The notes under the pieces are model-generated. The model saw only the letters and a list, made by a program, of their open reading frames with translations, was not told the origin of the DNA and did not search any database. From NCBI GenBank assembly GCA_963819125.1, contig CAWFUQ010000009.1, positions 13,813-77,812 of the forward strand: a DNA stretch of 64,000 nucleotides, given 5' to 3'. Made by a program: the position numbers and the translations under genes. The stretch is from Terriglobia bacterium (GTDB lineage Bacteria; Acidobacteriota; Terriglobia; Bryobacterales; Bryobacteraceae). Shown piece by piece: positions 1-64,000 of this stretch (positions within the stretch are counted from its first letter, which is position 1; the number at the start of each line of letters is the position of its first letter).

Positions 1-311
1 TTGGTTTTGGTCTTGAGATCCTTGCTGGAATGGATCGTGTCGTTGTTTTCGCTACCCAGGCTGTCGCGATAAAAGTATGTTTCGTGAGCGCCCTCGTAAA
101 CGAAATTCCGCTCCACGATGATGACGCCGTCGCGATCGCTGATGGTTACTGTGCCGGTCTGCACCACGGGCTCACCTGCGAATTCGCTCTTAGCAGGCTC
201 CAGCGTCCAGGTGCCGTTCAACTCCCGGTGATCGTAGGCGAACGCGCTGAGTGCGAATAGCAGCGTCGCCGATGCCACGGCCAACTTGATCGAAGTCGAG
301 TTTGTTTTCAT
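1..311 (-). CDS. secreted hypothetical protein, N-terminal part only (gene runs off the window start)
   Basis: ATG at 311 on the minus strand is followed by MKTNSTSIKLAVASATLLFALSAFA, a signal-peptide-like start. The frame stays open to position 1. It is absent from the ORF track because no stop lies in the window. Confidence 0.5.
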   Translation of the reverse strand, partial: MKTNSTSIKLAVASATLLFALSAFAYDHRELNGTWTLEPAKSEFAGEPVVQTGTVTISDRDGVIIVERNFVYEGAHETYFYRDSLGSENNDTIHSSKDLKTKT

Positions 312-329
312 GATGGGTTGCTCCTCAAA

Positions 330-986
330 TCAGCTCTGCGGGCGGCCCATTACGTCCGGAAGAAACTCGCGAACGATGTTGAATGCCGCGGTAAGCGCGA
401 ACGAGACGCCCGCATTCGTTCCGATTCCTCTGGCGCCTTCCCAACTTCGTGGTCCCCATATGCTGGAGAGCGCGCTCGCGCCCACCACGCCGCTGACGCT
501 GGAGATCGAAAACGCCTCATTGCCGTCCGGGTGGCGCGCCGTTACAGTCGAACGGACAGCGTAGCTGGTTCGGGCCCACACGCCGCGTTTATGCGATGCG
601 AAATATCGATTGTCTTCGTGAAACAGAATCGAGGTTCCGTAGGTGATGCTCTGGCGGATGCCGTTGTAGGCGAGGTTGCTCTCGGCGCGTTCCTCGAATG
701 CTCCCCAACCCTGGTGCCACTCTTTGGGGCGATCTTCCCATTGACCGATGCCCGCTCCAGCGATTTCCGCCAGCACCGGAACAGGCCCGATCACACTGAA
801 GAGATACAGATGGAAGCGCTTCTTCTCGGTCAATGCGCCGGATTCCGACGGGCTCACGATACCCATCACTTTCTCGATCAGATCCTCGTGGCGGACGACG
901 TCCGCGGTTGGCGCTGCCGCGGCGGGTAACACACTCTGCGCCGATGCCAGAGGCAAACACGTTAATAGAATTGCAATCGTTCTCAT
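330..986 (-). CDS. secreted hypothetical protein
   Basis: 218-aa ORF with a signal-like N-terminus (MRTIAILLTCLPLASAQS). Its ATG overlaps the stop of the upstream 983..1267 gene (ATGA). Confidence 0.6.
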   Translation of the reverse strand: MRTIAILLTCLPLASAQSVLPAAAAPTADVVRHEDLIEKVMGIVSPSESGALTEKKRFHLYLFSVIGPVPVLAEIAGAGIGQWEDRPKEWHQGWGAFEERAESNLAYNGIRQSITYGTSILFHEDNRYFASHKRGVWARTSYAVRSTVTARHPDGNEAFSISSVSGVVGASALSSIWGPRSWEGARGIGTNAGVSFALTAAFNIVREFLPDVMGRPQS

Positions 987-1267
987 AACGCTGAATGCCC
1001 CGCCGCAATATTCATGGATGAATCGAGCAGGCTCTGCAGTGAGTTCCTGATGATGCTGCGGGCGTCGCCTTTCGGAATGCAGGCGAGCGAGTCCTTCGCT
1101 TCGCGCAGGCTCAGACGATACTCGCCCGGCATCGCGCCCAGCAGATTTCGACGCGCCGCCTGCAAATGCTCCGACAATAATCCCAGCGGCCCCATACTGC
1201 GCTCCCCGGCATTGGTTCCGCCGAGATCGTCGATCAATTCATCTAGAGACTTCAAATGATGGTCCAT
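983..1267 (-). CDS. small hypothetical protein
   Basis: 94-aa ORF with a 4-nt ATGA stop/start overlap with the downstream gene, which suggests translational coupling. No recognisable domain. Confidence 0.5.
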   Translation of the reverse strand: MDHHLKSLDELIDDLGGTNAGERSMGPLGLLSEHLQAARRNLLGAMPGEYRLSLREAKDSLACIPKGDARSIIRNSLQSLLDSSMNIAAGHSAL

Positions 1268-1279
1268 ATAATTTCCTTG

Positions 1280-1564
1280 TCAGCAGTCCTTCGGATCCCC
1301 GCTCAACCACGGCGACGCGATCGACGGTTGAGCTCCGCGGTTCATCGCAACACCTTGCCGGACGTGCAGCCCATCCTGGTCGCTCCAGGTCGCCAGGTAG
1401 CACTTCGGGCAGAGCTGCAACTCTCGAACCTGGGGGCCTTCCGCATTCGTCTCGATCCGCTCCATTTCAACGCCACACTTCGGGCATTTCAGTTCGTCCA
1501 GCTCCAGGTCAGCGGCTGGAGGATTTGGCGCGGAGTTGTTCTGCGGCATGAAACCAATCCTCAT
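1280..1564 (-). CDS. small zinc-ribbon protein
   Basis: 94-aa ORF with paired CPKCG ... CPKC motifs. The start is uncertain (M at 1564 or 1549) and it overlaps the 3' end of the upstream gene. Confidence 0.5.
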   Translation of the reverse strand: MRIGFMPQNNSAPNPPAADLELDELKCPKCGVEMERIETNAEGPQVRELQLCPKCYLATWSDQDGLHVRQGVAMNRGAQPSIASPWLSGDPKDC

Positions 1565-1844
1565 CGGGCGATCCTTCGGGACAGCCTCTTTCCTGCCATA
1601 GTTTGTGAGCCAGAGCTACGATGTCGTCATGGCTAAACCGGTTTCGGTCGGCGGCTGCCGATTCGGTGTGCGCGTGCGCCCCGTGAAAGCGTTCCTCATC
1701 CTGCCGCGAATGTTCACTTCCGGTTAGGTGTTCGGCTTTGCCATGCTGTTCGGCCACGCGATGGGCATGCGCGGCAACATCGTGGAGTTCGGCTGCGCGC
1801 TGATGATTTTCGTAATGAGATCCGCTGTTATAACGGGTGGACAC
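1509..1844 (-). CDS. DUF2934-like protein with His-rich helical N-terminus
   Basis: The C-terminal LWQERGCPEGSPDEDWFHAAEQL matches the DUF2934 signature as I remember it. The N-terminus has HxxAAxxH repeats. Confidence 0.65.
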   Translation of the reverse strand: MSTRYNSGSHYENHQRAAELHDVAAHAHRVAEQHGKAEHLTGSEHSRQDEERFHGAHAHTESAAADRNRFSHDDIVALAHKLWQERGCPEGSPDEDWFHAAEQLRAKSSSR

Positions 1845-1846
1845 GG

Positions 1847-2044
1847 CTAGAGACTCCCGATCTGCCCCGACTTCGCGTGGGCTTCCTTGGCGAGTTTATA
1901 TGCATGATCTGAGTACTCGGGCGCACGTTCTGCGTGCCACTTGGCGGCGTCATGGTCACCTTTTTCGTTGTGCTCGGCGGCCGTCCGATGTGAACGTGCC
2001 GCAAGTTCGTGCTGCTCGGCCGCCTTCCGGTGTAAATCCTGCAT
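1847..2044 (-). CDS. small His-rich helical protein (paralog of the N-terminus of 1509..1844)
   Basis: 65-aa ORF (MQDLHRKAAEQHELAARSHRTAAEHNEKGDH...) that shares the H..AAE.H..AA..HR pattern with the neighbouring gene. There is a 2-nt gap to the next gene. Confidence 0.5.
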   Translation of the reverse strand: MQDLHRKAAEQHELAARSHRTAAEHNEKGDHDAAKWHAERAPEYSDHAYKLAKEAHAKSGQIGSL

Positions 2045-2297
2045 GGCATTTCTCCTCTATCGAAGCGTGGCCCACTTTCTTAATTGCACGAGTGCGGCCA
2101 ATTGTTTCGAGATCGAGAAAGGCCGCGCAGAAGCCGAGCGCACTTGAGCGCGACCGATGGTCATGACGACACGCGGTCGGGTTGACCATTAGCCGTTACT
2201 GGTGTGCCGCCACTTTTTCGCCAACCCGCGATTTGCTGAAGCACCGAATTGGACATCCGCGTGCCTTCAATACAGCAGCAATAAAGAAAAGGAAAAC

Positions 2298-2846
2298 ATG
2301 AAAACGTTTCAATCGTACCTAGTTGCCTTGTCGGCCCTCGCGATCAGTGCACTCACCGGATGCTCGACCACACCGACGAAATCAGCCGACATCGCTGACA
2401 GCCTTCGAGCTTCGCTCACTCAGGCAGGCTTCCAAGACGTCAAGGTGGATCAAGATCGCGATAACGGTGTCGTGACGCTCACGGGCCATGTCGCGGCGGA
2501 TGCGGATAAAGCGCAGGTCCAGTCGATCGCGCAGTCCATCGCGGTTGGGGAGGTGGTCTCGAATCAGGTCGCCGTGGTGCCGATCGGTGGTGAAAACGCC
2601 GCGAAAGCTGTAAACGCAGACCTCGATAAGGGGATCGAACAAAACCTCGACGCCGCCCTGATCGAAGCGCACCTACACGAACACGTGAAGTACGCGGTCA
2701 AGAACCACGTAGTGACGCTGACCGGCGAGGTCGACTCTGAAACCAAGCGTGCACGGGCACAAGCGGTAGCCGCCGCCGTCCTCAATGTGCAGCAGGTCGT
2801 CAACGAACTTCAGATCAAGGCACAGAAAGCCAGTTCGTCGAACTGA
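2298..2846 (+). CDS. BON-domain lipoprotein
   Basis: Internal start gives MKTFQSYLVALSALAISALTGCS (lipobox LTGC). Two BON-like units are present (VKVDQDRDNGVVTLTGHV; VKNHVVTLTGEVDSE...VQQVVNELQI). Confidence 0.8.
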   Translation: MKTFQSYLVALSALAISALTGCSTTPTKSADIADSLRASLTQAGFQDVKVDQDRDNGVVTLTGHVAADADKAQVQSIAQSIAVGEVVSNQVAVVPIGGENAAKAVNADLDKGIEQNLDAALIEAHLHEHVKYAVKNHVVTLTGEVDSETKRARAQAVAAAVLNVQQVVNELQIKAQKASSSN

Positions 2847-2890
2847 CCAAGCCGGCTGCAGCCGCAATTTGGGAATCGGAAACGGAAGGC

Positions 2891-3106
2891 GTGAGCATCA
2901 TGAGCGAGACAAATTTCGGGCACCCTGGAAACGAAGGCCCGGATCCGGGCAGCGTTCATCACGCTGTGCCTCAGGACCCGCGTCCTTACTGGAAGCGGGC
3001 TCACCACGATTGGAAAGTCTGGGTCGCTCTGTTTTTCATGCTTTTCGCGATGGCGATCTACATCTTGAGCGATGACTTGGCGTTCCTGCCACATCCATGG
3101 CGGTGA
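2891..3106 (+). CDS. small membrane protein
   Basis: 71-aa ORF with one hydrophobic helix (WVALFFMLFAMAIYIL). No known domain. Confidence 0.45.
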   Translation: MSIMSETNFGHPGNEGPDPGSVHHAVPQDPRPYWKRAHHDWKVWVALFFMLFAMAIYILSDDLAFLPHPWR

Positions 3107-3559
3107 GGTTATAGGACTCAGTTTCTGGCCTCAGTCTTGAGAATCAATAACATCTGGTTTTGGCAAATTGCGCAGCGCCGCTGGAAGTCGCCTATTTGCA
3201 ACCGGTCCTGGAAAGTTCGGTTGCGAGGTTTTGGCAAGGGATGATTGTCCACCGTTCCGAAGGTCCTTATTACTGAGCTTGAAGATTCCGAGATCCACTC
3301 TCTGCCAAAGTAACTCGTGTTCTTCCGAACGGATCGGGAGTCTAACAGCTAACCCGCGTCATCATTGACCGATCTTAGTCCGCGTGACCCTCGGCAGCTT
3401 CATTTTATGCATCGGTGGTCGCCATTGTCCCCGCGCCGGCGTCACGAGCCGCTCGGCCAGGCGCACCATCGTTTTTTTGAACTCCGCCGCGCAGCCGCGA
3501 TCGAATTCCCGCATGTCGCGCCGGTGAGTGCTGGGCTCGATTCCATCGCCGAATCGGGT

Positions 3560-4058
3560 CTATTCTGCGGAGACGGAAGACTCGCATTGTTTGGCAAGCG
3601 TGGGTCGGAGTTCCCGCCAGTCGTAGAACTTGCTGGCAGCGATATCGAGCCACACGATAAACCGCCCGGCGCCGATCTCGGTCTTCTCCGACCAGCGCCG
3701 GACAAAGTCAACGATCTGATCCCGCGTATCGTGCGGAACCCAGACCCCGGTCAGAGTTCCCCAAGCGTTTTTTTAGCGCGACGTGCGCCGCCATCAATTC
3801 GGCCAGGACCTCGTCCTTGGTCTGAATCTTCTTTTCCAGGTAGTCGATTCGTTGCTGCTCGGCGGAATGGTTGGGCCGCGCTTTCGGCTGAAAGGCAGCC
3901 GCTCCGTTCTCGAAGAACTCCTTCTGCCAGCGGTAGAATACCGTCGGCTAGAGGCCGTGCTTGTCACACAATTCTGAGATCGCAACCTGCTCCAACAGAT
4001 GCCGCCGCAGGATGGCGACTTTCTCTTCCGGCGTATAGTGCTTCCGTTGCTTCTTCAT
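3560..4058 (-). pseudogene. IS3-family transposase relic (orfA with in-frame stop, truncated orfB start)
   Basis: The minus strand from 4058 reads MKKQRKHYTPEEKVAILRRHLLEQVAISELCDKHGL*PTVFYRWQKEFFENGAAAF, with TAG at 3948..3950. A shifted frame then gives GELTGVWVPHDTRDQIVDFVRRWSEKTEIGAGRFIVWLDIAASKFYDWRE, which stops early. No catalytic DDE part is present. Confidence 0.7.
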
Positions 4059-4214
4059 GCGTTCGCTCCATTATCTTAATGGGGGAACGCTTTCTCCATT
4101 TCCAGCTGAACCGGAACAACTCCGCCGCTCGCCGGTTTGCTGCGTCGACGTGTTTTCGATCAGGTGTCCTGCGCCGTCACGAGAATTGTCGATACGGAAA
4201 GGATGACATGACCG

Positions 4215-4550
4215 TTATAAGAGTGAGGCTCGAATGGCTTCGTTCAGTTGAACACTGACATCGAAAGCGTCGTCGGTCCGTCGCGAGTGCCGGACCGTGC
4301 CAAGGTAAAACGATTCCTTCACGATGATTTGAATCACAGCTCCCACCATGAAGTCGCGTTTGGCGCGGACCTTCATTCCGAAGCGTGAGATTTCAACGAC
4401 CCGAGCCGGCATCGATGGACCGATGGTTTCAAGAGGGTTGAGGAGCTTGACGCGCGCTGGTGCATCGACTGGCAAACGCTGATGTTTGCGTCGGTCGGGT
4501 CCCCTGTAAGCCCCAGCTTCGATATAGGCACCAAGCAAATCGGCGGACAT
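4215..4550 (-). CDS. PilZ-domain protein
   Basis: 111-aa ORF with RRKHQR ... a beta-rich region and EISRFGMKV, resembling the RxxxR / (D/N)xSxxG PilZ pattern. Confidence 0.6.
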   Translation of the reverse strand: MSADLLGAYIEAGAYRGPDRRKHQRLPVDAPARVKLLNPLETIGPSMPARVVEISRFGMKVRAKRDFMVGAVIQIIVKESFYLGTVRHSRRTDDAFDVSVQLNEAIRASLL

Positions 4551-5086
4551 AAATTGAGCATGAGCCGCTTAGCTACTCGCAACAAGGGAGGAAGGTACTG
4601 GAAATGATGAACCTTCAGTTCTAAGGCGGCTGTTTCTGCTTTCGAGCGGTAATGTCCAGATGGAGTGTAATGCTCATTACGGGGGCGAACGGCTTCCGAC
4701 ACTTGCCAGTTTCGGAAAGGGCGCAAGCCATTTTGTCACTCGCTTTCAAGAAGGCTTCGGTTGCCGTAATCCTGGTTTCCCGTCGACTTACATGCCCCCG
4801 TGGTTCTGAACTGCACGAGTGCCCGTGCAGGTCTTGAGTGAACAGATATGAAACCTGAGGCGGAAGGTGACATGGAACGCCAAAGAGATCATGGGCCTCA
4901 CTGTGTTGCCTTATCCGTAAGAAGGCCTACAGCCACGCGAATGGATTGAGTTCATTGAATGGTACTTGCTCGGAGCCGAGACTATCGTTCAGCAGAACCG
5001 TTGTCGTCTGTTTGTCGCATGCATCTGGAGTCCCGGAATCTCGCACCCGGAACTGTGAAGCTCCGCCTTGGGGCCGTGCCCACTAA

Positions 5087-5737
5087 TCAGTACTCTTGGG
5101 ACACTTTGGACGTGCCAAGGATTCTGGCATACCGGGATGACCTCGACTCCCGCGGTTCCACCGTCACTACGAGCGCGGTTGTGCGCTTGGACCCCTGTCT
5201 GCGGTAGCCATGCGACACAGTGGAATCGAAGTAGATTGAATCGCCTTCCGAAAGCTCGTATTTGTCTGCTCCCACGCGCAGTTCCAGCCTCCCGGACAGA
5301 ACGTACAGGAATTCGATCCCAGGGTGTTCATGGGGCCGGATTCTTTCGTCGTCGATCGGTTCGAATGCGGCCAGGTAGGAATTCAGCGCGCGGTTGGGCA
5401 CCGGAAAGTCCAGGCTCTCGAAGTAGTAGGTGACTCTACGGGAGTCTGGTGAATCCGGAAAGCGCAGACGGTCCTTCTTGCGGACAATCTCCAACACGGG
5501 CTTGGGCTCCGGATTGAAGAAATACTCCAGCCCCACGCTGAACACCATGGCGATCCGCAACAGTGTAGGCAATGTGGGATACATCAAATCCCGCTCCAGT
5601 TTTGAGAGCAGCGCCGGCGAAAGACCGGTGTGTTTGCCTAACTCCACCAGGCCCATACTCTTGCGCAAGCGCAAATGCCGCAACTTGCTTCCGATCGCGT
5701 AGCTATTGAGACCCATGGTGATGGTGTCGGACGCCAT
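5087..5737 (-). CDS. XRE-family HTH plus cupin transcriptional regulator
   Basis: From the internal M (MASDTI...) there is an HTH (IGSKLRHLRLRKSMGLVELGKHTGLSPALLSKLERD) and a cupin (HEHPGIEFLYVLSGRLELRVG...GDSIYFDSTVSHGY). Confidence 0.8.
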   Translation of the reverse strand: MASDTITMGLNSYAIGSKLRHLRLRKSMGLVELGKHTGLSPALLSKLERDLMYPTLPTLLRIAMVFSVGLEYFFNPEPKPVLEIVRKKDRLRFPDSPDSRRVTYYFESLDFPVPNRALNSYLAAFEPIDDERIRPHEHPGIEFLYVLSGRLELRVGADKYELSEGDSIYFDSTVSHGYRRQGSKRTTALVVTVEPRESRSSRYARILGTSKVSQEY

Positions 5738-5897
5738 GACGAAGATCGTTTTCCTCCCAGTGCCCGTTTCCGGTGGAGTTTTTCCGCTCAGGAAAGTCAA
5801 CTTCCGGCTGTTCTTTACAGTAAAACACTTTTTCTCTAAGATCAAACTGTGCCCAAAAGAAATCGGCACTCGAGAAGTGAAAGGAAGCGTTCAAATC

Positions 5898-6137
5898 ATG
5901 AAGAAGCTTGACATACTCGCCGCCGCCCTAGTCATCATCGGCGCCCTGAACTGGGGCTTGGCCGGAGCATTCCATCTGGACCTGGTGGCGGCCGTGTTCG
6001 GTATGAAATTTGGCGAAACTTCCGCGCTCAGCACGGCGGTGTACAGCCTGGTGGGTCTGGCGGGGCTGTATCAGGCGCTGACATGGAAGTCGATTCAGCG
6101 CCGCTGGCATAGTGATCTGGCGTACGCCCAGGCGTAA
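5898..6137 (+). CDS. DUF378-family small membrane protein
   Basis: MKKLDILAAALVIIGALNWGLAGAFHLDLVAAVFG matches the DUF378 pattern. It lies divergent from the XRE-cupin regulator. Confidence 0.7.
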   Translation: MKKLDILAAALVIIGALNWGLAGAFHLDLVAAVFGMKFGETSALSTAVYSLVGLAGLYQALTWKSIQRRWHSDLAYAQA

Positions 6138-6179
6138 ATCTCTCTGAAGAAGTAAGACAGTTCAAAAAGGAGAAAAGAA

Positions 6180-6656
6180 ATGACACATTACTTGCCCATT
6201 CTACTGGCGGGAGTCTTGGCGATAACGATTGCCTCGTCTACTGCTTCCGCTGCCGACATCGTCGACACAGCGGTGGCCGGGAAATTCAATACACTCGTGG
6301 CCGCGGTGAAAGCCGCGGGGCTGGTGGATACACTGAAGGGTCCCGGCCCGTTCACAGTCTTCGCACCGACTGACGAAGCTTTCGCCAAGCTGCCGGCCGG
6401 CACGCTCGAATCCCTGCTCAAACCGGAGAACAAGGCCAAGTTGCAGAGCATCCTTACCTATCATGTGGTGGCGGGCACCGTGCTCGCAAAGGATGTGGTG
6501 AAGCTCCATTCCGCAAAAACCCTGGAAGGCCAGAACATCGCCATCAAAGTCGTGGATGGCGGCGTGATGGTGGACGCCGCTCATGTGACTAAGACCGACA
6601 TCGTGACCTCGAATGGCGTGATTCACGTCATTGATTCCGTTCTCTTGCCGAAGTGA
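6180..6656 (+). CDS. fasciclin (FAS1) domain protein, secreted
   Basis: An AAGGAG RBS lies upstream. There is a signal peptide and FAS1 motifs ([45 protein letters not shown]). Confidence 0.85.
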
Positions 6657-8140
6657 AACGGAGGGGCAAGCTCATGCATCTGCTGACCGGCGCAACTGGA
6701 TACATTGGGGGACGTCTCTTAAGGCGCCTCGAAAGAGACGGTGTGGCAGTCAGATGTTTGTGCCGCAACCCGGAGGCGCTTGGTTGGCGTGTGGCTCCTG
6801 GCACCGAAGTGGTGCAGGGGGACCTGCTGCAGCCGGCGTCTCTGGGTGAAGCTCTCTGTGGCGTGGACACGGCCTTTTACTTAGTCCATTCCATGAACAG
6901 CGGTGAGGAATTCGAGGCCGAGGAGCGCAGGGCGGCTCATAACTTCGCCGTGGCCGCGCGCAAAGCAGGGGTGCGGCGGATCGTCTACCTGGGTGGGCTG
7001 GCGCACGGCAGGAGGCTCTCAGCTCATATGCGCAGCCGGGCTGAGACGGGCAACATTCTCCGCGCGAGCGGCGTTCCCGTGATCGAGCTTCAGGCCTCTA
7101 TCGTGATCGGATCCGGCAGCGCGTCTTTTGAAATGATACGAGCTTTGGTAGAGCGGCTTCCTGTAATGATCACTCCCCGCTGGGTGAATACGGCGGCACA
7201 ACCCATTGCCATCGAAGACGTAATCGACTACTTGGCGGCTTGCTTACGGCTGCCTGCGAACGGCAATCTGACGTTCGAAATCGGCGGCGAGGACATCACG
7301 TCCTACATGGGGATCATGCGCGAGTACGCGCGGCAGCGGAAATTGCGGCGCTGGATCTTGCGCGTGCCGTTCCTCAGTTTGTCGTTGTCGAGCCGCTGGC
7401 TCACTCTGATCACACCGGTCTATGCGGCGATTGGGCGATCTCTTATCGCGAGCGTCCGCAATCCGAGTGTCGTGCTGAACCATGCGGCCCTGGACGTCTT
7501 CGACATTCGGCCCATGGGGATCACGCGCGCGATCGAGCGGGCACTAGCCAACGAGGATCGCAGCATCGCGGAGACTCGCTGGTCCGACGCGCGCACGCCA
7601 GTCGCACTCTTGAGTGCGATCTCGCAGCCAAACACTCATCATCTTGTCAATAAACAGACAACGCGCGTACCGGTGAGTCCGGTTCAGGCATTCGCGCCGA
7701 TTCGTCGCATTGGAGGCCGCACCGGCTGGTACTTCGGCAATGCGCTGTGGAGGATTCGCGGCCTGATCGATTTGATGATGGGGGGCGTGGGGATGAGGCG
7801 AGGACGGCCCGATCCCGAGACTCCCTATCCGGGAAGCACCTTGGATTTCTGGCGTGTGGAATCCTACGAGCCCGGCCGGCGGCTTCGATTAGTTGCCGAG
7901 ATGAAGGTTCCGGGTCGCGCCTGGCTCGAGTTCCGCGCCAAGCCTGAAGGCGCCTCTACGGTGATTACGCAGCTGGCAGAATTCGAGCCGCGCGGTTTGT
8001 TCGGGATCCTGTACTGGTATCTTCTGATTCCTGTGCACGAAGTGATGTTCCGGGGAATGCTGCGGCGCATTACCGCCGCGGCGCTCGAGCCGAAGGAACA
8101 CGTTGAGCCGGTGAAGCTGACAGGAACGGGAGCGATCTGA
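6653..8140 (+). CDS. NAD(P)-binding SDR-like protein with C-terminal DUF2867-like domain
   Basis: Rossmann motif [14 protein letters not shown] (alternative start at 6674). The C-terminal part carries [28 protein letters not shown] ... LDFWRVE. Confidence 0.8.
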
Positions 8141-8682
8141 TGACCATACGAGTTTTGGCGATGCTGGGAGTAGCGTTAACTGCGTCAGCCGCCGCACCGG
8201 TTGGCGAGCTGGCGGTTGGGGATCAGTTACCGCCGCTTAAGGGAGAATTTTTGAGCGTCCGCACCGCGGTTCTTCCGCAAGCTGCATCCGGCCGCGTGGC
8301 ACTGTTGATGCTCGGCTTCACTTACGACTCGCGGTTTCAGGTGGAAGCCTGGGCGAAGCGGTTTCGTCAGGACTTCGGAACCGAATCAGGCGTTACATTT
8401 TTCGAGATCCCCATGATCGGTGGCATGGCCAGGATGGGAAAGTGGTTCATCGATAGTGGCATGAGACGGAGCACGCCCAAAACGGACTACGAGAATGTCA
8501 TCACCGTCTACGGCGGCACGGATGTGTGGAAGCAGCGTGTGCGCTTAATCGACCCAAAGGCCGCATATCTCATATTGATCGATCAGCACGGCCGCGTCGC
8601 ATGGCGCAGTGCTGGGGATCTCAACGAGCAGCGCTACAGCGCGCTCTCGTCGGAGGTGTCGAGACTTCTTTCTGCGAACTGA
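8140..8682 (+). CDS. secreted thioredoxin-fold-like protein without CxxC
   Basis: The start overlaps the previous stop (TGATG). Signal peptide [19 protein letters not shown] is followed by a redoxin-like VGDQLPPLKG...GRVALLMLGF, but no catalytic Cys is present. Confidence 0.55.
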   Translation: MTIRVLAMLGVALTASAAAPVGELAVGDQLPPLKGEFLSVRTAVLPQAASGRVALLMLGFTYDSRFQVEAWAKRFRQDFGTESGVTFFEIPMIGGMARMGKWFIDSGMRRSTPKTDYENVITVYGGTDVWKQRVRLIDPKAAYLILIDQHGRVAWRSAGDLNEQRYSALSSEVSRLLSAN

Positions 8683-8685
8683 GCC

Positions 8686-9156
8686 ATGGGAATTTACACA
8701 CTCCATCGGGAATTGTGGGTACCGTACCCGTTGGCCACGGTCTTCGATTTCTTCTCCCGTGCCGAGAACCTGGAACAAATCACTCCCCCATGGATGCGCT
8801 TCCGGATTCTCACTCCGCTGCCCATCGTGATGAAGCGGGGATCCACCATCGCATATTCGCTGCACGTCCGAGGGATTCCGCTTCGCTGGTTGACGGAAAT
8901 AGAACACTGGAATCCACCTTTCGAATTTATCGATGTTCAGGTCAGGGGCCCATACAGGCTCTGGCGCCACACGCATCGGTTTTCGGAACGGCACGGTGGC
9001 ACGCTGATCGCGGATACCGTCGATTATGCTCTTCCGTTCGGATTGCTTGGCTGGCTGGTCCATCGCTTTCAGGTGGCGCGGGACCTCGGGCAGATATTCG
9101 ACTATCGTGCGCAGCAGGTTCAGGCACTGCTCCGTCGGCAACCAGGGAAGGCGTGA
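8686..9156 (+). CDS. SRPBCC-superfamily (cyclase/dehydrase-like) protein
   Basis: 156-aa ORF, 3 nt after the previous stop. The pattern WVPYPLATVFDFFSRAENLEQITPPWM...GPYRLWRHTHRF is typical of SRPBCC proteins that pair with SDR genes. Confidence 0.7.
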   Translation: MGIYTLHRELWVPYPLATVFDFFSRAENLEQITPPWMRFRILTPLPIVMKRGSTIAYSLHVRGIPLRWLTEIEHWNPPFEFIDVQVRGPYRLWRHTHRFSERHGGTLIADTVDYALPFGLLGWLVHRFQVARDLGQIFDYRAQQVQALLRRQPGKA

Positions 9157-9162
9157 TCCCGG

Positions 9163-9675
9163 ATGCGACTATGGTCCCTTCATCCCTCGTTACTGGACCG
9201 AGCAGGACTAGTGGCCTTGTGGCGCGAGGCACTGCTCGCCCAAGAGGTTTTGGCCGGAACAACCCGGGGCTACCGCCATCACCCACAACTCGATCGATTT
9301 CGACAATCCTGCAATCCTACCCGCGCCATCGCAAACTATCTGTGGAGTGTGGCTGACGAAGCGAAAGAACGCGGCTACCATTTCGACGTCTCAAAGATTG
9401 TGGCACCACGCGGAAGGATCAAAATTCCGGTCACCAAGGGACAGCTGGTATACGAACTCACGCATCTCAAACAGAAACTTCGTCGGCGTGATCCAAAGCA
9501 ATTGCAGTTAATCAGTAAACGCGAACCACTCAAGGCCAATTCAACATTCGAGGTGGTGGAGGGATTAATTGCACCTTGGGAGCGGACAGCGGAGGACCGT
9601 GCGCAGACGCATGCCAAAGAGAGTCGCACTCGTTCAGGCTCAAGTAACGATTTGCGGGCAATCCAGACAAGTTGA
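9163..9675 (+). CDS. pyrimidine dimer DNA glycosylase (DenV/Pyr_excise-like)
   Basis: MRLWSLHPSLLDRAGLVALWREALLAQEVLAGTTRGYRHHPQLDRF matches the family N-terminus as I recall it. Confidence 0.75.
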   Translation: MRLWSLHPSLLDRAGLVALWREALLAQEVLAGTTRGYRHHPQLDRFRQSCNPTRAIANYLWSVADEAKERGYHFDVSKIVAPRGRIKIPVTKGQLVYELTHLKQKLRRRDPKQLQLISKREPLKANSTFEVVEGLIAPWERTAEDRAQTHAKESRTRSGSSNDLRAIQTS

Positions 9676-9944
9676 AGCTGACCGAAGCGGGCCGTAATTA
9701 TCTGGTGCGCGATCGGCTGCACCTCTGACGGTTGCCAACAAACCGTCGATTGGGATTCGACGCGTTAGAGTTCCATTTTTGTCGAGGCAACAGCCCAACT
9801 CCGCATAAACTGAACCGTCTAAGCAGATAGGCTGGGTGAGATGACGAAGCTAGAGCCTCGGGTCGCCGCCGCACTGCTTTGCGTCTTCAGTCTTTCTGGG
9901 CAATCGCTGAAGGTGCGCCTCCCCGATGAGACCGCCGGTTTGGA

Positions 9945-11660
9945 CTAGCGCCGTGAGCGGATGCTGAACGCGAGCCTCCACCGGCGCCCATCGCGCGCCT
10001 GAAACCACAACTCCAACATTCCTGTTTCTGTAACCAGACTCTCGAGCGTTACCACGACCAGGTCCCCCGGCTGCCCTTCCAGCGTGATCTCGACCGGGGA
10101 TATCTCTTCAATCGCCGGCGGGATCTCCTGCAGCATCTCGCCGGCCGCGTCTGTCTTGCGCGCAGTGGAGTGAAAGAATCGAAATTGAGCGCGTTCCCCG
10201 ATGCGTAAGGAGAATTGGCGGTTGGCGATCCGGCGCTCGGCGCCTTCCTCCATTCCGAACGGCACCACCGTCAGCAATTTGAGCGGCGGAGCCATTCCTG
10301 GAACAGCTGGCATGGAAGTTTCGACGCCAATGTAATAACTGCGCGGAACGCCGCCGCGGACACGCACACCTTTGCCTTGGCGCGCCAAACCGTAGTACGC
10401 CGCGCCGCGCGCGACCGCGTGCATCAGATCGTCGGCGGCCAGCGGCGTCACTGGCCGCGGAAGCCAATGGCTCAAGACCTCTAGAATCCGTTCGCGAACC
10501 GGCGCCGCGCGAAGCACGCCTCCATTGAACAGGACATGGGTCGGCGACGCCTGGTGGCGATGCAGAAAATGAGCCAGATGGCGCGTAATCGCCGGATCGG
10601 CAGCATAAGGTAGCCCGATCTCGGCGAGACCTCCCTGCCCTGATTGCGGCTCGTCTTCGAACGGCACGATGGGAAGAAATCCGTCCAGCAGGATGCGATT
10701 CAAATCGTCGCGCTGCAGTTTAGTCTTCATCGTTCCGCCGACCAGCCCTGTTCCGCGACCGAGAACCGTAATCGCGTGGGACCCGGCGGTCGATCCTTCG
10801 GCGAGAAGTGCTTCCTTGGCGGCGCGAGTCTGCTGCAGAAGGGCGTGGAATTGCATCGAACTCATACGCTGGTTCAACGTTTGCGACACGGCGTGAGCCA
10901 GCGCAGCATCGATGTTGTCTCCGCCCAAGAGAATGTGATCGCCGACCGCGATTCGCTCCAGCGCGATCTCACCGGCTTGCTCCTTCACCGCAATCAGACT
11001 GAAGTCGGTCGTGCCCCCGCCGATATCGATCACCAGAATCAGATCGCCGACGTTAACCAGCTCGCGCCAGTCCGGATGCCGTTCGATCCAGTTGTAGAAA
11101 GCGGCTTGCGGCTCTTCGAGCAGAATGACATCGCGGTAGCCGGCGGCCTCTGCGGCTTTGACGGTCAACTCGCGCGCCACTTCGTCAAACGAAGCGGGCA
11201 CCGTCACCAGTACGCGATGCGCATCGAAAGGCTGTTCCGGATGCTTGGCATTCCAAGCCTCGCGAAGATGATTCAAATAGAGGCGCGACGCTTCGACCGG
11301 AGAGACGCGCGGCACTCCTTCGGGCGCATCCGGAGGCAGGATCGCGGCGTTGCGATCGACTTCCGCATACGACAACCAGGATTTGGCGGACGACACCAAA
11401 CGGCTCGCATTATCGAGTCCCTTCCGCTGCGCCAGAACTCCCACGATCGGCCCATCTTCTTCGAGGAACAGAAACGACGGCAGCAATGGCTCCTCACGAA
11501 TTTCGCCAGGCTGCACCAACTGCGGAATCGGGAACACCTCCACCGCGTCGCCGTTCGTAAAAGCCAGTGCGGAGTTGGTGGTTCCCAGGTCGATGCCGAT
11601 CACCGGCTTGACTGTCGTGGCTTCGTGTGGAACTTCATGGTCGCTTCTGGCTTTGCGCAC
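9945..11660 (-). CDS. Hsp70-family protein (non-canonical, no lid)
   Basis: GIDLGTTNSALAF, EEPQAAFYNW, IDIGGGTTDFSLI, GGDNIDAAL and LFNGGVLRAAPV are the actin/Hsp70 ATPase motifs. The beta-rich C-terminus is short. Confidence 0.85.
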   Translation of the reverse strand: MRKARSDHEVPHEATTVKPVIGIDLGTTNSALAFTNGDAVEVFPIPQLVQPGEIREEPLLPSFLFLEEDGPIVGVLAQRKGLDNASRLVSSAKSWLSYAEVDRNAAILPPDAPEGVPRVSPVEASRLYLNHLREAWNAKHPEQPFDAHRVLVTVPASFDEVARELTVKAAEAAGYRDVILLEEPQAAFYNWIERHPDWRELVNVGDLILVIDIGGGTTDFSLIAVKEQAGEIALERIAVGDHILLGGDNIDAALAHAVSQTLNQRMSSMQFHALLQQTRAAKEALLAEGSTAGSHAITVLGRGTGLVGGTMKTKLQRDDLNRILLDGFLPIVPFEDEPQSGQGGLAEIGLPYAADPAITRHLAHFLHRHQASPTHVLFNGGVLRAAPVRERILEVLSHWLPRPVTPLAADDLMHAVARGAAYYGLARQGKGVRVRGGVPRSYYIGVETSMPAVPGMAPPLKLLTVVPFGMEEGAERRIANRQFSLRIGERAQFRFFHSTARKTDAAGEMLQEIPPAIEEISPVEITLEGQPGDLVVVTLESLVTETGMLELWFQARDGRRWRLAFSIRSRR

Positions 11661-11679
11661 GCTTCAAGTTTAGTCTCGA

Positions 11680-11976
11680 TCACGCGTGCCCCGCCCCGAT
11701 GGGCCGCGCACCTTTCTGCTGGCTCACCGAGTCGCCGTCGCCGCTTCTCAAGGTGCTGAACACGATGGTCGACAAGATCGTCATTCCGCCCAACACGAAA
11801 AATCCCCGATGGATTCCTTCGATCATCTGCGGAGCGTTCGAATGAAAACACTCGGGCAGAAAGGTCGCGGTGACCAGCGATGCCGCCGCGATGCCGAAGC
11901 TGATCGACATCTGTTGCAGCGTGCTCGCGATCGAACTGGCGCTACTGGCTTGTCTTGCCCTTGCTGACGCGGGCAA
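11680..11976 (-). pseudogene. C-terminal fragment of an MFS-type transporter
   Basis: SSIASTLQQMSISFGIAAASLV ... GFFVLGGMTILSTIVF look like the last MFS helices. No upstream continuation is visible in any frame. Confidence 0.45.
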
Positions 11977-12033
11977 TTATTGAATACGTTAGCGAGATTC
12001 GACATGATCCGGGAAAGCGCGGACGGATGGTGT

Positions 12034-12191
12034 ATGAAGCATGAACAAGCACTCAGCTTACTCATGTTAATGCCGGGATGCGCGCTGATCGCGGCGCTGG
12101 TTTTCGTTCCCGCGATCTTACGTCCAACCATCTTAGCGTGGAGCGATTTTCGCCTCGTTGTTGCCGGTGTCTGGCCGTTTTCTACGACGCC
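12034..12191 (+). pseudogene. possible N-terminal fragment of an ABC-transporter permease, cut by IS21
   Basis: MKHEQALSLLMLMPGCALIAALVFVPAILRPTILAWSDF resembles a sugar-ABC permease N-terminus. The reading frame runs straight into the IS21 left end at 12192. Confidence 0.3.
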
Positions 12192-12218
12192 TGTCAAGGG
12201 CGGAGTAAAAATAGACCA
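12192..12218. repeat. IS21 left terminal inverted repeat
   Basis: TGTCAAGGGCGGAGTAAAAATAGACCA aligns with the reverse complement of the right end, TGTATAAGCGCCGGAGCGAAAATAGACCA. Confidence 0.6.
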
Positions 12219-12382
12219 CGGGGGCGGAGAGAAACTAGACCATTCCCTAGGCAGTTAGGGTCTTCTTTCCAAGGATTTGCGGGGACGGCTGCAGCGTAGG
12301 CCTGCGACCCGCCTTGCGGGGCGCGTTTAGGCCGGAGCGGAAGGCGGCCCTGCAAATCGCCGCCGTTTCCCCCGTCGGGTGA

Positions 12383-13147
12383 TTACGAGCGCGACTTCGC
12401 CGGACGCCGCTGTTTGCTGTCTTTCAACCGGTAACTCTCGCCATTCATTTCCAAAATATGAACGTGGTGCGTCAGCCGGTCCAGCAACGCCCCCGTCAGC
12501 CGTTCCGATCCGAAGGCCTCGGTCCATTCGTTGAACGGCAGGTTGCTGGTGACCAGCGTCGCACTGCGTTCGTAGCGGCGGCTGAACACCTCGAATAACA
12601 GTTCAGCTCCGGTCTTGGACAGCGGCACGAACCCCAACTCATCGATGATCAGCAACTCAAAACTCGATAGCATTTTCTGGAAGCGCATCAGCCGACGCTC
12701 GTCCTTGGCTTCGATCAGCTCGTGCGCCAGCGACGCCGCGGTGGTGAACCGCACCCGAAATCCTTTCTGACAAGCCGCCAGTCCTAGCGCCAACGCGAGG
12801 TGCGTTTTCCCTGTGCCCGAGTTTCCCAGTGCCAGAACATTTTCCTTCCGTTCGATGAACTCGCACCGAGCCAACTCCAACACCAGCGCCTTATTTAAGG
12901 ATGGGATCGCCGCGAACTCAAAACTATCCAGGCTCTTGATCACGTCGAACTTCGCCTGGCGAATGCGCCGCTCCGTTGCGCGGCGTTCGCGATCGAGCAG
13001 TTCCAGCTCAGTCAATCGCAGCAGGTAGCGCGGGAAGTCGACACCTTCGGCGGCGCATTGCTGCGCGACTTTATCGTACTCACGCAGAAACGTTGGTAGC
13101 CGCAACGTTTTCAGATGATGATCCAGCAGGACCTGCGGCGTGTCCAT
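12383..13147 (-). CDS. istB: IS21 helper ATPase IstB
   Basis: 254 aa with Walker A GNSGTGKTHLALALG and Walker B LLIIDELG. It follows istA with a 1-nt gap. Confidence 0.9.
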   Translation of the reverse strand: MDTPQVLLDHHLKTLRLPTFLREYDKVAQQCAAEGVDFPRYLLRLTELELLDRERRATERRIRQAKFDVIKSLDSFEFAAIPSLNKALVLELARCEFIERKENVLALGNSGTGKTHLALALGLAACQKGFRVRFTTAASLAHELIEAKDERRLMRFQKMLSSFELLIIDELGFVPLSKTGAELLFEVFSRRYERSATLVTSNLPFNEWTEAFGSERLTGALLDRLTHHVHILEMNGESYRLKDSKQRRPAKSRS

Positions 13148-13148
13148 A

Positions 13149-14666
13149 TTAATAGGTCCCGCCGCGGAGAAGCGTCAGGTAATCCGCCGCCGCGGTGGTG
13201 GCCACTTGCGCCGCGGGCAAGTGCGGATAGTTTTCCAGATCCAATCGCGCCGGCCGCTGCTCGACGCGGCACAGCAATAGATGCTTAACCGCATCGAAGG
13301 AAATCGCGCCGAGCCGCAATGCATCGTCGATCGCGTGTCCTACTTGCTGCAACGGAAAGTTTTCGATCAATCGCAGCGTTTGCACAAACTCGCGCTTGCC
13401 TTTCTTTCCCAGCCGCGCTTCCATCAAACGCTGCAGTTGCGGGAAGCCTTCCGGCAAAATCCAACCAGCCAGCGGCGCGGCCTGATCCAGAGCATTCGGC
13501 TTCTGCTCCAGCAGCGCCAGATAATGCAGCGGATCGAAGATCATGTCTTCGCGCTCATAACTCCTCCGATGGCGCGCGATCACTTCACTCGCCGCGCAGA
13601 TCACCACTTCATGCACGAAGCCTTTCACCAGCACTTCGCGATGTCCCCATTCCACCGGCACCGAATAATCATTGGTGCGATAGCGTACCAGCGACATCGA
13701 AGTCACCCGCGTCAATCGCTTGTCGCACGCTTCGTACGGCGCGGCTGGCAACGGCAGCAGGCGCTCGCGGTCTTTCTCGAATCGCTCCGCGATCGTTTGC
13801 TGGTGACCGCGCAGTTTGCGCTCGCGCCGCTTCTGGCACTGGATCAGAAGATGCGCGTTGAACTTGTCCCAGTCGGCGAATCGCGGAATCGGCACCATGA
13901 AGTTGCGTCGCGCGTGGCCCACCAGCCCTTCCACTTTCCCTTTGTCGTTGCCTTTGCCGGGACGTCCGAACTTTTCGGCGAACAGATAATGGCTCTGCAG
14001 TTCCGTGAACGCTCGCGTCTTCACGCGCGTACCGTCGCCCAGGATCCGCGCCACTGCGATTTTGGTGTTGTCGTACAGAATCGTGCGCGGCACGCCCCCG
14101 AAATAAGCGAACGCGTGGTTGTGACCTTCTAAGAATGCTTCCGTCGTCTCGGCCGGAAACGCCATCACGAAGCAATCATCGGACTGCGGCAGATCCATCG
14201 CCAGGTAGTGCGCCTTCGACTTCACTCCGCCGATCACCACCAGCGCTTCGCCGAAGTCTGCCTGCGCGTCGCCAGGCGGATGCGCGAGTGGCACGAACAT
14301 CTCGCGCTGACTCAGTTTTTTGAGCCGCACGTAATCCTTCACGATCGTGTAGCCGCCGGTATAGCTGTGCTCATCGCGCAGCCGTTCGAAGATGCGCTTG
14401 GCGGTGTGGCGCTGCTTCTTGGGCTCGGACTTGTCCTGTTCCAGGATCTGATCGATGGCGCCGACCCAGGCGTCCAGTTTCGGGCGGCGCGCCGGCTGTT
14501 GCCGCCGATAGCCCGGCGGCACCGCATAGCGCAGCATCTTCCGCACCGTCTCGCGAGCCAGCCCGAACTGCCGAGCCGCCTCGCGTTCACTCATCTTGTC
14601 GACGACGACCGCTCGCCGAACGCGCGCATACAGCTCCACTGTGTACACCTCTTGGGTGTTCCACAA
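13149..14666 (-). CDS. istA: IS21 transposase IstA
   Basis: 505 aa with an N-terminal HTH (SEREAARQFGLARETVRKMLRY) and a DDE-type core typical of IstA. Confidence 0.9.
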   Translation of the reverse strand: MWNTQEVYTVELYARVRRAVVVDKMSEREAARQFGLARETVRKMLRYAVPPGYRRQQPARRPKLDAWVGAIDQILEQDKSEPKKQRHTAKRIFERLRDEHSYTGGYTIVKDYVRLKKLSQREMFVPLAHPPGDAQADFGEALVVIGGVKSKAHYLAMDLPQSDDCFVMAFPAETTEAFLEGHNHAFAYFGGVPRTILYDNTKIAVARILGDGTRVKTRAFTELQSHYLFAEKFGRPGKGNDKGKVEGLVGHARRNFMVPIPRFADWDKFNAHLLIQCQKRRERKLRGHQQTIAERFEKDRERLLPLPAAPYEACDKRLTRVTSMSLVRYRTNDYSVPVEWGHREVLVKGFVHEVVICAASEVIARHRRSYEREDMIFDPLHYLALLEQKPNALDQAAPLAGWILPEGFPQLQRLMEARLGKKGKREFVQTLRLIENFPLQQVGHAIDDALRLGAISFDAVKHLLLCRVEQRPARLDLENYPHLPAAQVATTAAADYLTLLRGGTY

Positions 14667-14754
14667 AACATAAGCCTATGGGAATGTTTGATGGAACCAG
14701 TCTTCCGGCGGTCTAATTTTGCTCCGCCGAAAACGCCGCTCACGCGGCGTTTAC

Positions 14755-14783
14755 TGGTCTATTTTCGCTCCGGCGCTTATACA
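14755..14783. repeat. IS21 right terminal inverted repeat
   Basis: TGGTCTATTTTCGCTCCGGCGCTTATACA is the inverted partner of 12192..12218. Confidence 0.6.
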
Positions 14784-15197
14784 AAGCCATTGATTGCAAC
14801 AAATGCTCGTGTATACCCTCATGTAGTGCATCATGTGGGTTTCGGCACATCTGGTGCACCCTTCCCAAGAACATCCTATATAGCTTAACTATAAGAATCC
14901 GCTGGAGATGATGCCGAGGCCGCTCGGTGACGCAGATGATAGCGATTATGATATATGGATTGGCTGTGTTGAACGTGATGGCGCAAAACTGTGGGCGCGA
15001 GACTCGGTGCTACTCGCAGACCGCCCCCGCCTCTGACGACGCAGAGACTCACGTCGAGGCGACCGTTCTCGGGTGTGCCGGCATCGCCTTGGAGGGCGGC
15101 TGCTTCGCCGGCCGATCGGGAACGCCAATCATGTCGAACTCCGGTGGTTGCATTCGCACCCGATGACAAAAAATTTCTGACGAGATTACTTCCGCGA

Positions 15198-18092
15198 ATG
15201 CGGATTGATGCGCGTCTGTCCGAAATCGAGGCAGTTGCAGTGTACAATCGGGGAACCAGTTTCGTGTGGGGTACCCGGGCGTTGAAGACATTCGCATTTT
15301 CGATCTTTATTGCGCTTCCGCTAATGGCCGTTGCCCAATCTGGATGGATGGCGGACCGGCTGGCGGAAGGCGAGCGGGCGAACTCGGAAAGCAGGTGGGA
15401 CGCTGCCATGGCCGCCTACCAGGAGGTCCGCGCCGCGGCGATTGAGGCACGAGATACACGCTCGGAGGCCGCCGCGCTGGCCGGCATGGCAGGCGCGGAG
15501 TATGGGCTCTCGCATTACGAGATCGCGGAGAATCTGGCAAATCAAAGCCTTCGGATCGCGGAGCGGATGGGCAACCGCCTTGGAATCGCCGCGGCGCTCA
15601 TCCAGATCGCTAATGTCCAATACCGCCGAGGTCAATTCAAAGAAGACAAGAGCACCCTGGAACGAGTCCTCGCAATCCAGGAGGAACTGGGCGACCGCGC
15701 CAAAATCGCGGGGGTACTCAACAACCTCGGAAACGCAACACGCCAATTGGGTGACAAGCTACTGGCGATCGAATACCTCTCGCGCGCGGAGCATGAGTTC
15801 GCGATTCTGGGTAATGATCGAGCCCACGCAGTCGTTCTGAACAATATCGGCATTGGCTATGGCGAACTGGGCGACTACCAGCGCGGACTGGAGTTCAGCC
15901 GCAGGAGTCTCGCGCTGGCGGAGACGCTGAAAGACGACTCGCGCGCGGGCAACGCGCTGAACAACATCGCCGTGATCGAGACCTATCGCGGAAACTACCG
16001 CGAGTCTTTGCGCCTTTATGAGAAAGCTCTCGAGGCCGACCAGCGTGCCGGATCTCCGTGGGCCATGGTGGAGGTATCTAATAACATCGGCCTGGTCTAT
16101 CGCGCTCAGCAGAATCACGACCAAGCCATCGCTTATTTCAAGAAAACGATTGAAATGAACCGCACCGTTGGCGACAAAAGCTTGGATGCGGACGCCTATC
16201 GGAACCTGGGCGACGAAATGATCTCGCTCAACCGGTTCGACGAAGCCCGGGTGCACCTTCACGAAAGCCTTACCCTGGCACAGCAGATCTCGTACCGCTC
16301 GGGGGAGGCCCAGGCTCGTCTGGGCTCAGGGAGCCTCTTATTGCGGCTGAAGCGCCTTACCGAAGCCGGGGAGGAGTTGCAGAAGGCGGCGGCCATTCAA
16401 CGCGAGATCTCGGATTCGGGTAGTCTGGCGCAGACCCAAACCCAGTTGTCGCGCCTGCGATTGAAACAGGGCCGGAGCGAGGAAGCGCTGTCCGAGGCGC
16501 GCCAAGCGATGGAGCTACTGGCTTCGATCGACCGGCCGGAGACTCTGTGGCAGTCGCAGCTCGCCGCCGGACGCGCTCTTGCCAAACTCGGGCACGGCGA
16601 CGAAGCGGCCAGGGAATTCGGGGCATCGATCGCTACCATCGAGTCACTGCGGACGCGGATCGCGGGACCGCCGACCGCCCTTCCGGTCTATTTCGTCGAC
16701 AAGCTGGAGCCTTACCAGGAACGGGTCGCGCTCGCTCTGGCCAACCGACAGACCGATGCCGCGCTGGGTTTCACTGAGCAATCCAAGGCCCGGGCACTCG
16801 GCGATATTCTGCGCTCCGGCCGCGCCAACCTGGACAAGTCCCTCACGCCCGACGAGCGCGAGACCGAGCGTCGATTACAGAATCGGCTGGCCGGACTGAA
16901 TCTGCAAATTTCCAAACAGTCCGAAGCGCGGTTGATAACCGAACGCGACCGCGCGCGGCGTGAGCTCGACGCCAGGCAGAGCGAACTGTACGCGGCGCAT
17001 CCCGAAATCGCATTCCAGCGTGGAGCCTCTCCGGCCATGAGTGCGGCCCAGATGACGCAGGTCGCCTCCGATGCGGGGGCGGCGATCCTGAATTACTTCG
17101 TCACGCCCGGGAATACATACGTGTTCGTGATCAAGCGCGGGACGCCCGTCCGGCTGGTGCGCCTCGGCATCGGACGGACCGCGCTCAGCGCGAAATCGGC
17201 GGAGTTCCATCGGCAGCTCGCATCGCACGATTTGGGCTATACGGCCTCGGCCCAGGACCTTTATCGCCTGTTGCTGAGGCCAGTGGAGCACGACCTGGCG
17301 GGTCAGCCTCGCGTGGTGATCATTCCGGAAGGGCCGCTGTGGGATGTGGCATTCCAGGCACTTCAGCCCGGGCCGGGTCACTTCTTTATCGAGCAGACTG
17401 CTGTTTCTTATGCACCCTCGATGGCGGTCTTGAAAGAAACAATTCGAATGGCGCAAGATCGCCGGGCAACTCCCGCAGGGCGTGAACTGCTGGCGTTGGG
17501 AAATCCGTCGGGACAGGATCCGCTAGCCGATTCCGAGCGGCAGGTGCGCGAGATCGAGAAGCTATACGGTTCACGGAACAGCCGCATTCTCATCGGGGAG
17601 GCGGCCACCCAAGGACGGCTGAAAGATGAAGCTGCGAACTATCGTGTGCTTCATCTGGCAGCGCACGCGGTCCTCGATGACTTGAATCCGATGTATTCGC
17701 AAGTGCTGCTGGCTCGGTCTGGGGGGGACGCGGGTACGCTCGAAGCACGCGAGCTGATGCAATTTCAATTGAATGCAGAAGTGCTGGTACTATCGGCCTG
17801 TGAAACTGCGCGCGGCCGCGCGCCGGCCGGTGAAGGGATCAATGGAATGCTGTGGGCCGCCTTTGTCGCGGGAGCGCCCACCACCGTCGCCAGTCTGTGG
17901 CGGGTCGAATCGGTGAGCACCACGGAGCTGATGATCGGCTTCCACCGCAACTGGTTGGCTAGGCGGCCGGCCTCAGCCTCCTTCGCCAAAGCGACGGCGT
18001 TACAGCAGGCCGCACTTTCCCTCATTTCAAGCGCGAAATACTCGCACCCGTTCTACTGGGCCGGGTTCATCCTCGTCGGCAGCCCCAATTAA
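15198..18092 (+). CDS. TPR-repeat plus CHAT-domain (caspase-like) protein
   Basis: The start is uncertain (ORF opens at 14991; ATG at 15198; hydrophobic FAFSIFIALPLMAVAQ). There are many TPR units and a C-terminal CHAT domain with His (LHLAAHAVLD) and Cys (LVLSACETARG). Confidence 0.85.
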   Translation: MRIDARLSEIEAVAVYNRGTSFVWGTRALKTFAFSIFIALPLMAVAQSGWMADRLAEGERANSESRWDAAMAAYQEVRAAAIEARDTRSEAAALAGMAGAEYGLSHYEIAENLANQSLRIAERMGNRLGIAAALIQIANVQYRRGQFKEDKSTLERVLAIQEELGDRAKIAGVLNNLGNATRQLGDKLLAIEYLSRAEHEFAILGNDRAHAVVLNNIGIGYGELGDYQRGLEFSRRSLALAETLKDDSRAGNALNNIAVIETYRGNYRESLRLYEKALEADQRAGSPWAMVEVSNNIGLVYRAQQNHDQAIAYFKKTIEMNRTVGDKSLDADAYRNLGDEMISLNRFDEARVHLHESLTLAQQISYRSGEAQARLGSGSLLLRLKRLTEAGEELQKAAAIQREISDSGSLAQTQTQLSRLRLKQGRSEEALSEARQAMELLASIDRPETLWQSQLAAGRALAKLGHGDEAAREFGASIATIESLRTRIAGPPTALPVYFVDKLEPYQERVALALANRQTDAALGFTEQSKARALGDILRSGRANLDKSLTPDERETERRLQNRLAGLNLQISKQSEARLITERDRARRELDARQSELYAAHPEIAFQRGASPAMSAAQMTQVASDAGAAILNYFVTPGNTYVFVIKRGTPVRLVRLGIGRTALSAKSAEFHRQLASHDLGYTASAQDLYRLLLRPVEHDLAGQPRVVIIPEGPLWDVAFQALQPGPGHFFIEQTAVSYAPSMAVLKETIRMAQDRRATPAGRELLALGNPSGQDPLADSERQVREIEKLYGSRNSRILIGEAATQGRLKDEAANYRVLHLAAHAVLDDLNPMYSQVLLARSGGDAGTLEARELMQFQLNAEVLVLSACETARGRAPAGEGINGMLWAAFVAGAPTTVASLWRVESVSTTELMIGFHRNWLARRPASASFAKATALQQAALSLISSAKYSHPFYWAGFILVGSPN

Positions 18093-18095
18093 CGA

Positions 18096-19064
18096 ATGGA
18101 CCAGCGCCTCGACGCTTATCTCCATGCCGCGGATTCGACCGAGCAGCAGGAGCGCCTGGGCGAGTTGATGACAGCCTGCGCAGACCCTGTGATCCGGCGT
18201 ACGGTTCACTCGCGATTATCCGGGCGCTGGGACGATATCGAGGACGTTTGCTCCGAAGCGCGCCTGGAATTGCTGCTGTACTTGCGGCGCATGAAAGCCA
18301 AACCCGGCGCGGTTCCCATCGACGATTTCGGAGCTTACGTCGGCACGCTGGCCGCGAACACCTGCCACCACTATTTCCGGCGAAGGCGTTCCGGCTGGGC
18401 GCGCCTGAAGTCGCAGATTCGATTTCTACTGCAGGATTCCGAATTTCGAAGCTGGGAGAAACTCGGAACCATCTGGTGCGGACTGGCGTCGTGGCGGGAG
18501 GACCATCCTGTCGCGTCGCCGGAAATCCTTGGCGGGATTGTGAACCGGTTGGAGGGCAATCGTAATCTTGCTGCGCTACTGGAACAGATCTTCGAGGCCG
18601 CAGACGGCCCAATTCCTTTTGACGCGCTGACGGATCTGGTGGCGCGCATGTGGCGGATTGCGCCGGATTCTGAGGGCGCCTCGGTCGCGGTTGATGCAGA
18701 GTCCATTCCCGCTGCCGCATATCATGCCGAGCTCTCGATCGACCGCCGACGTTATACCGCACGCCTGTGGCAGGAAATTCACGAATTGCCGCGTCCTCAG
18801 CGGATCGCTCTGCTGCTCAATCTGCGGGATGGCCGCGGCAGCTCGATTCTTTCTCTTTTCCAACTGGCCGGCGTGGCCTCATTCCCCGAAACCGCGAGGG
18901 CACTGGAGATCGGCGACGCAGAGCTTGCGTCGATCTGGGTCGAGCTGCCGTGGGACGACAACACCATCGCCAAATTCCTCGGCGCGACGCGGCAGCAGGT
19001 GATCAATTTAAGGATGGCAGCGCGAAAGAGGTTGGTGAACCGGCTGGGAGATCAACCTGTCTAG
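18096..19064 (+). CDS. ECF-like sigma-70 family factor with long region2-region4 insert
   Basis: It starts 3 nt after the CHAT stop. Region 2-like: DIEDVCSEARLELLLYL...AANTCHHYFRRR. Region 4-like: LPRPQRIALLLNLRD...ATRQQVINLRMAARKRLVNRL. At 322 aa it is much longer than a normal ECF sigma. Confidence 0.7.
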   Translation: MDQRLDAYLHAADSTEQQERLGELMTACADPVIRRTVHSRLSGRWDDIEDVCSEARLELLLYLRRMKAKPGAVPIDDFGAYVGTLAANTCHHYFRRRRSGWARLKSQIRFLLQDSEFRSWEKLGTIWCGLASWREDHPVASPEILGGIVNRLEGNRNLAALLEQIFEAADGPIPFDALTDLVARMWRIAPDSEGASVAVDAESIPAAAYHAELSIDRRRYTARLWQEIHELPRPQRIALLLNLRDGRGSSILSLFQLAGVASFPETARALEIGDAELASIWVELPWDDNTIAKFLGATRQQVINLRMAARKRLVNRLGDQPV

Positions 19065-19122
19065 GTAATATATCTATGTCAAACGACTCAACCTTTTCAA
19101 GGGAGAAACTGCGAGGCGCCGC

Positions 19123-19974
19123 ATGAATCCATCCGACCATCTGCGGCCCGAGACCTTGTTCGGTTACGAGCACCAGTTGCTTTCGCCGGAAGAACTTCGC
19201 GAGGTGCACTATCACATCGCGGAGTGCACGGCCTGTCGGCAAGCACTGGCGCGGCGCATGGACGTGGACGGCATGATCACCGACGTTCGCGCCGCAATGC
19301 CGGCTCCTTCTCAGACCGGCTGGTCCCTAGTGCGCTACGCTGCCGCGGCAGCGATTGTGCTTCTTGCCGCTGGCGCCTTCTGGCTGGCTCACCGCTCCTC
19401 GGAACCTGCGGTGGTTGAGGGGGCGCTGCGCACCGGCCGAATTCTGTTGCCCGCTTTTCTCGATCAGCTTGGGCCCACCAGTCAGGTTCTAATGGGCGGC
19501 GCGGGCGCAAGTGCCGCAACTCTGCTTTCGCCCAAGGCAACCGCGGTGCTTGAACCTGCAGTCGAATTCCAGTGGCAGCCGATCAGTGGCGAATGGACTT
19601 ATCAGGTCCGCGTATTCTCGCTCACCGGTGAGCCCGCGGCATCGAGCCCCGAAATCAGCCAAACCCGGTGGACGGCGAATCTTTCGCGCGGGTCTGATTA
19701 CCAATGGCAGGTGACGGCGACGCGCGGAGCCGAGCGGGTCACTTTGCCGCCTCCCTCGGAAACCGCGCCGCGTTTCCGCGTCCTCGATTCGGCCGCCGCT
19801 GAACGTCTTCGCGACCTGGCGCGCCGTCAGCCCGGCGAGCATCTGCTGCTGGGAGTCGAATATGGCCGCGCCGGCCTGATCGACGACGCCCGGCGCGAGC
19901 TGACCGAAGCTTCGCACCTGGATCCCAAGCGCACGGCGATCCGCGATCTGCTCCAGAGTTTGGCAGCCCGATAA
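19123..19974 (+). CDS. putative anti-sigma factor (zf-HC2-like N-terminus, one TM)
   Basis: HYHIAECTACRQALARR is followed by a TM helix (YAAAAAIVLLAAGAFWLA) and an extracytoplasmic domain. Confidence 0.6.
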   Translation: MNPSDHLRPETLFGYEHQLLSPEELREVHYHIAECTACRQALARRMDVDGMITDVRAAMPAPSQTGWSLVRYAAAAAIVLLAAGAFWLAHRSSEPAVVEGALRTGRILLPAFLDQLGPTSQVLMGGAGASAATLLSPKATAVLEPAVEFQWQPISGEWTYQVRVFSLTGEPAASSPEISQTRWTANLSRGSDYQWQVTATRGAERVTLPPPSETAPRFRVLDSAAAERLRDLARRQPGEHLLLGVEYGRAGLIDDARRELTEASHLDPKRTAIRDLLQSLAAR

Positions 19975-20039
19975 AAATCGCTCGCGTCCAAGGTAATAAT
20001 CCGTCCAGGCCGGCACTCCCTTCCGATAGTTGCCACTTT

Positions 20040-23000
20040 ATGGATAGGATCGGCCTTCATTTCTTCCCGCAGCTAGCACTTTTTGCAGCCTTGTGCGCCA
20101 CTACGGCGCAGGCCCAGCCCAGCTGGGTACAACAATCGCCAGCCACATCTCCGCCGGTGCGAGCATTTGGCGCCATGGTTTACGACGATTCCCACCACCA
20201 GGTGGTCTTGTTCGGCGGGGACAACCAACGAAGACCTCCATCAATATCTTGCGGACACCTGGGTGTGGGACGGCGTCACCTGGACTCAAAAAACACCTGC
20301 CACCAGTCCGCCGGCCCGCGAATTACACGCTATGGCGTACGACAAATTGCACCAACAGGTGGTCCTGTTTGGCGGCCTGGATACACTCGACTACCGCAGC
20401 GATACGTGGGTGTGGGACGGCACCAACTGGACTCAGAAGACGCCGGCGACCGTGCCGCCGAAGCAGGCATTTCTCTGCATGGCGTACGACGAAGCGCGCC
20501 AGCGCGTGGTCATGGCGTGCGGCGGGAGTTTCGGTACGTTTATCGCCAACGACACCTGGGTGTGGGATGGAAGCAACTGGACCCATGAGACGTCCGTGGC
20601 CAATCCTCCGGCGGGAGCGGAATCGCAGATCGGTTACGACCAGACGCGGCAGCAGACGGTCCGCCTGACCTACGCCTTCGATTCGGTGGCGCGGCTGTAT
20701 CGCTCTCAAACATGGCTTTGGGATGGGACCAGTTGGACTCAGGCGACGCCTGCCACCTCGCCTGCGCCACGCAATGTTCTCGCTCCGCTTCAGTTTATGA
20801 CGGCGAGTCAGCAGACCCTTCTGTTCGGGGGGACGCTGACCAATACATCAGCGTACGTCGCTGACAATTGGGTGTGGGACGGAGTCACGTGGAGCCAGCT
20901 TAATCCGACGACGAGCCCGTCGCCGCGCGTTGGGTACGGGCTGGCGTATGACGCGGTGAACCAGCAGGTGGTCCTGTTTGGAGGAGAAGCGGGCGATGGC
21001 ACACATCTGTCGGACACGTGGCTGCTTGCCGACACCGGCTCGTCAATAGCGGTGACCGTGAACGTACCGGCCGGCGTCCAATTCACGTTCAACGGCACGG
21101 CGTACACCGGATCTCAGACCATCAATATCGCGCCGGGAAGCTATACTCTCGCCACCGTTTCGCCGCAGGCGATCGCGGCCGGCACGCAGGCGGTGTTTGC
21201 GTCGTGGTCCGATGCCGGCACACAGACCCACAGCGTAACCGTCGGCTCATCCGCCGTCAGCATCACCGGCGTTTTCACGACGCAGTACTTTCTGGGCACT
21301 ACCGTGAGTCCCTTCAACGGTGGCACCATCACTCCTTCGGGAACGGGCGGCTCGACCGGACCCTACTTCGACGCCGGATCCACTGTCAACGTGACAGAGC
21401 AGGCCGCTGCCAACTTCACCTTCTCGGGCTGGGCCGGCGCATGCGCAGGCACGGCGATTCCCTGTGTGGTGACTGTGAACGCCCCCGCGAGCGTGGTCGC
21501 AAACTTCCTGCCGCCCACTTACCAGGTCACCATCAACGTCCCCGCTGGAGTCCTGTTCAGCGTGGGAGGCCCGCCTTACACCGGGCCGCAGACGTTGTCG
21601 CTGGCGCCGAACACTTACGCGCTGGTGCTGGCCACTCCGCAATCCACCGGTGTGGGAACCCAGGCGGTCTTCGTTTCCTGGTCGGACGGCGGCGCGGCGT
21701 CCCATTCATTTGTGGTCTCAAACACAGCGCTAACCATCACAGGGACATTCAAGACTCAATATCAGTTCACCAGCGCCGTGTCGCCTGCCGGGAGCGGAAG
21801 CGTGTTGCCGGCCACGAGTTTCTACGATACCGGCACTCCGGTCACCGTGACCGAGAGCCCCAACCCCAGCTGGGCGTTCGCGGGTTATAGCGGCGATTGC
21901 TCCGGGCTCGGCCCGTGTTCCGTAACGATGAACGCGCCACACAGTGTGACGGCGCAATTCGCGGGCGTAACGGTAAACGTCCCCGCCGGGATTCAGTTCA
22001 CGCTAAACGGAACAACCTATACGGGATCGCAGAACATCGGGCTCGCGCCGGGCAGCTACTCGCTGACCATGGCTGCCGCCCAACCGAACGGCACGGGAAC
22101 GCAAGCATTGTTTGTTTCCTGGTCCGACGGCGGACTCCCGTCTCATTCGATCACCGTGGGCGCCGCGAGGCTGACCATCACCGCGACCTTCAAAACGCAA
22201 TATCTGCTGACGACGTCGGCCAACCCGCCCAGCGGTGGAAGCGTCACGCAAACCGGACCTGGATCGGCCGGGCCGTACTACGATCCGGGAACAGTGGTCA
22301 CAGTGATTGCGTTTACGTCCGGGGGCTCGACTTTCACCAGTTGGGTGGGAGCGTGCAGTGGCACCAGTCCCATCTGCTTCGTCACCATGAATTCGCCATT
22401 GAGCGCCACCGCGAATTTCGCCGTTCCGAAATTCCTGGTGACCATCAACGTGCCGCCGGGAATCCAGTACAGTCTGAGCGGATTCCCGCTCACCGGCTCC
22501 GCGAGTTTTTCGCTCCCCGCCGGGAGTTATCAGTTGGCGCTGGCGTCTCCCCAGTCGACAGGAGCCGGAGCCCAAGCGGTTTTCCTTTCCTGGTCCGACG
22601 GCGGCGCGCAGTCGCACAACGTGATCGTGACGAATGGAGCGGTCACGGTAAACGGAAGTTTTAAGAGTCAGTATCTGTTGACTACCACCGCTGTCCCCGC
22701 AAGCGAGGGCACAGTGACGCAGTTCGGTCCAGTCGGACCGTTTTACGATGCGGGGACCGTCGTGCTCGTGTCCAACACGCCCGCCCCGGGTTACCAGTTC
22801 CAGTTCTGGAGCGGCGCCTGCACCGGATTCTCGCCCGCCTGCGCCGTCACGATGAACGCGCCGGTTTCCGTCGTCGCGAATTTCGATCAGCCCCAGACCT
22901 GGGTCCAGTTTTTCCCAACGGCGAATCCGACGCCCCGCGAAGCAAGCGCGCTGGCTTATGATACGCAGCAGCACCAGTCCTTGTTGTTCGGCGGCGGCCC

Positions 23001-24165
23001 CACGGGATTCGACACCTGGACTTTCGATGGGACCAACTGGACGCAGCAGTCCCCGGCGACCGTTCCGGAATTGATGAATCCCGGCGCAGCGGGCCGGTCC
23101 GGTAACGCTCTCGCGTACGACGCCGGGAACGCCCAGGTGGTTCTGTTCGGCGGACAGCTGTACTTTGTGCCGCTCGTCTCGATACCGATGGATCTGGCGG
23201 ACACGTGGGTCTGGGATAGCACCAGCAATTGGACCCGTAAGTCGCCTCCCACCAGCCCGCCGGCCCGTGATTCGCATGCGATGGCGTATGACGCCGCTCG
23301 CCACCAGGTGGTCCTGTTCGGAGGGACCGCGTTAGGCGGCATCGGTCCGGACGTGTACTTCTCGGATACGTGGGTTTGGGACGGGAACAATTGGACGCAG
23401 AAGTTTCCCATTCACGTCCCCCCCGCGCGACAGAATCATTCCATGGCTTACGACGCGGAACGCCAGGTGGTGGTTTTATTTGGGGGCTTGCAACCCGGCG
23501 GCTATTTCGATGACACGTGGGTGTGGAATGGTGTCGACTGGCTGCTCCAGGCGCCTTTGACCCGTCCACCAGCCCGGGCCCTTGCCGGCATGACCTTTGA
23601 TTCCGCCCATCAGCAGACGCTTCTGTTCGGAGGAGATACAGGCGACAACGGCCTTTTTAGTGATACCTGGGCCTGGGACGGAGCGAACTGGATCCAGCGA
23701 ACTCCCGTATCGAGCCCGCCCGCGCGCGCACTTCCGGCGATGTCGTACGACGCTCTGTTACAAAGGCCCCTCGTGTTCGGAGGAGGGACGAATAGTGGCG
23801 TCGCCAACGACCTGTGGGAATGGATGGTGCCTTCGGTGAGCCTGGTGCCGCTCGCGCCGAGCGTCGTCAACGATGGTGCCGGCAATTACGTCGTCACCGT
23901 TACGTTGAAAAACGCGGGGAACGTTCCGGTGACCTTCCTCTTCGCCCTCAGCGCCAAGATGGGGAACATCGCAGCCACCGGATTCGTCGGCTCGACTTTT
24001 GTCGGGAACATCGCTCCCGGAGCTACGGGCAGCTTCTCCGCGAAGTTCCCGATCGCGTCAATTCCGGGCAAGACGTCGTCGATCAGCTTCCAGGGATCCT
24101 ACTCGGCCGCGGGCGTCACCGGCGCGCAATGGAACGCGAATATCCGTCAAGTGAATTTGCCATGA
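20040..24165 (+). CDS. giant secreted Kelch-repeat / bacterial B-repeat protein (apparent +1 frame break near 20217..20220)
   Basis: The signal peptide and first Kelch blade (MDRIGLHFFPQLALFAALCATTAQAQ...HHQVVLFGG) are in the frame of 20040. The 1360-aa body is in the frame of 20083. Kelch motif WVWDG..WTQ..P...P.AR..HAMAYD...QVVLFGG recurs at both ends. Confidence 0.8.
21049..22885 (+). repeat. four tandem ~150-aa A-B modules inside the Kelch protein
   Basis: Module starts lie near 21049, 21520, 21964 and 22433 (VTVNVPAGVQF / VTINVPAGVLF / VTVNVPAGIQF / VTINVPPGIQY). Each is followed by a Y..G..V.V...P..G..F.GW.G.C.G...C.VTMN.P.SV.ANF unit. Confidence 0.7.
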
Positions 24166-24188
24166 GATTCGTATCGGAGGGCTTCATC

Positions 24189-24791
24189 ATGAATCGGACG
24201 AAGTGCGGACTCTTTTGTCTGACGCTCCTTTGCGGGGCAGGTCTCGCGCCCGCAATGCGGGCCGACGTGCTCTCAGTGGAGCTGGTTCAGTCCACGCTCA
24301 CAGGTACGCCGGGAGCGACCGTGGCTTTTTTTGCCACCATTTTCAATTTATCTGCGACCGATACTATCTTTTTGAATGGAGACAGCTCAATAACCTCCAC
24401 TCCATTTCTCACCGTGAACGATGCACCGTTCAACGCGAACGCGCCATTCTCTCTCGATCCGTCAGCAGATAGCGGCCCTGATCCTTTCGAGTTCTTCGAC
24501 ATCACGATCGATTCGAGCGCGGTACCCGGAACATACGTCGGCAATCTGTTCTCGATCGTCGGCGGAACGGACGCCGGTACATTCGACGATCTCGTCGATG
24601 TTCCCTTCTCCGTGACTGTGGATGCGCCCTCGGTGTCAACTCCTGAACCAGCGACTCTATGGTTGTTTCTAACTGTCTTGATCGCTCTGGGCGTTGTTCG
24701 TTGGACCAGATACAATCGCACAAATGGATTATTGGAGCGGTACATTGGGCAACGCCGGAGCCGCCCATCTAATTCGATCCTTCGGGGATGA
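24189..24791 (+). CDS. PEP-CTERM sorting-signal protein
   Basis: Signal peptide MNRTKCGLFCLTLLCGAGLAPAMRA. The C-terminal STPEPATLWLFLTVLIALGVVRW is a PEP-CTERM anchor, and the tail after the anchor is longer than usual. Confidence 0.7.
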   Translation: MNRTKCGLFCLTLLCGAGLAPAMRADVLSVELVQSTLTGTPGATVAFFATIFNLSATDTIFLNGDSSITSTPFLTVNDAPFNANAPFSLDPSADSGPDPFEFFDITIDSSAVPGTYVGNLFSIVGGTDAGTFDDLVDVPFSVTVDAPSVSTPEPATLWLFLTVLIALGVVRWTRYNRTNGLLERYIGQRRSRPSNSILRG

Positions 24792-25242
24792 TTCATCTCC
24801 GGATAGCGAGGGTTTCCGCCCGTACCTCGCTAGCGAGCTTTCGAGAATACCGGCGATCGCCGCGCTCTGGCGACCCCACTCCACGGCTGATCTGCCCAAT
24901 GGGCTGCGCGATGCCGTATCCGTGCGTAGGTTCGAGCGCCTCTATCCCACAATTGAGGAAACCGCCCGACGGTGGCAAGCTGGCGTCTCCTCTATCCTGG
25001 GAGCTGTGATGGCGCACGAAATCGGTCACCTACTGCTCGATTCCCATGCTCACGGCTCTTCCGGCATCATGAGCGCCAGTTTCGGCCACATACAGATCAA
25101 GCAGGCCGGCAAGGGCGAACTGCTGTTCACCACTGATCAGACCGCGCGTTTCAGGTCGCAAGTTGCGCTGCGACAACGTACCAGCTCAAGCTTTCACTCG
25201 AGCTCGAATCCCTCTGAACCGCACGACGAGTCCACCTATTGA
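24694..25242 (+). CDS. HEXXH zinc-metalloprotease-like protein, start unclear
   Basis: AVMAHEIGHLLLDSHAHGSSGIMS is an HExxH...H..GIM pattern. There is no convincing start or signal peptide, and the ORF overlaps the PEP-CTERM gene tail. Confidence 0.4.
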   Translation: MFVGPDTIAQMDYWSGTLGNAGAAHLIRSFGDDSSPDSEGFRPYLASELSRIPAIAALWRPHSTADLPNGLRDAVSVRRFERLYPTIEETARRWQAGVSSILGAVMAHEIGHLLLDSHAHGSSGIMSASFGHIQIKQAGKGELLFTTDQTARFRSQVALRQRTSSSFHSSSNPSEPHDESTY

Positions 25243-25346
25243 CAGGAAAGCGCGGAGTGGTTGAGATACACGGGAACTTCGTGTTTGATTGTCGGCCCTG
25301 CCTCAATTACTCGCCATCGGACCGCTGCGGCGATGACTGGCCTTTA

Positions 25347-26036
25347 TCAAGGTGCTACCGTGGTCAGGCTTCCTGACGCTTGCGTCGCGCAACTGGTCGA
25401 AGACGCCTTGTAGGTATATTTCCCCGGCGTGAGACCTTGCTTGACGGCGCACATCGTATTTCCGCTGGACTGAATCGAGCCCTCTTCGCACACACCGGCG
25501 GTGTCGAAGATCACCGTCCAATCCGCTAGTCCGCCCACTGAAATCCAGTTCACCACGACACCCGGCTTGAGGGGCGCATTTTGCGCGTTATTGGGCAAAT
25601 CTGGCGGAGCAAGGGTTACCGTGCCCGAGTTGCAATATACTCCTACCGCGTCCATTACTTTACTGGTTTTTGATTTTCCGTCGTGCAATACGCCGACCCC
25701 GCTGCCCACGTCCACTTCGGGATCGCTACAGCCATAATCCTTGCAGATGTAAAAGAACTGCATTTGAGTGTTGGCGGTCGCGTTGTCCTTGACGTGGCAC
25801 TCTGAAATCCAGTTGCCTGTCTGAGAGTCGCCCTGCTCTGTGCACGGAGACAGCCCAAGAAACTGGACCGTAATCCCGTTCTTCCAGACCAGATGCTGCC
25901 CCGGCGTCGGAGACAACGCAATCTTGTTGTTTTGCCCGAGGGCTAAGTTTATTGGATTGTCGCACCCGGACAGAAAGACCATCGACAGGACGATCGGGAA
26001 ACACAACGCGACACGGCAGAGGCTTACGCTCAGCAT
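25347..26036 (-). CDS. Cys-rich lipoprotein, unknown function
   Basis: Lipobox LSMVFLSGCDN and about 10 further Cys residues. No known domain. Confidence 0.6.
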   Translation of the reverse strand: MLSVSLCRVALCFPIVLSMVFLSGCDNPINLALGQNNKIALSPTPGQHLVWKNGITVQFLGLSPCTEQGDSQTGNWISECHVKDNATANTQMQFFYICKDYGCSDPEVDVGSGVGVLHDGKSKTSKVMDAVGVYCNSGTVTLAPPDLPNNAQNAPLKPGVVVNWISVGGLADWTVIFDTAGVCEEGSIQSSGNTMCAVKQGLTPGKYTYKASSTSCATQASGSLTTVAP

Positions 26037-26076
26037 TCGTTTAAGGCTCCTTTGGTAGCAGCGAGTGTATACTATT

Positions 26077-28626
26077 TCAGCGCGCGGCGATACGCTGGCG
26101 ATATTTTGGATTGGCCCTCACTTGTTTTAGATCCAGCGCCAGATCCACGTCGACCGTCGACAGCCCCTGATCGATCAGTTTCAGTATTAGGTCGAGCGCC
26201 TCCTGCTGGCGACCGAGCACGGCCAGCGTTTGTGCCTTCGTGAATTGCCCGCGCTGGTCAAGCCCGCGATGGTCGGCAACTTTCAGGTCGGTTTCGGAAT
26301 CGACGGTTCGTCCCAGCTTGGCGTGATAAAACGCGAGCGTTATCCAGTTTGCGCTGGGCGCCGGGTTCACCTTCAAGGACTCCGAGAGAATCTCCGCCGC
26401 CTTTGCATAGTTCTCCGTCTGTTTCTTGGAATCGCCGAACATCGAATAGCTATCCGCCAGGTTGCGCCAGGTGCGGTGATTTTTCGGATTCAATTCGATC
26501 GCCTTGCCGTAATCCTCGATGGCTTTTCTATAGTTGCCCTGCACGAACGCGAGCGAACCCAGGTTCGAATACGCCAGTTCGTTCGGCGCGCGTTCCAGGC
26601 TCCGCCGGAATGCAACCTCCGCGTCCTTGTCCTTGTGCATTAACAGGTATGCCGTTCCCAGGTTGGTAAGTGGCAAAGCGACCTTTGGCGCCACTGCGGC
26701 GCCTTCGGCGAACGCGTCGGCTGCTTCTTGATACCTGGTCTGCCGATACAGGAAAACACCCAGGTCGTTGTATGCGAGCCAAAGATTGGGGCGCCGCCGC
26801 ACGATCTCGCGGTACACGGCCTCCTCCTCCTTGACCTGCCCCGTGTCCGCGAACGCGTGCGCCTTGTAAACCAGAGTTAGCGGGTTCCCTGGATCGAGCT
26901 GCAGCGCTTTGCCGAACCCATCCACTGCAGCTTGTGTCTTTCCTCTTTCGAGATCCACGACGGCCCCCGCCAGCACTCCCTTTGCCGATTCCGAATTGTA
27001 TTGCACAGCCAACGCCGCGTTCTTTTCCGCCAGATTCAGGAACGCCTGATCCTTAATCAGTTGAAATTTCCGGGTGTACGCAAGCGAAAGATCCGCATAG
27101 CCAAGTGCGAACCGAGGCTCCACATCCAGTAGTTTTTGATATCGATCGATTGCGTTGTCGAGCCCCTTATCATTCGGCTGGCTGCGCAACTCTTCGGCCT
27201 CGCCGAATAGCTGATACGCCGCTGCCGGCAGCTTCGCCATCTCATCCTGGTCCTTCAGCGCGGACTGCATTGGTGGGACGTCCAGCAATTCCGCCGCGAA
27301 GATCGACGCCCGCTCCGCCAGCCGGCTGATGTCGGCCGCGGTGAATTGCGACTCCTTCTTGCGCAGTACAGCTCCGCTCGCGGCATCGAATACCCTCAGC
27401 GCCAGCCAATAGCCGGGCCCGCGGTTGTGCAGCGACGCGCCCAGCACCAGATTTGCTCCCAGTGAGCTCACCACATCCGACAAAGTCGTCGGCGGCGCCT
27501 GGCCACCAGCGCCCGGCGCCATCACCGCGAATTGTTTCAACGCCGCTTCGGCCCGCGTCAACTGGTTATCGATCGCATCCAGCACTGTACGTAGCAGCGG
27601 TTTCGTCTCTGAATCCGCTTCCGGAGGCCACGCCAGCAGTGCCACGAAACGGTGCTGCGGTAGCGGATGAAACAGCGCATTCACTTTAGCGGCCGCTTCC
27701 GGCCAGCGCCACCAGATCGCACCGGCCCCGGCTACAACCACGGCGCTCACGCCGATCATTTTCCGCCGTGATGAGGGCTTGCCCGTACCCTTTGTCCTTC
27801 TTGCCGCATCGGGCCATCCAACAACCCCCAGTGCCTCGCCCGCCGATTGAAACCGCTTTTCGGGATCGGGTTCCAGACAGCCCCTCACAGCGGGCAACCA
27901 CGGCGCAGGGATTTTTTCGAGATCGCTCGAAGTTCTGTCGCCAGTCAGCATCTCGTGGAGCACTACGCCGTATGCATAGACGTCCGCCGCCGGGGTGGCA
28001 ATGCGGCCCTCCAGCAACTCCGGCGCGATATAGCCAATCGTGCCCGGAAATCTTCCCGTCTGGGCCAGAGTGTGGTCCGATTCGTTCAGCCTCGACAACC
28101 CGAAATCCGTGATGGAGACGCGCAATTGCCCTCCCGCGTTCTCCAGCATCACGTTACCCGGCTTGAAGTCGCGATGAACGATGCCGGCCTTGTGCGCCGC
28201 ATCCAGTCCCGCTGCCATTTGTTGCGCGATCTCCAAGGCCGTTTGCGCGTCGATTCTCCCGGGCCTTTTCAACCGCGCCCGCAAGGACTCGCCTCGCAGG
28301 AGTTTCATGGTCAGGAACAGCAGGTCCCCTGCCTCTTCGCGAAAGATATCGTACGTCGGACAGACATTCGGATGGTTAACTTCGCGCGCCAGGAGCACTT
28401 CGCGCTCGAAGCGCTGTTGCGCCATCGCGTCAGAGCCCATCTCCAACCGAAGCGTCTTCAAGGCACAATGTTTTCCTTGCAGATGTTCGTCAGAGACCTC
28501 GTACACCTCGCCCATACCGCCGCGCGCCAGGAATTGAACAACCACAAATCGTCCTGCCAGCCTGTCGCCCCGCCGCAGTCGAGGGCCGGACTCATGCATC
28601 GATTGCGTAATGTCGTCTTCGGTCAA
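26077..28626 (-). CDS. Ser/Thr protein kinase with TM segment and C-terminal TPR repeats
   Basis: Kinase motifs are HRDFKPGNVML, DFGLS and GTIGYIAPE. These are followed by TM VSAVVVAGAGAIWW and multiple TPR units. Confidence 0.9.
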   Translation of the reverse strand: MTEDDITQSMHESGPRLRRGDRLAGRFVVVQFLARGGMGEVYEVSDEHLQGKHCALKTLRLEMGSDAMAQQRFEREVLLAREVNHPNVCPTYDIFREEAGDLLFLTMKLLRGESLRARLKRPGRIDAQTALEIAQQMAAGLDAAHKAGIVHRDFKPGNVMLENAGGQLRVSITDFGLSRLNESDHTLAQTGRFPGTIGYIAPELLEGRIATPAADVYAYGVVLHEMLTGDRTSSDLEKIPAPWLPAVRGCLEPDPEKRFQSAGEALGVVGWPDAARRTKGTGKPSSRRKMIGVSAVVVAGAGAIWWRWPEAAAKVNALFHPLPQHRFVALLAWPPEADSETKPLLRTVLDAIDNQLTRAEAALKQFAVMAPGAGGQAPPTTLSDVVSSLGANLVLGASLHNRGPGYWLALRVFDAASGAVLRKKESQFTAADISRLAERASIFAAELLDVPPMQSALKDQDEMAKLPAAAYQLFGEAEELRSQPNDKGLDNAIDRYQKLLDVEPRFALGYADLSLAYTRKFQLIKDQAFLNLAEKNAALAVQYNSESAKGVLAGAVVDLERGKTQAAVDGFGKALQLDPGNPLTLVYKAHAFADTGQVKEEEAVYREIVRRRPNLWLAYNDLGVFLYRQTRYQEAADAFAEGAAVAPKVALPLTNLGTAYLLMHKDKDAEVAFRRSLERAPNELAYSNLGSLAFVQGNYRKAIEDYGKAIELNPKNHRTWRNLADSYSMFGDSKKQTENYAKAAEILSESLKVNPAPSANWITLAFYHAKLGRTVDSETDLKVADHRGLDQRGQFTKAQTLAVLGRQQEALDLILKLIDQGLSTVDVDLALDLKQVRANPKYRQRIAAR

Positions 28627-29050
28627 GCTGAGCCATAATACACCCGTACTTGTCCCATAAACGAACGATGAACGAGACCCGCTGCTTCCATCGATGCTCG
28701 ACCGGTTCGTGTGCTACGGTCGCGTGCCTCATCCGCGATCACAACAAGTGTCTGGCCGGGCGATGCATCCCGGGCAATCGATCGAATGGGACCCTCCGCG
28801 ACTGTTGGGAAAGCTCACCAGGCTAGCGTGCCCCGACAGAGACCCAGCCTGTTAAGAACCGTTATCGGGACATGCTTGATCGGTCACGACTGAATCAATG
28901 CGCACACGGCCTCGAATGATATCTCTCGATCGCACGGAAAACGCGAGTGTCATCATCGCTGAAAAAATCACGGGCCAATAGCGACGACGGAGTTCTCGCC
29001 GAACTATCCGCATCGTGCGTCGTTCGCTATTAGATAAAGCGCTAACTTCA

Positions 29051-30532
29051 CTATTGGACTCCGATGTACAAACCGAGCTGGCGGCCGGAGAGTGCTGGAA
29101 TCGAAGTGAACGCAGAGCCTCTGAATCGTAGGCCAAGGACGCTGATGCCTGCTTGCGGGGAACCGAAATGGACTGATCCTCGCGTCCCCGTGATGTTCGG
29201 TATGTAGGCGCTCAGCACGTTCTCGATTTTGTTCGCCGGAGGAATGGGTGGAAGGGTCGCCGTCCCGACGACGTTTCCGCTGTTGTCGGTCACAGTGATG
29301 GTCACCGTGATCGGGACGTTAATAGAGTTGACGAGCGCGAACGCTGTGGCTATGCCGGGTGTCTCATCATAAGTGAGAAACGCGTTACCGAAATTCGTGC
29401 CGGCGAGCGGCACCACTGCTTCCTGATCCGGGACGCCGGTCTGGCTCTGCCGGAACAATCCGTATCCAGTCACGTTCGGCGGCAAGGAGGTGATGACGTA
29501 ACCTTGTTGGAGGTTTCCGCTGCTAACTCCTTCAATAATCGTGGAGGCGCCGGAGGCGAGCGTCACGACGGTGGAGCCGCTATTGAGCGATGGAATAATC
29601 AGAGGCGTGCCGAGGTCTGAGGTAAAGTTCACCGTGAACGATACCGTTCCCCCCGAATCGTTGGTGAAATACACTGCGGAGTACCAGCCACCGCCAAAGG
29701 CGAACTGCGAGAGAATCGTTTTCGCAAAGCCAGCATCTTCCCCAAGCTTGTTGATTTGCGCCGGTGTCAGCGAAGCGTTGAACACCGCTGCGCCGCCAAT
29801 GTTGCCTTCAAAGGGAACGCTTCCGTCCTGCGTATTCCCGATGGTGAATACGGCAGTGTTGATGGGAGAGCCAGCCCCGGAACTCGCGATTGTGCTTGTG
29901 AACGCGGGGTTGCCATCGATATAAATGTGCAGCCCGGCTACCTGGCCAGTTCCATCGGAACTCCCGGCGATCAAATGCCAGTTCCCGTCATTAATCGCCA
30001 CTGAACTTTCGATTGTCAGTATCGGATTACCTTGCACGAAAAATCCGAATGCAACGCGTCCGCTCCCCTGCGTCAAACCCGAGGCGATACCGTTATTCCC
30101 GCCGTTGTCGATCAGCAGTCCCCACCCCGTTGACGTATTCTGATCGACCTTTGCTATCACCGGCATGACTCCCAATACCTGGCCCGTGGTTTTCACCCAT
30201 GCCATCGCCGTGAACTTGGACGAAGTCGAGAAACTGAAGTTGGCGCTCTGCGCCGCGGTCAGAGTCAAGACTTGCGTTCCACCGGTGAAGGCGGCAGACC
30301 CGCCACCGCTAGGGGGACCATTCGGGGTGACGAACGTGACACCGCTGCCCCCTAAGGACACGGCATGAGAGGACGAGTCGGCGCCATTACTAGCGAGCTG
30401 CCAATAGCCGAGGGGACTAAGGGCCAGCACGTCAGCGGAGTAATTCTGAGCGGCTGCCAGGGCCGCAAACGCAGTCATCAAAATAAAGCTTCGCAAGGGC
30501 TTCATCAGGTCTCCTAAATATCTTGATTTCAT
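29051..30532 (-). CDS. secreted LamG/concanavalin-like domain protein
   Basis: Signal peptide (alternative start at 30502, MKPLRSFILMTAFAALAAAQ). LamG-like core: FTAMAWVKT...NDGNWHLIAGSSDG...LHIYIDGN. Confidence 0.7.
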   Translation of the reverse strand: MKSRYLGDLMKPLRSFILMTAFAALAAAQNYSADVLALSPLGYWQLASNGADSSSHAVSLGGSGVTFVTPNGPPSGGGSAAFTGGTQVLTLTAAQSANFSFSTSSKFTAMAWVKTTGQVLGVMPVIAKVDQNTSTGWGLLIDNGGNNGIASGLTQGSGRVAFGFFVQGNPILTIESSVAINDGNWHLIAGSSDGTGQVAGLHIYIDGNPAFTSTIASSGAGSPINTAVFTIGNTQDGSVPFEGNIGGAAVFNASLTPAQINKLGEDAGFAKTILSQFAFGGGWYSAVYFTNDSGGTVSFTVNFTSDLGTPLIIPSLNSGSTVVTLASGASTIIEGVSSGNLQQGYVITSLPPNVTGYGLFRQSQTGVPDQEAVVPLAGTNFGNAFLTYDETPGIATAFALVNSINVPITVTITVTDNSGNVVGTATLPPIPPANKIENVLSAYIPNITGTRGSVHFGSPQAGISVLGLRFRGSAFTSIPALSGRQLGLYIGVQ

Positions 30533-30638
30533 GTGTTTTGGTCTTACGCGGAAACCCGCAACCGTGCGGGAAGATCAACCCTATACGCTCGGCGTTCGTC
30601 TGTCAACTTGCAGGGTGTGAGATTTTCTTGAGAAACTT

Positions 30639-32543
30639 ATGAGGCCGTCCATGTCGATCAACAAACAGGCACTTTATCGTTTCAATCCGTTCTACCTGGA
30701 CGTCCGCGAGCGGCGCCTTTGGCGGTCCGGCGAGGCCGTTTCGTTGAGCCCCAAGGTCATGGACACATTGATACTCCTTGTGGAAAACGCGGGAGGGTTG
30801 GTGGAACGCTCCACCATGAGGGATCGCCTCTGGCCTGGACAAATCGTCGAAGAGGGCACGCTAGCACGCGTCATCGCTGATCTGCGAAAGGCATTGGGAG
30901 ACGTCGCCGAGGCACGGTCGTTTGACGCCCGGCGGTACATCGAGACGGTGCCCAAGCATGGCTACCGGTTTGTCGCGTCCGTTGAGGAAGAACACTTCAC
31001 GGATGTGAACCCCGTGGAATCTCTCGATTCGATTGAGCCTCCAGTCAGTTCGCCGGCGGTGCCTGCTCATTCCATACCCGCTAGTGGAAGATGGAGGACG
31101 CGAGGGATCGTCGCCCTCGCGCTCGGAATCGTGCTGCTCTCGGGGGCGGCGTACGCCTTTAGCTGGATGCGTCACCCGCAGCCAGTGGTTCAAACCCTCC
31201 TGATTACGCCGTTGGAAATCGTCGAAGACACGCCTGAAGCAATCCTTGTTCAACGCGGGCTTCAGGACTCGCTAACCATGGAACTGAGCGGCCTTTCGGG
31301 ATTGGCGGTGATCGAGTTCAAGCCCGAGAGGGCGGCCAAATTAGAAGATCCCGCCGAACTCGGGCGCCGCCGCAAGACGGGATTTGTTCTAGCAGGAAGT
31401 ATCCAGACGGCTGGCGGGCGGATTCATATCAACGCGCGGCTGCTTCGGAGTGCGACCGGCGAGGCGATATGGGCGCAAAGCTTCGAGGAAAATTCAGGCG
31501 ATCTACTGAAGATGGAAGCGCGCCTGGCGAAGCTCGCGGTAAGCGAATTGGTTCCCGCGCTTCCAGCCGATGAAGACCGCCGCATGGCCCGCAGGCGGCC
31601 CTCGAGTGCGGCGGCCTATCGTTATTACTTGTTGGGCCGGCATTACTGGAATAAGCGCGACCAGAACGCGTACGCCCAGGCAATCGATAACTTCAAGAGA
31701 GCGGCTGACGCCGATCCCCAATACGGCCCGGCATACGTGGGCCTCGCCGACTCCTATCTTCTTCAGATCGGTGCGCCGCACTGCTCCGTCCAGGAGATGC
31801 TCCCGCTCGCCAAGGCCGCGATCGAGAAAGCGATCCAGGTGGATCCTTCCTTGGGCGAGGCTCATGCGACTCTTGCCCTAATGGCCGGCAATTACGATTT
31901 CGATTGGGATCGGGAGGAGCACGAGTTGAGATCCGCAATCCAGATGGCTCCCAACTACGTCACGGCGCATCATTGGTATGCGGAGTTCCTGACGATGATG
32001 GGAAAATTTAGCGAGTCGGAAGCGGAATTCGAAGTGGCTCGTAACCTGGATCCGGCCTCGCCCATCATCTTGACCGATCTGGCGCAGCTCTACAACTTCG
32101 AGAGGAACTACAGCCGTTCGCTTCAGACACTGGATGAAGTCCTGAAACTGGATGCATCATTCCACTTGGCGCACGATCGAAAAGGATATGCTTTGATGCT
32201 CATGCGTCGTCCGGGGGAAGCGATGAATGAATTCAATACTGGCGATCGAAGTGCCGGACGTCAAGGCTGGATCGGGGAACAGGCTTGGGCCGCTGCGGCA
32301 GGAGGGGCACGCCGGGAGGCCCTACAATGGGCACGCTCAGCGGAACTGGATAACCCCAATCCATTTATGCTCAGCGTCATCTGGGCCGAACTCGGTGAAA
32401 AAGATCGCGCGATGGATTGGCTACAGAAGGCCTACGACAGCCGCACTCCAGGGCTGATTTCATTGAAGGTCAATCCCATTTTCGATGGTCTAAGATCTTC
32501 TGCAAGATTTCACGCCATTCTGCATCAAATGAACTTGCTTTGA
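30639..32543 (+). CDS. CadC/OmpR-type winged-helix regulator with TM, TolB-like and TPR regions
   Basis: YRFNPFYLDVRERRLWRSGEAVSLSPKVMDTLILLVENAGGLVER...ETVPKHGYRFV, then TM IVALALGIVLLSGAAYAF, then TPR repeats. It is a paralog of 58129..60399. Confidence 0.8.
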   Translation: MRPSMSINKQALYRFNPFYLDVRERRLWRSGEAVSLSPKVMDTLILLVENAGGLVERSTMRDRLWPGQIVEEGTLARVIADLRKALGDVAEARSFDARRYIETVPKHGYRFVASVEEEHFTDVNPVESLDSIEPPVSSPAVPAHSIPASGRWRTRGIVALALGIVLLSGAAYAFSWMRHPQPVVQTLLITPLEIVEDTPEAILVQRGLQDSLTMELSGLSGLAVIEFKPERAAKLEDPAELGRRRKTGFVLAGSIQTAGGRIHINARLLRSATGEAIWAQSFEENSGDLLKMEARLAKLAVSELVPALPADEDRRMARRRPSSAAAYRYYLLGRHYWNKRDQNAYAQAIDNFKRAADADPQYGPAYVGLADSYLLQIGAPHCSVQEMLPLAKAAIEKAIQVDPSLGEAHATLALMAGNYDFDWDREEHELRSAIQMAPNYVTAHHWYAEFLTMMGKFSESEAEFEVARNLDPASPIILTDLAQLYNFERNYSRSLQTLDEVLKLDASFHLAHDRKGYALMLMRRPGEAMNEFNTGDRSAGRQGWIGEQAWAAAAGGARREALQWARSAELDNPNPFMLSVIWAELGEKDRAMDWLQKAYDSRTPGLISLKVNPIFDGLRSSARFHAILHQMNLL

Positions 32544-32890
32544 AAAACGCATGGCGCCTGTGCCAAGGCAACTCCTTTTTTATCTTCCGATGATGTCTCA
32601 ATCCCGGCCCTTCATTTGCTGCGGATCGGGAGCCTCGGGAATCCTGAAGTCGACCGTGGCGTTGAATCGTAATTCGGTTCTCGCGAGGCTCCCGACGACG
32701 GGAGAAACCGCGCGCGTGGAGTCATCAAGCCGCGGGTTCGTCAAAATCGGCCCGCGAATTGGCATCGGTAGCTTCGGCAGGATCGACGCCTGGGCTTGCG
32801 CGCCAATGCTGATGCGGCGCGATAACCACCATTGAACTAAGCCGCTGCGCGGCGGATTGCCGATTATTGTAGGTCGCGGAAGGAGATTCC

Positions 32891-33028
32891 GTGACCCAAC
32901 TTCGCAAACGAATGCAGGAGGAGATGCGGCGCCGCAACTACTCCGAATCCACGATTGTCTGCTACCTGCGGCAGATAACCGAGTTCGCTGAACACTTCGG
33001 ACGGGAGCACCATGGAAGCCCCGGTTGA
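32891..33028 (+). pseudogene. tyrosine-recombinase N-terminal (SAM-like) fragment
   Basis: A GTG-started 45-codon ORF reads VTQLRKRMQEEMRRRNYSESTIVCYLRQITEFAEHFGREHHGSPG*. This matches the N-terminus of phage-integrase-family recombinases, but the catalytic domain is missing. Confidence 0.55.
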
Positions 33029-33049
33029 GATAGCGTCAGGAGTAACTCA

Positions 33050-34096
33050 ATGCGGTTTACCGCAAAATACGATCGTTCGCAAGAAGCGGGAGGCCTACAC
33101 GTAGTGTCCGGAAACTCTGAGGAGCGCGATGACACAGTTCATCTGGTTCTGTCGCCGATGGAGTGGAAAGAGGTTCGCGCGCTCGCACACTTTGCCCAGT
33201 GCGGGCTGGCATACGATTGCTCGGCTCCGTATGTCACGCAGGTCTTCGTGTACCACCTGTCGCAACCCGAAGACCTCCAGTATGACGAGGACCTGCAGGC
33301 TGCGTTTTCAGCCGTCGGCGACTTGGCAGAAACTTTTCCCGCCGATGGCGGAAATGGAGACGATGTCACCCTTGGACTGCCCAAGGAGGAGATGCGCCAA
33401 CTTTTTGTTGTTCTCAGCATTGCAGCAGGCGCCGAAGAACAGGCTGCCTTTCTATACAATGGCGATTGCGCTGGGTATCATTATCCGTTTCCCGATCTCG
33501 CCGGTTCGCCTTCTGACTACGTCGAAGCCTTCGACAATCTTCTTACCTCGCTTCATCACGACAAGTCTGTGGTTATCGACGTAAAGTCGAGAGACAACGC
33601 CGTTCAGCAACTGGATGCGAAGAAGCTCCCTCTAGAACTTCGTACGTACCTTGAGGGCGCAATTAGAAATCTCAGAGCGCAGCATCCAGCGATATACGCA
33701 GACGACACCCGCACAATCGAGACTCAGACCGACGAGCTTATTGATAAGGTGAATTCGGAAAGTATCAGACGATACCAAGCCACCCCTCCCTCCAATCCGG
33801 AGAGTGCTCCTACTTCCACACCAAGGAATCCGTTTGAGCACAGTGAATTAAAAGCGCGCGTTGAAGAACAGGGTGGGACGATCAGTGCCGCACTTACAGC
33901 AGACCAGTTGCGGTCACAGTTGCCAGCCGGGCAATGGGAACAGATTACAAATATTGATCCTGAACTGATTAATGCAGAAAGAGAAAGACAACGAACAGCA
34001 TTCACTCCAAATTTAAGAAGGTATAACCTCGAAAGGCGGCTGGCAAAAGCGCTGGTGATAGATGAACGAATAAACCCGTATGTGCGTGCGCAATAG
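33050..34096 (+). CDS. hypothetical protein (acidic, no recognised domain)
   Basis: 348-aa ORF whose composition is visibly AT-richer than the flanks, especially the 3' third. Confidence 0.5.
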   Translation: MRFTAKYDRSQEAGGLHVVSGNSEERDDTVHLVLSPMEWKEVRALAHFAQCGLAYDCSAPYVTQVFVYHLSQPEDLQYDEDLQAAFSAVGDLAETFPADGGNGDDVTLGLPKEEMRQLFVVLSIAAGAEEQAAFLYNGDCAGYHYPFPDLAGSPSDYVEAFDNLLTSLHHDKSVVIDVKSRDNAVQQLDAKKLPLELRTYLEGAIRNLRAQHPAIYADDTRTIETQTDELIDKVNSESIRRYQATPPSNPESAPTSTPRNPFEHSELKARVEEQGGTISAALTADQLRSQLPAGQWEQITNIDPELINAERERQRTAFTPNLRRYNLERRLAKALVIDERINPYVRAQ

Positions 34097-34254
34097 CCTA
34101 TGCCGCACAGCGGGCAAAGGGGATTTAGGAAGTCGCGCGCGCCCAACCCCTAGGAAGCTCAGGCTATCTTATCCGGTTCGCGCGGATGGGGCTACAATGG
34201 ACCTGCGATCGTCGGCAATATCAGCCCCACGCTCCTGCCGAAATGGAGAAACCG

Positions 34255-34647
34255 ATGAAATGGTTTTGCGTTGTCTCTACTTTGTTGCCGATCTGTGCAT
34301 CTGCCGGGGAGACCAACTGCCCGGTGCCGCCGGGAGCTGTACAGATCGCGATTCCTTCTGGATTGCCGCCAGCATTACGCGATGCAATGAGCGACATCGC
34401 TCTGCCGGGCGAACCGTTTGACACCACCGACGTATTCGTCAAGGGACATAAGCACGGTCGTTACATCTTCGTCTGGAATGCGGGCACGCGGTGGATCGTG
34501 GCGACCGAACGAGGGGGCATTGCGCTGCACTCGGCGATTTCGGTTTATGACCTCGGCAAGGATGGCAAGACGGTAAGGTTGATCGACCAGCGCATCGGAT
34601 CTCCCACCAACGTGTGCGGACCTGCCACCAAGCTGGCCGGAAAGTGA
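34255..34647 (+). CDS. secreted hypothetical protein
   Basis: MKWFCVVSTLLPICASAGE is signal-like. 130 aa with no known domain. Confidence 0.5.
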   Translation: MKWFCVVSTLLPICASAGETNCPVPPGAVQIAIPSGLPPALRDAMSDIALPGEPFDTTDVFVKGHKHGRYIFVWNAGTRWIVATERGGIALHSAISVYDLGKDGKTVRLIDQRIGSPTNVCGPATKLAGK

Positions 34648-34739
34648 ATCCTAATCGGCGTCGATAAGCGATGCACAGGAAGCTGAAGGAAAACTTCCCG
34701 CCGTCGCCACGGAGGCAACCTTGACGAAAGGAACAAAGC

Positions 34740-35087
34740 ATGTCCTCTGACCGCGAGATACTCGAGGCATTGCTATACGAGGCATCAGGGCAATCGGCGC
34801 CCTTTCAAAGCCTGATCCACGACTATTCCGCGGATGTCATGAACGACCCCGAAGTCCACCGCCTGTTCAAGTCACGCCTTGATGCCGACCTGCCGATGCT
34901 GCGGGAGATCGAAGTCCTGAAGGCTTCGCTGCACGTACCGGCGGCGGGGCCGCTCACACCGGCAATGAGCGAAGTGCTACTGGCAGCGCAAACGCTGGCC
35001 GCCACTTGCCATACGAGCCTGAGTGAGATCGCCGCCCTCGTGGCGATCGAGCTCTTCTATAAGCGGCGCGATAATGCTCCCCGATAG
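34740..35087 (+). CDS. hypothetical protein
   Basis: 115-aa helical ORF with no known domain. Confidence 0.4.
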   Translation: MSSDREILEALLYEASGQSAPFQSLIHDYSADVMNDPEVHRLFKSRLDADLPMLREIEVLKASLHVPAAGPLTPAMSEVLLAAQTLAATCHTSLSEIAALVAIELFYKRRDNAPR

Positions 35088-35177
35088 CTGAATGGGCGGC
35101 GCAAGTGACCGGCGATTCGTCGCGGGCCCAGAGTCTGCGTAACCGCTTTACTCCCCGAGAAACGGCAGCGCGGTCGT

Positions 35178-35957
35178 TTAGTTGCTTCGCCACACCAGCG
35201 TTCCCGCGATCAAATCGTGTATGCCTTGTTTCTTCTGTGTGAAGGCGACGACGAGGCAACTCACCAGACCAAATATTGGGAAGGTTTCAATGATCCAACG
35301 GACAAACCCGGTGCCCAGCGAGATCCGGTTGCCTTCGAGATCGGTTACCTTAAGTCCCATAGCGCGCTTTCCAAGACTTGCCTGGTGCACCGAACTTTCG
35401 GTAATCGCGCCGTACAGGGCCGTAACGATCACGGACATTAAAATGGTGACGGGCACGAACAGGTCGAGTATCGGCACCAGCTCAAGGATTCCGAAAGTCA
35501 GAATGAGCACCAGCGTATCGATCAAATCCGCCACGACCCGAACCCCAAACCCCGCATAACTGGCTTGGCCCGCGATCCCAAGACCCGCTGAATTCCCGCA
35601 AATCGGACAGAAGTTGGTACCGGCAACGATAGGCGATCGGCACCGGCTACAAAGAAATGGATCAACCATTATCGGCCGTGGAGCCCCTTCGGGATGGGGC
35701 GGCGGAGCAGAGCCGGCTCTAGTTCCGCAGGCAGGGCAGAACTTGACGTCAGCCATGAACTCGGTCCCGCACTTGCCGCATAGCATCGTCGCTGTTGCAA
35801 ACGGCGGCGGAGGAATGGTCGAGCCTCCTGGCGCAGAGGCTGCGGCGGTCGCGGCCATTGGCTGAAACACCATGGCTCCGCCACAATTGGGGCAGAACTT
35901 CATCCCCGCAGCCGACTGAAATCCACATTTGCTGCAAGAGGAAATTGTTGTCGTCAT
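35178..35957 (-). CDS. triple zinc-ribbon plus RDD-family membrane protein
   Basis: Three C..CG...KFCP.CG units are followed by an RDD core (YAGFGVRVVADLIDT...LGKRAMGLKVTDLEG...GIHDLIAGTLVW). Confidence 0.8.
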   Translation of the reverse strand: MTTTISSCSKCGFQSAAGMKFCPNCGGAMVFQPMAATAAASAPGGSTIPPPPFATATMLCGKCGTEFMADVKFCPACGTRAGSAPPPHPEGAPRPIMVDPFLCSRCRSPIVAGTNFCPICGNSAGLGIAGQASYAGFGVRVVADLIDTLVLILTFGILELVPILDLFVPVTILMSVIVTALYGAITESSVHQASLGKRAMGLKVTDLEGNRISLGTGFVRWIIETFPIFGLVSCLVVAFTQKKQGIHDLIAGTLVWRSN

Positions 35958-36065
35958 CGACGCTCCTTACCGAGTAACGGTGATTGAGTGATTATAGACT
36001 AGGCACCCGATCGCGCTACTCACTTCATCAGACCCTCGCGTACAGGTTCCATTACAAGCGGATAG

Positions 36066-36491
36066 TCAGGACCTTTTGTGGCCGCAATCGGGGCAAAACT
36101 TGACGCCACTTGGATACGGAGATCCGCATTGCGGACAAGCAATCCGTTGCTGGAGCGGCTTTCCACATTCCCCACAGAACATCGGCCCTTGTGACTCCGC
36201 GCCACAGGCGCCACAAATCGAGGGCGCCGCGCGATGGGCAGGTGACACTTCGCTCCTGAAATCGCTGGCGCCCGTCAGGGGTGGCGGTGAACCTGCGCTC
36301 GTGACCGTGCCGCTCCCGGTTTCCGAACGATCCTGCCTGGTCAATAACCAGCCCGCGAACACCAGAATCACGACGATGATCACGATACCCAGGATCCAGT
36401 CTTGAGCAGAGTCAGCAGTGTTGGCCACTTTAGTGATGAAGGGAATCACCATCACAAGAGCCAGAATGATCCCGAGGATTAATTTTTTCAT
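36066..36491 (-). CDS. membrane protein with C-terminal double zinc ribbon
   Basis: Internal start MKKLILGIILALVMVIPF. Two TM helices are followed by CGACGAESQGPMFCGECGKPL...CPQCGSPYPSGVKFCPDCG. Confidence 0.65.
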   Translation of the reverse strand: MKKLILGIILALVMVIPFITKVANTADSAQDWILGIVIIVVILVFAGWLLTRQDRSETGSGTVTSAGSPPPLTGASDFRSEVSPAHRAAPSICGACGAESQGPMFCGECGKPLQQRIACPQCGSPYPSGVKFCPDCGHKRS

Positions 36492-36511
36492 GCCGCCACC
36501 TCGTCTATGAT

Positions 36512-36874
36512 TTACACGATCGTCCCGCACTCGGGACAAAACCTGGTTCCCTCTTGAAGTTGTGCACGGCAATGGGAGCACGTATTTTGGGGCTGGAATG
36601 GCTTGCCGCATGCGGGGCAAAACTTGGCGCCCGTCGATCGCGTGCCGCAACCTGAACACACGGAAAGAGCCCCGCCGTTCGCGGGAGGCGCGCCGGGCTG
36701 CGGAGCCCTCGGGCGGTCGAATCGAGTCAACCACCAGCCGACCAGGAGCGCGATGGCTACGAGACCGAGGCCGATTGCCCAGTCGCCAGCCGAATCGGCT
36801 TTGATCGCGATGCCGGCGATGAATACTACCAGCCCCACGATCCCGAGGATCTGTCCCGAAGTCCAGCCTTTCAT
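36512..36874 (-). CDS. membrane protein with C-terminal double zinc ribbon (paralog)
   Basis: Two TM helices are followed by CSGCGTRSTGAKFCPACGKPF...CSHCRAQLQEGTRFCPECG. The architecture matches 36066..36491. Confidence 0.65.
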   Translation of the reverse strand: MKGWTSGQILGIVGLVVFIAGIAIKADSAGDWAIGLGLVAIALLVGWWLTRFDRPRAPQPGAPPANGGALSVCSGCGTRSTGAKFCPACGKPFQPQNTCSHCRAQLQEGTRFCPECGTIV

Positions 36875-36959
36875 TTAGACCAATCCTCAACCACGCGCGA
36901 GCCTAAACTTCGGGCTCCGCAGTTGCGGCGGAATCGGGCTCGACCGCTCACCGCATGTT

Positions 36960-38219
36960 TCATTTCGCGGCAGGGATTTCCTTCATGTCCTCGCAGGCTT
37001 TTCTCTCTCCACCTGCACACGCCTTGCGATAGAGTTCCAAAGCACGAGCGTAATCCCGCACCACGCCCTTGGCGTCCCGATAACGGGCCGCAGCAGCAGC
37101 GCACCCTTCCGCGCTTCCCGCGTCGCATGCCTGGACGAACATCGCCGTCGCGTAGCTCTGACTGTCCTTGACGCTCTTGCCGTTCACCCCGAACAGCGAC
37201 ATCGTCCTGGCCCGATCGACCAGCTCGTCCACCTTTTTCACGGCTTCACAACTTGCGGCGCGGCCGGCCTCACACGCCTTTCGATGGAGCTGCATCGCCT
37301 TCACCGGGTCTGGTGCCGTCCCGCGCCCTTCCGCATTCATGACCGCGGCCTTGCCACACGCTTCCACATCGCCGGCATCGCAATTCCGTTCGTAGAACAG
37401 GCGATCGAATACATCTCTACCCTTCTCAGCGTCGGTTTGGGCTCTCCCTGGCTGGTCTTTCAGCAATTTCGTGGGATCGAAATCGCGATGTTCGAAGTCG
37501 TAATTTGATTTGTCCTCGCGTGCCTTCTCGGCGGCTTTCCGCTGCTGATTTTTCATGACCGTCCGCACGGCGACGATCGACAACACCAGAGCCACGACTA
37601 CGCCGGCAATGACTAGCCACACAGTTCCCGAGGACTGCGCACGTCCCGGCGCGCCGGCCGTCATTGCCAGCAAAGGCTTCCCGCATTTTGGACAGAACTT
37701 ACCTCCTTGTCCGGGCGCTCCGCAAGCTGCGCAGAATGACGGTGCTTGGACCACGGCGGCGGCCTCCACGGGAGTCTCCATGGCAAAGCGCGGCGTTTGG
37801 TCCACGACGACGGGCGGACTCGCTTGGTGCTGAAATATTTCCCGGGCGGGCGAAAAGTAGATCAACCCCAGGGTCAATCCGTTCAGCAGCGTCAAGCAGG
37901 TTTCGCAGAGGTCGGTCCAGCCGGTGGTGACGAATGGTCCCAGCAACAGGGACAAGAGCTGGACCACGATGGTGGTGACCAGATAAAAAACGGGCGCCCC
38001 ACGCCAGACCACGAAAAGACAAATGTTCGAGGCCAGATAAGCGAGAGCGAACCCGATCGCCAACACCGTGGCGCCCGGGACGATGAGATCTTTGTTCGCA
38101 GAGATGCTCTGCAGCGCGAAAGGAAGTGACGAGCTCGTCAGGTACGAGGCGAGCCCCATCGCCAGTCCCACGGGAATCTGCAGCAGAATCAGAAGTCGAA
38201 GCAGGCGTTTCGCAGGCAT
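36960..38219 (-). CDS. polytopic membrane protein with zinc ribbon, TM and Sel1-like C-terminal repeats
   Basis: Start at MPAKRLL. A 4-TM N-domain is followed by FCAACGAPGQGGKFCPKCGKPL, a TM helix and Cys-containing Sel1-like repeats (ACEAGRAASCE, ACDAGSAEGCAAAAARY, ACAGGERKACEDM). Confidence 0.7.
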   Translation of the reverse strand: MPAKRLLRLLILLQIPVGLAMGLASYLTSSSLPFALQSISANKDLIVPGATVLAIGFALAYLASNICLFVVWRGAPVFYLVTTIVVQLLSLLLGPFVTTGWTDLCETCLTLLNGLTLGLIYFSPAREIFQHQASPPVVVDQTPRFAMETPVEAAAVVQAPSFCAACGAPGQGGKFCPKCGKPLLAMTAGAPGRAQSSGTVWLVIAGVVVALVLSIVAVRTVMKNQQRKAAEKAREDKSNYDFEHRDFDPTKLLKDQPGRAQTDAEKGRDVFDRLFYERNCDAGDVEACGKAAVMNAEGRGTAPDPVKAMQLHRKACEAGRAASCEAVKKVDELVDRARTMSLFGVNGKSVKDSQSYATAMFVQACDAGSAEGCAAAAARYRDAKGVVRDYARALELYRKACAGGERKACEDMKEIPAAK

Positions 38220-38230
38220 AGTCGCTTCAC

Positions 38231-38780
38231 TCACAGAAAAGATTTGCCGCACTGCGTGCAAAATTTCGTTCCATCATTGGCGGTGCCGCAGGCTGGGCAG
38301 AACAGCACCCGTCTTGCCGCGACGTGTGGGCGCGGCGGTGCGGGTGTTGCGGGGGCTGGTTTCAGGTTCAGGCCGTCATACTGCTCCTTGAGCGGCGAGC
38401 TATAGATCATCATGAAGATGACTCCCGTCAGCACAACATTCGCCGAATGAAAAAAAATCCATCGAGCCGCTTCTGACCAGTGGCCCATGGACAATCGACA
38501 CGAGAATCGAAATCAAGTTGACGCCCGCGTACAGCGGCCGCGCGACATTCGAAAAGGCGCACAGACCGATACCCGCGCCGACCAGACCGATGAACAAGAT
38601 CAGGAAGGCGAGAAGGTCGACCCTGGATCCGAACCGAGCGGATAGCGGAGAGACGTCAGCCAGCGACGCCGCAAATTCTCCAAACAATCTGGGAGCGGAT
38701 AAGCTGATCGAGACGCGCTGCCCGATCCAGAGCGCCGCCTGAAGCGCCACCAGCATTCGAAGAATGTTTTTCGTTGGCAT
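38231..38780 (-). CDS. paralog of the N-domain plus zinc ribbon of 36960..38219, frame broken at an A8/T8 run
   Basis: ORFs 38400..38780 and 38231..38494 join into one paralog-like protein if one base is removed from the 8-nt homopolymer at 38460..38467. GPLVRSGSMDFFHSANVVLTGVIFMMIYSSPLKE aligns with GPFVTTGWTDLCETCLTLLNGLTLGLIYFSPARE. Confidence 0.55.
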
Positions 38781-38849
38781 ACCGGTTTCCGTCGCGACTG
38801 AGCTACTATATCGCGATCCAATCCGTAAGACCCCGCGCTGAGCCGTTCA

Positions 38850-39472
38850 TTACAGCCCGGACACGGGTGCTGAGACGATTTGCCACCCGCCTGCCTCCAG
38901 CCACATCCGGGTCACCTTGGCGGCATCGACGAAGCTGGCGCGGGCGAGGACGGGTCGCGGATGAAGAATCCGGTGATCTCTTCCGACAGAGCGTCTCGCG
39001 CCACGCCCTCGATCAGGACGGCATGGTTGGCTTCGATCATGCTGGGCTCGTCGGCGCGATCCCATAGCTCGGCTGCATTTACGAACGCGATGACATTCGA
39101 GCCCGCCTCGATATTCTGCGCCAAGTCCTCGAGCGAGTGTCCGCGCTCGGAATCGGCGGGCGCGTCGGAATTCGCAAGCAGACGGAGCAAATGATCTTGA
39201 GACACTCCCCCAGAAAGCGCGACGTCGGATGCGTCGTCGCACCAGCCGAGGTGCATGCCGCGAGTCACCAGATCGCCCTCCGAAAGTGCCCTGCCTAGGT
39301 AGAGCGCGCCCGCCGCCAGACTGCTGGTGTTCTCGAACCCGAAAGGATTGCTGAGCTGCGGCGTCGATTCCGCGGTCATATCCACGCCTGCCACGGTCAT
39401 GTCGCGGCCCCGGATCACCTCGCGGCGGACCGAAACATCGACTTGAAGCGGAACCTCTCGAAAATTAGACAT
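38850..39472 (-). CDS. papain-fold peptidase-like protein, Cys->Ser variant (paralog of 50680..51390), C-terminal frame break
   Basis: GFENTSSLAAGAL aligns with GFQGTCGLCSCEN, SLEDLAQNIEAGSNVIAFVNAAELW with TLEDLAGNIEQGRGVIIGVNAGVLW, and NHAVLIEGVARD with NHAITVTGVARD. The tail ASFVDAAKVTRMWLEAGGWQIV (like AKFVDAAMMREGWEEVGGSQVV) is in another frame, with the shift near 38935..38950. Confidence 0.6.
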
Positions 39473-39490
39473 AGAACATAACCTCCAATC

Positions 39491-40225
39491 CTAAGCAGGG
39501 CTCCAATTCAAGTTCCGAATCACCTTGCCACATGCGGTTCGCAACGCGCTCAAACTTCCCCGCGCCATGTAGCGGCGATCGGAATCCAGGACGATCTTGC
39601 GGAACGCCTCTTCTTCCGCCGCGGTCAACGGCTGCGCGGAGTCGGAAGCAGCCCTCGTGAGCGCCTCCGCAATCGCCGCGGGACTGCCCATCTGGTCGCG
39701 ATGATTCACGAACAGGTACGCACGCAGCTTGGGAATCGCCCGGCAATGGAGCACCGCGCAATGGGACCCACTGATCCCCAGCGTCTTCCCGATCTCATCC
39801 CATGACGCTTCGGCATGATTCAATTTCTCGAGTACGCAGTGCGATTCCTGGCCAGTCAATTCACCTGCTTCCGCAGCCCTGGAAAGCATGGACCGCAGGA
39901 AATCGGCTGACATCGCCGGCTCCGGCGCCACCTTCTTCGCAACCAGTCCGGGATTGCTTTCTGCAACTGTTTCAAGAGGTGTATCCCGGACCCGCTGCCG
40001 CACCAGCCGTTGAATCGCCCGGTTGATTTCGTTCCGCGCGATCTTCTGTACCCATTGGCTGAAGGGGCAATCGCCGCGAAATGTCGCCGAGCCTCGCCAG
40101 GCGCGAATGGCGACCTGTTGAACGACATCGCTCGCGAGCGCCGGATTGGACAATGCGTACCGGCACGCTCGTTCTACATGGACGGACGCTTCGCGCCATT
40201 GAGTCTCGAACTCTTCGCTGGTCAT
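39491..40225 (-). CDS. ECF-type sigma-70 family factor with ~70-aa C-terminal extension
   Basis: MTSEEFETQW...; region 2 is ASDVVQQVAIRAWRGSATFRGDCPFSQWVQKIARNEINRAIQR; region 4 is LTGQESHCVLEKLNHAEASWDEIGKTLGISGSHCAVLHCRAIPKLRAYL. The ATG overlaps a TGA in the neighbouring frame (GGATGACC). Confidence 0.75.
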   Translation of the reverse strand: MTSEEFETQWREASVHVERACRYALSNPALASDVVQQVAIRAWRGSATFRGDCPFSQWVQKIARNEINRAIQRLVRQRVRDTPLETVAESNPGLVAKKVAPEPAMSADFLRSMLSRAAEAGELTGQESHCVLEKLNHAEASWDEIGKTLGISGSHCAVLHCRAIPKLRAYLFVNHRDQMGSPAAIAEALTRAASDSAQPLTAAEEEAFRKIVLDSDRRYMARGSLSALRTACGKVIRNLNWSPA

Positions 40226-43200
40226 CCGCTTCCAAATACGTCGAGCGCCTTGCTCTCGGCGAGACCGCTTCGTTGGGATAACAACACGAGAAGCCGGTCG
40301 CGCGCGGCGATACTGTCGGCACCCGGCATCTTTGTGTTCGTCAACAAGCAATAGAGCCACGCCTGGCGGACGGCGCCGTCGGCGGGCTGTCCCGAGATCG
40401 CTCCCCACGGATTGCATGGCCGCGACCGTGGCGCGTTCCACAGATAAAATAGCTTTCTCGGGCGGATCCTGCATGACGAGCGGAAGCACTTGCCGCGTCA
40501 AGCCGCCGATGTGAGCAGCGACGAAAGAGAACATGAGGCAACGCATCGGGCACGCTTCGCAGCCAGGCTCCTCTCGTGGAGGCCGGTTGGTGACGGTCGC
40601 CACGAGCTGTTGATGAGCCTGCTCGAACGCATGACGCTGTTCGTCGTTCAACGCAGAGGCGCGCAGCCACCCAATCAGAAACGGACCGAGTGCGCGCGAC
40701 GCGGCTTCGCGCGTCAATCGATTCTCGGGAAGCAGTCCGCTTTCCGGAGTCAGCGCGCGGCGGCTCTCCAGAAAAACACCGAGCCAGTCGTGGACCGCCG
40801 AGGCCGCGGCGCAATACTCGATTCCAAATCCGCCATCGAGACGCAGACCGGACAATGCGCGGAGATCGGCACGCCAGGTATTCCACGCCGCCCACGCGCT
40901 GGCCGCGTCACCGAGCAAGAGATGTTCGCAGAACGCCGTCAGGCTCCTCTTCACGCGATCCCATCCGCGCGCCTCCTCGAGCGGCGTCAGAAAATCGCAA
41001 GGCGAGGCGCACCACTGGCAGCCTGCGTGTTGGCGGAGGTGGGCGCGCTTCTCCGGATCTGCCAGACGCGCCAGGTCGCGAACCTGATGATCGGTCAGCG
41101 CCTCTACGCGCGCTCCTTTCACCGGCAGGATCCGCACTAGAATCGCCGAACCGATTCGCTCATCATGAACGGCGGCCTGCCCGGTCGGCAGCGCGTTGAG
41201 ATGTCGGATCTGCGGCTCGCTCAGATTCATGCAGCTTCCGATCGCGTGCCGGTCCTCGGAGTCCAGGAGCTGATGCGCGATCTTGAGGTAGGAGTTCTTG
41301 AGAATCTCCGGCGCCAGCTTGCTGGGAATCTGGTCAGCGATGACGAAGCCTTCTCCATAAGCGCGCATTTCGGCGAGCATGTTGGTGAACATCGAAACGG
41401 CTTTCCCGCGCGGGTCGCCTGCCTCCGCGGAGACGCCGCCGCGTGGGGCTTCCAGCAGCCGGTGCGCCTCTTCCACTAGCGTCAAATGCTGCAGCCGCTC
41501 GCGCTGGTTTTCCGGCAGGTCGCGCTGTCGCGCTTCCGCGTATTGGCACAACAGGACAAACAACAGCGCCATGACGAAAGATTTTTCGTCGTCATCGCCT
41601 AGGTCCTGCAATTCCACTACCGCCGGCCGGGAAAAAATGGATTCGAGCGGCGTGGATCTCCTGGTGTTGAGCGCCAGGCCTTTGTTGCCGACCATCAGGC
41701 TGCGCAGCCGCGAGCGAAGTGCCGCGCCCATGTTCTGATGAATCTCCTGCCCATATTTTTTCCTGGCCAGCACGACCTCGATTTTGTCATGCAGATCCTG
41801 AAGATTAGGCGTTAGCGCGCTCAAATCGTCGAGCGAGGGACGATCTCCGAGAGAGGCGTTGCCGGAGTCGTACAGGCTCCAGCCACGCTCCGTGTAGATC
41901 TCGAGCAGCGCTTCCTCCAGCACGTACTGCATTCCGGCGAACATCGAAAAGGAGGCGTTAAAGACCGCCTTCAACATATCGATATGCCGTCCGAGAGGAA
42001 CGCCCTGCACCGGCGCCAGCGGATTCAGCCGGAGCGGGAGGGTAACCCCGCCACCAAAACCGAAGACGCCGAGCTTGCCTTTCAATTCTGGGGTCTGCAG
42101 CAGCCGGCGATATTCGCTCTTCGCCGGCTCGAGCACCAGGAACGGCACGCGCAGTTTCTCGAAAGACTCGAGGAGAATCTGCATGCACGTATTCGTCTTT
42201 CCGCTGCCGGGCGTTCCGGTGACGAACACGTGCCGGTTCAGCGATCCCGCGGGAATGGCAACCGGGCTCAGATCGCGGCTGAGTTCGTCCTGGAGGACGC
42301 CGATGGTGATCGAATCGGACTTGGGCGCCGGGACCGAGAGAGCGAACTCGCTGAAATCGCGCATCGGCAGACCGGGGATCTCGCGCTGCGGGGGCGTCAC
42401 CAGTACCGACAGCTCTTCGCAATCGAGACAGGTCGCCAGGGCGTCGAAGGCCGGTCCGAGCGGATGCCCCTGGTCGCCGGAGGCAGGCCGCATTTCCAGA
42501 ATGCGTCCGTATTCAATGCCGTTGCGCACGGACTCATCAGGGGGAGATAGGATACGCAGCGGATCGAGCGCGGAAGCATCGCCGCCGCCGAGACCGCGCA
42601 ATCCGCCGGCGACCGCGTGAACCGCAGCGTCGCTTTCGGCCACCAGGTACACTGCTGTTTGCCAGCATCCGCTGCCGCGGGCCCGGATCAGACGGTCCGT
42701 GTACTGTTGGATCATCTGCTCGCAGGCTTCGGCATGGGCGTCCAGCAAATCGACCCCGCCCGATTCGGACCAGTTCGTCCCGTCCTGGATCTGGCTTGCT
42801 CTGCCGGTGCTGTCCCGGCGTCCCGCCAAGTTCGCGGCAGTCATGGTTGTATTGAGCGCCGCGACGAATGGCATGGCGTTCATCCCTAGAGGAAGGGCGA
42901 CCAGGCTGGAGAAAGCCGCCACACTCGAAAGACAGAGCGGGAGATCCTGCAGCCACCGGTTCTTCTTCTGTGTTTCCTCAGTCTCGGTACGCGACTCGGA
43001 TTTCGATCCACCCTGCACCCGCTGCACCGTGCGCCGCACGTAGGCGTGCATCTCGCTCTTGAGGCGCCGGCAGATGTCGATGGCATCATCGATCGCCTCC
43101 GCTTCCAGGGGCCGGGCGACCAACATCAGCGCATAAGGCTGATCGCCGACGGCGGCCACCAGCCGGTCCAGACTCTGGAAGCTCGATGAGGGATCCTTCG

Positions 43201-43753
43201 ATCGCCGGGAGGGTATCCCGGTCATCACGCGCGTCGCTGGGGCATCGCGCAGGAAGGAAGCCAAATCCGGGAGGTCCTGCTGAGTGAGGCCGGCGAGCGG
43301 CCCGAATTCGAGCCCGTTCAAGTGTGAGCGGTAGGCGCTCTCCTGCATGGAGAGATAATCTTCCGTCGATCGCGCTCCGGCGCCGATGATGCGCCGGCCG
43401 CCCACGTACAGACGATGGCGGCCGCGTGAGCCATGAAGAATCACCACGAGTGAGTGCCCGGGATCGGAGCATGCCGTCAACACTTGCGGCATGGCGCGAG
43501 CGAAAATTCCGGGCTCCTGCGGGCGGCCCAGGCCCGTCACTTCGCGCAGCAGCGGACGCGCAATGTCGCCAGTTCTCGGCTGGATGTTCCAGTCAGCAGC
43601 CCGAAAGTGCGAGAGATACCTTCGTTCCAGAACCGACACCAATGCCTGCGGCAGACCTTCGGTGAATTGCACCTCGGCGGCCAGCGAGGGTCGCGCGGGC
43701 TCAGCGGCCGCGGATACCGCGACAGGCTGCGCCGGACGGGGATCAATCGGCAT
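40222..43753 (-). CDS. large HerA/FtsK-superfamily (DUF87-like) ATPase with ~480-aa unknown N-domain and Cys-cluster C-domain; apparent frame break near 40385..40395
   Basis: Walker A VFVTGTPGSGKTN, Walker B HLTLVEEAHRLLE, and GEGFVIADQIPSKL. The C-terminus has CQWCASPC and CEACPMRC. The last ~55 codons (GQPADGAVRQAWLYCLLTNTKMPGADSIAARDRLLVLLSQRSGLAESKALDVFGSG*) are in a different frame with better third-position GC. Confidence 0.8.
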
Positions 43754-44900
43754 CGACGTTTCCTCGTTCCCATGGCGGAATCAGCGGGGCTGGAGATGGC
43801 GAAGATTCCAGGTCAGGTTGCGCGAAGGTGGACGCCTCAATCGCGGGCATGGAATCGAGGAGCATTCCCGAGGGATGCTCGCCCAACTCGCCCCACCAAG
43901 TCGCTCCCGCGGCGACATCTTCGGCCGCTGCGCCGCTCCGCCATACCGGGGCCAGCGCGGCTGCGATTCTTTCGGCGAACGGCCAAACGGAACCCAGCCC
44001 GCCCACTAACAACAGTTCCGGCGAGTCACTTCCGATGGCTCGCAGCGCTCCTCGGATCGCGTCTGGAAGCTGCTGCGAGAACGAAACGAATTCGGGCCAA
44101 GCCGTGCATTCCCGATAAGAGAGTGACAGCGGAGCGTATAAGCGCTCCTCGAAGATCTCGCGCCACTCAACCGGTTGCTCAGCGCTCGATTGAGAAAGGC
44201 GCGCGGCGTAGCGGGCGGCCGCCTCGCGAAGGGGTCGTTCGAAGCCGGTTCCGGGTTCTTCGTTCAGCCGCTTGCGCACCAGGTCGAGCAGCCGCCGGTT
44301 CCAAGCGGACTCGCCGGCTTCCTCGATCGCCTGGGGGGCGCTGACAGCCGCGATCGACGGGAAGCCACGGCTGTCCCATTCAAGCCAGAAGGCAGTCACG
44401 AGAGTGGACGTCTCTCCCACAGCGATTGCGACGACGGCTTTCTGTTTGGCTGGTTCGAGCGACCGCGATGCGAACCAGCGGCACAGCAGCGCATGCGTGG
44501 CCGGAAGAACCGTGATCTCATCGAACCCCGCGGCGCGGGCCAAAGCGTCGACCGTATGCGCCTCCGTTCGAAAATTCGATCCCTGCAAAGCGATCGCGAG
44601 ACGGTATCCGTTTTTTCGCACGGGCGCGAGCCGGCCGAGATAGGCGGATAGACGGCGATACGCTCCCTCCCAAAAAAGACGGGCACCGGGCTCCTCGACC
44701 CATGCGCCGTTTCCGGAGGCGGTCCACAGAGGGGCATGTCCAGCCGCGCGGCTGCCCCAATCTCCCGTGCCCGCCACGGCGTTCGGAATTTGTGCGCGGA
44801 CGCCGTCGCCGACCAAAGCAACGTGCGCACCTTCATCACCCTCCTCGCGTAAAGCGATCACTGTGACGGAAGGCTGGTAATCCACGCCGAAGGTATTCAT
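43743..44900 (-). CDS. degenerate actin/Hsp70-fold (ASKHA-like) protein
   Basis: MNTFGVDYQPSVTVIAL, VVAIAVGETSTLVTAF and ELLLVGGLGSVWPFAERI sit where the phosphate-1, phosphate-2 and adenosine motifs would be. The stop overlaps the ATPase start by 11 nt. The fold assignment is tentative. Confidence 0.5.
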   Translation of the reverse strand: MNTFGVDYQPSVTVIALREEGDEGAHVALVGDGVRAQIPNAVAGTGDWGSRAAGHAPLWTASGNGAWVEEPGARLFWEGAYRRLSAYLGRLAPVRKNGYRLAIALQGSNFRTEAHTVDALARAAGFDEITVLPATHALLCRWFASRSLEPAKQKAVVAIAVGETSTLVTAFWLEWDSRGFPSIAAVSAPQAIEEAGESAWNRRLLDLVRKRLNEEPGTGFERPLREAAARYAARLSQSSAEQPVEWREIFEERLYAPLSLSYRECTAWPEFVSFSQQLPDAIRGALRAIGSDSPELLLVGGLGSVWPFAERIAAALAPVWRSGAAAEDVAAGATWWGELGEHPSGMLLDSMPAIEASTFAQPDLESSPSPAPLIPPWERGNVDAD

Positions 44901-44966
44901 CCGGCGAACCCTTGTTTCCATCCCCGCGGCGTCTCCGTGACGAAAGGGGCGGCCAGTTTGGCTGCT

Positions 44967-46569
44967 TCATCTGCCAGTTCTCGAAAGGCGGCTCTGCGCG
45001 TCCCGAAGCCGCCGAAGAGCGGTTTCATCGGGCATCGGACAATCCGCGGGCTGCAGCGAATAAAGCCGATCGAAACCCTCCAGGAGGCGCGGGCCGCGGG
45101 ACTGCATCGCCGTGATCAGGTTTTCGATCAGCCGCTGGATCTCCGCGCGAACGGTGGCCAGCCATTGCGGCGGACGGCCCAGCTTCTCGCCGACGAATGC
45201 AGGAATGGCCGCCACCACCGCATTGACGCCGCCTGCTTCGATTTTTTCAAGAAACCGGATCGGAAGAGCCGGCGGACAAGTCTGGCTCAATAAATACTCG
45301 GTCCACTCCGGATTCAAAGGCGCTTCGCCGCTTCGTCGCAACGTTTCACCGGCATGTTGAATCATCCGCCGCGCGGCGGCATCGGCGACGGCGGCGATTT
45401 CGCGATTCAATTCCTCCGCGTGGATTCCGCCTGAAGCCACTGCCACATTCGTCAGTCGTGATGAAATGCTTGCGCCGCAGGCTTTCGCGCCAACGGAGAA
45501 ATCCTCCAGGAATTTTTCGATAGCCTTGGACAAGGATTCCGCGAGTTGGCGCTTTCCCTCCGCACGGCGATCCACTTCCGCTGCCTCAGCTTCTTGCCGC
45601 TCGAAATCAGCCACCGCTTGGGCAGATGGGTTCTTCGAGCCGCGACGCACAATCCCGCAGCGCTGCCGCAGCGCGCCATAGCCGCGTCCGCATCACGCGT
45701 GGATGAAATCGCAGAATCCACTTGCACCATGAATCCCAGAAGATCCGCGCCGCCAAAGGTGTTCTGTCCGGATTTGCACATCGCACGCCCGCCACCGGCA
45801 GGATGGTGGGAGGCGCTTGTTCCGGAAAGCCCATATCCGGAGACGAAATGGCACACTTTATTGATCAACTGCGGAGCGCTTTTAGACAGGAACTGTTCCC
45901 ACTCCGCGGGACTGTCGGTACGAAGAAATCCATTCAGGATGAAGATCACCGAAGCCGGTCCGGATTCCTGGACGTGGCTCGCGAGGAATTCCATCTCCAC
46001 CTGCGAAAGGAGCTGGCGCGACGTCAGCACCCACGCCAACACATCCGAGTACGCGGCCGACCGGCGCGTGCGTTCGTCCATCTCGGGAGTATCGTTGTAT
46101 CCGGGCGAATCCACCCAGCACGCGTTGGCTGGAATCACGGAATCCTTGAGAACGATTTCGGCACGTTCGATAGCCGCCACCTCGCTGCGCCGCTCTCCAC
46201 GTTCCGAAAGCAATGTGATTTCGGCGCGAATGGCTTCAGTGGAGCAGGGGATCGCGCGCCTTGCTCCCGCTTCGATGACAACGGCGCCATCCTCATCGCC
46301 ACTCAGCAAGCAACAGATCGCGCCGGTATCGGGCACATCGTCGACCGGTAGGATGTCGCGCCCGACCACCGCGTTCATCATGGTCGATTTGCCGGCCTTG
46401 AACACGCCCCCGAAATTCACGGTCACCTGTTCTTCCCCGATCACACGTGTGAGCTTCCAAGCCGCGTCGCGATATCCGGAGCGTCGGCCTTCGTCATCGC
46501 AGCGAGTTCCTCGATCCGGGCATTCAGATCCTGCACAGCTTCTTTCGAAACACCAGCACAAAAAATCAT
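44967..46569 (-). pseudogene. dynamin-like GTPase 2, reading frame broken at least three times
   Basis: ATG at 46569 gives MIFCAGVSKEAVQDLNARIEELAAMTKADAPDIA. The GTPase domain lies in a second frame (GGVFKAGKSTMMNAVVG, WVDSPGYND). The helical C-terminal 227 aa lie in a third frame (ORF 44967..45650). Confidence 0.6.
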
Positions 46570-46577
46570 GCGGCTCT

Positions 46578-48591
46578 TTACGCTGTCTGCTGCAAACTCA
46601 CATTGAGCACCGTAAGCTCCTGCCGCAGCGCCCCGACCCGGCGCAACGATTGATCGAGCGAGGAAAGCATCCGCGCTTTTTCCGACTGGCTTCGCCGGTT
46701 GTTTTCGGCGATGGTGCGCAGATTTCTCTCTTTCCCTCGATGATGGTCAGCACCGCGGCGCTGATGTCCGTAGCCAGCTTGTCAATGTACGCCCCCGTTT
46801 CCGATTCGATCGGTGGAGCATAATTTTTCACCCACTTCATCGAGCCGAGGCAGGACGTCGTCGAGCGCTTTCTTCTTGACTCTCTGGGTGAGCCCGATGG
46901 TCCCGCCGACTACGTTCGCCACCATCCCTGCGCCGATGCCCCACAGCACCAGGTAGGGCAGTCCGAACCATCCAAGAGCGGCTACCGCTGCCAGGCGCGC
47001 GGCGATATTGAAGCTCAATCCGCGAAATCCGGTGGATAGCCCGGTCAGTGTCGTGAAATCCTGAAAGAGAACCAGTCCAACCACGGTCGACCACGCCCGT
47101 TCCTGATCGCTGATCATCTTATTGTCCGCTCCCGGTTCGAGTTTCCAGCCGGTCACCTGGAATTGGACATCGTCGAACTCGCGCTCGATCGCCGCCACCT
47201 CGTCCTGAACTTCCCGCAGCAGCGCTTCGAGGCCGGGCTCCAGAATTTTCTGCGCCGTGTCACCTTCCGCTGGCGGTTCCGTTGCACCAGGAGAGAACCT
47301 GCTCGCTGATCTGGCGTTCGCAGAACGAGTATGCCTCGGCCAACATTTCCTTCTGATGCGCGAGCGCCAGAGCCGTATCGGACGGCAGCTTTTCTGCCAT
47401 GAGCCGATCGGGAAGGGTTTGTTTCAACTGCACGGTTACCATTCCGAACCCGGCACGGATGTCGCGCAGGCTCTGGTCGCGGTACCGCCGGAAGATCTCC
47501 GGTAGCCGTTCATAACGCTTGCGAATGTCAGCCAGTTGCGGTTGAATCGCTTCGAACGCGACCCGCAATTGTTCGGTGTCGGCCTGCAGCGCGGCTTGCC
47601 GCTGCCGGACCTGCTGCTCGATGGTGACCGCCGAGTTGTCCGCCGCTTTCAGAAAACGATCGATATGAACGCGCTGCCGGTCGTGGACCAGGAACTCGCC
47701 GAGTTTCGCTTCAAAGCCGGCCAGACCCGATTGCTCCATCTGCCTCGCGTCAGCCAGCAACTTGCCCTGCTCCGCTTGCCTGGCGTCTACGAAGTAAATG
47801 TCGCGGCTCTTGAAATCCTGCGGAGCGTCGGCGCTGCCGCCAAAGTCCGTCACCAGACGACGCCACACAAAACCCTTGAAGCGATCATCCACCGCACGGC
47901 CATCCTGCAAATTCACCACCGTGAAAACGCGTGTTCCCGAGTTGGTGAGCGTCTCGTGCACGAACTTCCGCTCGTCCTCGCCGGCCAGGACGTCGCTGCG
48001 GTACACGACGATCGCCACGTCGCACTTGCCGATCGCCTGCCGCGTCACTTCGGTGCGCTCGGGGATATCGTCGGTGCCGGGCGAGTCGATGATCGTGACG
48101 CCGGATTGGCATAGCTCAGCCGGAAAGCCCATCTCGAATTCACGAATCTTGCGGAAGAAATCGCGCGTTTCGCTCTCGTTCTCGCGTACCGTGCCCTCGC
48201 GCCGGTACTTTTCTAGCGACCAGTCTTCTGAGTTTCCATCAAAACCCCATGCGCGAACAGTGGGCCGCTCGGCGTAATGAATGGAGGTCAGCGTAGCGGT
48301 GCACGGCAGCTCGCCAACCGGCATGGGGCCCTGGCCGAACCCGAGCTCGGGAACCGGCCTTGTGGAGCCACCAAGAAGCGCATTCAGAAGGGTCGATTTA
48401 CCGTTCTTAAAGCGGCCCGTGACAATGATCTGAAAAGTATCCGACGCCAGCCGTTCGGCGGTTTGCTCCAGCCGGGCGGCGGTCTCTTTCATATCGAGAC
48501 TCGACGCCAGCGTTGTCAGATCGAGAATTGTTTTGCGAGCCTGGGTTTTCGATCGTCCAAATTCCTGTTCCAGTAATTGCTTCAGAACCAT
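46578..48591 (-). pseudogene. dynamin-like GTPase 1 (BDLP-like, ~670 aa) split over four frames
   Basis: G1 is GRFKNGKSTLLNALLG and G3 is IIDSPGTDD. ORF 47260..48591 continues sensibly into 46782..47198 (hydrophobic paddle LAAVAALGWFGLPYLVLWGIGAGMVANVVGG). It then continues into 46598..46840 and into a fourth frame ending ...LRQELTVLNVSLQQTA* at 46578. Confidence 0.7.
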
Positions 48592-48610
48592 CGATGCGCT
48601 CCATCCTACC

Positions 48611-50116
48611 CTATAGCCTTTGCCTGTACAACAACAACTGAGCTCGATCCAACTCCGCGGCCGAATCTCCGTCGGGAACCTTCATCGCCTGTGCGTAGGC
48701 GGCATCCAATGTGGTCTCGATCGCGCTTAATTCCGCAGCCAGGCGATCGCGGTATTCGGCGATCGCGCCCTGGATCGCGGTCCTCGATTCGGGGATCGCT
48801 TGGCGCGTCATCGCATGAATGGCTTGCCGCGCCGCCTGAGCGGACTGCTCGAAGGATTGGCCGCGCCGCGCGATACCCAGCGCCGCAAGCAAGCTGGAAA
48901 CGGCGACCGTCGCGACCAGACCGGTGCTGAGCGCCGCGGCTAAACCGAACAGCGCCACGACACCGGTCACTCTATCCTGCCACTCCGGTCCTGAGGTGGT
49001 GTGCTCCAGCGCGGGAGCGTGCGGATCCACCGGAATTCTCAGCGACACCGCAGCCGGCCGCGCGGGATTTCCCGCCATCGCGTGAACGAAGTCCCAATCG
49101 ATTCGATCCAGCAGCGTCTGCGTTTCGAGGATGATCCCGGCGACCCGCTGATCGAGTTCCACCTCCAGGCGCAGCCGCCATGAGGTCATCCCTTCTTCGA
49201 TGCACTTTTCCAGCAGCGACTGAAACTTGCGGCTGTAGACATGAGTGTCCTTCCACAGTCCGGACTGTCCCTCCCGCACCTTTTCGATCCGCCGTAGCAG
49301 ATCCTGTTCGAGCGCCAGCAGCGAGGCGGCTACCTGGGCCGAAAGACTCGCGGCGTCGCCATCCATGCGGCGCGCCACGCGGCTTCGAACTTCAGCGACT
49401 TCAACTCGCGCGCGGCGCAGGCGGCCGGCATCGCCGTCGCGGGCCGGATGTGTTGCCGGCGTGAATCCTTCCGCGAAGTCCAGCAGCCGGGACACTTGCG
49501 CGCGATCCAGCAATTCGACATCGGGATCGGCCAGAGGCCGCCGCAGCAGCGCCGCCAGTTCCTCCGCGTCACGGCGGCAGCGGTCGCGCAGAAATTCGTT
49601 GGGTTCGGAAGCGCTCCACAAGTAGCACTGATACGCGAGGAGATCCTGCCGCTGCCACTCGCGTTTTGGATCGGGAACCACCAGCCGCCAGATGGCGCGT
49701 TCCATCTGGTCCAGATCCTCCGGCGATTTGAGGCGTTCCGCGTGCGTGAATACGATCGCGAAGGATTCGAGAGGCCGCGTCAGGAACTGCTCCGCGATAG
49801 CCGTCGCCGCGGCTGCATCGAGTGCGCGGCCGCACTCGAAAACGGCGACCAGCTTCGTCGCGAACCACGCGCTAAACGGCGGCGCGGCGATCTCCCCGAT
49901 GGGGGCTTCCGTGATTTCCGCGGGATCGGCCGTTTGCTGCATCCAGTTCCGCAGCGGTGTAGCGTCCACGCCAGCGCCGTGCGCGAGCAGGATCTCCCGC
50001 CGCGTCCTGCGAGACAGAATCGCCGCCGCAAGATCCTCGACGGATTTCCAGCCGCGGCGCGCCGCCAGGTCGCGTATGCCCTGGACAACCTCTTCGTTAA
50101 TGGATGCTGCCGTCAT
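48611..50116 (-). CDS. dynamin-like paralog with degenerate P-loop and hydrophobic paddle
   Basis: 501 aa. LLAHGAGVDATPLRNWM sits where G1 would be, with no GK[ST]. There is a helical stalk, a paddle-like VTGVVALFGLAAALSTGLVATVAVSSLLAALGIA and a C-terminal helix. The layout matches the two downstream DLPs. Confidence 0.55.
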   Translation of the reverse strand: MTAASINEEVVQGIRDLAARRGWKSVEDLAAAILSRRTRREILLAHGAGVDATPLRNWMQQTADPAEITEAPIGEIAAPPFSAWFATKLVAVFECGRALDAAAATAIAEQFLTRPLESFAIVFTHAERLKSPEDLDQMERAIWRLVVPDPKREWQRQDLLAYQCYLWSASEPNEFLRDRCRRDAEELAALLRRPLADPDVELLDRAQVSRLLDFAEGFTPATHPARDGDAGRLRRARVEVAEVRSRVARRMDGDAASLSAQVAASLLALEQDLLRRIEKVREGQSGLWKDTHVYSRKFQSLLEKCIEEGMTSWRLRLEVELDQRVAGIILETQTLLDRIDWDFVHAMAGNPARPAAVSLRIPVDPHAPALEHTTSGPEWQDRVTGVVALFGLAAALSTGLVATVAVSSLLAALGIARRGQSFEQSAQAARQAIHAMTRQAIPESRTAIQGAIAEYRDRLAAELSAIETTLDAAYAQAMKVPDGDSAAELDRAQLLLYRQRL

Positions 50117-50122
50117 GGCGCA

Positions 50123-50647
50123 CTACTTCTCCAGCCATTCGAAGAAATCGGGCACGATGGCGCGATACTGCGGCTGAAGCGGCTCCGGAAGAAGTTCCGT
50201 CAACATCGACGCAAGGCTCCGGCGCTCGATCGCATCCCCTGGTTCGCCTGCGAAAAAGCGCGGCGTCAGAGTCTCCAGTTTCTCTTCCATAGTCTTCAAC
50301 GATTGACGCAGCTCGTCTCTGGTGATCGCGACGCGCGGCAACGTGACCGCCTCGAATTTCGCGCCCGATGGAAAGGTAATCGACTTCGTCAATGCGTAGA
50401 CCATCAGCCGCCCGCCGTAGGCTGCCACTACCCACCAGCGGTCTGGGGCGCTTTGCTGCATGGGCTCCTGCGGCCGCCGCAGCGCCGCGGCTGCGAAGTA
50501 GGCGTAGGAAGGCTCGCCCCATTTCATCGTCGGTAGCGGCAGTGAGATGGCATGCTCGGTGGGAATTTCCGAGCGGATCAGGAAGTGGGTCTTCTGAAGC
50601 TCGCGCAGTTCCGCGTAACTCATGAGATGTTTTTGGATGGTTGTCAT
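50123..50647 (-). CDS. small hypothetical protein (174 aa)
   Basis: I prefer the start at MTTIQKHL because GGAGAG lies 6 nt upstream. The ORF track opens at 50752, which overlaps the peptidase gene. There is a 6-nt gap to the next gene and no known domain. Confidence 0.5.
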   Translation of the reverse strand: MTTIQKHLMSYAELRELQKTHFLIRSEIPTEHAISLPLPTMKWGEPSYAYFAAAALRRPQEPMQQSAPDRWWVVAAYGGRLMVYALTKSITFPSGAKFEAVTLPRVAITRDELRQSLKTMEEKLETLTPRFFAGEPGDAIERRSLASMLTELLPEPLQPQYRAIVPDFFEWLEK

Positions 50648-50679
50648 ATCTGCTCTCTCCGCTTGGTCCATATGGTTTG

Positions 50680-51390
50680 TTAATTCGGCAAAGCCTTGGA
50701 AAAGGGGCGGCTTTCCGCGGTCACAACCTGCGATCCGCCGACTTCTTCCCAACCCTCACGCATCATGGCAGCGTCCACGAATTTTGCGGCTTCGCCTGTT
50801 CCGCTGTCATTCACGAAAAAGCCCTGAATATCGCCGGTCGCGGGATCGCGGGCTACTCCTGTCACCGTGATTGCATGATTCGATACGTTGCCGCTGTCGG
50901 CGTTCGCGTCATTCCAAAGCACGCCGGCATTGACCCCGATGATCACTCCCCGGCCCTGCTCGATGTTGCCGGCCAGATCCTCCAGCGTTCCGCCATGAGA
51001 CGCGCTGGAGGGGACACCGAGACGCGTGAGGATGTCGGCACGCCCTTCCGCCGTGGTGCCTCCGTTCTTGGCCGGGTCCGGATCGTCGCATGAGCACAGA
51101 CCGCGCGTACCTGCGAAAAATACCAGGTCCGATTCCGTTACTTCCAGTCCGAACGACCGCAGAACATTTTCGCATGAGCACAGTCCACAGGTTCCCTGAA
51201 ATCCGCTGAAACTGTCGCCTTGCCGGTGCGTAAATCGTTTGTCCCCTTCCGGGTCGCCGATCACCACGGTCTCACGGCCGTCCGGAAGCACGTCCACGTG
51301 GGACGGCACCTCACCAGTGCCGAAATCGCTGAAATTGGGCACATCAGCAGGTACGTCCCGGATGAAATCGTCTTTGAATCTGTCTTCCAT
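50680..51390 (-). CDS. papain-fold cysteine peptidase-like protein
   Basis: A Cys motif (GFQGTCGLCSCENVLRSFG), a His motif (NHAITVTGVARD) and a downstream D/N (GFFVNDSG) suggest a C-H-D/N triad. No signal peptide. I cannot assign the family by eye. Confidence 0.65.
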   Translation of the reverse strand: MEDRFKDDFIRDVPADVPNFSDFGTGEVPSHVDVLPDGRETVVIGDPEGDKRFTHRQGDSFSGFQGTCGLCSCENVLRSFGLEVTESDLVFFAGTRGLCSCDDPDPAKNGGTTAEGRADILTRLGVPSSASHGGTLEDLAGNIEQGRGVIIGVNAGVLWNDANADSGNVSNHAITVTGVARDPATGDIQGFFVNDSGTGEAAKFVDAAMMREGWEEVGGSQVVTAESRPFSKALPN

Positions 51391-51452
51391 CGCGTCCTCT
51401 CTTTACGTCTCCTACCGCCTTCAATCCTTCAGACCCCCGATCAGGGCCGCCC

Positions 51453-52328
51453 TTACAGCTTGTTGGAACATTTCTCCGTCAATGCTCCTAAGAGATAGGC
51501 ACTTGTCCAGATCGCCGCTGACATCAGGGGGAAGAAGAGGATGACGCCGATTCCGCTCAACGCGGCGATCGCGGTTATCGAAATGACGGCGGCCATCATG
51601 CACCACAGCAACACCAGAAACTTTGCGAATCCAAAGAAATGACGGAAAAGCAGGGCGACACACGCCGGAAGGTTAAAGAAGCTGCCGGCCTTTCCCGTTT
51701 GCGAGAACCGGACGACGGCAGCGCTGAATACCGGCAACGCCAGCGAAATGTACCCGAGAACAATTACCGGTCGCCACCACGATAGTACGAGCTGCGCGTA
51801 CAGCATTTCCCATAAGGGAGGACTCGCCTGGCCCTGCAGATGGTGCCACAGCCATAGTGAGATTTGGAGAGCGAGGGTCCACAGTCCGAACGAAGCAACC
51901 CACCAGTACAGCATCACAGGCAGCATTATATAGAGCCAGAAGAACGCGACGACGATCGCGCCATCCGTCAGAAAGCGGCCAAGATCGTTTGGCTGCGGCA
52001 AAGATTCCGGCATGCGACGGCTCTTTCTCCGGACCGCGTCGATCGCCCATCCGGCGCTGAGAAACATTCCCAGTGGAATCGGCAAAGGAAGCCACCACAG
52101 GAACGTCATCCACAGACTCCGGATCCATTCGCGTCGATAGAACGGCCAACTGACGGAATTTCCAGCGTACGGCGTCCGCCAGATCATGCTGAGCGGCACC
52201 CAGTCCTGAAGCGCGTCGGTTTTCGCCAGGTCGGATAAGCCCACCCTGCCCTCGAACAGGAACGCCCTTATTTGCGTGTCCGAGTACGGGCCGTACGATT
52301 GGCCTGTCCTATGGATGAAGTAATTCAC
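51453..52328 (-). CDS. GYF_2 (DUF4339)-like domain fused to a polytopic membrane domain
   Basis: A GTG start gives VNYFIHRTGQSYGPYSDTQIRAFLFEGRVGLSDLAKTDALQDWVPLSMIW, followed by about 6 TM helices. The ORF track opens further upstream at 52544. Confidence 0.65.
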   Translation of the reverse strand: MNYFIHRTGQSYGPYSDTQIRAFLFEGRVGLSDLAKTDALQDWVPLSMIWRTPYAGNSVSWPFYRREWIRSLWMTFLWWLPLPIPLGMFLSAGWAIDAVRRKSRRMPESLPQPNDLGRFLTDGAIVVAFFWLYIMLPVMLYWWVASFGLWTLALQISLWLWHHLQGQASPPLWEMLYAQLVLSWWRPVIVLGYISLALPVFSAAVVRFSQTGKAGSFFNLPACVALLFRHFFGFAKFLVLLWCMMAAVISITAIAALSGIGVILFFPLMSAAIWTSAYLLGALTEKCSNKL

Positions 52329-52542
52329 CGTTTCGACCCTTCCCGATCGTCGATGAGAATGACCCTGGCAAGTCCGCAAGCTTACAACATTCTGCGAATT
52401 TGCCGCGAACTTTCTTCGCCGCTGCAACCTGCTCGGGCAGAACCTGTGCATGCCCTCGTCCCGAGGCGATTTGGAAGGTCGATGTATAATCACCGCTGAC
52501 CTGGACACCCCAAAAGGAAATCGTGGCTCGGATGTCGAACAC

Positions 52543-53031
52543 ATGTCTGTGACGTGCCCAAAGTGCGGATTGATGAGTCCGCAAGGGGCGGAGGAATGCG
52601 ACTGCGGCTACAACTTCGCGACCGGCAGCTTCACGCCAAAGCCCAAGCCTAGCCCTGCCCCGGGAACGAGCGTCTCAACATATCTCACGTTCTCGGCGGG
52701 AGCTGTATGCTGCTGGGGCTGGATGATTTTCACACTTGCAGAGCGAGGATTACACCCTTCCACTCTTGCTGCAGCTTCATATTTCGTGGTGTTAGTCCTA
52801 CTGACTTGTGGTTTCGCGTTTTCGTTTCTGAGGCTTGCCAAACGCTCCCAGTGGAGCCAGATGATTATGCTGATCCAAATCGTCACGCTGATGGCGGTGG
52901 CTGGATCGTTTGCGTGGCAACTCGGCTTTTCTGACGAAGGCGTTTTCATTGCCTTCATGGGTGGTGGGATTGTGCTCATCGCCGGGCTCTTTTGGCTCGC
53001 TGCCCGCGTGAACAAGAAGCGAGGCTACTGA
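52543..53031 (+). CDS. N-terminal zinc-ribbon membrane protein
   Basis: MSVTCPKCGLMSPQGAEECDCGYNF is followed by four TM helices. An alternative start at 52450 is possible. Confidence 0.6.
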   Translation: MSVTCPKCGLMSPQGAEECDCGYNFATGSFTPKPKPSPAPGTSVSTYLTFSAGAVCCWGWMIFTLAERGLHPSTLAAASYFVVLVLLTCGFAFSFLRLAKRSQWSQMIMLIQIVTLMAVAGSFAWQLGFSDEGVFIAFMGGGIVLIAGLFWLAARVNKKRGY

Positions 53032-53096
53032 GCCCTTGGCGCCGGCCCTCTTGCTCTCTCGACAGAATCGAAGATCGTTCAAGCTCTGCGTGGCCA

Positions 53097-53462
53097 TCAC
53101 TGGATGGTCGGTGGGTCGACCCACTCTCGTTCCACGAAATAATACAACTGCTGTAAGAGATCCATCAGCTTTTCGAGACACTCGCAGACATCTGCTCGGT
53201 CGCTAAGCGGTGGATAGGCGGCGGCAAACACGCAACAAAGACAACTCAAATGGCCTTGCGCGAGACGCACGCTCTTCTCCCGCGCCGGCGAGAAAGGCGC
53301 TTCCGCGAAACGCGCCGCGAGGCGATCGATGTCGTGTTGCTGGAATCCGATGATCGCCCGATCCATGTGGGGAACGAAAGCAAAAAGTTCTTGGATCGTA
53401 GCGTATTCGTCCTCCGATACGCGGAGGAGAAGAACCGGTCCATCACTCACCTGGCCATGCAT
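53097..53462 (-). CDS. hypothetical protein
   Basis: 121-aa ORF with no domain recognised. Confidence 0.4.
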   Translation of the reverse strand: MHGQVSDGPVLLLRVSEDEYATIQELFAFVPHMDRAIIGFQQHDIDRLAARFAEAPFSPAREKSVRLAQGHLSCLCCVFAAAYPPLSDRADVCECLEKLMDLLQQLYYFVEREWVDPPTIQ

Positions 53463-53737
53463 ATTTCAGTCGTGGACCACCTTCATGTAGGTCATCTAAT
53501 TTCGCCCATCACGTCGAACTGTCGGCATCGGTTTTCCTGTGTGCGCCCATCTGCAGCGGCGGACCCACCAAGTCGAGCGGTATTGTACTCTATCCGTTGT
53601 GCGGCAGGACTGGGCCGCGGTTCATGGGCAACGAGCTTGACGCCACGCACCACCGCACGGAGGGCGTGCATGCGGGAACTGTGATTCGGATCGGTTCCTG
53701 ATGCGAGGAGTTTATAAGCGCACTGGAGACATCCGCT

Positions 53738-54418
53738 ATGGGCGAAGTTAGCCGGATCAACCTCAAGCTTGACCGAAAGTCATTTCAGGTTGTATTGGGA
53801 ACCTTTTCTTTCATGTGCGAAAACGATTCCAATCCTCCAGTGATCGACTTTGCGGCGATGTTCATCAGCCCGCAGGAGATCGCAGACACGGTGAGCAAGC
53901 TCGAGAGCAGCGATACCGGTGGCGATGAAGTCACGATCTCCATGAACTTTAACGACTGGACGGTTTACAGCACCTTGCTGCTGCATACTAGCGCCAAAAT
54001 ACCTCAAGCCGACCCTGACGCATGCGAAATCCTGGATACACTGTCTCACGAATGTGCTCGTCTGGACGATGCCGGAGAAGCGCCGGACCGTTCGGAGCAA
54101 GTCCGCTCGTGGCAATTGCTTTCAAGTTTAGAGAAAGATTCCGTTGCCGTCCAGATCGATGCCCAGGATTCGTTCAATAATTACGGTGCAAACGCGGGTA
54201 CCATCATGGAAGTTGGCCTTTCCTTTTATCCCGGGGCACAGCTGCTGCGAGTGACAAGTCAAAGCCCGGCCGTCGGGAGCAGGTACTTCGTTCAACATGA
54301 CAATGAGTTGATCCCGTTACACAGACTCGGGGATATTCAGACTTTCTGCGACGACCGTTTCGGAGTCAGCCTGGTACGGCGCTCGATTATTTCCGGTTTG
54401 CCCATTTTTTTCCGATGA
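53738..54418 (+). CDS. hypothetical protein (AT-richer)
   Basis: 226-aa ORF with no domain recognised. The 3' end abuts or overlaps the recombinase relic. Confidence 0.45.
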   Translation: MGEVSRINLKLDRKSFQVVLGTFSFMCENDSNPPVIDFAAMFISPQEIADTVSKLESSDTGGDEVTISMNFNDWTVYSTLLLHTSAKIPQADPDACEILDTLSHECARLDDAGEAPDRSEQVRSWQLLSSLEKDSVAVQIDAQDSFNNYGANAGTIMEVGLSFYPGAQLLRVTSQSPAVGSRYFVQHDNELIPLHRLGDIQTFCDDRFGVSLVRRSIISGLPIFFR

Positions 54419-54880
54419 AGGGCAAAGAACGTCTTGGTCGAATGTCCACAGGATTTGCGGATCGATCCTGCGGTGTACCATGCGGGAAAAAGAAGAGCGA
54501 CCGCCTTCACAAGGCCGCCGGAAACTAACATTGACCAGGCCGGTTTGACGGTGACCGTCTGCACATTCGCCAAACGTGAATCCCGGCTCTACCGTGACCT
54601 AAAACGGTCAGTTTCAGTCGCGCGAACAATACGCGAACATTCGTCATCCGATGTTCGCCGTGTCGCAAACAGAAGATTCCATGAGCCTCCAGATTTCCCG
54701 GGCGGTTCCGCTGGTTCTGGCGATGTGTTGCTTCGCCAGCTTCGCGTATCCGAAAAGACGGCATGTGTCTCCCAATCGAACCTTTCGCGGTTTTCCCCGC
54801 GAACTCCGTTTATGGGACACGTCCTTTCCCGGGGCAACTGTTCCTCGTTGTCTTTTGGAAGCGCCGATATCGGCATTTAT
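54390..54880 (-). pseudogene. tyrosine-recombinase C-terminal relic, multiply frameshifted
   Basis: Minus-strand pieces are LLFATRRTSDDECSRI (like LL.TGLRISEL), RAGIHVWRMCRRS (like ..PHVLRHTFAT) and AGSIRKSCGHSTKTFFALH (like G.DIR.IQ.LLGHSS.KTT.IYTH). They lie in different frames. Confidence 0.35.
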
Positions 54881-55136
54881 CGTGCCTGCCAGTCATCAGT
54901 CGTTTCAGCGACCGGCGCGGAGTAAACCGAAGCTGTCGAAGGCAATCTCTGCAGAAGCCGAGCGATTTCGGGCGAAACTTCTCATGGACACATAGCGCCA
55001 GTTCTCGGAAGCTGGAGAAATGCCCCCGGGTCCCGTCACTCTTCGCTCGGCAGACGGAACACCGCTGAAGAACCTGCCCTTTCCCACCCCTTGACCTCCG
55101 AACCAGCGGGCAGTAACATCCTTAGCGTGCATCCTC

Positions 55137-56153
55137 TTGCGCAAAAGGAGCCGGAAAATGAGCTTGCGACTTTTGGGTCTGGTTGTTTGCGTTACAGCAT
55201 TCGGTGCTCTGGCCGAAGCGCAGCAGTATAAAGCACCTCTAGCTTCCGATGGGCATCCGGATTTGCAGGGGTTCTGGGCCAACAACAATGCCACGCCGCT
55301 CCAACGCCCGAAAGAGCTCGCCGATCATCCGGTGCTGACCGATGCGGAAGTAACGGCAATGCGGCAAAAAGGTGAGGAGATGTTCACTGGAAAGGCGGAC
55401 GCCGCGTTCGGTGATCAACTTTTCCTCACAGTTTGGGCGAACCTGAAGGGCCTGAAGGTTGGCTTCAAGAGCACAGACGGCGAGACGGGGGACTATAGCT
55501 CGGAGTGGAATGATCACAGAGTCTGGGATAACCGGACTTCGCTGATTACCAACCCGGCCGATGGGCGCGTCCCCCCGGTGACCGCAAGGGCGCGGCAGGT
55601 TCAGGAAGAGCAGAGGATCGCCCGGACGCGTCCCGCTCAGGGGCCCGAGGATCGGTCTTTAGGAGAACGGTGTATCACTCGTGGCTCACCAGCGGTCGGG
55701 GCGGGATACCAGAGCTATTTCCAGATCGTGCAGACGCCTGGGGCGGTGATGATGATGACAGAAATGTTCCACGATGCGCGCGTCATCAAGATGGACAATC
55801 GGCCGCATCCGCCGGCGGCCATCCAAGAGTGGATGGGCGACTCACGCGGGCACTGGGAAGGCAACACCTTGGTCGTCGACACTACGAACTACAAGCCGCT
55901 CGCCTTTCAGGGCATCTCGAGCGCGAAGCTGCACATCACAGAGCGGATCTCGCGTCAGGATGCCGAGACGATTCGGTGGGAAATTACCGTGGACGATCCG
56001 GACACCTGGACAAAGCCGTGGAGCCTGATGATTCCGCTGCAGCGGTCGGCACAGCCGGTTTATGAGTATGCTTGCCATGAGGGCAATATCGGCCTAATGG
56101 GCATACTAGCCGGTGCGCGGGCCGATGAGGCCAAAGCGTTATCGCAGAAGTAG
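55137..56153 (+). CDS. secreted hypothetical protein
   Basis: Signal peptide (MSLRLLGLVVCVTAFGALAEAQ; start at 55137 or 55158). 338 aa with no domain recognised. Confidence 0.6.
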   Translation: MRKRSRKMSLRLLGLVVCVTAFGALAEAQQYKAPLASDGHPDLQGFWANNNATPLQRPKELADHPVLTDAEVTAMRQKGEEMFTGKADAAFGDQLFLTVWANLKGLKVGFKSTDGETGDYSSEWNDHRVWDNRTSLITNPADGRVPPVTARARQVQEEQRIARTRPAQGPEDRSLGERCITRGSPAVGAGYQSYFQIVQTPGAVMMMTEMFHDARVIKMDNRPHPPAAIQEWMGDSRGHWEGNTLVVDTTNYKPLAFQGISSAKLHITERISRQDAETIRWEITVDDPDTWTKPWSLMIPLQRSAQPVYEYACHEGNIGLMGILAGARADEAKALSQK

Positions 56154-56213
56154 TCGACAAGAGGACTTCTGGATTACGCAAACTGCGCGCGGCCGCTCAC
56201 AGCCGGGATATAA

Positions 56214-57374
56214 ATGTTTAACATGATCACGACACAGGTGCGACTCTCTCGTTCCGCGTACGCCCTCACCGGCGTGGCTGCACTGGCTCTTGCGGCGATC
56301 GCTTTCGCGCAGAATCCGCCGGGCGGTCACACCGCGCCACCGGAACAAGCGAACGCGAAGCCCATCAACAATCTTCCCAACCCCTATGAAACCGTGCGGG
56401 ACTGGGGCGTTCTGCCGAACGGCCGCAAGTGGGGCTCGGTTAGCGCGATCAATGTAGACGTCGACGGCAAGAGCATCTGGGCGGCGGATCGTTGTGGCGC
56501 GAATTCCTGCGCCGGTTCCGACGTAGACCCGATCGTGAAGCTCGACCACGACGGCAAAGTGGTGCAGAGCTTCGGCAAAGGACTGCTGCTCTGGCCCCAT
56601 GGAATGTTCGTCGACAAGCAGGGCAACGTGTGGGTCGCCGACGGCCGTTCGGCAACGCCCGCGGAACTCCAGCAGTTTCCCAATGCCGGTGGCAAGGGCC
56701 ATAGCGTCATCAAGTTCAGTCCGCAGGGTAAAGTGCTGATGACCATCGGCAAGCCGGGTGTCGCGGGCAACCCGCCGGACAAGCTCAATGAGCCGAACGA
56801 CGTTCTCATCGCTCCGGACGGAAGCATCTTCATCGCCGAAGGGCACGGTGTTCAGTTCCTCGATCAAGGCGGGCTCGACACCGTGGCGCGCATCTCGAAG
56901 TACACGGCCGGCGGAAAGTTCATCAAGAGCTGGGGCGGCTTCGGTTATGGACCCGGCGAATTTCGCGGTGCGCACTCGCTCGCCATGGATTCGCGCGGAC
57001 GCCTTTTTGTGGCTGACCGCGGCAACCGCCGCATCCAGATCTTCGACCAGGAAGGCAAGCATCTGGAGACCTGGTATCAGTTCAGCCGCGTCAGCGGGCT
57101 CTACATCGACGCGAAGGACGTTTTGTACGCCATCGATTCGGAGTCCGACGACAACTACAATCCCGGCTGGCGAAAGGGCCTGCGCGTAGGCAGCGCAAAG
57201 ACCGGCGAGGTGTGGTTCTTCGTTCCCGAGCACGTGTCGAAGCGCGCCTCGGGGATGGGCGGGTACGGCGCCATGGGTGAAGGCGTCACCGCCGACGCGC
57301 AAGGGAACGTGTTCGGAGGCGAGGTCGGGCCGGTTCAAGGCGTGACGAAGTTCATATTGCGGCTGAAGCGCTAG
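56214..57374 (+). CDS. secreted NHL-repeat six-bladed beta-propeller protein
   Basis: NHL-like blades are present (GNVWVADG, DGSIFIAEGHG, RGRLFVADRGNRRIQIFDQEGKHLETW, VLYAIDSESD), with a signal peptide. Confidence 0.8.
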   Translation: MFNMITTQVRLSRSAYALTGVAALALAAIAFAQNPPGGHTAPPEQANAKPINNLPNPYETVRDWGVLPNGRKWGSVSAINVDVDGKSIWAADRCGANSCAGSDVDPIVKLDHDGKVVQSFGKGLLLWPHGMFVDKQGNVWVADGRSATPAELQQFPNAGGKGHSVIKFSPQGKVLMTIGKPGVAGNPPDKLNEPNDVLIAPDGSIFIAEGHGVQFLDQGGLDTVARISKYTAGGKFIKSWGGFGYGPGEFRGAHSLAMDSRGRLFVADRGNRRIQIFDQEGKHLETWYQFSRVSGLYIDAKDVLYAIDSESDDNYNPGWRKGLRVGSAKTGEVWFFVPEHVSKRASGMGGYGAMGEGVTADAQGNVFGGEVGPVQGVTKFILRLKR

Positions 57375-57419
57375 CGCATTTCGGTGAGCGAAATTCAGTC
57401 ACCATCAGCACTCCTATCG

Positions 57420-57740
57420 TGTAAGCTGGGCGGAATGATTTTCGGAGACTTCAAGGTGATCATTGGGCTGCCTGTCGTGTTTGCGCTTGTCGTGTTGCGC
57501 GGCGCTTAGCCCGCTCATCAGATGAGGGTTCTGATAAAGCCCGACGCGATGAGCGAATCCGTTGGTAAAGGGGATTTGATTATCGATATAACCATCTCCG
57601 ATACCCGCGCTGTGCAAGAAACAACATTTTGCGCGTCGCAAGCATCTGGGCTCAAAGGCCATCCAGGTGAGAGAGTGAAGACTGGTCCGGAGCCCCGGTC
57701 TTTGTAGTAGATTGTGGTTAGCCTCTTCCGAAACAGGCAA
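57420..57740 (-). pseudogene. possible alpha/beta-hydrolase N-terminal relic
   Basis: The minus-strand TTIYYKDRGSGPVFTLSPGWPLSPDACDAQ resembles the IYYKDWGSGQP.VFSHGWPLSAD.WD.Q start of chloroperoxidase-type hydrolases. Similarity is then lost. Confidence 0.3.
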
Positions 57741-58128
57741 GTCTCGGAAGACTGAATTCGCTGTATTTGGTCGGAAGCTCCCGATGAGCCTGCGTGCCCG
57801 ATAGTGAACATCGTCGGTACCTGGCCGCTTCGGTTAGATTGCCGCCGGATCGCGTGTTCGTTGATTTGTTCGCTGCTCATTTTGAATTCGTTCTTTTCTG
57901 CGCTTGTTGCGCATGACGATTCATCGCTCTGAACCCGAAAACTTGCAGGTGAAATTGTGACGCCCTACGGCCCCTTTAGTTGTGACGATTGTCGGCGGCC
58001 CGATCTTTTTGTTAAGGCCGACAAAACGGGCCGCGCAGACAACCGCGCAAGTGGTGCGCGCGAGCCTCGCGGTCAACAGTGTACCGCATTCACTGAAAAT
58101 GGCCTATTTTCACGAATAGTATGATGGT

Positions 58129-60399
58129 GTGGTCGTGGGGACCCAGGCGGCTAAGCTTTATCGCTGCGGCGATGTTGAGATCATTCCCGCTCGAGGTGTT
58201 TTGCAGGTGCGGGGTGTGGAATTGCATCTCCGCGCGAAATCCCTCGAGATGCTTGAATACCTCATCGCCAATCGCAATCGATTGGTGGCCAAGAGTGAGC
58301 TCCTAGCCGAATTGTGGAAGGACACCAATGTAAATGAGAATGCTCCCGCACAGTGCGTGATCGAGCTGCGCAAGGCGCTCGGCGACAATTCCCGCAATCC
58401 GCGCTTTATCAAAACCGTCTCCAAGCTCGGCTATCAGTTCATTGGGCCGGTGGAAGAAACTATGGAGCCGGACGCGACGGCGATCGAGTTCCGTGAAGTT
58501 GTCACCACCAACATCGAGATCGAGGAAGGCGTGCCCCGCCACTGGTTCGTTGCCGGCGGGATCGCCGTTGCGCTCGCGGGTTTGATCTTCTTATGGCGCG
58601 CCGGCGAAGCGCGGCCCGAGACTGCCTTGCGACCCATTGACGGACAGCGCCCGGTGGTGGTGATGTATTTCGAGAATCAATCCAAATCGCCGGAGCTCGA
58701 CTGGCTGCGTGAAGGATTGGCCGACATGCTGATCAGCAATTTGTCGCGGGTACCGAAGTTGAGTGTGCTCAGCCGGCAGCAGCTCGCGCTGTCGCTTTCG
58801 CGGTCGCGTCAGGCGGGGCCTCCGGATCTCGGCGAAGCCCTGGAGATCGGCCGCGATGCCCGCGCGGATCGAGTCATTCTGGGCGGTTTCGCAAAGATTG
58901 GCTCTCAGGTGCGCGTCTTATCGCAAATTGTCAACGTAGCCAGCGGCCAGACAATCGCATCGGAGAGCGTCACCGCTGCAGGGCCAGACCAGATCCTGCC
59001 GCAGATCGATTCGCTGGCGATGGAACTCGCTGCGGACCTCGGCGCGCCCGTCGGCGGACGTGCCCGCACCACCGGACTGGCCTCCCTGATGACCAATAAT
59101 CTCGAGGCCTATCGCGATTATTCGACCGGCCTGAAACTAGCGGAGGCGCTTCGCTACGACGAAGCGATCGAATGGTTCAAGAAGGCCATCGCACTCGACC
59201 CGAATTTTGCAATGGCTCAGGCGCGCATCGGCTATACCTTGGCGTTCGCAAGCCAAAAACTGGCGGAAGCGCGCCCATATCTGGAAAAGGCGTTCGCGCG
59301 ATCCAACAACCTGACCACCGCCGATCGGCTGCACATCGCCGCCTGGTACGCCGTTGCGATGAGTGATTGTCCCGAAGCCATTCGCCGTTACCGGGAATTG
59401 ATGGCCGCCGATCCAAGCGACACCGAGACCTATAGCCGGCTCGGCCGCCTGCTGCGCGGCGAAGAGCAGCGCGAAGAAGCTATCGAAGTCCTGAAACAGG
59501 GGCTCACCTGGGACCCGAACGCTGTCAGCATCCTTAATGTCCTCGGCGCCATCTACTCCCAACTCGGCAGGCACGACGAGGCGATCGCGACCGAGAAGAA
59601 ATATGTGATGCTCGCCTCTTACGACCCCAACGCGCACGACAGCCTGGGCCTCGCCTATCATTGGGCTGGCCGCGACGCCGAAGCCGAACGGGAGTACCAG
59701 CGGGCAATTGAGATCAAACCAGACTTCGAAATTGCACTTCGCCACCTGGGCGTGCTGTACTTTCACACCGGCCGTTATCGCGCCGCGCTCCGCCAGTTGG
59801 GCCGGGCCTTCGAGACCGGCGTCGATGAATGGAATGCGCGGTATTTTCGGGGAACTATCCTGACTCAGATTGGCGACTGGGACCGTGCGCGGTTGGATAA
59901 CGGACCGCAATGGGATCAGGTTACGCACGCGTTGATGTGGCTGCATGAAGGCGATCTCGCTCGCGCCTCCGCCGTGGCGGCCGGGTTGTCCGAATCTGCC
60001 GGGATCAGCCGTGGAGAACGCGAAGCCAACCGCAGAGCGGGAGGATACATAAAAGGACAGATCGCGCTGCGCGAGAACCATCCCGATGAAGCGATTGCCG
60101 ACTTCAAAGAAGCCCTGCATCACTGGCCTCACTGGTCTGATCCCTTGTGGTTCGAAGATTGCCTTGCGGACGCCTATCTCCAGCTCGGCCGGCTGGATGA
60201 GGCCATTCTGGAGTATCAGCGGGCTTTGCGCCTCTATCCTGGGATGGGGCTGCCGCGATTTCACTTAGCCGAAGCCTATCGAAGGAAGGGGGACCGCGCT
60301 CGCGCGTCCGCCGAATACCGTAACTTCCTCGAGCTATGGAGCGGTGCCGATTCCGGAATCCCCGAAGTGGTCGCCGCGCGGGCGCAATTGGCGAATTGA
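58129..60399 (+). CDS. CadC/OmpR-type winged-helix regulator with TM, TolB-like and TPR regions (paralog of 30639..32543)
   Basis: YRCGDVEIIPARGVLQVRGVELHLRAKSLEMLEYLIANRNRLVAKSELLAELW...KTVSKLGYQFIGPV, then TM FVAGGIAVALAGLIFLW, then TPR repeats. Confidence 0.8.
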   Translation: MVVGTQAAKLYRCGDVEIIPARGVLQVRGVELHLRAKSLEMLEYLIANRNRLVAKSELLAELWKDTNVNENAPAQCVIELRKALGDNSRNPRFIKTVSKLGYQFIGPVEETMEPDATAIEFREVVTTNIEIEEGVPRHWFVAGGIAVALAGLIFLWRAGEARPETALRPIDGQRPVVVMYFENQSKSPELDWLREGLADMLISNLSRVPKLSVLSRQQLALSLSRSRQAGPPDLGEALEIGRDARADRVILGGFAKIGSQVRVLSQIVNVASGQTIASESVTAAGPDQILPQIDSLAMELAADLGAPVGGRARTTGLASLMTNNLEAYRDYSTGLKLAEALRYDEAIEWFKKAIALDPNFAMAQARIGYTLAFASQKLAEARPYLEKAFARSNNLTTADRLHIAAWYAVAMSDCPEAIRRYRELMAADPSDTETYSRLGRLLRGEEQREEAIEVLKQGLTWDPNAVSILNVLGAIYSQLGRHDEAIATEKKYVMLASYDPNAHDSLGLAYHWAGRDAEAEREYQRAIEIKPDFEIALRHLGVLYFHTGRYRAALRQLGRAFETGVDEWNARYFRGTILTQIGDWDRARLDNGPQWDQVTHALMWLHEGDLARASAVAAGLSESAGISRGEREANRRAGGYIKGQIALRENHPDEAIADFKEALHHWPHWSDPLWFEDCLADAYLQLGRLDEAILEYQRALRLYPGMGLPRFHLAEAYRRKGDRARASAEYRNFLELWSGADSGIPEVVAARAQLAN

Positions 60400-60513
60400 A
60401 GAAAAACTGAAGCGTTTTTTGAAGACTTCGCGCCCGCTCGCCGCCACAATGTGTGGGTGAAGCGCACCCGTATCACCCAAACCACATCCCGAACTGTGCG
60501 GATCGTTGTTCCG

Positions 60514-63500
60514 ATGACCGGCGGCGGCCCGCGTTCTATCCTCGGGCTTCTCCTTGCTTTCGCCCGGTGGATCTTTGGCATTCGCGGGATGCCGGTGCTG
60601 ATCCCGTTTGCCGCGTTGACACTGCTCGATCCTACTGTTCACGCGCAGAGTCAGACCTATAATCTCCAAACTAGTATCGCCAACCTCCAGGTCGGGGGGG
60701 CCGCGGGGTATACCGATTGCAGTCCCACCTTGAGCCCGACGAACCCGGCCTTCGATTCTACCGGACAGCTCGCTTTCACCTTCAAGAATAACTGCCCGAA
60801 GGAGACGCTTCAAACCAGTGGAACAGTGACGGTGAAAGTTCCCACATCGTTCACCGGAACCATCAGCGGATCGCAAATTGTTGTTTCCGGCTCACCATTG
60901 ATGTCCGGAATGGAGTCAGTGACCTTTACCCCCTCCCAAACTTCCGACTTCGTCGAATTGGGAATCGCCGCGTGTGGTGCAAACGGGAGTGTCAGCAACG
61001 GCAGCTCAACCGCGACTGCAACGATGCTGCCCTGCGCCCTTCCATCCAGGCTGAGCATCGGATCCAACGGCGGGACCTCTCTGTCCCTCAGCATCCTTAA
61101 TATCGATCTGACGATCACCGCGACCCTGGTCTACACCCCCGCCAACCCGGGCACGACCTACAGCCTCCAATCTGCTCCCTCCAGTTTCGTACCGGCTAAG
61201 GTGTCCGGCTGTACCCTTACGCTTCCGTCGAGTCCGGCCTTCGATGCGACAGGACAGATCGCGATCAACTTCACCAACAACTGCGGGACGTATCAAGAGA
61301 CCGGAACACTAACGCTCAAATTTCCGTTGTCGATCACCGGAACCCTAGACTCCCTCGGAACCGGAATTACCGGTATTACCGGCTCGCAGATGATCACCGC
61401 AACGCTCACAGAGACGGCTACTACTGCAGCTGGCGGAGCTAACGCAGGCTTCCAGAATTTGACCATAAAATGGGAAGCGGCCAACCAGACGTCTGGTCAA
61501 TGTTTTACTGCAACCACCGCAATTGGCAACGGCGGCTTAACCGCGACTGCAACGTTGCCGACCTGCCTTGTTCCATCGACGTTGCTGATAACTAACGGCG
61601 GGTTGCAATTTGGATTCTTTGTGGTCCAGCCGGATATGTCCTTCTCCGCGGGCGCGAATTACTACCCCGGCACCACGCCCCCGCCGACGCCCCACATCGG
61701 GGTGAGTCCGGCCTTACTTTCTTTCGGCAACGTGCTGGTGGGCGACATTCCAACTCAGACGCTCACCGTGTCGAATACGGGGTCGGCCGCGTTAACCGTC
61801 AGCGGGATCGCAAGCTCGGATTCGGCGTACAGCGTCACAGCCCCCTCGATTCCGTTTACTGTGGCAGCGAACGGCTCGTCGAAGGTTACAGTGCAGTACG
61901 CGCCGGTCGCGGTCGCGACGGATAACGCCACGTTAACAATTACGAGCAACGACTCTTCCTCGCCCAACACGAGTGTCGCGCTGAGCGGAGCGGGCGTGTG
62001 CAGCCTGGGCGGGACAGGGCCCACCGTGGGCGGCTCGATGGCAGCCCCCGCGCCAGCGACGTGCATGCCGCCTTCGATCTCGATCCAAACCGCGGTGCCG
62101 CGTAATGGCAATCCCCTCCTTGCCGTCGCGACCATGCTTCCGCCGTTCTGCGCTTTCGGCACCTACACGTCGGGCCCAAATCCCGTACTCGTGGATCTGG
62201 TCCTGTCGGACAGCATGGGAAATGTGATCACTTCGAATATCGCGCAAAGCCCCACGTTTCCCGCGGGACAGGGCCAGAGCTGGGGCGGCGGGTGCGCCAA
62301 CGCGTCCCAGCTTGTCTTCCTGAAAGAGGCCGCCATGCCTCCGCTGAACGTTCCGTCGGGTGCAAAATACAACACCGTCATTACGACCTTCAAGCTGCAA
62401 GCGGTGATGACGGATGCAGTGACGTTGAAAACACTTGTCATCAGCGATCCGGTTTTGTACCCGGTCGAGCTTGGGGCGGATGTGACCAGTTCGGAGTTGG
62501 ATGTGACTCGCGTCCTGTTGGATAACACTGCGGATACCATTCTCGACCCCACCAAAAACGTATTCCGCAAGACGACGGAGGGATTGGCGGACTCGATAGT
62601 TGGGGATTTCACCGGCAACTATCTCACTCTGAAGATCAATTACGACTTTGCGGGTAGCTCGGCTCAATTCAACGCACTGATCCAGCAGGAAGACGCTAAC
62701 GGCAAGGTAGTGGATTCGTTCACGTCGTTTCCCGAAGGCATCCCCGGCGCTCAACCGTTGGGCCTCATTATTCCGGGGGGAGCATCGCTAACGGCGCAAC
62801 GCAGATTTCCTTTGTACCGTACCTCACGCTTCCGAGCGGGCAGGCCATCGCATTTCCGAATTCCAAGCTGACCTTCGGGGTGGAGAGTGTGTCCATTACC
62901 AAAGCTAACCCCGACCCTTCAGACTGCCGGAAAGCGATTCAGAGCGGGAACTTCAACAATTTGTCGGTGTGTCCGATCCTGGGCCAAGGAACGCAGACTA
63001 CGCCGAACACTATCCTCATCGACGGAATGGCGGTGTCATCCAACCCGGCCGAGGCTTTGTATCGCATCGTATTTATTGACAGGCCCAAGGGTTCGCCGGT
63101 TCCTGTTGTATCTATCGTGAAAAACGTCACACTCACGCCAGGAACGCCCGTACCGTTCGAGGACTCCGTGACCGTCGAGTTGCCGGCGGATGCGACCCAG
63201 GTTATCGTCGCCTATGTCCTTGCGACGTCGCAAAGCAGCGCTACGAATCTGATGCAGGCATATGATCAAAAAACGTATCAAGATTTTATCTCGCCCACTG
63301 CTTTGCAGCTGGCGACCGCTGCCATCAATGTAACCTTCACCGCCGCGCAGGCACAACTGAAACTGCTGGGAATCAAAGCTCCGGCGAAGGTGAACAGCTT
63401 GCTTGGCGACCTGAATCTCGCCAATGCAGGTGTCCAAAGTGCCGTGGGTTCCAAGAACGGGGCCAGTGTCCGTGGGCCCGGTTTGCCCTCCAAGTTGAAG

Positions 63501-64000
63501 AGGAACGATCAGGCACACGCGTCCGCGGCAAATCAGATCCTCACCGGAATCTCGACGACCTGGATCTTCGATACGGCGATTCCGCACGACGGGACTTTTT
63601 CGGCTTCACTCTCGCTGGATTATTCCGCGACACAGTTCCCCGACGATCCCAATTTTTCTGAAGCGACGATGCAGATGGTCTCGCTCGACCCATCCGGGAC
63701 GTTTCATTTTTATCCGACCACCGTGGACACGACGAACAAAGTTGCCACGGCGACGATCGACGGCCTGGATAATTATTATTCATTGGTCAATGTCGGAGCG
63801 AATGGGCAGACCGCGGTGATGCTCGCTTCGGCGCCAACCGGTTACACGCTGGTGAATGCGGGCACGGCCACTTCGAATGTGACCGTAACGCAGTATGCCG
63901 ACAATGGCACCGGAACTCCCACCACGGTGAGCCTCACATCGGGAGCGCAGCGGGCGACCACGCCCGGCTGGCTGCAAGCCTGGGCCGGTTCGCCAAGCGT
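60514..64000 (+). CDS. large repeat-rich secreted protein (more than 1100 aa, runs off window), frame broken at a G6 run
   Basis: The start is uncertain (60451, 60514 or 60589) and a signal-like PVLIPFAALTLLDPTVHAQ is present. A choice-of-anchor-D-like unit reads LSFGNVLVGDIPTQTLTVSNTGSAALTVSGI...TITSNDSSSPNTSVALSGAG. After GGGGGG at 62775..62780 a shifted frame stays open for about 400 codons to position 64000. Confidence 0.7.
60659..61665 (+). repeat. two tandem ~167-aa modules (500-nt period) in the large secreted protein
   Basis: YNLQTSIANL...NPAFDSTGQLAFTFKNNCPKETLQTSGTVTVKVPTSFTGT...ATATMLPCALPS aligns with YSLQSAPSSF...SPAFDATGQIAINFTNNCGTYQETGTLTLKFPLSITGT...ATATLPTCLVPS. Confidence 0.55.

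What the first reader, a model, noticed from the sequence alone, without database searches (positions are those of the whole stretch)
38850..52328. Ten-gene co-directional module (peptidase, three dynamin-like proteins, ASKHA-like protein, HerA-like ATPase, sigma factor, pseudo-peptidase): candidate undescribed system
All ten genes are on the minus strand, separated by tiny gaps or overlaps. Read downstream, the junctions are a 62-nt gap, an 8-32-nt gap, then 6, 19, 8 and 45-66-nt gaps, then an 11-nt overlap, a 4-nt ATGA overlap and an 18-nt gap. The order is: GYF-membrane protein; papain-like Cys peptidase; 174-aa ORF; P-loop-less dynamin-like protein; two dynamin-like GTPases; degenerate actin/Hsp70-fold protein; ~1175-aa HerA/FtsK-type ATPase; ECF-type sigma; Ser-variant copy of the peptidase. 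Tandem dynamin-like proteins, HerA-type ATPases and peptidase effectors are each recurrent parts of bacterial conflict systems. I know of no described system that combines them, and none that ends in a dedicated, translationally coupled sigma factor. The module sits in an island flanked by recombinase relics, which fits accessory or defence cargo. A working hypothesis is that a membrane or invader sensor (DLPs plus ATPase) drives a transcriptional output (sigma) and proteolytic effectors. Caveat: several members look frameshifted in this copy.
Basis: partly seen in the sequence, partly recalled or inferred. Interest (0 to 1): 0.9.

Follow-up and report, generated by a model that had tools for sequence, protein, structure and literature searches.

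The report
Sigma-driven dynamin–HerA–Hsp70-like operon, undescribed
A conserved block of seven to nine genes, found in the same order in nine bacterial phyla, has its own transcription factor and matching promoter and matches no described system, so it is a good candidate for a new membrane-linked defence or damage-response machine.

Summary

The frameshifts are assembly errors. Two short-read contigs of the same population (99.8-99.9% identical) differ from the window only by six single-base indels. In those contigs the ATPase 3' end, the second peptidase and the last 294 residues of the third dynamin read intact.

Synteny is strong. Among 29 orthologous loci with enough flank, from nine phyla, the order peptidase, 175-aa protein, GTPase-dead dynamin, dynamin A, dynamin B, Hsp70-like protein, ~1150-aa VirB4/HerA-type ATPase is kept in 28-29. 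The sigma factor is present in 23. The GYF membrane gene and the pseudo-peptidase are lineage-specific.

New here: an ECF-type promoter motif, (T/G)GTAA(T/G)-N16/17-GGGTCT, lies upstream of the peptidase gene in 20 of 22 loci with the sigma and 0 of 5 without it under one fixed pattern. Four copies in the window mark a small local regulon that extends to about 35178.

PADLOC, NCBIfam, Pfam, PDB and six literature searches gave no match to a named system.

Function is inferred only. A sigma-induced, membrane-targeted defence or damage-response machine is the most likely reading.

The parts
52361..52386 (-). ECF-type promoter-like motif P1 (TGTAAG-N16-GGTCAT), 33 nt upstream of the GYF gene start
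   Evidence: It is one of 4 matches in the window, all on the minus strand (expected 0.77; 1 of 100 shuffles reaches 4). The -10 part deviates from the consensus (GGTCAT).
51453..52328 (-). GYF_2 + DUF4013 membrane protein. It is lineage-specific and not part of the conserved core, but is probably in the same regulon.
   Evidence: Pfam GYF_2 27.7 bits and DUF4013 37.2 bits. No homolog was found in any other orthologous locus. Motif P1 lies upstream.
51432..51457 (-). ECF-type promoter-like motif P2 (TGTAAG-N16-GGTCTG), 42 nt upstream of the peptidase ATG; predicted operon promoter
   Evidence: The same motif lies within 250 nt upstream of the peptidase gene in 20 of 27 loci: 20 of 22 with the sigma and 0 of 5 without it. 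Background is 71 hits in 1.19 Mb.
50680..51390 (-). Cytoplasmic papain-fold (C39-like) cysteine peptidase, 236 aa
   Evidence: Pfam Peptidase_C39_2 at E 3e-4, 21.8 bits, below the cut-off of 24. The motifs QG..GTCGL, NHA and NDSG are conserved in all orthologs. PDB 3ERV C39-like peptidase at E 0.009. No hydrophobic segment.
50123..50647 (-). 174-aa partner of the peptidase (p175), with no recognisable fold relative
   Evidence: It always follows the peptidase (28 of 29 loci), and does so in the DLP-less variant L045 as well. No Pfam or PDB sequence hit. AF2 pLDDT is 90.8, yet there is no Foldseek match (best E 0.045, TM below 0.25).
48611..50116 (-). GTPase-dead dynamin-like paralog (p520) with a hydrophobic membrane paddle near residues 382-418
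   Evidence: hhalign against the DLPa profile gives probability 96.4%, E 1.2e-9. PADLOC LeoBC at E 3.5e-5. No P-loop. The hydrophobic segment is conserved in Streptomyces and Rivularia.
46578..48591 (-). DLPa, a full-length BDLP/mitofusin-type dynamin-like GTPase with a paddle. The window copy has about 3 frameshifts, presumed to be assembly errors.
   Evidence: Dynamin_N 75.7 bits and Dynamin-like_hel_bact 38.5 bits. The profile hits Nostoc BDLP 2J68 at E 6.9e-58 over its full length. Frameshift positions are about 47270, 46810 and 46740. The paddle is shown.
44897..46569 (-). DLPb, the second dynamin-like GTPase, without a paddle. The window copy has several frameshifts. Three were checked against short reads and all three are assembly errors.
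   Evidence: Dynamin_N 64.4 bits. Profile against 2J68 at E 1.3e-20. Short-read contig L094 has an uninterrupted 294-aa C-terminus whose stop overlaps the next gene's ATG. The start at 46569 is.
43743..44900 (-). Hsp70-NBD-like (ASKHA) protein without a substrate-binding domain. It has a disordered tail ending in a conserved PPW(E/Q)R motif.
   Evidence: The profile hits DnaK/Hsp70 nucleotide-binding domains (best E 1.5e-4, and all top 60 hits are Hsp70). The L045 counterpart passes the Pfam HSP70 cut-off (25.7 against 20.6). Present in 29 of 29 loci.
40222..43753 (-). VirB4/HerA-type P-loop ATPase of about 1177 aa. It has a family-specific N-domain and an all-helical C-domain carrying two CX2CX3C...C sets. 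One extra G at about 40403 is an assembly error.
   Evidence: PADLOC mad8/HerA and Pfam DUF87 hits. The profile hits HerA structures. AF2 pLDDT is 81. Foldseek gives TrwK/VirB4 8RTD at E 1.8e-13 and SIR2-HerA at 1.4e-12. The stop at 40222 is.
39491..40225 (-). Dedicated ECF-like sigma factor, 244 aa. It has a conserved ~70-aa C-terminal extension and conserved C156/H160/C161/C232. Its ATG overlaps the ATPase stop (ATGA).
   Evidence: Sigma70_r2 32.4 bits. TIGR02937 43.0 bits against a cut-off of 42.9. Orthologs are in 23 of 29 loci.
38850..39472 (-). Pseudo-peptidase (pep2), a paralog of the C39-like peptidase with the catalytic Cys replaced. It is 207 aa once the missing A at about 38935 is restored.
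   Evidence: Alignment. Intact in short-read contig L093. Present only in the window, L001, L006 and L015.
38829..38854 (-). ECF-type promoter-like motif P3 (TGTAAT-N16-GGTCTT), overlapping the end of pep2 and 48 nt upstream of the next gene
   Evidence: L006 has the same motif at the same place after pep2.
36512..38780 (-). Downstream membrane proteins, probably in the same regulon. The first runs from about 38231 to 38780: it reads as 126 aa in the window and 182 aa in the short-read contig, because the window has an extra T at about 38450. The others are a Sel1-repeat membrane protein (36960-38261) and a double-zinc-ribbon membrane protein (36512-36874).
   Evidence: Pfam Sel1 and DZR hits. 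L093 gene calls and the indel. Homologous genes follow pep2 in L006.
36031..36056 (-). ECF-type promoter-like motif P4 (TGTAAT-N16-GGTCTG), 73 nt upstream of the RDD gene
35178..35957 (-). RDD-family membrane protein with N-terminal double zinc ribbons; a recurrent accessory of the system
   Evidence: Pfam RDD 69 bits and DZR 57 bits. Orthologs sit next to the system in L006 and L045. An RDD gene lies inside the operon in L090.

Best explanation
This is an intact, horizontally spread operon for a membrane-associated machine built from several NTPases, switched on by its own ECF-like sigma factor.

Shown by the analyses:
- The invariant pair is an Hsp70-NBD-like protein and a ~1150-aa VirB4/HerA-type ATPase. 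The two genes overlap by 11 nt in the window.
- Three dynamin paralogs are joined to this pair: DLPa with a membrane paddle, DLPb, and a GTPase-dead paralog with a paddle.
- A cytoplasmic C39-like Cys peptidase is joined to it as well, always paired with a 175-aa protein that has no fold relative.
- A co-conserved sigma factor is matched by a co-conserved ECF-type promoter in front of the peptidase gene.

Inferred:
1. The sigma is held inactive, either through its Cys/His-bearing C-terminal extension or by the adjacent peptidase or pseudo-peptidase. It is released on envelope or invader stress.
2. It then transcribes the operon. In this lineage it also transcribes neighbouring membrane, zinc-ribbon and RDD genes, and its own gene, which gives positive feedback.
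3. The dynamin trio assembles on the perturbed cytoplasmic membrane.
4. The Hsp70-like protein docks on the hexameric ATPase through its PPWER tail.
5. The ATPase threads or remodels a macromolecule (DNA or protein) at that membrane site.
6. The peptidase processes a component or a target.

My committed reading of the outcome is anti-invader defence or membrane-damage containment, comparable to DynA or Eleos, rather than housekeeping.
For: Reality and conservation:
- Gene order is kept in 28-29 of 29 loci from Actinomycetota, Cyanobacteriota, Chloroflexota, Acidobacteriota, Planctomycetota, Armatimonadota, Abditibacteriota and Pseudomonadota, with a reduced form in Nitrospirota.
- The locus is intact in nature.

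Domain identities.

Sigma drives the operon:
- The motif (T/G)GTAA(T/G)-N16/17-GGGTCT lies upstream of the peptidase gene in 20 of 22 loci with the sigma and 0 of 5 without it.
- Background predicts about 0.4 hits in those 27 upstream windows.
- All nine strict matches in 688 kb of orthologous loci lie on the operon strand.
- The motif has the -35 'AAC-like' / -10 'GTC' architecture of ECF promoters. That comparison rests on my own knowledge of B. subtilis sigma-X, -W and -M promoters.

Membrane targeting: conserved hydrophobic paddles in p520 and DLPa.

Accessory or conflict character:
- The distribution is patchy and the family is rare. The ATPase N-domain matches only 427 of 1.84 billion cluster representatives at E<=1e-3.
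- Distant relatives of the ATPase sit with a WYL/WCX regulator and a dynamin in Roseburia. On a mobilizable Anabaena plasmid they sit with an Hsp70 and a GTPase next to an integrase.
- HerA-type ATPases and dynamins both act in known anti-phage systems (PADLOC hits; paper titles).
Against: - No experiment and no expression data exist for this system.
- The neighbourhoods are not consistently defence islands. L090 is flanked by purA and glpX-type housekeeping genes, and L001 by TonB receptors.
- No orthologs were found on plasmids or phages.
- There is no obvious toxic effector (nuclease, NADase or pore former), and no variable effector slot of the kind typical of conflict systems.
- The proteins are unusually well conserved across phyla. 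The ATPase has 46% mean column identity. That fits a cell-biological function as well as it fits defence.
- The promoter assignment is by motif only.
- In most loci the sigma gene lies upstream of the motif, so its own control is unknown.
- Two loci with the sigma (L011, L024) lack the motif.
- The roles proposed for the PPWER tail, the Cys clusters and the peptidase-sigma link are speculation.
Confidence: 0.45

Rival explanations
1. It is an envelope-stress or membrane-homeostasis module, not a conflict system. An ECF sigma senses membrane or redox stress and induces dynamins that repair or reshape the cytoplasmic membrane. The Hsp70-like/ATPase pair extracts or refolds damaged membrane proteins, and the peptidase degrades them.
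For: - ECF sigmas classically control envelope-stress regulons.
- DLPa is a close full-length relative of Nostoc BDLP.
- IniA, a drug-induced mycobacterial dynamin, is among the PDB hits.
- Flanks in several loci are housekeeping genes.
- The proteins are highly conserved and there is no toxic effector.
- The co-regulated neighbours in the window are all membrane proteins.
- Hosts are mostly bacteria with complex envelopes or filamentous growth.
Against: - The distribution is very patchy and the family rare. Most relatives of the host genera lack it, which is unusual for a general stress function.
- The VirB4/HerA clade is known for translocating DNA or proteins, not for protein quality control.
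- Distant relatives have WYL regulators and plasmid or integrase contexts.
Confidence: 0.27
2. It is a secretion, vesiculation or DNA-transfer apparatus. The VirB4-like ATPase energises export of protein or DNA, the C39-like peptidase matures the cargo (as in bacteriocin exporters), and the dynamins pinch off or fuse membranes. This would resemble the dynamin-dependent vesicle release reported in mycobacteria.
For: - The best structural match of the ATPase, including its N-domain, is TrwK/VirB4 of a type IV secretion system.
- C39 peptidases are typically cargo-processing enzymes. That is family knowledge; the Pfam hit is.
- A paper listed reports that dynamin-like proteins mediate vesicle secretion in M. 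tuberculosis (title only, not read).
- Membrane paddles are present.
Against: - No other secretion components (VirB3/6/8-10, coupling protein, relaxase, ABC exporter, signal-peptide cargo) appear in any locus.
- The peptidase and p175 have no signal peptide or membrane segment.
- No conserved double-glycine leader is visible in p175.
- The Foldseek TM-scores to VirB4 are low (0.22-0.34), and HerA scores about as well.
Confidence: 0.13
3. It is an already named system, or just two known systems side by side: an Eleos/LeoABC dynamin defence system next to a HerA-based system.
For: PADLOC LeoA and LeoBC models hit the three dynamin paralogs, and HerA/mad8 models hit the ATPase. The trio of one full dynamin, one GTPase-bearing dynamin and one GTPase-less paralog resembles LeoA/B/C. 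That comparison rests on my own knowledge of Michie et al. 2014.
Against: - The hits are partial and weak (E 1e-10 to 3e-5, covering part of each model).
- The HerA partner effectors (SIR2, DUF4297) are absent.
- All seven genes co-vary as one block in 28-29 of 29 loci, with translational coupling across the supposed boundary.
- No named system turned up in six literature searches or in NCBIfam.
- The literature library lacks most subscription journals, so a description elsewhere cannot be excluded.
Confidence: 0.05
4. It is a chance juxtaposition, or a decaying pseudogene cluster in this genome.
For: At least 8 frameshifts in the window copy.
Against: All six indels that could be checked are absent from short-read contigs of the same population. 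Reading frames past each shift stay conserved. Synteny holds across nine phyla.
Confidence: 0.01

Closest known systems
Eleos (formerly 'Dynamins') defence system, LeoA + LeoBC; and LeoABC of enterotoxigenic E. coli
   Same: Both have several dynamin-like paralogs in one operon, including one without a working GTPase and ones with membrane paddles. PADLOC LeoA and LeoBC models give partial hits. A membrane-level, non-nuclease mode of protection is plausible for both.
   Different: Eleos is dynamins only. Here the trio is locked to an Hsp70-like protein, a VirB4/HerA-type ATPase, a Cys peptidase with its partner, and a sigma factor in 28-29 of 29 loci. The hits to the Leo models are weak. By sequence, DLPa is closest to Nostoc BDLP.
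HerA-scaffolded defence systems (SIR2-HerA/Nezha, DUF4297-HerA) and MADS mad8
   Same: The ATPase core shows HerA/FtsK-type sequence and fold matches. The Walker motifs and many other residues of the ATPase core are invariant.
   Different: There is no SIR2 or DUF4297 nuclease effector. The ATPase is twice the size, with a family-specific N-domain of about 480 aa found in only about 427 cluster representatives and a Cys-rich helical C-domain. It is paired with an Hsp70-like protein instead.
VirB4 (TrwK) ATPase of type IV secretion systems
   Same: It is the best Foldseek hit over about 980 aligned columns, covering an N-terminal domain plus the ATPase domain.
   Different: No other type IV secretion genes occur in any locus. 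TM-scores are low (0.22-0.34). The C-terminal Cys-rich domain is absent from VirB4.
GTPase-centric (DO-GTPase/GAP1, with or without Hsp70 and tubulin) conflict systems of multicellular bacteria (Kaur et al. 2020, PMC7159879)
   Same: The theme is shared: paralogous GTPase pairs, sometimes with an Hsp70 NBD-only protein and peptidases, near the membrane, mostly in actinobacteria, cyanobacteria and other complex bacteria.
   Different: That paper never mentions dynamins and mentions HerA only in its reference list. Its GTPases are a separate TRAFAC family, and its defining GAP1 protein has no counterpart identified here. There are no variable effector domains in the present system.
ECF sigma factors with regulatory C-terminal extensions (for example ECF41/42/44 CorE, OrbS), and the ECF-controlled defence island DdvS/DdvA of Myxococcus
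   Same: The sigma has sigma-2 and sigma-4 regions plus a conserved C-terminal extension with Cys/His. It is dedicated to one adjacent gene cluster with a conserved cognate promoter. Papers listed describe such sigmas.
   Different: No anti-sigma factor was recognised. The extension matches no known domain in Pfam or NCBIfam. The controlled genes are a dynamin/ATPase machine.
Bacillus subtilis DynA and mycobacterial IniA/IniC
   Same: These are bacterial dynamins acting in membrane protection against phage, antibiotics or vesicle release. IniA is among the PDB hits.
   Different: Those act alone or as pairs, without the ATPase, Hsp70-like, peptidase and sigma partners.

Membership tests
Bacterial dynamin-like protein (BDLP/mitofusin type): DLPa and DLPb | Dynamin-type GTPase domain above the curated threshold, with an intact P-loop | tested here: met
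   Dynamin_N scores 75.7 and 64.4 bits against a cut-off of 27. GKST P-loops are invariant in both alignments.
Bacterial dynamin-like protein (BDLP/mitofusin type): DLPa and DLPb | Helical stalk and, for DLPa, a membrane paddle; full-length similarity to a solved BDLP | tested here: met
   PF21808 scores 38.5 bits against 28.3. The DLPa profile matches 2J68 at E 6.9e-58 over residues 36-665. The hydrophobic paddle is conserved. The DLPb match covers the GTPase domain and part of the stalk only.
Bacterial dynamin-like protein (BDLP/mitofusin type): DLPa and DLPb | GTP hydrolysis and membrane binding or remodelling | not testable with these tools
   Needs biochemistry.
Eleos / LeoABC defence system | System composed of LeoA plus LeoBC (dynamins only), recognised by the PADLOC models | tested here: not met
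   Only partial, weak hits were found (LeoA E 1.5e-10, LeoBC 2.3e-8 and 3.5e-5). The dynamins never occur without the Hsp70-like protein and the ATPase (29 of 29 loci).
HerA/FtsK-VirB4 superfamily ATPase | P-loop ATPase core with Walker A/B and fold similarity to HerA/VirB4 | tested here: met
   Invariant G-x-x-G-x-G-K and EEAHR motifs. The profile hits HerA 9X1L at E 2.8e-10. Foldseek gives 8RTD VirB4 at 1.8e-13 and SIR2-HerA at 1.4e-12. Pfam DUF87 is precomputed for most homologs. The window copy itself scores 20.8 bits, below the 23.2 cut-off.
SIR2-HerA / DUF4297-HerA defence systems | Adjacent SIR2 or DUF4297 effector | tested here: not met
   No such domain was found in any module protein or in neighbouring called genes.
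Type IV secretion system | VirB4 together with VirB3/6/8/9/10, a coupling protein and a relaxase | tested here: not met
   None of these Pfam families appears in any locus table.
Hsp70 / ASKHA fold: the 385-392 aa protein | Nucleotide-binding domain homologous to the DnaK NBD | tested here: met
   The profile hits DnaK 8W1M at E 1.5e-4, and the 60 best hits are all Hsp70 NBDs, with alignments spanning up to residues 3-356. The L045 counterpart passes the Pfam HSP70 cut-off. The window protein alone gives no Pfam hit.
Hsp70 / ASKHA fold: the 385-392 aa protein | Canonical chaperone architecture (substrate-binding domain, DnaJ/GrpE partners) | tested here: not met
   The protein ends after the NBD with a disordered tail and a PPWER motif. 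No DnaJ or GrpE appears in the loci.
ECF (group 4) sigma-70 factors | Sigma-2 and sigma-4 regions only, recognised by ECF models | tested here: met
   Sigma70_r2 scores 32.4 bits against 24. TIGR02937 scores 43.0 bits against 42.9, spanning model positions 7-165 of 165, so it only just passes.
ECF (group 4) sigma-70 factors | Cognate anti-sigma factor encoded next to it | tested here: inconclusive
   No known anti-sigma domain was found. In most loci with the sigma, the adjacent gene is the peptidase or pseudo-peptidase. The sigma carries its own conserved C-terminal extension.
ECF (group 4) sigma-70 factors | Conserved target promoter with ECF-like -35/-10 elements | tested here: met
   The motif lies upstream of the peptidase gene in 20 of 22 loci with the sigma and 0 of 5 without it. 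Recognition by this sigma is inferred, not shown.
Peptidase family C39 (papain fold) | Model match above threshold and a Cys/His/Asp(Asn) catalytic set | tested here: inconclusive
   PF13529 scores 21.8 bits against a cut-off of 24. PDB 3ERV is hit at E 0.009. Catalytic Cys, His and Asp are conserved in all orthologs, and the Cys is lost in pep2.
DO-GTPase/GAP1 conflict systems (Kaur et al. 2020) | DO-GTPase family GTPases plus a three-domain GAP1 protein | not testable with these tools
   No models for these families are available here. The GTPases in this system classify as dynamin family, and the paper does not mention dynamins.

The most novel reading that the evidence does not exclude
This is a new class of bacterial immune or damage-containment system. 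A dedicated ECF sigma switches on a dynamin trio, and that trio works with an Hsp70-like/VirB4-HerA motor and a cysteine protease at the cytoplasmic membrane. The machine would expel, trap or seal off an invader such as injected phage DNA or a conjugative channel. It would act through membrane remodelling and translocation rather than through nucleases or NAD depletion. Its 175-aa protein would represent a new fold.
Probability: 0.3. Interest if true: 0.9.

Novelty: categorically new. Interest (0 to 1): 0.8.

Why it matters
Bacterial dynamins are widespread, but what they do and what they work with is largely unknown.

This operon places a dynamin trio in a fixed genetic partnership with a VirB4/HerA-type motor, an Hsp70-like protein, a protease and a dedicated sigma factor. 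The partnership holds across nine phyla, including Streptomyces strains that can be grown and engineered.

That gives a concrete, testable system for asking how prokaryotic dynamins are recruited and coupled to other motors. It also gives a candidate for a defence or repair mechanism that acts through the membrane.

The sigma and its promoter motif offer a ready-made orthogonal switch and a way to find the inducing signal.

The 175-aa protein, the ATPase N-domain and the Cys-rich C-domain are uncharacterised folds or domains.

Tried and rejected
1. Exact look-ups of the 501-aa protein and of the 392-aa start variant of the Hsp70-like protein found nothing. The 385-aa start worked.
2. PADLOC and NCBIfam on all module proteins, and on two distant variants, gave no system-level identity.
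3. The p175 protein gave nothing in Pfam, in PDB by sequence, or in PDB by fold, despite a confident model.
4. The p520 profile against PDB gave only coiled-coil or hydrophobic noise: a designed helical bundle, viral F proteins and SmhB/AhlB. I rejected this as homology. The hhalign match to DLPa settled what p520 is.
5. Three Hsp70-like members gave a weak BrxB hit (E 0.05). I followed it into the 2026 BREX paper and found no link.
6. Recombinase relics: tblastn with three tyrosine recombinases, and Pfam on 20 flanking ORFs, found none. Serine recombinases and transposases were checked only through the Pfam scan.
7. The sigma-70 promoter and terminator scan of 34800-52800 was at the chance level.
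8. A DNA alignment of upstream regions was uninformative. Dyad enumeration then revealed the motif.
9. Plasmid and phage collections held no full-length orthologs.
10. Six literature searches and three targeted paper look-ups found no description. Iyer et al. 2004 (FtsK-HerA) is not held, and the supplements of the ECF classification paper are not held.
11. I considered and rejected pseudogenisation.

Full report
**1. What is in the window**

Between 38850 and 52328, ten minus-strand genes lie head to tail.

- The first gene is a GYF_2 + DUF4013 membrane protein.
- The 236-aa protein gives a sub-threshold Peptidase_C39_2 hit (21.8 bits against 24). All orthologs keep the QG..GTCGL, NHA and NDSG motifs expected of a Cys/His/Asp papain-fold enzyme.
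- The 174-aa ORF has no relative in Pfam or PDB.
- The 501-aa protein has no P-loop, but its profile aligns with the DLPa profile from the second half of the GTPase domain into the stalk (hhalign probability 96.4%, E 1.2e-9). It is a GTPase-dead dynamin paralog.
- DLPa and DLPb pass Dynamin_N at 75.7 and 64.4 bits. Their profiles hit Nostoc BDLP 2J68 at E 6.9e-58 (full length) and 1.3e-20.
- The 392-aa protein gives no Pfam hit alone. A 14-member profile hits DnaK/Hsp70 nucleotide-binding domains only (best E 1.5e-4; the longest alignments span residues 3-356).
- The large protein has a HerA/FtsK-type core.
- It is followed by an ECF-like sigma: Sigma70_r2 32.4 bits, and TIGR02937 43.0 bits against a cut-off of 42.9.
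- Last is a peptidase paralog whose catalytic Cys is replaced.

**2. The frameshifts are assembly errors**

The window copy shows at least eight frame changes, in DLPa, DLPb, the ATPase and the pseudo-peptidase.

Two short-read (Logan) contigs from run ERR11594403 cover 45784-36981 at 99.81% and 99.86% identity. They differ from the window by six single-base indels:
- an extra G in a G-run at about 40403;
- a missing A at about 38935;
- an extra T in a T-run at about 38450;
- an extra base at each of 45713, about 45625 and about 44984.

In those contigs the following read intact:
- the ATPase 3' half, which reads through to a stop overlapping the sigma ATG;
- the pseudo-peptidase, at 207 aa;
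- the last 294 residues of DLPb, whose stop overlaps the ATG of the Hsp70-like gene.

The DLPb/Hsp70-like junction is therefore a 4-nt overlap, not a 45-66 nt gap.

Another assembly of a related population (L086) is 92% identical to the window but differs by 88 gap openings and is even more fragmented. A close relative carries the long-read style name 'np1212' and is also fragmented.

The DLPa shifts and the 5' DLPb shifts were not covered by short reads. Two of the three DLPa shifts sit at G- or A-rich runs (the one at about 47270 does not), and conserved reading frames resume after each shift. I take these to be errors too.

**3. It is a conserved system**

The ATPase has about 80 close homologs of 1100-1200 aa. 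A scan of one genome per species returned 390 relatives, of which the best 80 were kept. Mapping all module proteins onto these loci gave 29 orthologous loci with at least 8.5 kb upstream.

| Component | Loci with it (of 29) |
|---|---|
| Hsp70-like protein | 29 |
| DLPa | 29 |
| DLPb | 28 |
| GTPase-dead paralog (p520) | 28 |
| 175-aa protein (p175) | 28 |
| Peptidase | 28 |
| Sigma | 23 |
| Pseudo-peptidase | 3 |
| GYF gene | 0 |

In 28 of the 29, the components that are present keep the same order on the same strand. In the Phycisphaeraceae locus L034 the peptidase, p175 and sigma genes sit on the opposite strand.

Hosts include:
- Streptomyces, Nocardia, Kitasatospora, Microbispora, Actinoplanes and Lentzea;
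- Leptolyngbya and Rivularia;
- Anaerolineales;
- Blastocatellia, Thermoanaerobaculia and Holophagales;
- Planctomycetaceae and Phycisphaeraceae;
- Chthonomonadaceae and Fimbriimonas;
- Abditibacteriota;
- a MAG labelled Steroidobacteraceae;
- in reduced form, Nitrospira.

Variants show which parts travel together:
- Nitrospira keeps only DLPa, the Hsp70-like protein and the ATPase.
- Rivularia lacks DLPb and the sigma.
- An Anaerolineae variant (L045) lacks all dynamins. It keeps the peptidase, p175, a 614-aa protein that passes Pfam HSP70, the ATPase, and an RDD/zinc-ribbon membrane protein.

The invariant pair is therefore the Hsp70-like protein and the ATPase. The peptidase with p175 forms one tight module, and the dynamins form another.

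More distant ATPase relatives (29-38% identity) again sit near related partners:
- a dynamin and a WYL/WCX regulator in Roseburia;
- an 'Hsp70 family protein' and a 'GTPase domain protein' on a mobilizable Anabaena plasmid, next to an integrase.

The family-specific N-domain is rare. It matched 427 of 1.84 billion cluster representatives at E<=1e-3, and 55 at E<=1e-30. No full-length ortholog is on a plasmid or phage record.

**4. New anatomical details**

*The ATPase.* The model was built on the 84%-identical homolog P0001 (1180 aa) and has a mean pLDDT of 81. It shows:
- an alpha/beta N-domain, about residues 30-430;
- a small beta unit;
- the P-loop domain, 513-880;
- an all-helical C-domain, 890-1170.

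Foldseek ranks TrwK/VirB4 of the R388 type IV secretion system first (E 1.8e-13, about 980 aligned columns), closely followed by HerA from SIR2-HerA complexes. The C-domain carries two conserved CX2CX3C...C sets. These suggest two metal sites, either Zn or Fe-S. This was not tested.

*The Hsp70-like protein.* It ends in a disordered linker and a nearly invariant PPW(E/Q)R motif. This recalls docking tails such as the EEVD motif of Hsp70. That comparison is my own and was not tested.

*p175.* It folds with high confidence (pLDDT 90.8) into an alpha+beta domain with no PDB neighbour (best E 0.045, TM below 0.25).

*Membrane association.* p520 and DLPa have conserved hydrophobic hairpins. The peptidase, p175 and the sigma have none.

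*The sigma factors.* They form one orthologous family with a conserved ~70-aa C-terminal extension. H160 and C232 are invariant, and C156 and C161 are conserved in at least 90% of the sequences.

**5. A cognate promoter**

Enumerating spaced dyads in the regions upstream of the first genes turned up TGTAA-N-GGTC.

With the strict pattern, all nine matches in 688 kb of orthologous loci lie on the operon strand, and seven of them sit just upstream of the peptidase gene. In Streptomyces that places them between the sigma gene and the peptidase gene.

With the fixed pattern G[TC]AA-N17-19-GGTC:
- 20 of 27 loci carry the motif within 250 nt upstream of the peptidase gene;
- that is 20 of 22 loci with the sigma and 0 of 5 without it;
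- the background is 71 matches in 1.19 Mb, which predicts about 0.4 hits in those 27 upstream windows;
- if the 20 motif-bearing loci were spread at random, the chance that none of the 5 sigma-less loci had it is about 3e-4. That figure is my own calculation from the counts.

One caveat applies. L017 counts as sigma-less and has the motif with a spacer one base shorter. Its contig ends just after the ATPase, so a downstream sigma cannot be excluded.

The consensus is (T/G)GTAA(T/G)-N16/17-GGGTCT. It has the layout of ECF promoters. That comparison draws on my knowledge of B. subtilis sigma-X, -W and -M promoters.

In the window the strict motif occurs four times, all on the minus strand. The expected number is 0.77, and 1 of 100 shuffles reaches 4. 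The sites are:
- 52386, upstream of the GYF gene (the -10 part deviates);
- 51457, upstream of the peptidase gene;
- 38854, overlapping the end of the pseudo-peptidase gene, upstream of a run of membrane, Sel1 and zinc-ribbon genes;
- 36056, upstream of an RDD/double-zinc-ribbon gene.

L006 has the same post-pep2 motif, followed by homologous membrane, zinc-ribbon and RDD genes. An RDD gene also lies inside the operon in L090 and directly after the ATPase in L045.

The functional unit in this window therefore probably runs from about 52386 to about 35178. The motif conservation is shown. Recognition by this sigma is inferred.

**6. How it most likely works**

Shown:
- the composition and gene order;
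- the gene overlaps (p380/ATPase, ATPase/sigma, DLPb/p380);
- membrane paddles on two dynamin paralogs;
- conserved NTPase motifs in the ATPase and both GTPases;
- a catalytic triad in one peptidase and its loss in the paralog;
- the co-occurrence of sigma and motif.

Inferred: the sigma is the input. Its activity is probably controlled after translation, through the Cys/His-bearing extension or the neighbouring peptidase or pseudo-peptidase. The sigma gene lies next to one of these in most loci. Once active, the sigma induces the operon. In the window lineage the sigma gene lies at the 3' end of that operon, which gives positive feedback. The dynamin trio then assembles on the membrane. The Hsp70-like protein and the ATPase form a complex that acts on DNA or protein there. 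The peptidase, together with p175, processes a component or a target.

I put a defence or damage-containment role first (0.45). The reasons are the patchy, horizontally spread and rare distribution, the record of both dynamins and HerA-type ATPases in anti-phage systems, and the WYL, plasmid and integrase contexts of the distant relatives.

A general envelope-stress or membrane-repair role is a serious rival (0.27). The proteins are highly conserved, no toxic effector is visible, and several loci sit among housekeeping genes.

A secretion, vesicle or DNA-transfer role (0.13) rests mainly on the VirB4 fold match and on what C39 peptidases usually do. No other secretion component is present.

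**7. Comparison with what is known, and novelty**

- *Eleos/LeoABC* shares the multi-dynamin layout but consists of dynamins only. The Leo models hit weakly.
- *SIR2-HerA and DUF4297-HerA* share the ATPase core but not the effectors.
- *VirB4* shares the fold but not the secretion genes.
- *The DO-GTPase/GAP1/Hsp70 systems* of Kaur et al. 2020 are the nearest in concept, but they use other GTPases and no HerA. The paper does not mention dynamins.

PADLOC, NCBIfam and Pfam name no such system. Six full-text searches found no description.

The paper library lacks most subscription journals. 'Undescribed' therefore means 'not found', not 'proven absent'.

On this basis I rate the gene set as a new kind of system built from known protein superfamilies. 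Its function remains open.

**8. Verdict**

The module is real and appears undescribed, but its membership and boundaries are revised, the frameshift caveat is removed, the recombinase remark is not supported, and the sigma is better read as the driver than as the output.
- Interest is 0.8.

Noticed in passing
window 36981-45784 (indels at about 45713, 45625, 44984, 40403, 38935, 38450): The window sequence carries single-base indel errors, several of them in homopolymer runs, at roughly one per 1.5 kb compared with short-read contigs of the same population. Other broken ORFs in this window are likely artefacts too. One example is the ORF at 38400-38780, which reads as 126 aa in the window and 182 aa in the short-read contig.
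   Followed up: yes
window 35178-38780; L006:14864-18155: Downstream of the pseudo-peptidase lies a run of membrane proteins with Sel1 repeats, double zinc ribbons and an RDD domain, preceded by two more copies of the promoter motif. The same arrangement follows pep2 in L006.
   Followed up: partly
L045:13170-14006; L090:7793-8605; window 35178-35957: RDD-family membrane proteins, often with zinc ribbons, recur next to or inside the system in four independent contexts. They may be an accessory membrane anchor or sensor.
   Followed up: partly
L067:8279-16609; L074:9794-17605; L091:1457-11160: More distant relatives of the ATPase (29-38% identity, about 900-1000 aa) form other gene sets. In Roseburia the set is WYL/WCX regulator, ATPase, three small proteins, dynamin. 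On an Anabaena plasmid it is Hsp70 family protein, 777-aa protein, GUN4, GTPase, ATPase. In Atlantibacter the ATPase is followed by four unknown proteins. None matches a PADLOC system. This looks like a wider superfamily of ATPase-plus-GTPase/Hsp70 systems.
   Followed up: partly
L063:8592-11770 (Calothrix sp. NIES-4105): Short fragments 86-93% identical to the Rivularia Hsp70-like protein, the ATPase and two downstream genes lie packed together. This appears to be a decayed copy of the Rivularia-type locus.
   Followed up: no
L002:13511-20754 (Rivularia sp. IAM M-261): The cyanobacterial version lacks the sigma and DLPb. It is followed by four conserved unknown genes (201, 418, 1164 and 574 aa) and an AAA+ protein, and a CHAT-nSTAND1 protein lies upstream. 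Three of the four (201, 418 and 574 aa) were scanned and have no Pfam domain.
   Followed up: partly
L089 (Nitrospira sp., GCA_029194665.1): A reduced version (DLPa, Hsp70-like protein, ATPase) sits among several sigma-54 activator genes and a Peptidase_M48 gene. This hints that regulation has been swapped from the ECF sigma to sigma-54 in that lineage.
   Followed up: no
window 26077-32543 and 58129-60399: The flanks encode a Ser/Thr kinase with TPR repeats, a Laminin_G_3 protein and two Trans_reg_C-TPR regulators. No integrase or transposase was found. The host phylum is unresolved: the closest locus is from a MAG labelled Steroidobacteraceae.
   Followed up: partly
window 40222-41100 (ATPase C-domain) and 39491-39760 (sigma C-terminus): There are conserved cysteine sets: two CX2CX3C...C groups in the ATPase C-domain, and C156/H160/C161/C232 in the sigma. 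These suggest metal or redox sites that could be the sensing element.
   Followed up: no
L004:2687, L018:2667, L021:2662: A second match to the relaxed promoter pattern lies near the peptidase/p175 junction in three closely related Streptomyces loci. It may simply reflect their ~90% identity.
   Followed up: no

What the first reader, a model, noticed from the sequence alone, without database searches (positions are those of the whole stretch)
38850..52328. Ten-gene co-directional module (peptidase, three dynamin-like proteins, ASKHA-like protein, HerA-like ATPase, sigma factor, pseudo-peptidase): candidate undescribed system
All ten genes are on the minus strand, separated by tiny gaps or overlaps. 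Read downstream, the junctions are a 62-nt gap, an 8-32-nt gap, then 6, 19, 8 and 45-66-nt gaps, then an 11-nt overlap, a 4-nt ATGA overlap and an 18-nt gap. The order is: GYF-membrane protein; papain-like Cys peptidase; 174-aa ORF; P-loop-less dynamin-like protein; two dynamin-like GTPases; degenerate actin/Hsp70-fold protein; ~1175-aa HerA/FtsK-type ATPase; ECF-type sigma; Ser-variant copy of the peptidase. Tandem dynamin-like proteins, HerA-type ATPases and peptidase effectors are each recurrent parts of bacterial conflict systems. I know of no described system that combines them, and none that ends in a dedicated, translationally coupled sigma factor. The module sits in an island flanked by recombinase relics, which fits accessory or defence cargo. 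A working hypothesis is that a membrane or invader sensor (DLPs plus ATPase) drives a transcriptional output (sigma) and proteolytic effectors. Caveat: several members look frameshifted in this copy.
Basis: partly seen in the sequence, partly recalled or inferred. Interest (0 to 1): 0.9.

Follow-up and report, generated by a model that had tools for sequence, protein, structure and literature searches.

The report
Sigma-driven dynamin–HerA–peptidase operon
This is a real bacterial gene cluster, spread between distant bacteria: its own sigma factor and promoter, a cysteine peptidase with a small partner, three dynamin-like proteins, an Hsp70-like protein and a giant HerA-type ATPase. I found no name or function for it in any library or paper searched; it most likely works at the cell membrane.

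Summary
Nine of the ten minus-strand genes form a conserved module. The core order is peptidase, 176-aa protein, P-loop-less dynamin-like protein (DLP), DLP1, DLP2, Hsp70-NBD-like protein, ~1150-aa HerA-like ATPase. That order recurs on one strand in 19 other loci from 7 phyla (reduced or partial forms in 2 more). It was absent from all 60 relatives searched.

An ECF-type sigma factor accompanies the module in most loci, usually as the first gene rather than the last. I found its likely promoter, GTAAT-N15-18-GGTCT, upstream of the peptidase gene in 15 of 20 loci; its presence tracks the presence of sigma. In this genome 3 of only 9 matches lie in this cluster. Two of them sit in front of downstream zinc-ribbon membrane genes, so the unit extends to about 35178.

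The GYF gene is not conserved and lies upstream of the promoter. The frameshifts sit in short homopolymers; independent short-read contigs correct all three sites they cover, so they look like assembly errors. The second peptidase copy is catalytically dead.

No PADLOC, NCBIfam or literature match names the system. Its function is unproven. I favour an inducible membrane-guarding or membrane-remodelling machine. A defence role is possible, but the flanking genes do not support it.

The parts
51431..51456 (-). Promoter P1 (GTAAG-N16-GGTCT), ECF-type, 41 nt upstream of the peptidase ATG, inside the 62-nt gap after the GYF gene
   Evidence: The same motif lies within 200 nt upstream of the peptidase gene in 15 of 20 loci.
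50680..51390 (-). Papain-fold (C39-like) cysteine peptidase, 236 aa, with no signal peptide seen by eye and no conserved hydrophobic segment
   Evidence: PF13529 scores 21.8 bits, below the cut-off of 24; homologs carry precomputed Pfam hits. Q/C/H/D are kept in 16 of 16 orthologs.
50123..50671 (-). p176: small soluble protein (174-182 aa), always immediately after the peptidase gene; no known fold or family
   Evidence: AF2 pLDDT 91.9. Foldseek found no match at E<=0.001. Best VIA Z is 4.0. The family has 347 50%-identity clusters, all stand-alone.
48611..50116 (-). p500: dynamin-like protein lacking the P-loop half of the GTPase domain, with a conserved hydrophobic segment
   Evidence: hhalign against DLP1: 97.7%, E 1.4e-12, aligned from G3 onward. 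0 of 18 have a Walker A motif. Hydrophobic segment at 387-409.
46578..48591 (-). DLP1: full-length BDLP/mitofusin-type dynamin-like GTPase (~670 aa); three 1-base frameshifts in this assembly (47272, ~46805, ~46730)
   Evidence: Dynamin_N 5.8e-21 plus PF21808. PDB 2J68 E 2e-59 over the full length. Frameshifts.
44967..46569 (-). DLP2: second dynamin-like GTPase (~535-570 aa); two frameshifts (46440-46560 and 45512-45650)
   Evidence: Dynamin_N 1.7e-17. 2J68 E 2.7e-21. G1 present in 15 of 15. Frames.
43743..44900 (-). p380: Hsp70 nucleotide-binding-domain fold without a substrate-binding domain; conserved C-terminal PPWxR tail after a disordered linker
   Evidence: AF2 pLDDT 84.3. Foldseek matches DnaK/Ssz1/BiP NBDs at E about 1e-14, TM 0.62. 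Alignment A2.
40222..43753 (-). HerA/FtsK-type ATPase (~1176 aa) with a large N-domain holding a conserved hydrophobic segment and a C-domain with two CxxCxxxC motifs; 1-base indel at 40403
   Evidence: Walker A present in 12 of 12.
39491..40225 (-). ECF-type sigma factor (sigma2 + sigma4) with a conserved ~60-aa C-terminal extension; C, H, C and C residues conserved in at least 90% of the 12 sequences
   Evidence: Sigma70_r2 2.7e-09. TIGR02937 41.6 bits against a cut-off of 42.9 for the L002 ortholog. Alignment A8.
38850..39472 (-). Peptidase-2: catalytically degenerate paralog of the peptidase (Cys to Ser here; V/A/C in L002); frameshift near 38945
38828..38853 (-). Promoter P2 (same motif), overlapping the peptidase-2 stop and 48 nt upstream of the next gene
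   Evidence: L002 has the equivalent hit at 14919.
36960..38780 (-). Membrane protein with a zinc ribbon and Sel1 repeats (frameshifted); lineage-specific add-on shared with L002
36066..36890 (-). Double-zinc-ribbon (DZR) protein; lineage-specific add-on
36030..36055 (-). Promoter P3 (same motif), 73 nt upstream of the RDD/DZR gene
35178..35957 (-). RDD-family membrane protein with double zinc ribbons; lineage-specific add-on
51453..52328 (-). GYF_2 + DUF4013 membrane protein: a neighbour only, not part of the conserved module
   Evidence: Pfam. No homolog in any related locus. It lies upstream of promoter P1.

Best explanation
The locus is one horizontally acquired operon with its own transcription switch, and it encodes a membrane-associated NTPase machine.

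Shown:
- A dedicated ECF-type sigma factor has a cognate promoter in front of the peptidase gene, so it drives peptidase, p176, p500, DLP1, DLP2, p380 and HerA. In this genome the same transcript would also carry sigma itself and the dead peptidase copy (positive feedback). Two further copies of the promoter sit in front of zinc-ribbon membrane genes.
- The parts come as modules: an obligate peptidase-p176 pair, an Hsp70-NBD-like/HerA pair, and a set of dynamin-like proteins.

Inferred:
- The three dynamin-like proteins and the HerA ATPase sit on the inner face of the membrane through conserved hydrophobic segments.
- Membrane damage or invasion (phage, pore-formers, envelope stress) is the signal.
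- The sigma factor is held or processed by the peptidase-fold protein next to it, possibly by a cut at a Gly-Gly junction before its C-terminal extension.
- Once free, sigma boosts the operon.
- The GTP-driven dynamins then tether or reseal membrane, while the ATP-driven HerA/Hsp70-like pair pulls or pumps a substrate at the membrane.
For: Conserved order and strand in 19 other loci from Pseudomonadota, Actinomycetota, Cyanobacteriota, Abditibacteriota, Acidobacteriota, Chloroflexota and Planctomycetota.

The module is accessory. p380 was found in 1 of 61 genomes, namely only this one; the 60 relatives searched included 36 species of the genus.

Promoter evidence:
- GTAA[TGA]-N15-18-GGTC[TC] gives 18 hits in 817 kb, and 11 of them lie within 150 nt upstream of the peptidase gene.
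- A match of at least 9 of 10 positions occurs in 15 of 20 loci, against a background of 0.005 per 200 nt. It is present in 14 of 15 loci with sigma and 1 of 5 without.
- In this 5.86-Mb genome, 3 of 9 hits fall in this 15-kb cluster, all on the coding strand and intergenic. Poisson P is about 8e-8.

Enzyme motifs are intact: G1 in all DLP1 and DLP2 sequences, Walker A in all HerA sequences, and Q/C/H/D in 16 of 16 peptidases. Conserved hydrophobic segments occur in p500, DLP1, DLP2 and HerA only. DLP1 matches the membrane-remodelling BDLP 2J68 over its full length at 2e-59.

A peptidase-fold gene directly follows sigma in the sigma-first loci. Where sigma has moved behind HerA in the window and L002, a dead peptidase copy follows it; L014, also sigma-last, shows no second peptidase copy.

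Predicted sigma-peptidase complex: weak support. The ipSAE median is 0.55 (runs 0.55, 0.74, 0.51) and the best of 3 controls is 0.00. The pass mark was reached by 58 of 80 solved complexes and 2 of 110 mismatches. At 0.60 or under, however, it was reached by only 7 of those 80 and by both mismatches that passed. Contacts agree in at least 77% and partner pLDDT is at least 83.

An 'LGG' sits at the sigma4/extension junction in 9 of 12 sigma sequences. It is lost in the two whose neighbour is the dead peptidase.

An Hsp70-NBD/HerA pair also occurs in a paralogous system.
Against: There is no experimental or expression data. The signal, the HerA substrate and the peptidase target are all inferred.

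No recognisable anti-sigma domain was found. The complex prediction is only a weak pass, and no interface was reported.

DLP-less variants exist: peptidase-p176-FHA-HerA-DO-GTPase in L091 and peptidase-p176-Hsp70-HerA in L093. A peptidase-less variant also exists in L088. Membrane remodelling by dynamins is therefore not essential to the wider family.

The censuses found Dynamin_N near few carriers. For the HerA central domain: 15 of 195 in the 20-39% band, 0 of 6 in the 40-59% band, other bands under 5 tried, and 0 at random places. For p176: fewer than 3 of 9 overall and 0 of 3 in the 40-59% band.

The Nocardia locus (L019) has sigma but no motif match. In sigma-first loci there is no motif in front of sigma itself, so positive feedback is not general.
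Confidence: 0.5

Rival explanations
1. A dedicated anti-phage (abortive-infection type) conflict system. The NTPases act as a threshold switch that senses infection, and the cysteine peptidase is the toxic effector. p176 would be its inhibitor or immunity partner.
For: Patchy, cross-phylum distribution. Parts are shared with known defence systems: LeoA/LeoBC and HerA/mad8 models give weak hits, and solved defence HerA proteins match. Modular swapping occurs, including a variant next to a DO-GTPase, a family placed in conflict systems by PMC7159879. The peptidase-p176 pair is obligate and often overlaps. The N-half of p176 weakly resembles PepSY/cystatin-like folds (Z 3.1-4.0; a lead only).
Against: Only 2-3 of 105 flanking proteins from 18 loci hit a PADLOC model, and the leading hits go with the protein kinases flanking L090. 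No homolog was found on 72,556 plasmids or 50,697 phages. Several loci sit among metabolic genes. A positive-feedback sigma factor is unusual for an abortive-infection system.
Confidence: 0.27
2. A translocation or export apparatus. The HerA/FtsK-type pump moves DNA or protein across or into membrane that the dynamins shape, for example vesicle release or cell-to-cell transfer in filamentous bacteria.
For: The HerA domain is related to DNA-translocating ATPases: CedD 3.9e-13, TrwB/FtsK-type families among Atlas neighbours, and VirB4 weakly. HerA carries a hydrophobic segment. Many carriers are mycelial or filamentous: Streptomyces, Nocardia, Actinoplanes, Rivularia, Leptolyngbya, Anaerolineales.
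Against: No channel, secretin, pilin or substrate-like genes are conserved. No component has a signal peptide or multi-pass membrane domain. No plasmid copies were found.
Confidence: 0.13
3. In this genome the module is a decaying pseudogene cluster. The seven frameshifts are real, so nothing functional is encoded here.
For: Seven frameshifts lie in 13.5 kb, and two more in the next gene. Meanwhile ORFs of 1360, 1033, 849, 806 and 756 aa elsewhere in the window are unbroken.
Against: Run X1 (short contigs, all 12 pieces at least 99% alike) carries single-base differences at 40403, 47272 and 46730, exactly at the frameshift sites it covers. Applying the change at 40403 restores a 1176-aa HerA whose stop overlaps the sigma start as ATGA. 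The change at 47272 extends the DLP1 frame to 46782, and the change at 46730 coincides with a frame switch mapped independently; a third DLP1 shift near 46805 is not accounted for by X1. The three X1-covered sites lie in GG, TTT and CCCC runs, and one of the shifts in the next gene lies at a T8 run. Amino-acid identity to L002 stays at 53-78% right across the breaks.
Confidence: 0.08
4. Chance juxtaposition of unrelated genes.
For: None beyond the fact that the GYF gene is a chance neighbour.
Against: The same seven or eight genes occur in the same order in 19 other loci from 7 phyla. A shared promoter co-varies with sigma.
Confidence: 0.01

Closest known systems
Eleos (formerly 'Dynamins'; LeoA/LeoBC) anti-phage system and the ETEC LeoABC dynamin trio
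   Same: Adjacent dynamin-like genes, one of which lacks a complete GTPase. PADLOC LeoA and LeoBC models give weak hits: DLP1 1.5e-10 and 2.3e-08, p500 3.5e-05. Both are sporadic accessory loci.
   Different: Here five or six further conserved genes are present (sigma, peptidase, p176, Hsp70-like, HerA). Sequence similarity to Leo proteins is weak. The closest solved relative is Nostoc BDLP, not LeoA.
Membrane-protecting bacterial dynamins (B. subtilis DynA; mycobacterial IniA/IniC of the stress-induced iniBAC operon; Nostoc BDLP)
   Same: DLP1 aligns over its full length with BDLP 2J68 at 2e-59 and over part of its length with IniA 6J72 at 1.1e-10. The dynamins are paired, carry a hydrophobic paddle-like segment, and are expressed inducibly. 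The roles of DynA and IniA/C come from my own knowledge and from abstracts listed.
   Different: None of those operons includes a HerA ATPase, an Hsp70-like protein, a papain-fold peptidase or a dedicated sigma factor.
HerA-scaffolded defence systems (Sir2-HerA, DUF4297-HerA) and MADS mad8
   Same: HerA-clade ATPase domain with Walker A and B. It matches the chains 8xau, 8wiv and 8j4u and PADLOC mad8 at 6e-17.
   Different: The ATPase is twice as long (~1150 aa), with an N-domain carrying a hydrophobic segment and a Cys-rich C-domain. No Sir2, nuclease or methyltransferase partner is present; its partner is an Hsp70-NBD-like protein.
GTPase-centric conflict systems with HSP70 (DO-GTPase/GAP1 systems, Kaur et al. 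2020, PMC7159879)
   Same: One or two paralogous TRAFAC GTPases combined with an SBD-less HSP70, peptidases and membrane proximity, and a preference for multicellular bacteria. One variant of the peptidase-p176-HerA core lies beside a DO-GTPase2 gene.
   Different: That paper does not mention dynamin at all and mentions HerA only in a reference. There is no GAP1, FNIII or tubulin here, and no sigma factor there.
ECF sigma factors with regulatory C-terminal extensions (ECF41/42, CorE-type ECF44)
   Same: A sigma2 + sigma4 core plus a conserved C-terminal extension, no classical anti-sigma gene, conserved Cys/His residues, and a two-block promoter with a GTC-containing -10 element.
   Different: No match above the cut-off to any curated ECF subfamily. 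The extension has no known domain, and the partner gene is a papain-fold peptidase.

Membership tests
Eleos / LeoABC dynamin defence system | LeoA-type and LeoBC-type proteins recognised by the system's models | tested here: inconclusive
   Only weak PADLOC hits: LeoA 1.5e-10 and LeoBC 2.3e-08 for DLP1, LeoA 2.7e-04 for DLP2, LeoBC 3.5e-05 for p500.
Eleos / LeoABC dynamin defence system | Self-contained two- or three-gene dynamin system | tested here: not met
   The dynamins are embedded in a conserved seven- or eight-gene operon.
Eleos / LeoABC dynamin defence system | Protects against phage | not testable with these tools
   Needs a phage challenge of an intact operon.
BDLP/mitofusin-type dynamin-like GTPases (DLP1, DLP2) | Dynamin-type GTPase domain with G1 and G3 motifs | tested here: met
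   Dynamin_N 5.8e-21 and 1.7e-17. GxxxxGKS in 17 of 17 and 15 of 15. DSPG is kept in A5; in A6 D-x-PG is invariant.
BDLP/mitofusin-type dynamin-like GTPases (DLP1, DLP2) | Helical neck/trunk and membrane paddle | tested here: met
   For DLP1: PF21808, 2J68 positions 39-685 at 2e-59, hydrophobic segment at 530-557. DLP2 matches 2J68 only to residue 421.
BDLP/mitofusin-type dynamin-like GTPases (p500) | Complete GTPase domain | tested here: not met
   Homology to DLP1 starts at G3. No P-loop in 0 of 18. p500 is a truncated relative, not a GTPase.
HerA/FtsK superfamily ATPases | RecA-type core with Walker A and B, and a match to HerA models | tested here: met
   Walker A in 12 of 12. Walker B 'EEAHRLL' is invariant. 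PDB HerA chains match at 2.4e-09 to 2.8e-05. PF01935 scores 20.8, below its cut-off of 23.2, in this copy, but it is recorded in the precomputed Pfam annotation of most homologs.
HerA/FtsK superfamily ATPases | Hexameric ring that translocates DNA or protein | not testable with these tools
   Needs biochemistry or cryo-EM.
ECF sigma factors | Sigma2 and sigma4 only | tested here: inconclusive
   Sigma70_r2 passes at 37.1 bits. Sigma70_r4 scores 14, below its cut-off. TIGR02937 covers 165 of 165 positions but scores 41.6 against a cut-off of 42.9.
ECF sigma factors | Cognate two-block promoter next to its own operon | tested here: met
   GTAAT-N15-18-GGTCT co-varies with the presence of sigma. 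Binding itself was not tested.
ECF sigma factors | Co-encoded anti-sigma factor | tested here: inconclusive
   No anti-sigma domain was found by Pfam or NCBIfam. The neighbouring peptidase-fold protein is a candidate (a weak pass).
Peptidase C39-like (papain fold) | Family model match and a Gln/Cys/His/Asp active site | tested here: met
   PF13529 scores 21.8, below its cut-off, in this copy; precomputed Pfam hits are recorded for the L003 and L091 homologs. Active site kept in 16 of 16. For peptidase-2 the active site is not met: S here, V/A/C in L002.
Hsp70/actin (ASKHA) superfamily (p380) | Two-lobed ASKHA fold | tested here: met
   Foldseek gives at least 500 matches; the 50 listed are all Hsp70-family NBDs, best 1.6e-14, TM 0.62.
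Hsp70/actin (ASKHA) superfamily (p380) | Canonical phosphate-binding motifs and a substrate-binding domain of Hsp70 chaperones | tested here: not met
   The phosphate-1 motif reads GIDxQ, not DxGTT. There is no SBD; the protein ends in a disordered linker plus PPWxR. No Pfam HSP70 hit.
MADS (methylation-associated defence system) | mad1-mad8 gene set including a methyltransferase | tested here: not met
   Only the HerA part hits mad8 (6e-17). No other mad model is hit by module proteins.

The most novel reading that the evidence does not exclude
This is a previously unrecognised class of bacterial membrane machine. An SBD-less Hsp70, a giant membrane-dipping HerA pump and a three-member dynamin set would form one sensor/actuator. 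Its output would be proteolytic control of its own sigma factor by a C39-type peptidase cutting at a Gly-Gly hinge. That would be a new way to activate a sigma factor, and the first link between dynamins and transcription.
Probability: 0.2. Interest if true: 0.88.

Novelty: new variant of a known kind. Interest (0 to 1): 0.72.

Why it matters
Bacterial dynamins and HerA ATPases are each known from membrane repair and phage defence, but what they sense and what they signal to is largely open.

This operon ties both to an Hsp70-like protein, a peptidase and a private sigma factor with an identifiable promoter. That gives a ready read-out: a promoter-reporter fusion would report what switches such machines on.

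The operon also includes a family with no known fold (p176). It shows that the peptidase-p176 and Hsp70-like/HerA pairs are reusable modules of a wider, unnamed set of systems.

Intact copies exist in cultured, genetically workable actinomycetes (Microbispora sp. NBC_01189 and several Streptomyces), so the hypotheses can be tested directly.

Tried and rejected
- **RNA evidence:** no RNA holder was listed.
- **p176 fold and family:** Foldseek against the PDB gave nothing at E<=0.001. VIA wide search gave a best Z of 4.0. Atlas features scored 0.88 at best, with uninformative hits. Pfam, PADLOC and NCBIfam were all blank.
- **HerA N- and C-domains:** no Pfam family at E<=1.
- **Genus-level censuses:** the HerA central domain picks up mostly paralogs. 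The p176 family has only about 9 carriers among 36,145 genus representatives, and few have Dynamin_N nearby. I first suspected a tool artefact. p176-centred look-ups then showed real DLP-less variants.
- **Plasmids and phages:** no p380 homolog in either collection.
- **Integrase:** no PF00589 match in the window. Other recombinase families were not scanned.
- **Fusions:** only one longer p380-containing protein was found (P0121, Dynamin_N + p380-like), plus one DLP2-p380 single ORF in L021. Both may be frameshift artefacts.
- **Literature:** six full-text searches and two papers read gave no description of this gene set. The supplements of the ECF reclassification paper are not held.
- **Zinc-ribbon genes:** the zinc-ribbon membrane genes are not conserved in other full loci, so I rejected them as core parts.
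- **Anti-sigma idea:** I considered that the Cys-rich C-domain of HerA is a ZAS-type anti-sigma domain. The spacing is H-x2-C-x2-C rather than H-x3-C-x2-C, and no model matches, so the idea is unsupported.

Full report
**1. The observation**

The window (contig C9 of a 5.86-Mb, 15-contig genome) carries ten co-directional minus-strand genes between 38850 and 52328.

| Junction | Spacing |
|---|---|
| GYF gene to peptidase | 62-nt gap |
| peptidase to p176 | 8 or 32 nt, depending on the start codon |
| p176 to p500 | 6 nt |
| p500 to DLP1 | 19 nt |
| DLP1 stop 46578-80 to ATG 46569 | 8 nt |
| DLP2 to p380 | 45 or 66 nt |
| p380 / HerA | 11-nt overlap |
| HerA / sigma | ATGA overlap, visible once a 1-base indel at 40403 is removed |
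| sigma to second peptidase | 18 nt |

**2. The parts**

Pfam gives GYF_2 + DUF4013 for the first gene and Peptidase_C39_2 (below its cut-off) for the second. It gives Dynamin_N for two genes and Sigma70_r2 plus HerA-type hits inside one 1420-aa reading frame. That frame is HerA and sigma run together by a frameshift.

- **p500.** This ~500-aa protein has no P-loop in any of 18 orthologs. Its profile aligns with DLP1 from the G3 motif onward (hhalign 97.7%, E 1.4e-12). It is a dynamin-like protein missing the first half of the GTPase domain.
- **DLP1 and DLP2.** DLP1 matches Nostoc BDLP (2J68) over its full length at 2e-59. DLP2 matches it at 2.7e-21.
- **p380.** The ~390-aa protein folds confidently (pLDDT 84.3) into an Hsp70 nucleotide-binding domain (Foldseek best E 1.6e-14, TM 0.62). 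It has no substrate-binding domain, a degenerate phosphate-1 motif, and a conserved C-terminal PPWxR tail.
- **p176.** The 174-aa protein folds confidently (pLDDT 91.9) but matches no solved fold.
- **HerA.** The ATPase has invariant Walker A and B motifs. It also has two CxxCxxxC motifs and two further conserved Cys in its C-domain.
- **Second peptidase.** The last gene is a paralog of the peptidase in which the catalytic Cys is Ser. In the closest relative (L002) Gln/Cys/His have become Val/Ala/Cys, so it is a pseudo-enzyme.

**3. The frameshifts**

Comparison with intact orthologs maps seven frameshifts: DLP1 has 3, DLP2 has 2, and HerA and peptidase-2 have 1 each. The next gene has two more.

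Short-read contigs of run X1 (a freshwater sediment metagenome; 12 pieces, all at least 99% alike) differ from the window by single-base indels at 40403, 47272 and 46730. These are exactly the frameshift sites they cover. The bases lie in CCCC, GG and TTT runs. Applying the change at 40403 restores a 1176-aa HerA that ends in ATGA with the sigma start. The change at 47272 lengthens the DLP1 frame, and the change at 46730 falls at a frame switch seen independently. A third DLP1 shift near 46805 remains unaccounted for.

I therefore read the frameshifts as assembly errors. Their density here is higher than in the long intact ORFs elsewhere in the window, and I have not explained that.

**4. Is it a system?**

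The HerA-like protein has hundreds of relatives of 1100-1200 aa. I looked at every fetched locus whose HerA is at least 44% identical and which has enough flank. Seventeen of them carry peptidase, p176, p500, DLP1, DLP2, p380 and HerA in the same order on one strand (L002, L003 and fifteen from the genome scan). A Planctomycetaceae locus and another Streptomyces locus do the same.

By record titles the carriers span Pseudomonadota, Actinomycetota, Cyanobacteriota, Abditibacteriota, Acidobacteriota, Chloroflexota and Planctomycetota. Chthonomonadaceae loci are cut by contig ends.

Incomplete forms among these close loci also occur:
- Nitrospira has only DLP1, p380 and HerA (L088).
- Rivularia lacks DLP2 (L005).
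- An uncultured actinomycete locus lacks the peptidase and p176 (L022).

More distant HerA paralogs (35% identity or less) lack all the partners.

The GYF gene has no counterpart anywhere. Among 60 relatives, including 36 species of the same genus, p380 was found in none, so the module is accessory and horizontally spread. The p176 family has 347 clusters at 50% identity among 1.84 billion representatives, all of them stand-alone proteins. No copy was found on plasmids or phages.

**5. The sigma factor and its promoter**

The sigma gene is upstream of the peptidase gene in 13 loci. It follows HerA, with overlapping stop and start codons, in three (the window, L002 and L014).

It has sigma2 and sigma4 and a conserved ~60-aa C-terminal extension. 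The conserved residues include Cys and His in sigma4 (CAVAHCRA) and a Cys in the extension.

Reading the upstream regions, I noticed a two-block motif:
- As GTAA[TGA]-N15-18-GGTC[TC] it occurs 18 times in 817 kb of locus sequence. Eleven of those hits lie within 150 nt upstream of the peptidase gene on the coding strand.
- Allowing one mismatch, it is present in 15 of 20 loci, against a background of 0.005 per 200 nt.
- It is present in 14 of 15 loci that have the sigma gene and in 1 of 5 that lack it (L089 and L090 were read).

In the window the motif occurs three times, all on the minus strand and all intergenic:
- in the gap between the GYF gene and the peptidase gene;
- overlapping the stop of peptidase-2;
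- in front of the RDD/zinc-ribbon gene.

Genome-wide the stricter form has nine hits in 5.86 Mb, and three of them are these. The Poisson P is about 8e-8.

The sigma factor is therefore very likely the private activator of this operon. In this genome it would also activate three downstream zinc-ribbon/Sel1/RDD membrane genes, which are shared only with L002. Because sigma lies inside the operon here, the circuit is self-reinforcing. In sigma-first loci no motif precedes sigma itself.

**6. Modularity**

I looked up four random members of the p176 family. All four had the peptidase gene directly upstream. Downstream they differ:

| Locus | Content after peptidase-p176 |
|---|---|
| L092 | the canonical set (sigma, peptidase, p176, p500), then the contig ends |
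| L094 | a DLP directly after p176 |
| L093 | Hsp70-like protein, then HerA, with no dynamin |
| L091 | FHA protein, HerA, a 798-aa protein, then DO-GTPase2 |

A paralogous HerA in an acidobacterium follows an 804-aa protein that joins a zinc ribbon, an L7/L12 C-terminal domain and an Hsp70 NBD. That NBD is related to p380 (hhalign 83.7%, E 8e-06).

The system is thus built from a peptidase-p176 pair, an Hsp70-NBD/HerA pair and an exchangeable GTPase module. This explains why the censuses found few dynamin neighbours.

**7. Mechanism**

Shown:
- the operon structure;
- intact catalytic motifs;
- a dedicated sigma factor with a promoter that co-varies with it.

Inferred:
- *Membrane location.* Conserved hydrophobic segments occur only in p500, DLP1, DLP2 and HerA, and DLP1 is homologous to BDLP.
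- *Control of sigma by the adjacent peptidase-fold protein.* A peptidase gene directly follows sigma in the sigma-first loci, and a dead copy follows it in two of the three loci where sigma has moved. An LGG hinge is present in 9 of 12 sigma sequences and is lost in the two that sit beside the dead copy.
- *Sigma-peptidase binding.* The predicted complex is a weak pass only. The ipSAE median is 0.55 and the best control is 0.00. The pass mark was reached by 58 of 80 solved complexes and 2 of 110 mismatches. At 0.60 or under, it was reached by only 7 of the 80 and by both mismatches that passed.

I favour an inducible membrane-guarding or membrane-remodelling role. A strict anti-phage role is the main rival. 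It is weakened because only 2-3 of 105 flanking proteins hit a defence model, and the leading hits go with the protein kinases flanking L090.

**8. Comparison and novelty**

The closest known systems are:
- Eleos/LeoABC;
- the membrane-protecting dynamins DynA and IniA/IniC;
- HerA-scaffolded defence systems and MADS mad8;
- the DO-GTPase/HSP70 conflict systems of PMC7159879;
- ECF sigma factors with C-terminal extensions.

None of them contains this gene set. PADLOC 2.0 gives only weak part-wise hits. NCBIfam has no model for five of the proteins. Six literature searches and two papers read found no description.

I rate it a new variant built from known kinds of parts. There is a real chance that it is a new class.

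Noticed in passing
window 38400-48600: Single-base homopolymer indels are much denser in the module (7 in 13.5 kb, plus 2 in the next gene) than in the long unbroken ORFs elsewhere in the window (1360, 1033, 849, 806 and 756 aa). One possibility is lower coverage, if only part of the population carries this accessory island. This is not explained.
   Followed up: partly
window 35178-38780: Three genes for zinc-ribbon (DZR), Sel1 and RDD membrane proteins sit downstream. Two copies of the module's promoter motif lie among them, one before the first gene and one before the last. The genes are syntenic with L002 only. Zinc-ribbon proteins also flank paralogous HerA systems (L030-L032, L066, L078).
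   Followed up: partly
L021:7083-9974; protein P0121: DLP2 and the Hsp70-like protein are read as one ORF in Actinoplanes subglobosus (963 aa). An 812-aa metagenomic protein also joins Dynamin_N to a p380-like part. This may be a true fusion, hinting at direct contact, or a frameshift artefact.
   Followed up: no
L030:7522-13321: A paralogous HerA (1127 aa) is preceded by an 804-aa protein that combines a zinc ribbon, a ribosomal L7/L12 C-terminal domain and an Hsp70 NBD. This is an odd architecture, and it suggests that the Hsp70-NBD/HerA pair is the older core.
   Followed up: partly
L091:9190-18230: This variant reads peptidase, p176, FHA protein, HerA-like (1068 aa), a 798-aa protein, then DO-GTPase2. 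vWA, PP2C, kinase and DA1-like genes lie opposite. It links the family to the GTPase-centric conflict systems described for multicellular bacteria.
   Followed up: partly
window 40222-41100 (HerA C-domain) and 39491-39800 (sigma): Eight conserved Cys in the HerA C-domain (two CxxCxxxC motifs plus two more), and Cys/His/Cys/Cys in sigma conserved in at least 90% of sequences, suggest metal or Fe-S binding or redox sensing. No model matches either region.
   Followed up: no
window 43743-43800 (p380 C-terminus); window 51240-51390 (peptidase N-terminus): Two conserved short motifs lie outside the folded domains. One is PPWxR at the end of a disordered tail of the Hsp70-like protein. The other is DVPxxLDxLPDGRE in the N-terminal arm of the peptidase. 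Both are probably docking peptides.
   Followed up: no
window 20083-32543 and 58129-62871: The surroundings are rich in signalling and surface proteins. These include a 1360-aa Kelch/InlB-B-repeat protein, a Ser/Thr kinase-TPR protein, two Trans_reg_C-TPR regulators, a Laminin_G_3 protein and an ASH/DUF1573 Ig-like protein. No mobility genes were detected by Pfam among the ORFs I scanned.
   Followed up: partly
window 45546-46823 (+), 49448-50536 (+), 43454-44344 (+): Long antisense ORFs (425, 362 and 296 aa) lie opposite the module genes. Their translations are Arg/Pro/Ala-rich; I take them to be the usual G+C-rich shadow frames, not genes. They were not searched against any family library.
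   Followed up: no

What the first reader, a model, noticed from the sequence alone, without database searches (positions are those of the whole stretch)
38850..52328. Ten-gene co-directional module (peptidase, three dynamin-like proteins, ASKHA-like protein, HerA-like ATPase, sigma factor, pseudo-peptidase): candidate undescribed system
All ten genes are on the minus strand, separated by tiny gaps or overlaps. Read downstream, the junctions are a 62-nt gap, an 8-32-nt gap, then 6, 19, 8 and 45-66-nt gaps, then an 11-nt overlap, a 4-nt ATGA overlap and an 18-nt gap. The order is: GYF-membrane protein; papain-like Cys peptidase; 174-aa ORF; P-loop-less dynamin-like protein; two dynamin-like GTPases; degenerate actin/Hsp70-fold protein; ~1175-aa HerA/FtsK-type ATPase; ECF-type sigma; Ser-variant copy of the peptidase. 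Tandem dynamin-like proteins, HerA-type ATPases and peptidase effectors are each recurrent parts of bacterial conflict systems. I know of no described system that combines them, and none that ends in a dedicated, translationally coupled sigma factor. The module sits in an island flanked by recombinase relics, which fits accessory or defence cargo. A working hypothesis is that a membrane or invader sensor (DLPs plus ATPase) drives a transcriptional output (sigma) and proteolytic effectors. Caveat: several members look frameshifted in this copy.
Basis: partly seen in the sequence, partly recalled or inferred. Interest (0 to 1): 0.9.

Follow-up and report, generated by a model that had tools for sequence, protein, structure and literature searches.

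The report
Dynamin, VirB4-like ATPase and peptidase cassette
This is a real gene cassette, kept in the same order in at least seven bacterial phyla and apparently undescribed; it joins a protease and its predicted inhibitor, three dynamin-like membrane proteins, an Hsp70-like protein and a secretion-type ATPase, here switched on by its own sigma factor, and most likely deploys a toxic protease in microbial conflict.

Summary
Nine of the ten genes (A-I, 51390 down to 38850, minus strand) form a genuine module. The tenth, the GYF/DUF4013 membrane gene, is not conserved elsewhere. The seven-gene core is peptidase, 176-aa protein, P-loop-less DLP, DLP, DLP, Hsp70-like protein and ~1150-aa ATPase. 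It is collinear in 17 of the 19 related loci with enough flank, across at least seven phyla. It is rare in the window's own phylum (3 of 401 genomes).

New findings:
- The 176-aa protein is predicted to plug the peptidase active site.
- The ATPase N-domain has the VirB4/EccE fold.
- The "ASKHA-like" protein is a divergent Hsp70 nucleotide-binding domain.
- Sister ATPases pair with Hsp70-like genes and with LHH or WHH nuclease toxins plus SUKH immunity genes.
- The ECF sigma has a conserved promoter motif (GTAATG-N14-17-GGGTCT). It lies before the peptidase gene and before downstream zinc-ribbon membrane genes. Its only two exact copies in the 5.9-Mb genome are in this locus.
- Three of the frameshifts are contradicted by short-read contigs, so they are probably assembly errors.

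No named system matched. The best reading is a membrane-associated machine that deploys an effector held by an inhibitor. Whether the peptidase acts inside the cell or is exported is unresolved.

The parts
51431..51456 (-). ECF-type promoter-like motif in front of A: GTAAGG-N14-GGGTCT, 11 of 12 matches to the family consensus. It overlaps the stop codon of the GYF gene.
   Evidence: The same motif lies upstream of A in 11 other sigma-bearing loci.
50680..51390 (-). A: cytoplasmic papain-like (C39_2-like) cysteine peptidase, 236 aa. Cys68, His172 and Asp195 are invariant. Predicted effector.
   Evidence: Orthologues carry PF13529. No hydrophobic segment in orthologues.
50123..50647 (-). B: 174-aa protein of a family with no Pfam domain. 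Predicted to bind over the active site of A, as inhibitor, immunity protein or substrate mimic.
   Evidence: AF2 pLDDT 93.7. No clear fold match. Complex prediction scores 0.90 against a best control of 0.00. The family has 151 clusters, all annotated hypothetical.
48611..50116 (-). C: P-loop-less dynamin-like protein, 501 aa, with a hydrophobic paddle segment.
   Evidence: hhalign against DLP1: 96.9%, E 1.7e-10. 0 of 15 orthologues have a P-loop. PADLOC LeoBC E 3.5e-5. Hydrophobic segment.
46578..48591 (-). D: dynamin-like GTPase 1. Orthologues are ~670 aa with a P-loop and paddle. The window copy has three 1-base frame breaks, at 47272, ~46810 and 46730.
   Evidence: Run X1 contigs correct 47272 and 46730.
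44967..46561 (-). E: dynamin-like GTPase 2. Orthologues are ~520-600 aa (about 710 in the Abditibacteriota-type loci) and have a P-loop. One frame break lies between 45512 and 45623.
   Evidence: E is fused to F in Actinoplanes locus L026.
43743..44921 (-). F: divergent Hsp70 nucleotide-binding-domain-like protein with no substrate-binding domain, degenerate phosphate-2 motif and a conserved C-terminal PPW-x-R tail.
40222..43753 (-). G: VirB4/EccE-like N-domain, then HerA/FtsK-type ATPase with Walker A GxGKT and Walker B EEAH, then a Cys-rich C-terminal domain. It is 1176 aa once the 1-base error at 40403 is removed. Its stop overlaps the sigma start codon (ATGA).
39491..40225 (-). H: ECF-type sigma-70 factor, 244 aa, with a conserved C-terminal extension of about 55 aa.
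38850..39472 (-). I: pseudo-peptidase, a paralogue of A with Cys replaced by Ser. One frame break lies near 38930. Present only where the sigma gene lies directly downstream of G on the same strand (window, L003, L014).
38828..38853 (-). Exact copy of the promoter motif, GTAATG-N14-GGGTCT, in front of the zinc-ribbon membrane genes.
   Evidence: One of only two exact copies in the 5.86-Mb genome.
36960..38780 (-). Double-zinc-ribbon / Sel1 multi-pass membrane protein. It is the orthologue of the 402-aa gene of L003 and is split here by frame breaks.
36066..36890 (-). Double-zinc-ribbon membrane protein.
36030..36055 (-). Second exact copy of the promoter motif, GTAATG-N14-GGGTCT.
35178..35966 (-). 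Zinc-ribbon + RDD membrane protein. It marks the last gene syntenic with the Steroidobacteraceae locus L003.
51453..52544 (-). J: GYF_2 + DUF4013 membrane protein. It is adjacent and co-directional but probably not part of the unit.
   Evidence: No counterpart in any related locus. The promoter motif lies at its 3' end.

Best explanation
This is a self-contained accessory cassette that moves horizontally. It encodes a membrane-associated machine for deploying a toxic effector.

Shown:
- Seven genes (A-G) are inherited as a unit across phyla.
- A is a catalytically intact cytoplasmic papain-like peptidase.
- D and E are P-loop-bearing dynamin-like proteins with hydrophobic paddle segments, and C is a P-loop-less derivative.
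- F is a divergent Hsp70-NBD homologue.
- G has a VirB4/EccE-type N-domain and a HerA/FtsK-type ATPase domain.
- H is an ECF sigma. A conserved promoter-like motif sits before A, and here also before the zinc-ribbon membrane genes.

Predicted: B binds A and covers its catalytic Cys and His.

Inferred mechanism: a signal at the membrane induces or activates the sigma, which transcribes its own operon and so gives positive feedback. The DLP trio places the complex on remodelled or damaged cytoplasmic membrane. The Hsp70-like/VirB4-like ATPase pair uses ATP to strip B from A, or to hand A on. Free A then cleaves its targets. The Ser-variant copy I, always next to the sigma gene, may act as a decoy or sigma partner.

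I lean slightly, about 55:45, towards action inside the producing cell, as an abortive-infection or containment-type response, rather than export. My reasons are that the same gene set serves monoderm and diderm hosts, there is no channel or outer-membrane component, A and B are strongly conserved, and no orphan immunity genes were found.

The general statement, a conserved and functional conflict-type cassette with an effector/inhibitor pair and an NTPase engine, I hold at about 0.8. The specific intracellular mode I hold at the confidence given below.
For: Synteny:
- Collinear A-B-C-D-E-F-G occurs in 17 of 19 loci that have an orthologous ATPase and enough flank. L006 lacks E and L023 lacks A-B. 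The loci come from Actinomycetota, Cyanobacteriota, Acidobacteriota, Abditibacteriota, Chloroflexota and Pseudomonadota; truncated Armatimonadota contigs (L009, L010) show a consistent partial order.
- Pairwise-identity matrices of A-F correlate with that of G at r 0.90-0.97.

Accessory status: not found in 40 relatives; 3 of 401 genomes of the phylum.

A-B pair: complex prediction scores 0.90 against a best control of 0.00. That mark was reached by 58 of 80 solved complexes and 2 of 110 mismatched pairs; these counts hold only roughly here because my own alignments were used. The runs agree in at least 96% of contacts and the partner pLDDT is at least 90. The interface includes A residues 65-69 and 171-173, around Cys68 and His172.

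F: hhalign gives 99%, E 5.6e-18 against Hsp70-domain proteins.

G N-domain: VIA Z 15.2 to TrwK/VirB4 7o42_A (256 aligned, rmsd 3.7) and Z 8.1 to ESX-3 chain 6lar_G (163 aligned, rmsd 3.6). Foldseek probability 0.99-1.0.

Sister loci: an Hsp70-like gene lies directly upstream of the ATPase in 13 of 47. Downstream genes include LHH + SUKH_5, WHH/colicin-DNase + DUF6985, and a Zn-metallopeptidase.

Promoter motif.

E-F fusion in L026, and 4-nt E/F overlaps in many loci.

Frames restored by independent contigs.

HerA-family ATPases that assemble with effectors are an established defence theme (abstracts of PMC11291478 and PMC11514289, listed).
Against: - There is no experimental datum for any member.
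- The A-B complex is a model, not a measurement. B could equally be a substrate.
- Flanks of related loci are mostly metabolic genes. Only about 6 of 85 flank proteins hit PADLOC models, so defence-island support is lacking.
- No PADLOC system-level match. There are only weak hits to LeoA, LeoBC, mad8 and HerA models.
- The toxin and immunity families in sister loci (LHH, WHH, SUKH) are typical of exported polymorphic toxins (PMC3482391), and VirB4 and EccE folds belong to secretion machines. Both facts favour the export rival.
- A is more conserved than the ATPase (52% against 49% mean identity), which is unusual for an arms-race effector.
Confidence: 0.4

Rival explanations
1. Toxin-export or toxin-delivery apparatus for antagonism between bacteria. 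The VirB4/EccE-like ATPase with its Hsp70-like chaperone recognises the peptidase (in sister systems, small LHH or WHH nuclease toxins). The dynamin-like trio remodels the membrane to release it, for instance in vesicles. B is the immunity protein.
For: - The G N-domain has the fold of the T4SS ATPase VirB4 and of the T7SS component EccE.
- Sister ATPases are followed by LHH + SUKH_5 and WHH/colicin-DNase + DUF6985 pairs. Those toxins carry N-terminal extensions of 120-200 aa, as trafficking domains do.
- C39-like papain toxins are a known polymorphic-toxin class (PMC3482391).
- B is predicted to cover the active site of A.
- DLPs have been linked to toxin or vesicle release: LeoABC (PMC4159319) and IniA/IniC (PMC10240201), both listed.
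- Bell et al. raised secretion as one possible role of an EccE3-like/VirB4-like ATPase.
Against: - The conserved set has no polytopic channel protein, no outer-membrane component and no signal peptide, yet the same genes occur in monoderm and diderm hosts.
- There is a single, strongly conserved A-B pair, with no orphan cassettes or extra immunity genes in the genome.
- The B family appears to be confined to this cassette.
Confidence: 0.25
2. Envelope-stress or membrane-repair regulon. The DLPs mend or remodel the cytoplasmic membrane, as proposed for DynA and IniA. The peptidase, inhibitor and pseudo-peptidase form a regulated-proteolysis switch that controls the ECF sigma, for example by cleaving its C-terminal extension.
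For: - A dedicated ECF sigma has a conserved C-terminal extension and an autoregulatory promoter before the operon.
- In 12 of the 13 sigma-bearing loci the sigma gene lies next to a peptidase-like gene: A when upstream, I when downstream on the same strand. L013 is the exception.
- The sigma motif also precedes membrane-protein genes.
- A and B are highly conserved.
- Flanks are ordinary metabolic genes.
Against: - Six loci (L006, L015, L016, L023, L024, L028) keep the core but show no sigma within the flanks, so A must have a role independent of the sigma.
- Sister ATPase/Hsp70-like pairs carry nuclease toxin/immunity pairs, which do not fit a repair function.
- The cassette is very rare and patchy for a housekeeping stress response.
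Confidence: 0.15
3. A function of a mobile element built around a VirB4-like ATPase, such as DNA or protein transfer, exclusion or partition.
For: VirB4-like fold. An integrase lies about 8 kb downstream in L003. The distribution is patchy, as horizontal transfer would give.
Against: No relaxase, coupling protein, VirB3/6/8/9/10 homologue or replication gene was detected in the conserved set by Pfam or NCBIfam. No integrase or resolvase lies in the window. In isolates the cassette sits among chromosomal metabolic genes.
Confidence: 0.05
4. Maturation of a secreted peptide. A acts like the C39 domains that remove double-glycine leaders.
For: Weak Peptidase_C39_2 similarity.
Against: No ABC exporter and no small precursor gene is conserved in the cassette. 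B is a well-folded 174-aa protein.
Confidence: 0.03
5. Chance juxtaposition or a decaying relic.
For: Several frame breaks in the window copy.
Against: The gene order is conserved across phyla. Catalytic motifs are invariant. Three of the frame breaks are contradicted by independent contigs that restore the frame.
Confidence: 0.01

Closest known systems
Eleos ('Dynamins') anti-phage system, LeoA + LeoBC, and the ETEC LeoABC trio (PMC4159319). That Eleos is a defence system is from my own knowledge of Millman et al. 2022; I did not read that paper here.
   Same: Adjacent dynamin-like proteins, including a member without a complete GTPase domain, in an accessory locus. There are weak hits to PADLOC models: LeoA E 1.5e-10, LeoBC E 2.3e-8 and 3.5e-5.
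   Different: Here the DLPs are only three of seven strictly co-inherited genes. The peptidase/inhibitor pair, the Hsp70-like protein and the VirB4-like ATPase have no counterpart in Eleos. The similarity scores are low.
DO-GTPase/GAP1 conflict systems, some with HSP70 and tubulin (Kaur et al. 2020, PMC7159879)
   Same: Paired GTPases, an Hsp70-family protein, zinc ribbons and membrane components, variable effectors, and a preference for soil, filamentous or social bacteria. Sister locus L043 even carries an FtsZ/tubulin gene beside its DLPs.
   Different: DO-GTPases are described as a separate TRAFAC family that needs the GAP1 partner. Here the GTPases are true Dynamin_N proteins, and no GAP1-like protein was recognised. 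The paper mentions neither dynamin nor a HerA/VirB4-type ATPase in these systems.
EccE3-like/VirB4-like FtsK-HerA ATPase found beside Hsp70-like CnuD in extended type III-A CoCoNuT loci (Bell et al. 2024, PMC11090510)
   Same: The same domain logic for the ATPase (EccE/VirB4-type N-domain plus ATPase), near an Hsp70-like protein, in a conflict locus.
   Different: That context is McrBC-type restriction with vWA proteins. It has no DLPs, no peptidase pair and no sigma. I could not test whether the ATPases are orthologous, because no sequences were at hand.
VirB4/TrwK of type IV secretion and EccE of type VII secretion
   Same: Fold of the G N-domain: Z 15.2 over 256 residues, rmsd 3.7 (7o42_A); Z 8.1 over 163 residues, rmsd 3.6 (6lar_G). 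The ATPase domain matches HerA and VirB4-like chains by profile.
   Different: None of the other T4SS or T7SS parts is present. G has an extra Cys-rich C-terminal domain of about 250 aa.
HerA-effector defence complexes (Sir2-HerA, HerA-DUF4297) and MADS mad8
   Same: A HerA-family ATPase paired with an effector. PADLOC mad8 E 6e-17 and HerA models down to E 2.8e-8.
   Different: The partners are different, and G is twice as long with a VirB4-type N-domain. No Sir2, DUF4297, NurA or methyltransferase gene is present.
Polymorphic toxin/immunity pairs, including Tox-PLC39 (Zhang et al. 2012, PMC3482391)
   Same: A toxin-like papain-fold peptidase is followed directly by a small protein predicted to block it. 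Sister loci carry LHH and WHH toxins with SUKH immunity.
   Different: No recognised trafficking domain. The effector does not vary within this clade. No orphan cassettes were found.

Membership tests
Bacterial dynamin-like proteins (D, E) | Dynamin-type GTPase domain above the Pfam threshold, with a conserved P-loop | tested here: met
   Dynamin_N 75.7 and 64.4 bits against a cut-off of 27. P-loop in 14 of 14 D and 20 of 20 E orthologues.
Bacterial dynamin-like proteins (D, E) | Helical stalk and a membrane-inserting paddle | tested here: met
   Dynamin-like_hel_bact 38.5 bits against a cut-off of 28.3 for D. Hydrophobic segments in D in all three loci checked, and in E in two of three.
Bacterial dynamin-like proteins (C) | GTP-binding P-loop | tested here: not met
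   0 of 15 orthologues have a P-loop. Homology to DLP1 starts at its G3 region. C is a DLP derivative, not a GTPase.
Eleos / Dynamins defence system | LeoA-type and LeoBC-type proteins recognised by the system's models | tested here: inconclusive
   Only weak PADLOC hits: 38.8, 31.6 and 21.1 bits.
Eleos / Dynamins defence system | A system made of the DLP genes alone | tested here: not met
   Four further genes are strictly co-inherited with the DLPs.
DO-GTPase/GAP1 systems | GTPases of the DO-GTPase family | tested here: not met
   D and E are Dynamin_N proteins.
DO-GTPase/GAP1 systems | GAP1 protein with N, M and C domains | tested here: inconclusive
   No such Pfam hit for B, C or F. I did not verify that the library holds GAP1 models.
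Hsp70 / ASKHA (F) | Homology to the Hsp70 nucleotide-binding domain | tested here: met
   hhalign 99%, E 5.6e-18 over 337 columns against proteins that carry the Pfam HSP70 domain. DnaK NBD profile hit E 0.03.
Hsp70 / ASKHA (F) | Intact nucleotide-hydrolysis motifs and a substrate-binding domain | tested here: not met
   The D-x-G-G-G-T phosphate-2 motif is replaced, and the protein ends about 40-100 residues after the NBD with a PPW-x-R tail.
VirB4-type ATPase (G) | VirB4 N-terminal domain fold plus a FtsK/HerA-type ATPase with Walker A and B | tested here: met
   Z 15.2, 256 aligned, rmsd 3.7 to 7o42_A. Foldseek probability 0.99-1.0. Invariant GxGKT and EEAH. HerA and VirB4-like profile hits.
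Type IV secretion system | VirB3/6/8/9/10, VirD4 or a relaxase alongside VirB4 | tested here: not met
   None recognised among the conserved genes.
Type VII secretion system | Multi-domain EccC/EssC ATPase and WXG100 substrates | tested here: not met
   Only an EccE-like fold match for part of G: Z 8.1, 163 aligned, rmsd 3.6. No EccC or WXG100 hits.
Peptidase C39-like papain fold (A) | Family profile match and a Cys/His/Asp catalytic set | tested here: met
   The window copy scores 21.8 bits, just under the cut-off of 24. Orthologues carry PF13529 on record. Gln57, Cys68, His172 and Asp195 are invariant.
Peptidase C39-like papain fold (I) | Catalytic cysteine | tested here: not met
   Ser stands at the Cys position. 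The L003 copy also lacks the His, and the L014 copy is truncated.
ECF sigma factor (H) | Regions 2 and 4 only, an ECF profile match, and a cognate promoter | tested here: met
   Sigma70_r2 32.4 bits against 24. TIGR02937 43.0 bits against 42.9. Conserved -35/-10-like motif in 12 of 14 sigma-bearing loci counting the truncated sigma of L021, and in none of the four sigma-less loci with an A gene whose upstream I scored (L006, L015, L016, L028; L024 has only a 10/12 match 358 nt upstream). No anti-sigma factor identified.
Polymorphic toxin system | Toxin gene followed by a cognate immunity gene | tested here: inconclusive
   The model supports B binding over the active site of A. Toxicity and protection were not tested.
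Polymorphic toxin system | N-terminal trafficking domain and variable C-terminal toxin modules | tested here: not met
   A has only a leader of about 55 aa with no known domain, and it is constant across the clade. Variable toxins occur only in sister clades.

The most novel reading that the evidence does not exclude
The Hsp70-like/VirB4-like ATPase pair, with or without dynamin-like proteins, defines a previously unrecognised route for delivering protein toxins. It would be a secretion or vesicle-release machine unrelated in composition to the numbered secretion systems. Its cargo would be the C39-like peptidase in this clade and LHH or WHH nucleases in sister clades.
Probability: 0.22. Interest if true: 0.95.

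Novelty: new variant of a known kind. Interest (0 to 1): 0.8.

Why it matters
What bacterial dynamins do is still largely open, and so is the way HerA/VirB4-type ATPases are used outside secretion and DNA repair. This cassette fixes two active DLPs and one inactive DLP in an obligate partnership with an Hsp70-like protein, a VirB4-like ATPase and a protease/inhibitor pair. It therefore gives a defined, transplantable seven-gene unit that is present in culturable Streptomyces, Microbispora, Nocardia, Actinoplanes and cyanobacteria. Partners, cargo and trigger of bacterial dynamins can be tested in it directly.

The cassette also offers three further things:
- an ECF sigma family with a clear promoter motif and no anti-sigma factor identified;
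- a new protein family (B) that may inhibit papain-like peptidases;
- a link to a wider family of Hsp70-like/VirB4-like ATPase pairs that carry nuclease toxins.

If the machine exports toxins, it would be a new secretion route. If it acts inside the cell, it would be a new class of regulated cell-suicide or defence system.

Tried and rejected
- PADLOC, NCBIfam and Pfam gave no system-level or family name for B, F or the N- and C-terminal parts of G.
- ESM Atlas gave no usable hit for B or for the Cys-rich C-domain of G.
- Foldseek and VIA-align gave no convincing fold match for B. The best was Z 4.1, 68 aligned, rmsd 3.2, to the PepSY-like YpeB domain, which is only a hint of an inhibitor-like fold.
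- A PDB profile search with B found nothing. The search with A found only designed repeat proteins, which I rejected as artefacts.
- Seven literature searches found no paper that describes this gene combination. The library lacks most subscription journals, so this is not proof of novelty.
- I looked for an N-terminal domain shared between A and the nuclease toxins of sister loci and found none.
- A dyad search upstream of the sigma genes gave nothing above shuffled controls.
- Runs X2 and X3 hold only short or diverged pieces (90-99% identity). They say nothing about the frame breaks at 45512-45623, ~46810 and ~38930, and X1 does not cover those places either.
- Integrase and resolvase searches found nothing within the window.
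- A scan of 85 flanking proteins gave no clear enrichment of defence genes.
- Only the A-B pair could be sent to complex prediction. F-G, E-F, H-I and H-A were not tested.

Full report
**1. What is in the sequence.**
Between 52544 and 38850 there are ten co-directional minus-strand ORFs. I get 62 nt for J-A, 8 or 32 nt for A-B, 6 for B-C, 19 for C-D, 45 or 66 for E-F, an 11-nt F-G overlap, an ATGA overlap for G-H and 18 nt for H-I. Only D-E differs, at about 16 nt rather than 8.

The family assignments hold:
- J has GYF_2 and DUF4013.
- A (236 aa) and I are Peptidase_C39_2-like.
- D and E carry Dynamin_N far above threshold, and D also has the bacterial DLP helical domain.
- G matches HerA/DUF87, VirB4-like, mad8 and CedD models over residues ~490-880.
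- The C-terminal part of the 1420-aa ORF is a separate ECF sigma (Sigma70_r2 and TIGR02937).

**2. Frameshifts.**
I compared the window with a 79%-identical orthologous locus from a Steroidobacteraceae MAG (L003). This places frame breaks in DLP1 (47272, ~46810, 46730), DLP2 (45512-45623), the ATPase (40403), the pseudo-peptidase (~38930) and the first zinc-ribbon gene.

One public run from a freshwater-sediment metagenome (X1) holds contigs that are 99+% identical to the window. Their only differences from it are 1-base indels at 40403, 47272 and 46730. Each falls exactly on a frame break and restores the frame. With the base at 40403 removed, the ATPase reads 1176 aa, the length of its orthologue, and ends at the ATGA overlap with the sigma start.

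Each indel rests on a single contig of depth 2.5-2.8, and X1 may be the source sample. Even so, three out of three coinciding with frame breaks argues for consensus errors in the assembly (15 contigs, 85% complete) rather than gene decay. The other breaks are not covered.

**3. Synteny.**
The ATPase has 687 relatives in the 5.8-billion-protein collection. Full-length orthologues of ~1100-1200 aa occur in Streptomyces, Microbispora, Nocardia, Kitasatospora, Rivularia, Leptolyngbya and Chthonomonadaceae, among others.

I examined gene neighbourhoods in three look-ups and 80 genome loci, scored by tblastn and by HMMs built from the components. In all 19 loci with an orthologous ATPase (at least 43% identity) and enough upstream sequence, the order C-D-(E)-F-G is kept. 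In 18 of them A-B precede it. Rivularia lacks E, and one actinomycete MAG (L023) lacks A-B. Loci cut by contig ends show consistent partial orders.

The hosts span Actinomycetota, Cyanobacteriota, Acidobacteriota, Abditibacteriota, Chloroflexota and Pseudomonadota, with consistent partial orders on truncated Armatimonadota contigs. Pairwise identities of A-F track those of G at r 0.90-0.97, although shared ancestry inflates such numbers.

The cassette is rare. It was not found in 40 relatives, 24 of them in the same genus. Only 3 of 401 sampled genomes of the phylum have a relative of the ATPase N-domain. J has no counterpart anywhere.

**4. The parts, one by one.**
- A keeps Gln57, Cys68, His172 and Asp195 in all orthologues. 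It has no signal peptide or hydrophobic segment.
- B belongs to a family of 151 clusters, all annotated hypothetical and without any Pfam domain. It folds confidently (pLDDT 93.7) but has no clear structural relative. The best match is Z 4.1 to a PepSY-like domain.
That mark was reached by 58 of 80 solved complexes and 2 of 110 mismatched pairs, counts that hold only roughly with my own alignments. The runs agree in at least 96% of contacts, and the partner pLDDT is at least 90. The model supports binding but does not show it. The interface covers A residues 65-69 and 171-173, that is, the catalytic Cys and His. It is made by the most conserved loop of B, residues 21-31.
- C is homologous to DLP1 from the G3 motif onward (hhalign 96.9%, E 1.7e-10). 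It has no P-loop in 15 of 15 orthologues, whereas D (14 of 14) and E (20 of 20) keep theirs. C and D have hydrophobic paddle-like segments in every locus checked, and E in two of three.
- F aligns over 337 columns with proteins that carry a Pfam HSP70 domain (99%, E 5.6e-18). It weakly matches the DnaK NBD directly. Its phosphate-2 motif is degenerate, it has no substrate-binding domain, and it ends in a conserved PPW-x-R tail.
- The N-terminal 490 residues of G (AF2 pLDDT 78.9) match TrwK/VirB4 of the R388 T4SS (Z 15.2, 256 aligned, rmsd 3.7; Foldseek probability 0.99-1.0). They also match an ESX-3 chain, probably EccE3 (Z 8.1, 163 aligned, rmsd 3.6). Nothing else exceeds Z 7.6. Walker A and B are invariant. 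The C-terminal ~250 residues carry conserved Cys motifs, twice C-x2-C-x3-C.
- In Actinoplanes (L026) E and F are one 963-aa ORF. In many loci the E stop overlaps the F start.

**5. The sigma factor and its promoter.**
H has a conserved C-terminal extension of about 55 aa. Among the 19 loci counted above, it lies upstream of A in the actinobacterial and Abditibacteriota loci. It lies downstream of G in L003 and L014, as it does in the window, and on the opposite strand in L013. It was not found in six loci.

A dyad search upstream of A found GTAATG-N14-17-GGGTCT in 8 of 19 sequences, against 4-5 at most in shuffles. With one mismatch allowed it is present before A in 12 of the 14 sigma-bearing loci, the window included (51431-51456, in the J-A gap). 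It is present in none of the four sigma-less loci with an A gene that I scored (L006, L015, L016, L028); L024, also sigma-less, has only a 10/12 match 358 nt upstream.

Exact copies lie at 38828-38853 and 36030-36055, before the double-zinc-ribbon membrane genes. These are the only two exact copies in the 5.86-Mb genome, against none for the reversed control, and 0.21 are expected by chance in the window. L003 has the motif at the equivalent place.

So the sigma most likely transcribes its own cassette and, in this lineage, the zinc-ribbon genes down to 35178. That is also where synteny with L003 ends. The pseudo-peptidase I (Cys replaced by Ser) occurs only where the sigma lies directly downstream of G on the same strand.

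**6. Wider family.**
The N-domain profile finds 1405 representative clusters at E up to 0.001, and 210 at E up to 1e-30. In 47 sister loci (ATPase 30-40% identical) with room upstream, an Hsp70-like gene lies directly before the ATPase in 13. One of these Hsp70-like proteins is fused to a double zinc ribbon.

The genes directly after the ATPase include:
- LHH nucleases followed by SUKH_5/SMI1 immunity proteins (L043, L048);
- an LHH nuclease in L042;
- WHH/colicin-DNase proteins followed by DUF6985 (L039, L047);
- a Zn-metallopeptidase-like protein (L035).

Three distant loci again carry DLPs after the toxin genes, and L043 also has an FtsZ. The recurring theme is therefore an Hsp70-like/VirB4-like ATPase engine with a toxic effector and its neutraliser. 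In the clade of the window, the effector is the peptidase and a DLP trio has become obligatory.

**7. Comparison with what is known.**
No PADLOC system matches. The nearest described things are listed here.
- Eleos/LeoABC shares only DLPs, and the scores are weak.
- The DO-GTPase/GAP1 systems of Kaur et al. share the logic and an Hsp70. They are defined by a different GTPase family and by GAP1.
- Bell et al. noted an EccE3-like/VirB4-like ATPase beside Hsp70-like CnuD in CoCoNuT loci.
- HerA-effector defence complexes pair a HerA-family ATPase with an effector.
- C39-like papain toxins belong to polymorphic toxin systems.

None combines these parts. Seven literature searches found no description of this combination, though the library is incomplete.

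**8. Mechanism and its limits.**
Composition, conservation, catalytic integrity, folds and the promoter motif are shown. The A-B complex is predicted. The order of events is inferred.

I favour a membrane-associated effector-deployment machine, and I hold that general statement at about 0.8. Within it I lean slightly towards action inside the producing cell (0.4) over export (0.25). My reasons:
- the same gene set serves monoderm and diderm hosts;
- there is no channel component;
- A and B are strongly conserved (52% and 42% mean identity);
- there are no orphan copies.

Against that lean stand the secretion-type fold of G, the polymorphic-toxin-type effectors of sister loci, and the lack of defence-island context (about 6 of 85 flanking proteins hit PADLOC models). 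An envelope-stress switch in which A, B and I control the sigma remains possible (0.15).

**9. Verdict.**
The finding is real and more than chance. It extends downstream of the stated coordinates. Its core is seven genes plus an optional sigma. As far as I could check it is undescribed.

Noticed in passing
window 40403, 46730, 47272 (also ~46810, 45512-45623, ~38930, ~38455): Single-base frame breaks cluster in this locus. Three are contradicted by 99+% identical short-read contigs that restore the frames. The assembly (15 contigs, 85% complete) probably carries indel errors elsewhere too.
   Followed up: yes
window 35178-38780 with motifs at 38828-38853 and 36030-36055: Three or four double-zinc-ribbon membrane proteins (with Sel1 or RDD parts) lie downstream of the module. 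They sit behind exact copies of the sigma's promoter motif and are syntenic with L003. A zinc ribbon is also fused to the Hsp70-like protein in L031, and a zinc-ribbon gene sits before the ATPase in L070.
   Followed up: partly
L026:7074-9965: In Actinoplanes subglobosus, DLP2 and the Hsp70-like protein are a single 963-aa ORF. This is either a fusion that hints at physical contact or a sequencing error.
   Followed up: partly
window 43743-43800 (C-terminus of F) and all orthologues: F ends in a conserved PPW-(E/Q/L)-R motif after a variable, probably disordered linker. This looks like a docking peptide.
   Followed up: no
window 40222-41113 (C-terminal domain of G): A domain of about 250 aa carries conserved Cys residues, including two C-x2-C-x3-C motifs. 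It may bind a metal or an Fe-S cluster. No relative was found in the Atlas.
   Followed up: partly
L052-L065, L067 (Obscuribacterales/Melainabacteria): A sister ATPase clade sits between a 900-1500-aa TrwB-like protein and giant proteins of 1400-2800 aa, with a conserved ~190-aa gene after the ATPase. This is a different, unexplored cassette.
   Followed up: no
L043:13239-18848: In an Arcobacteraceae MAG the sister ATPase is followed by an LHH toxin, SUKH immunity, two dynamin-family GTPases and an FtsZ/tubulin gene. This is reminiscent of the GTPase-tubulin-Hsp70 systems of Kaur et al.
   Followed up: partly
window 30621-32543 and 58120-60399: Two large proteins with a winged-helix Trans_reg_C domain and TPR repeats flank the region at a distance. 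No link to the module was tested.
   Followed up: no
L003:22716-23531; G000 contig C9:171-404: The Steroidobacteraceae locus has a tyrosine integrase about 8 kb beyond the module. In the window's own contig the nearest integrase fragment lies about 13 kb before the window start and not within it.
   Followed up: yes
runs X2, X3 laid on window 38800-52600: Soil-metagenome contigs match short stretches of the module at 90-99% identity. This suggests related cassettes in soil. Coverage is too thin to say more.
   Followed up: no
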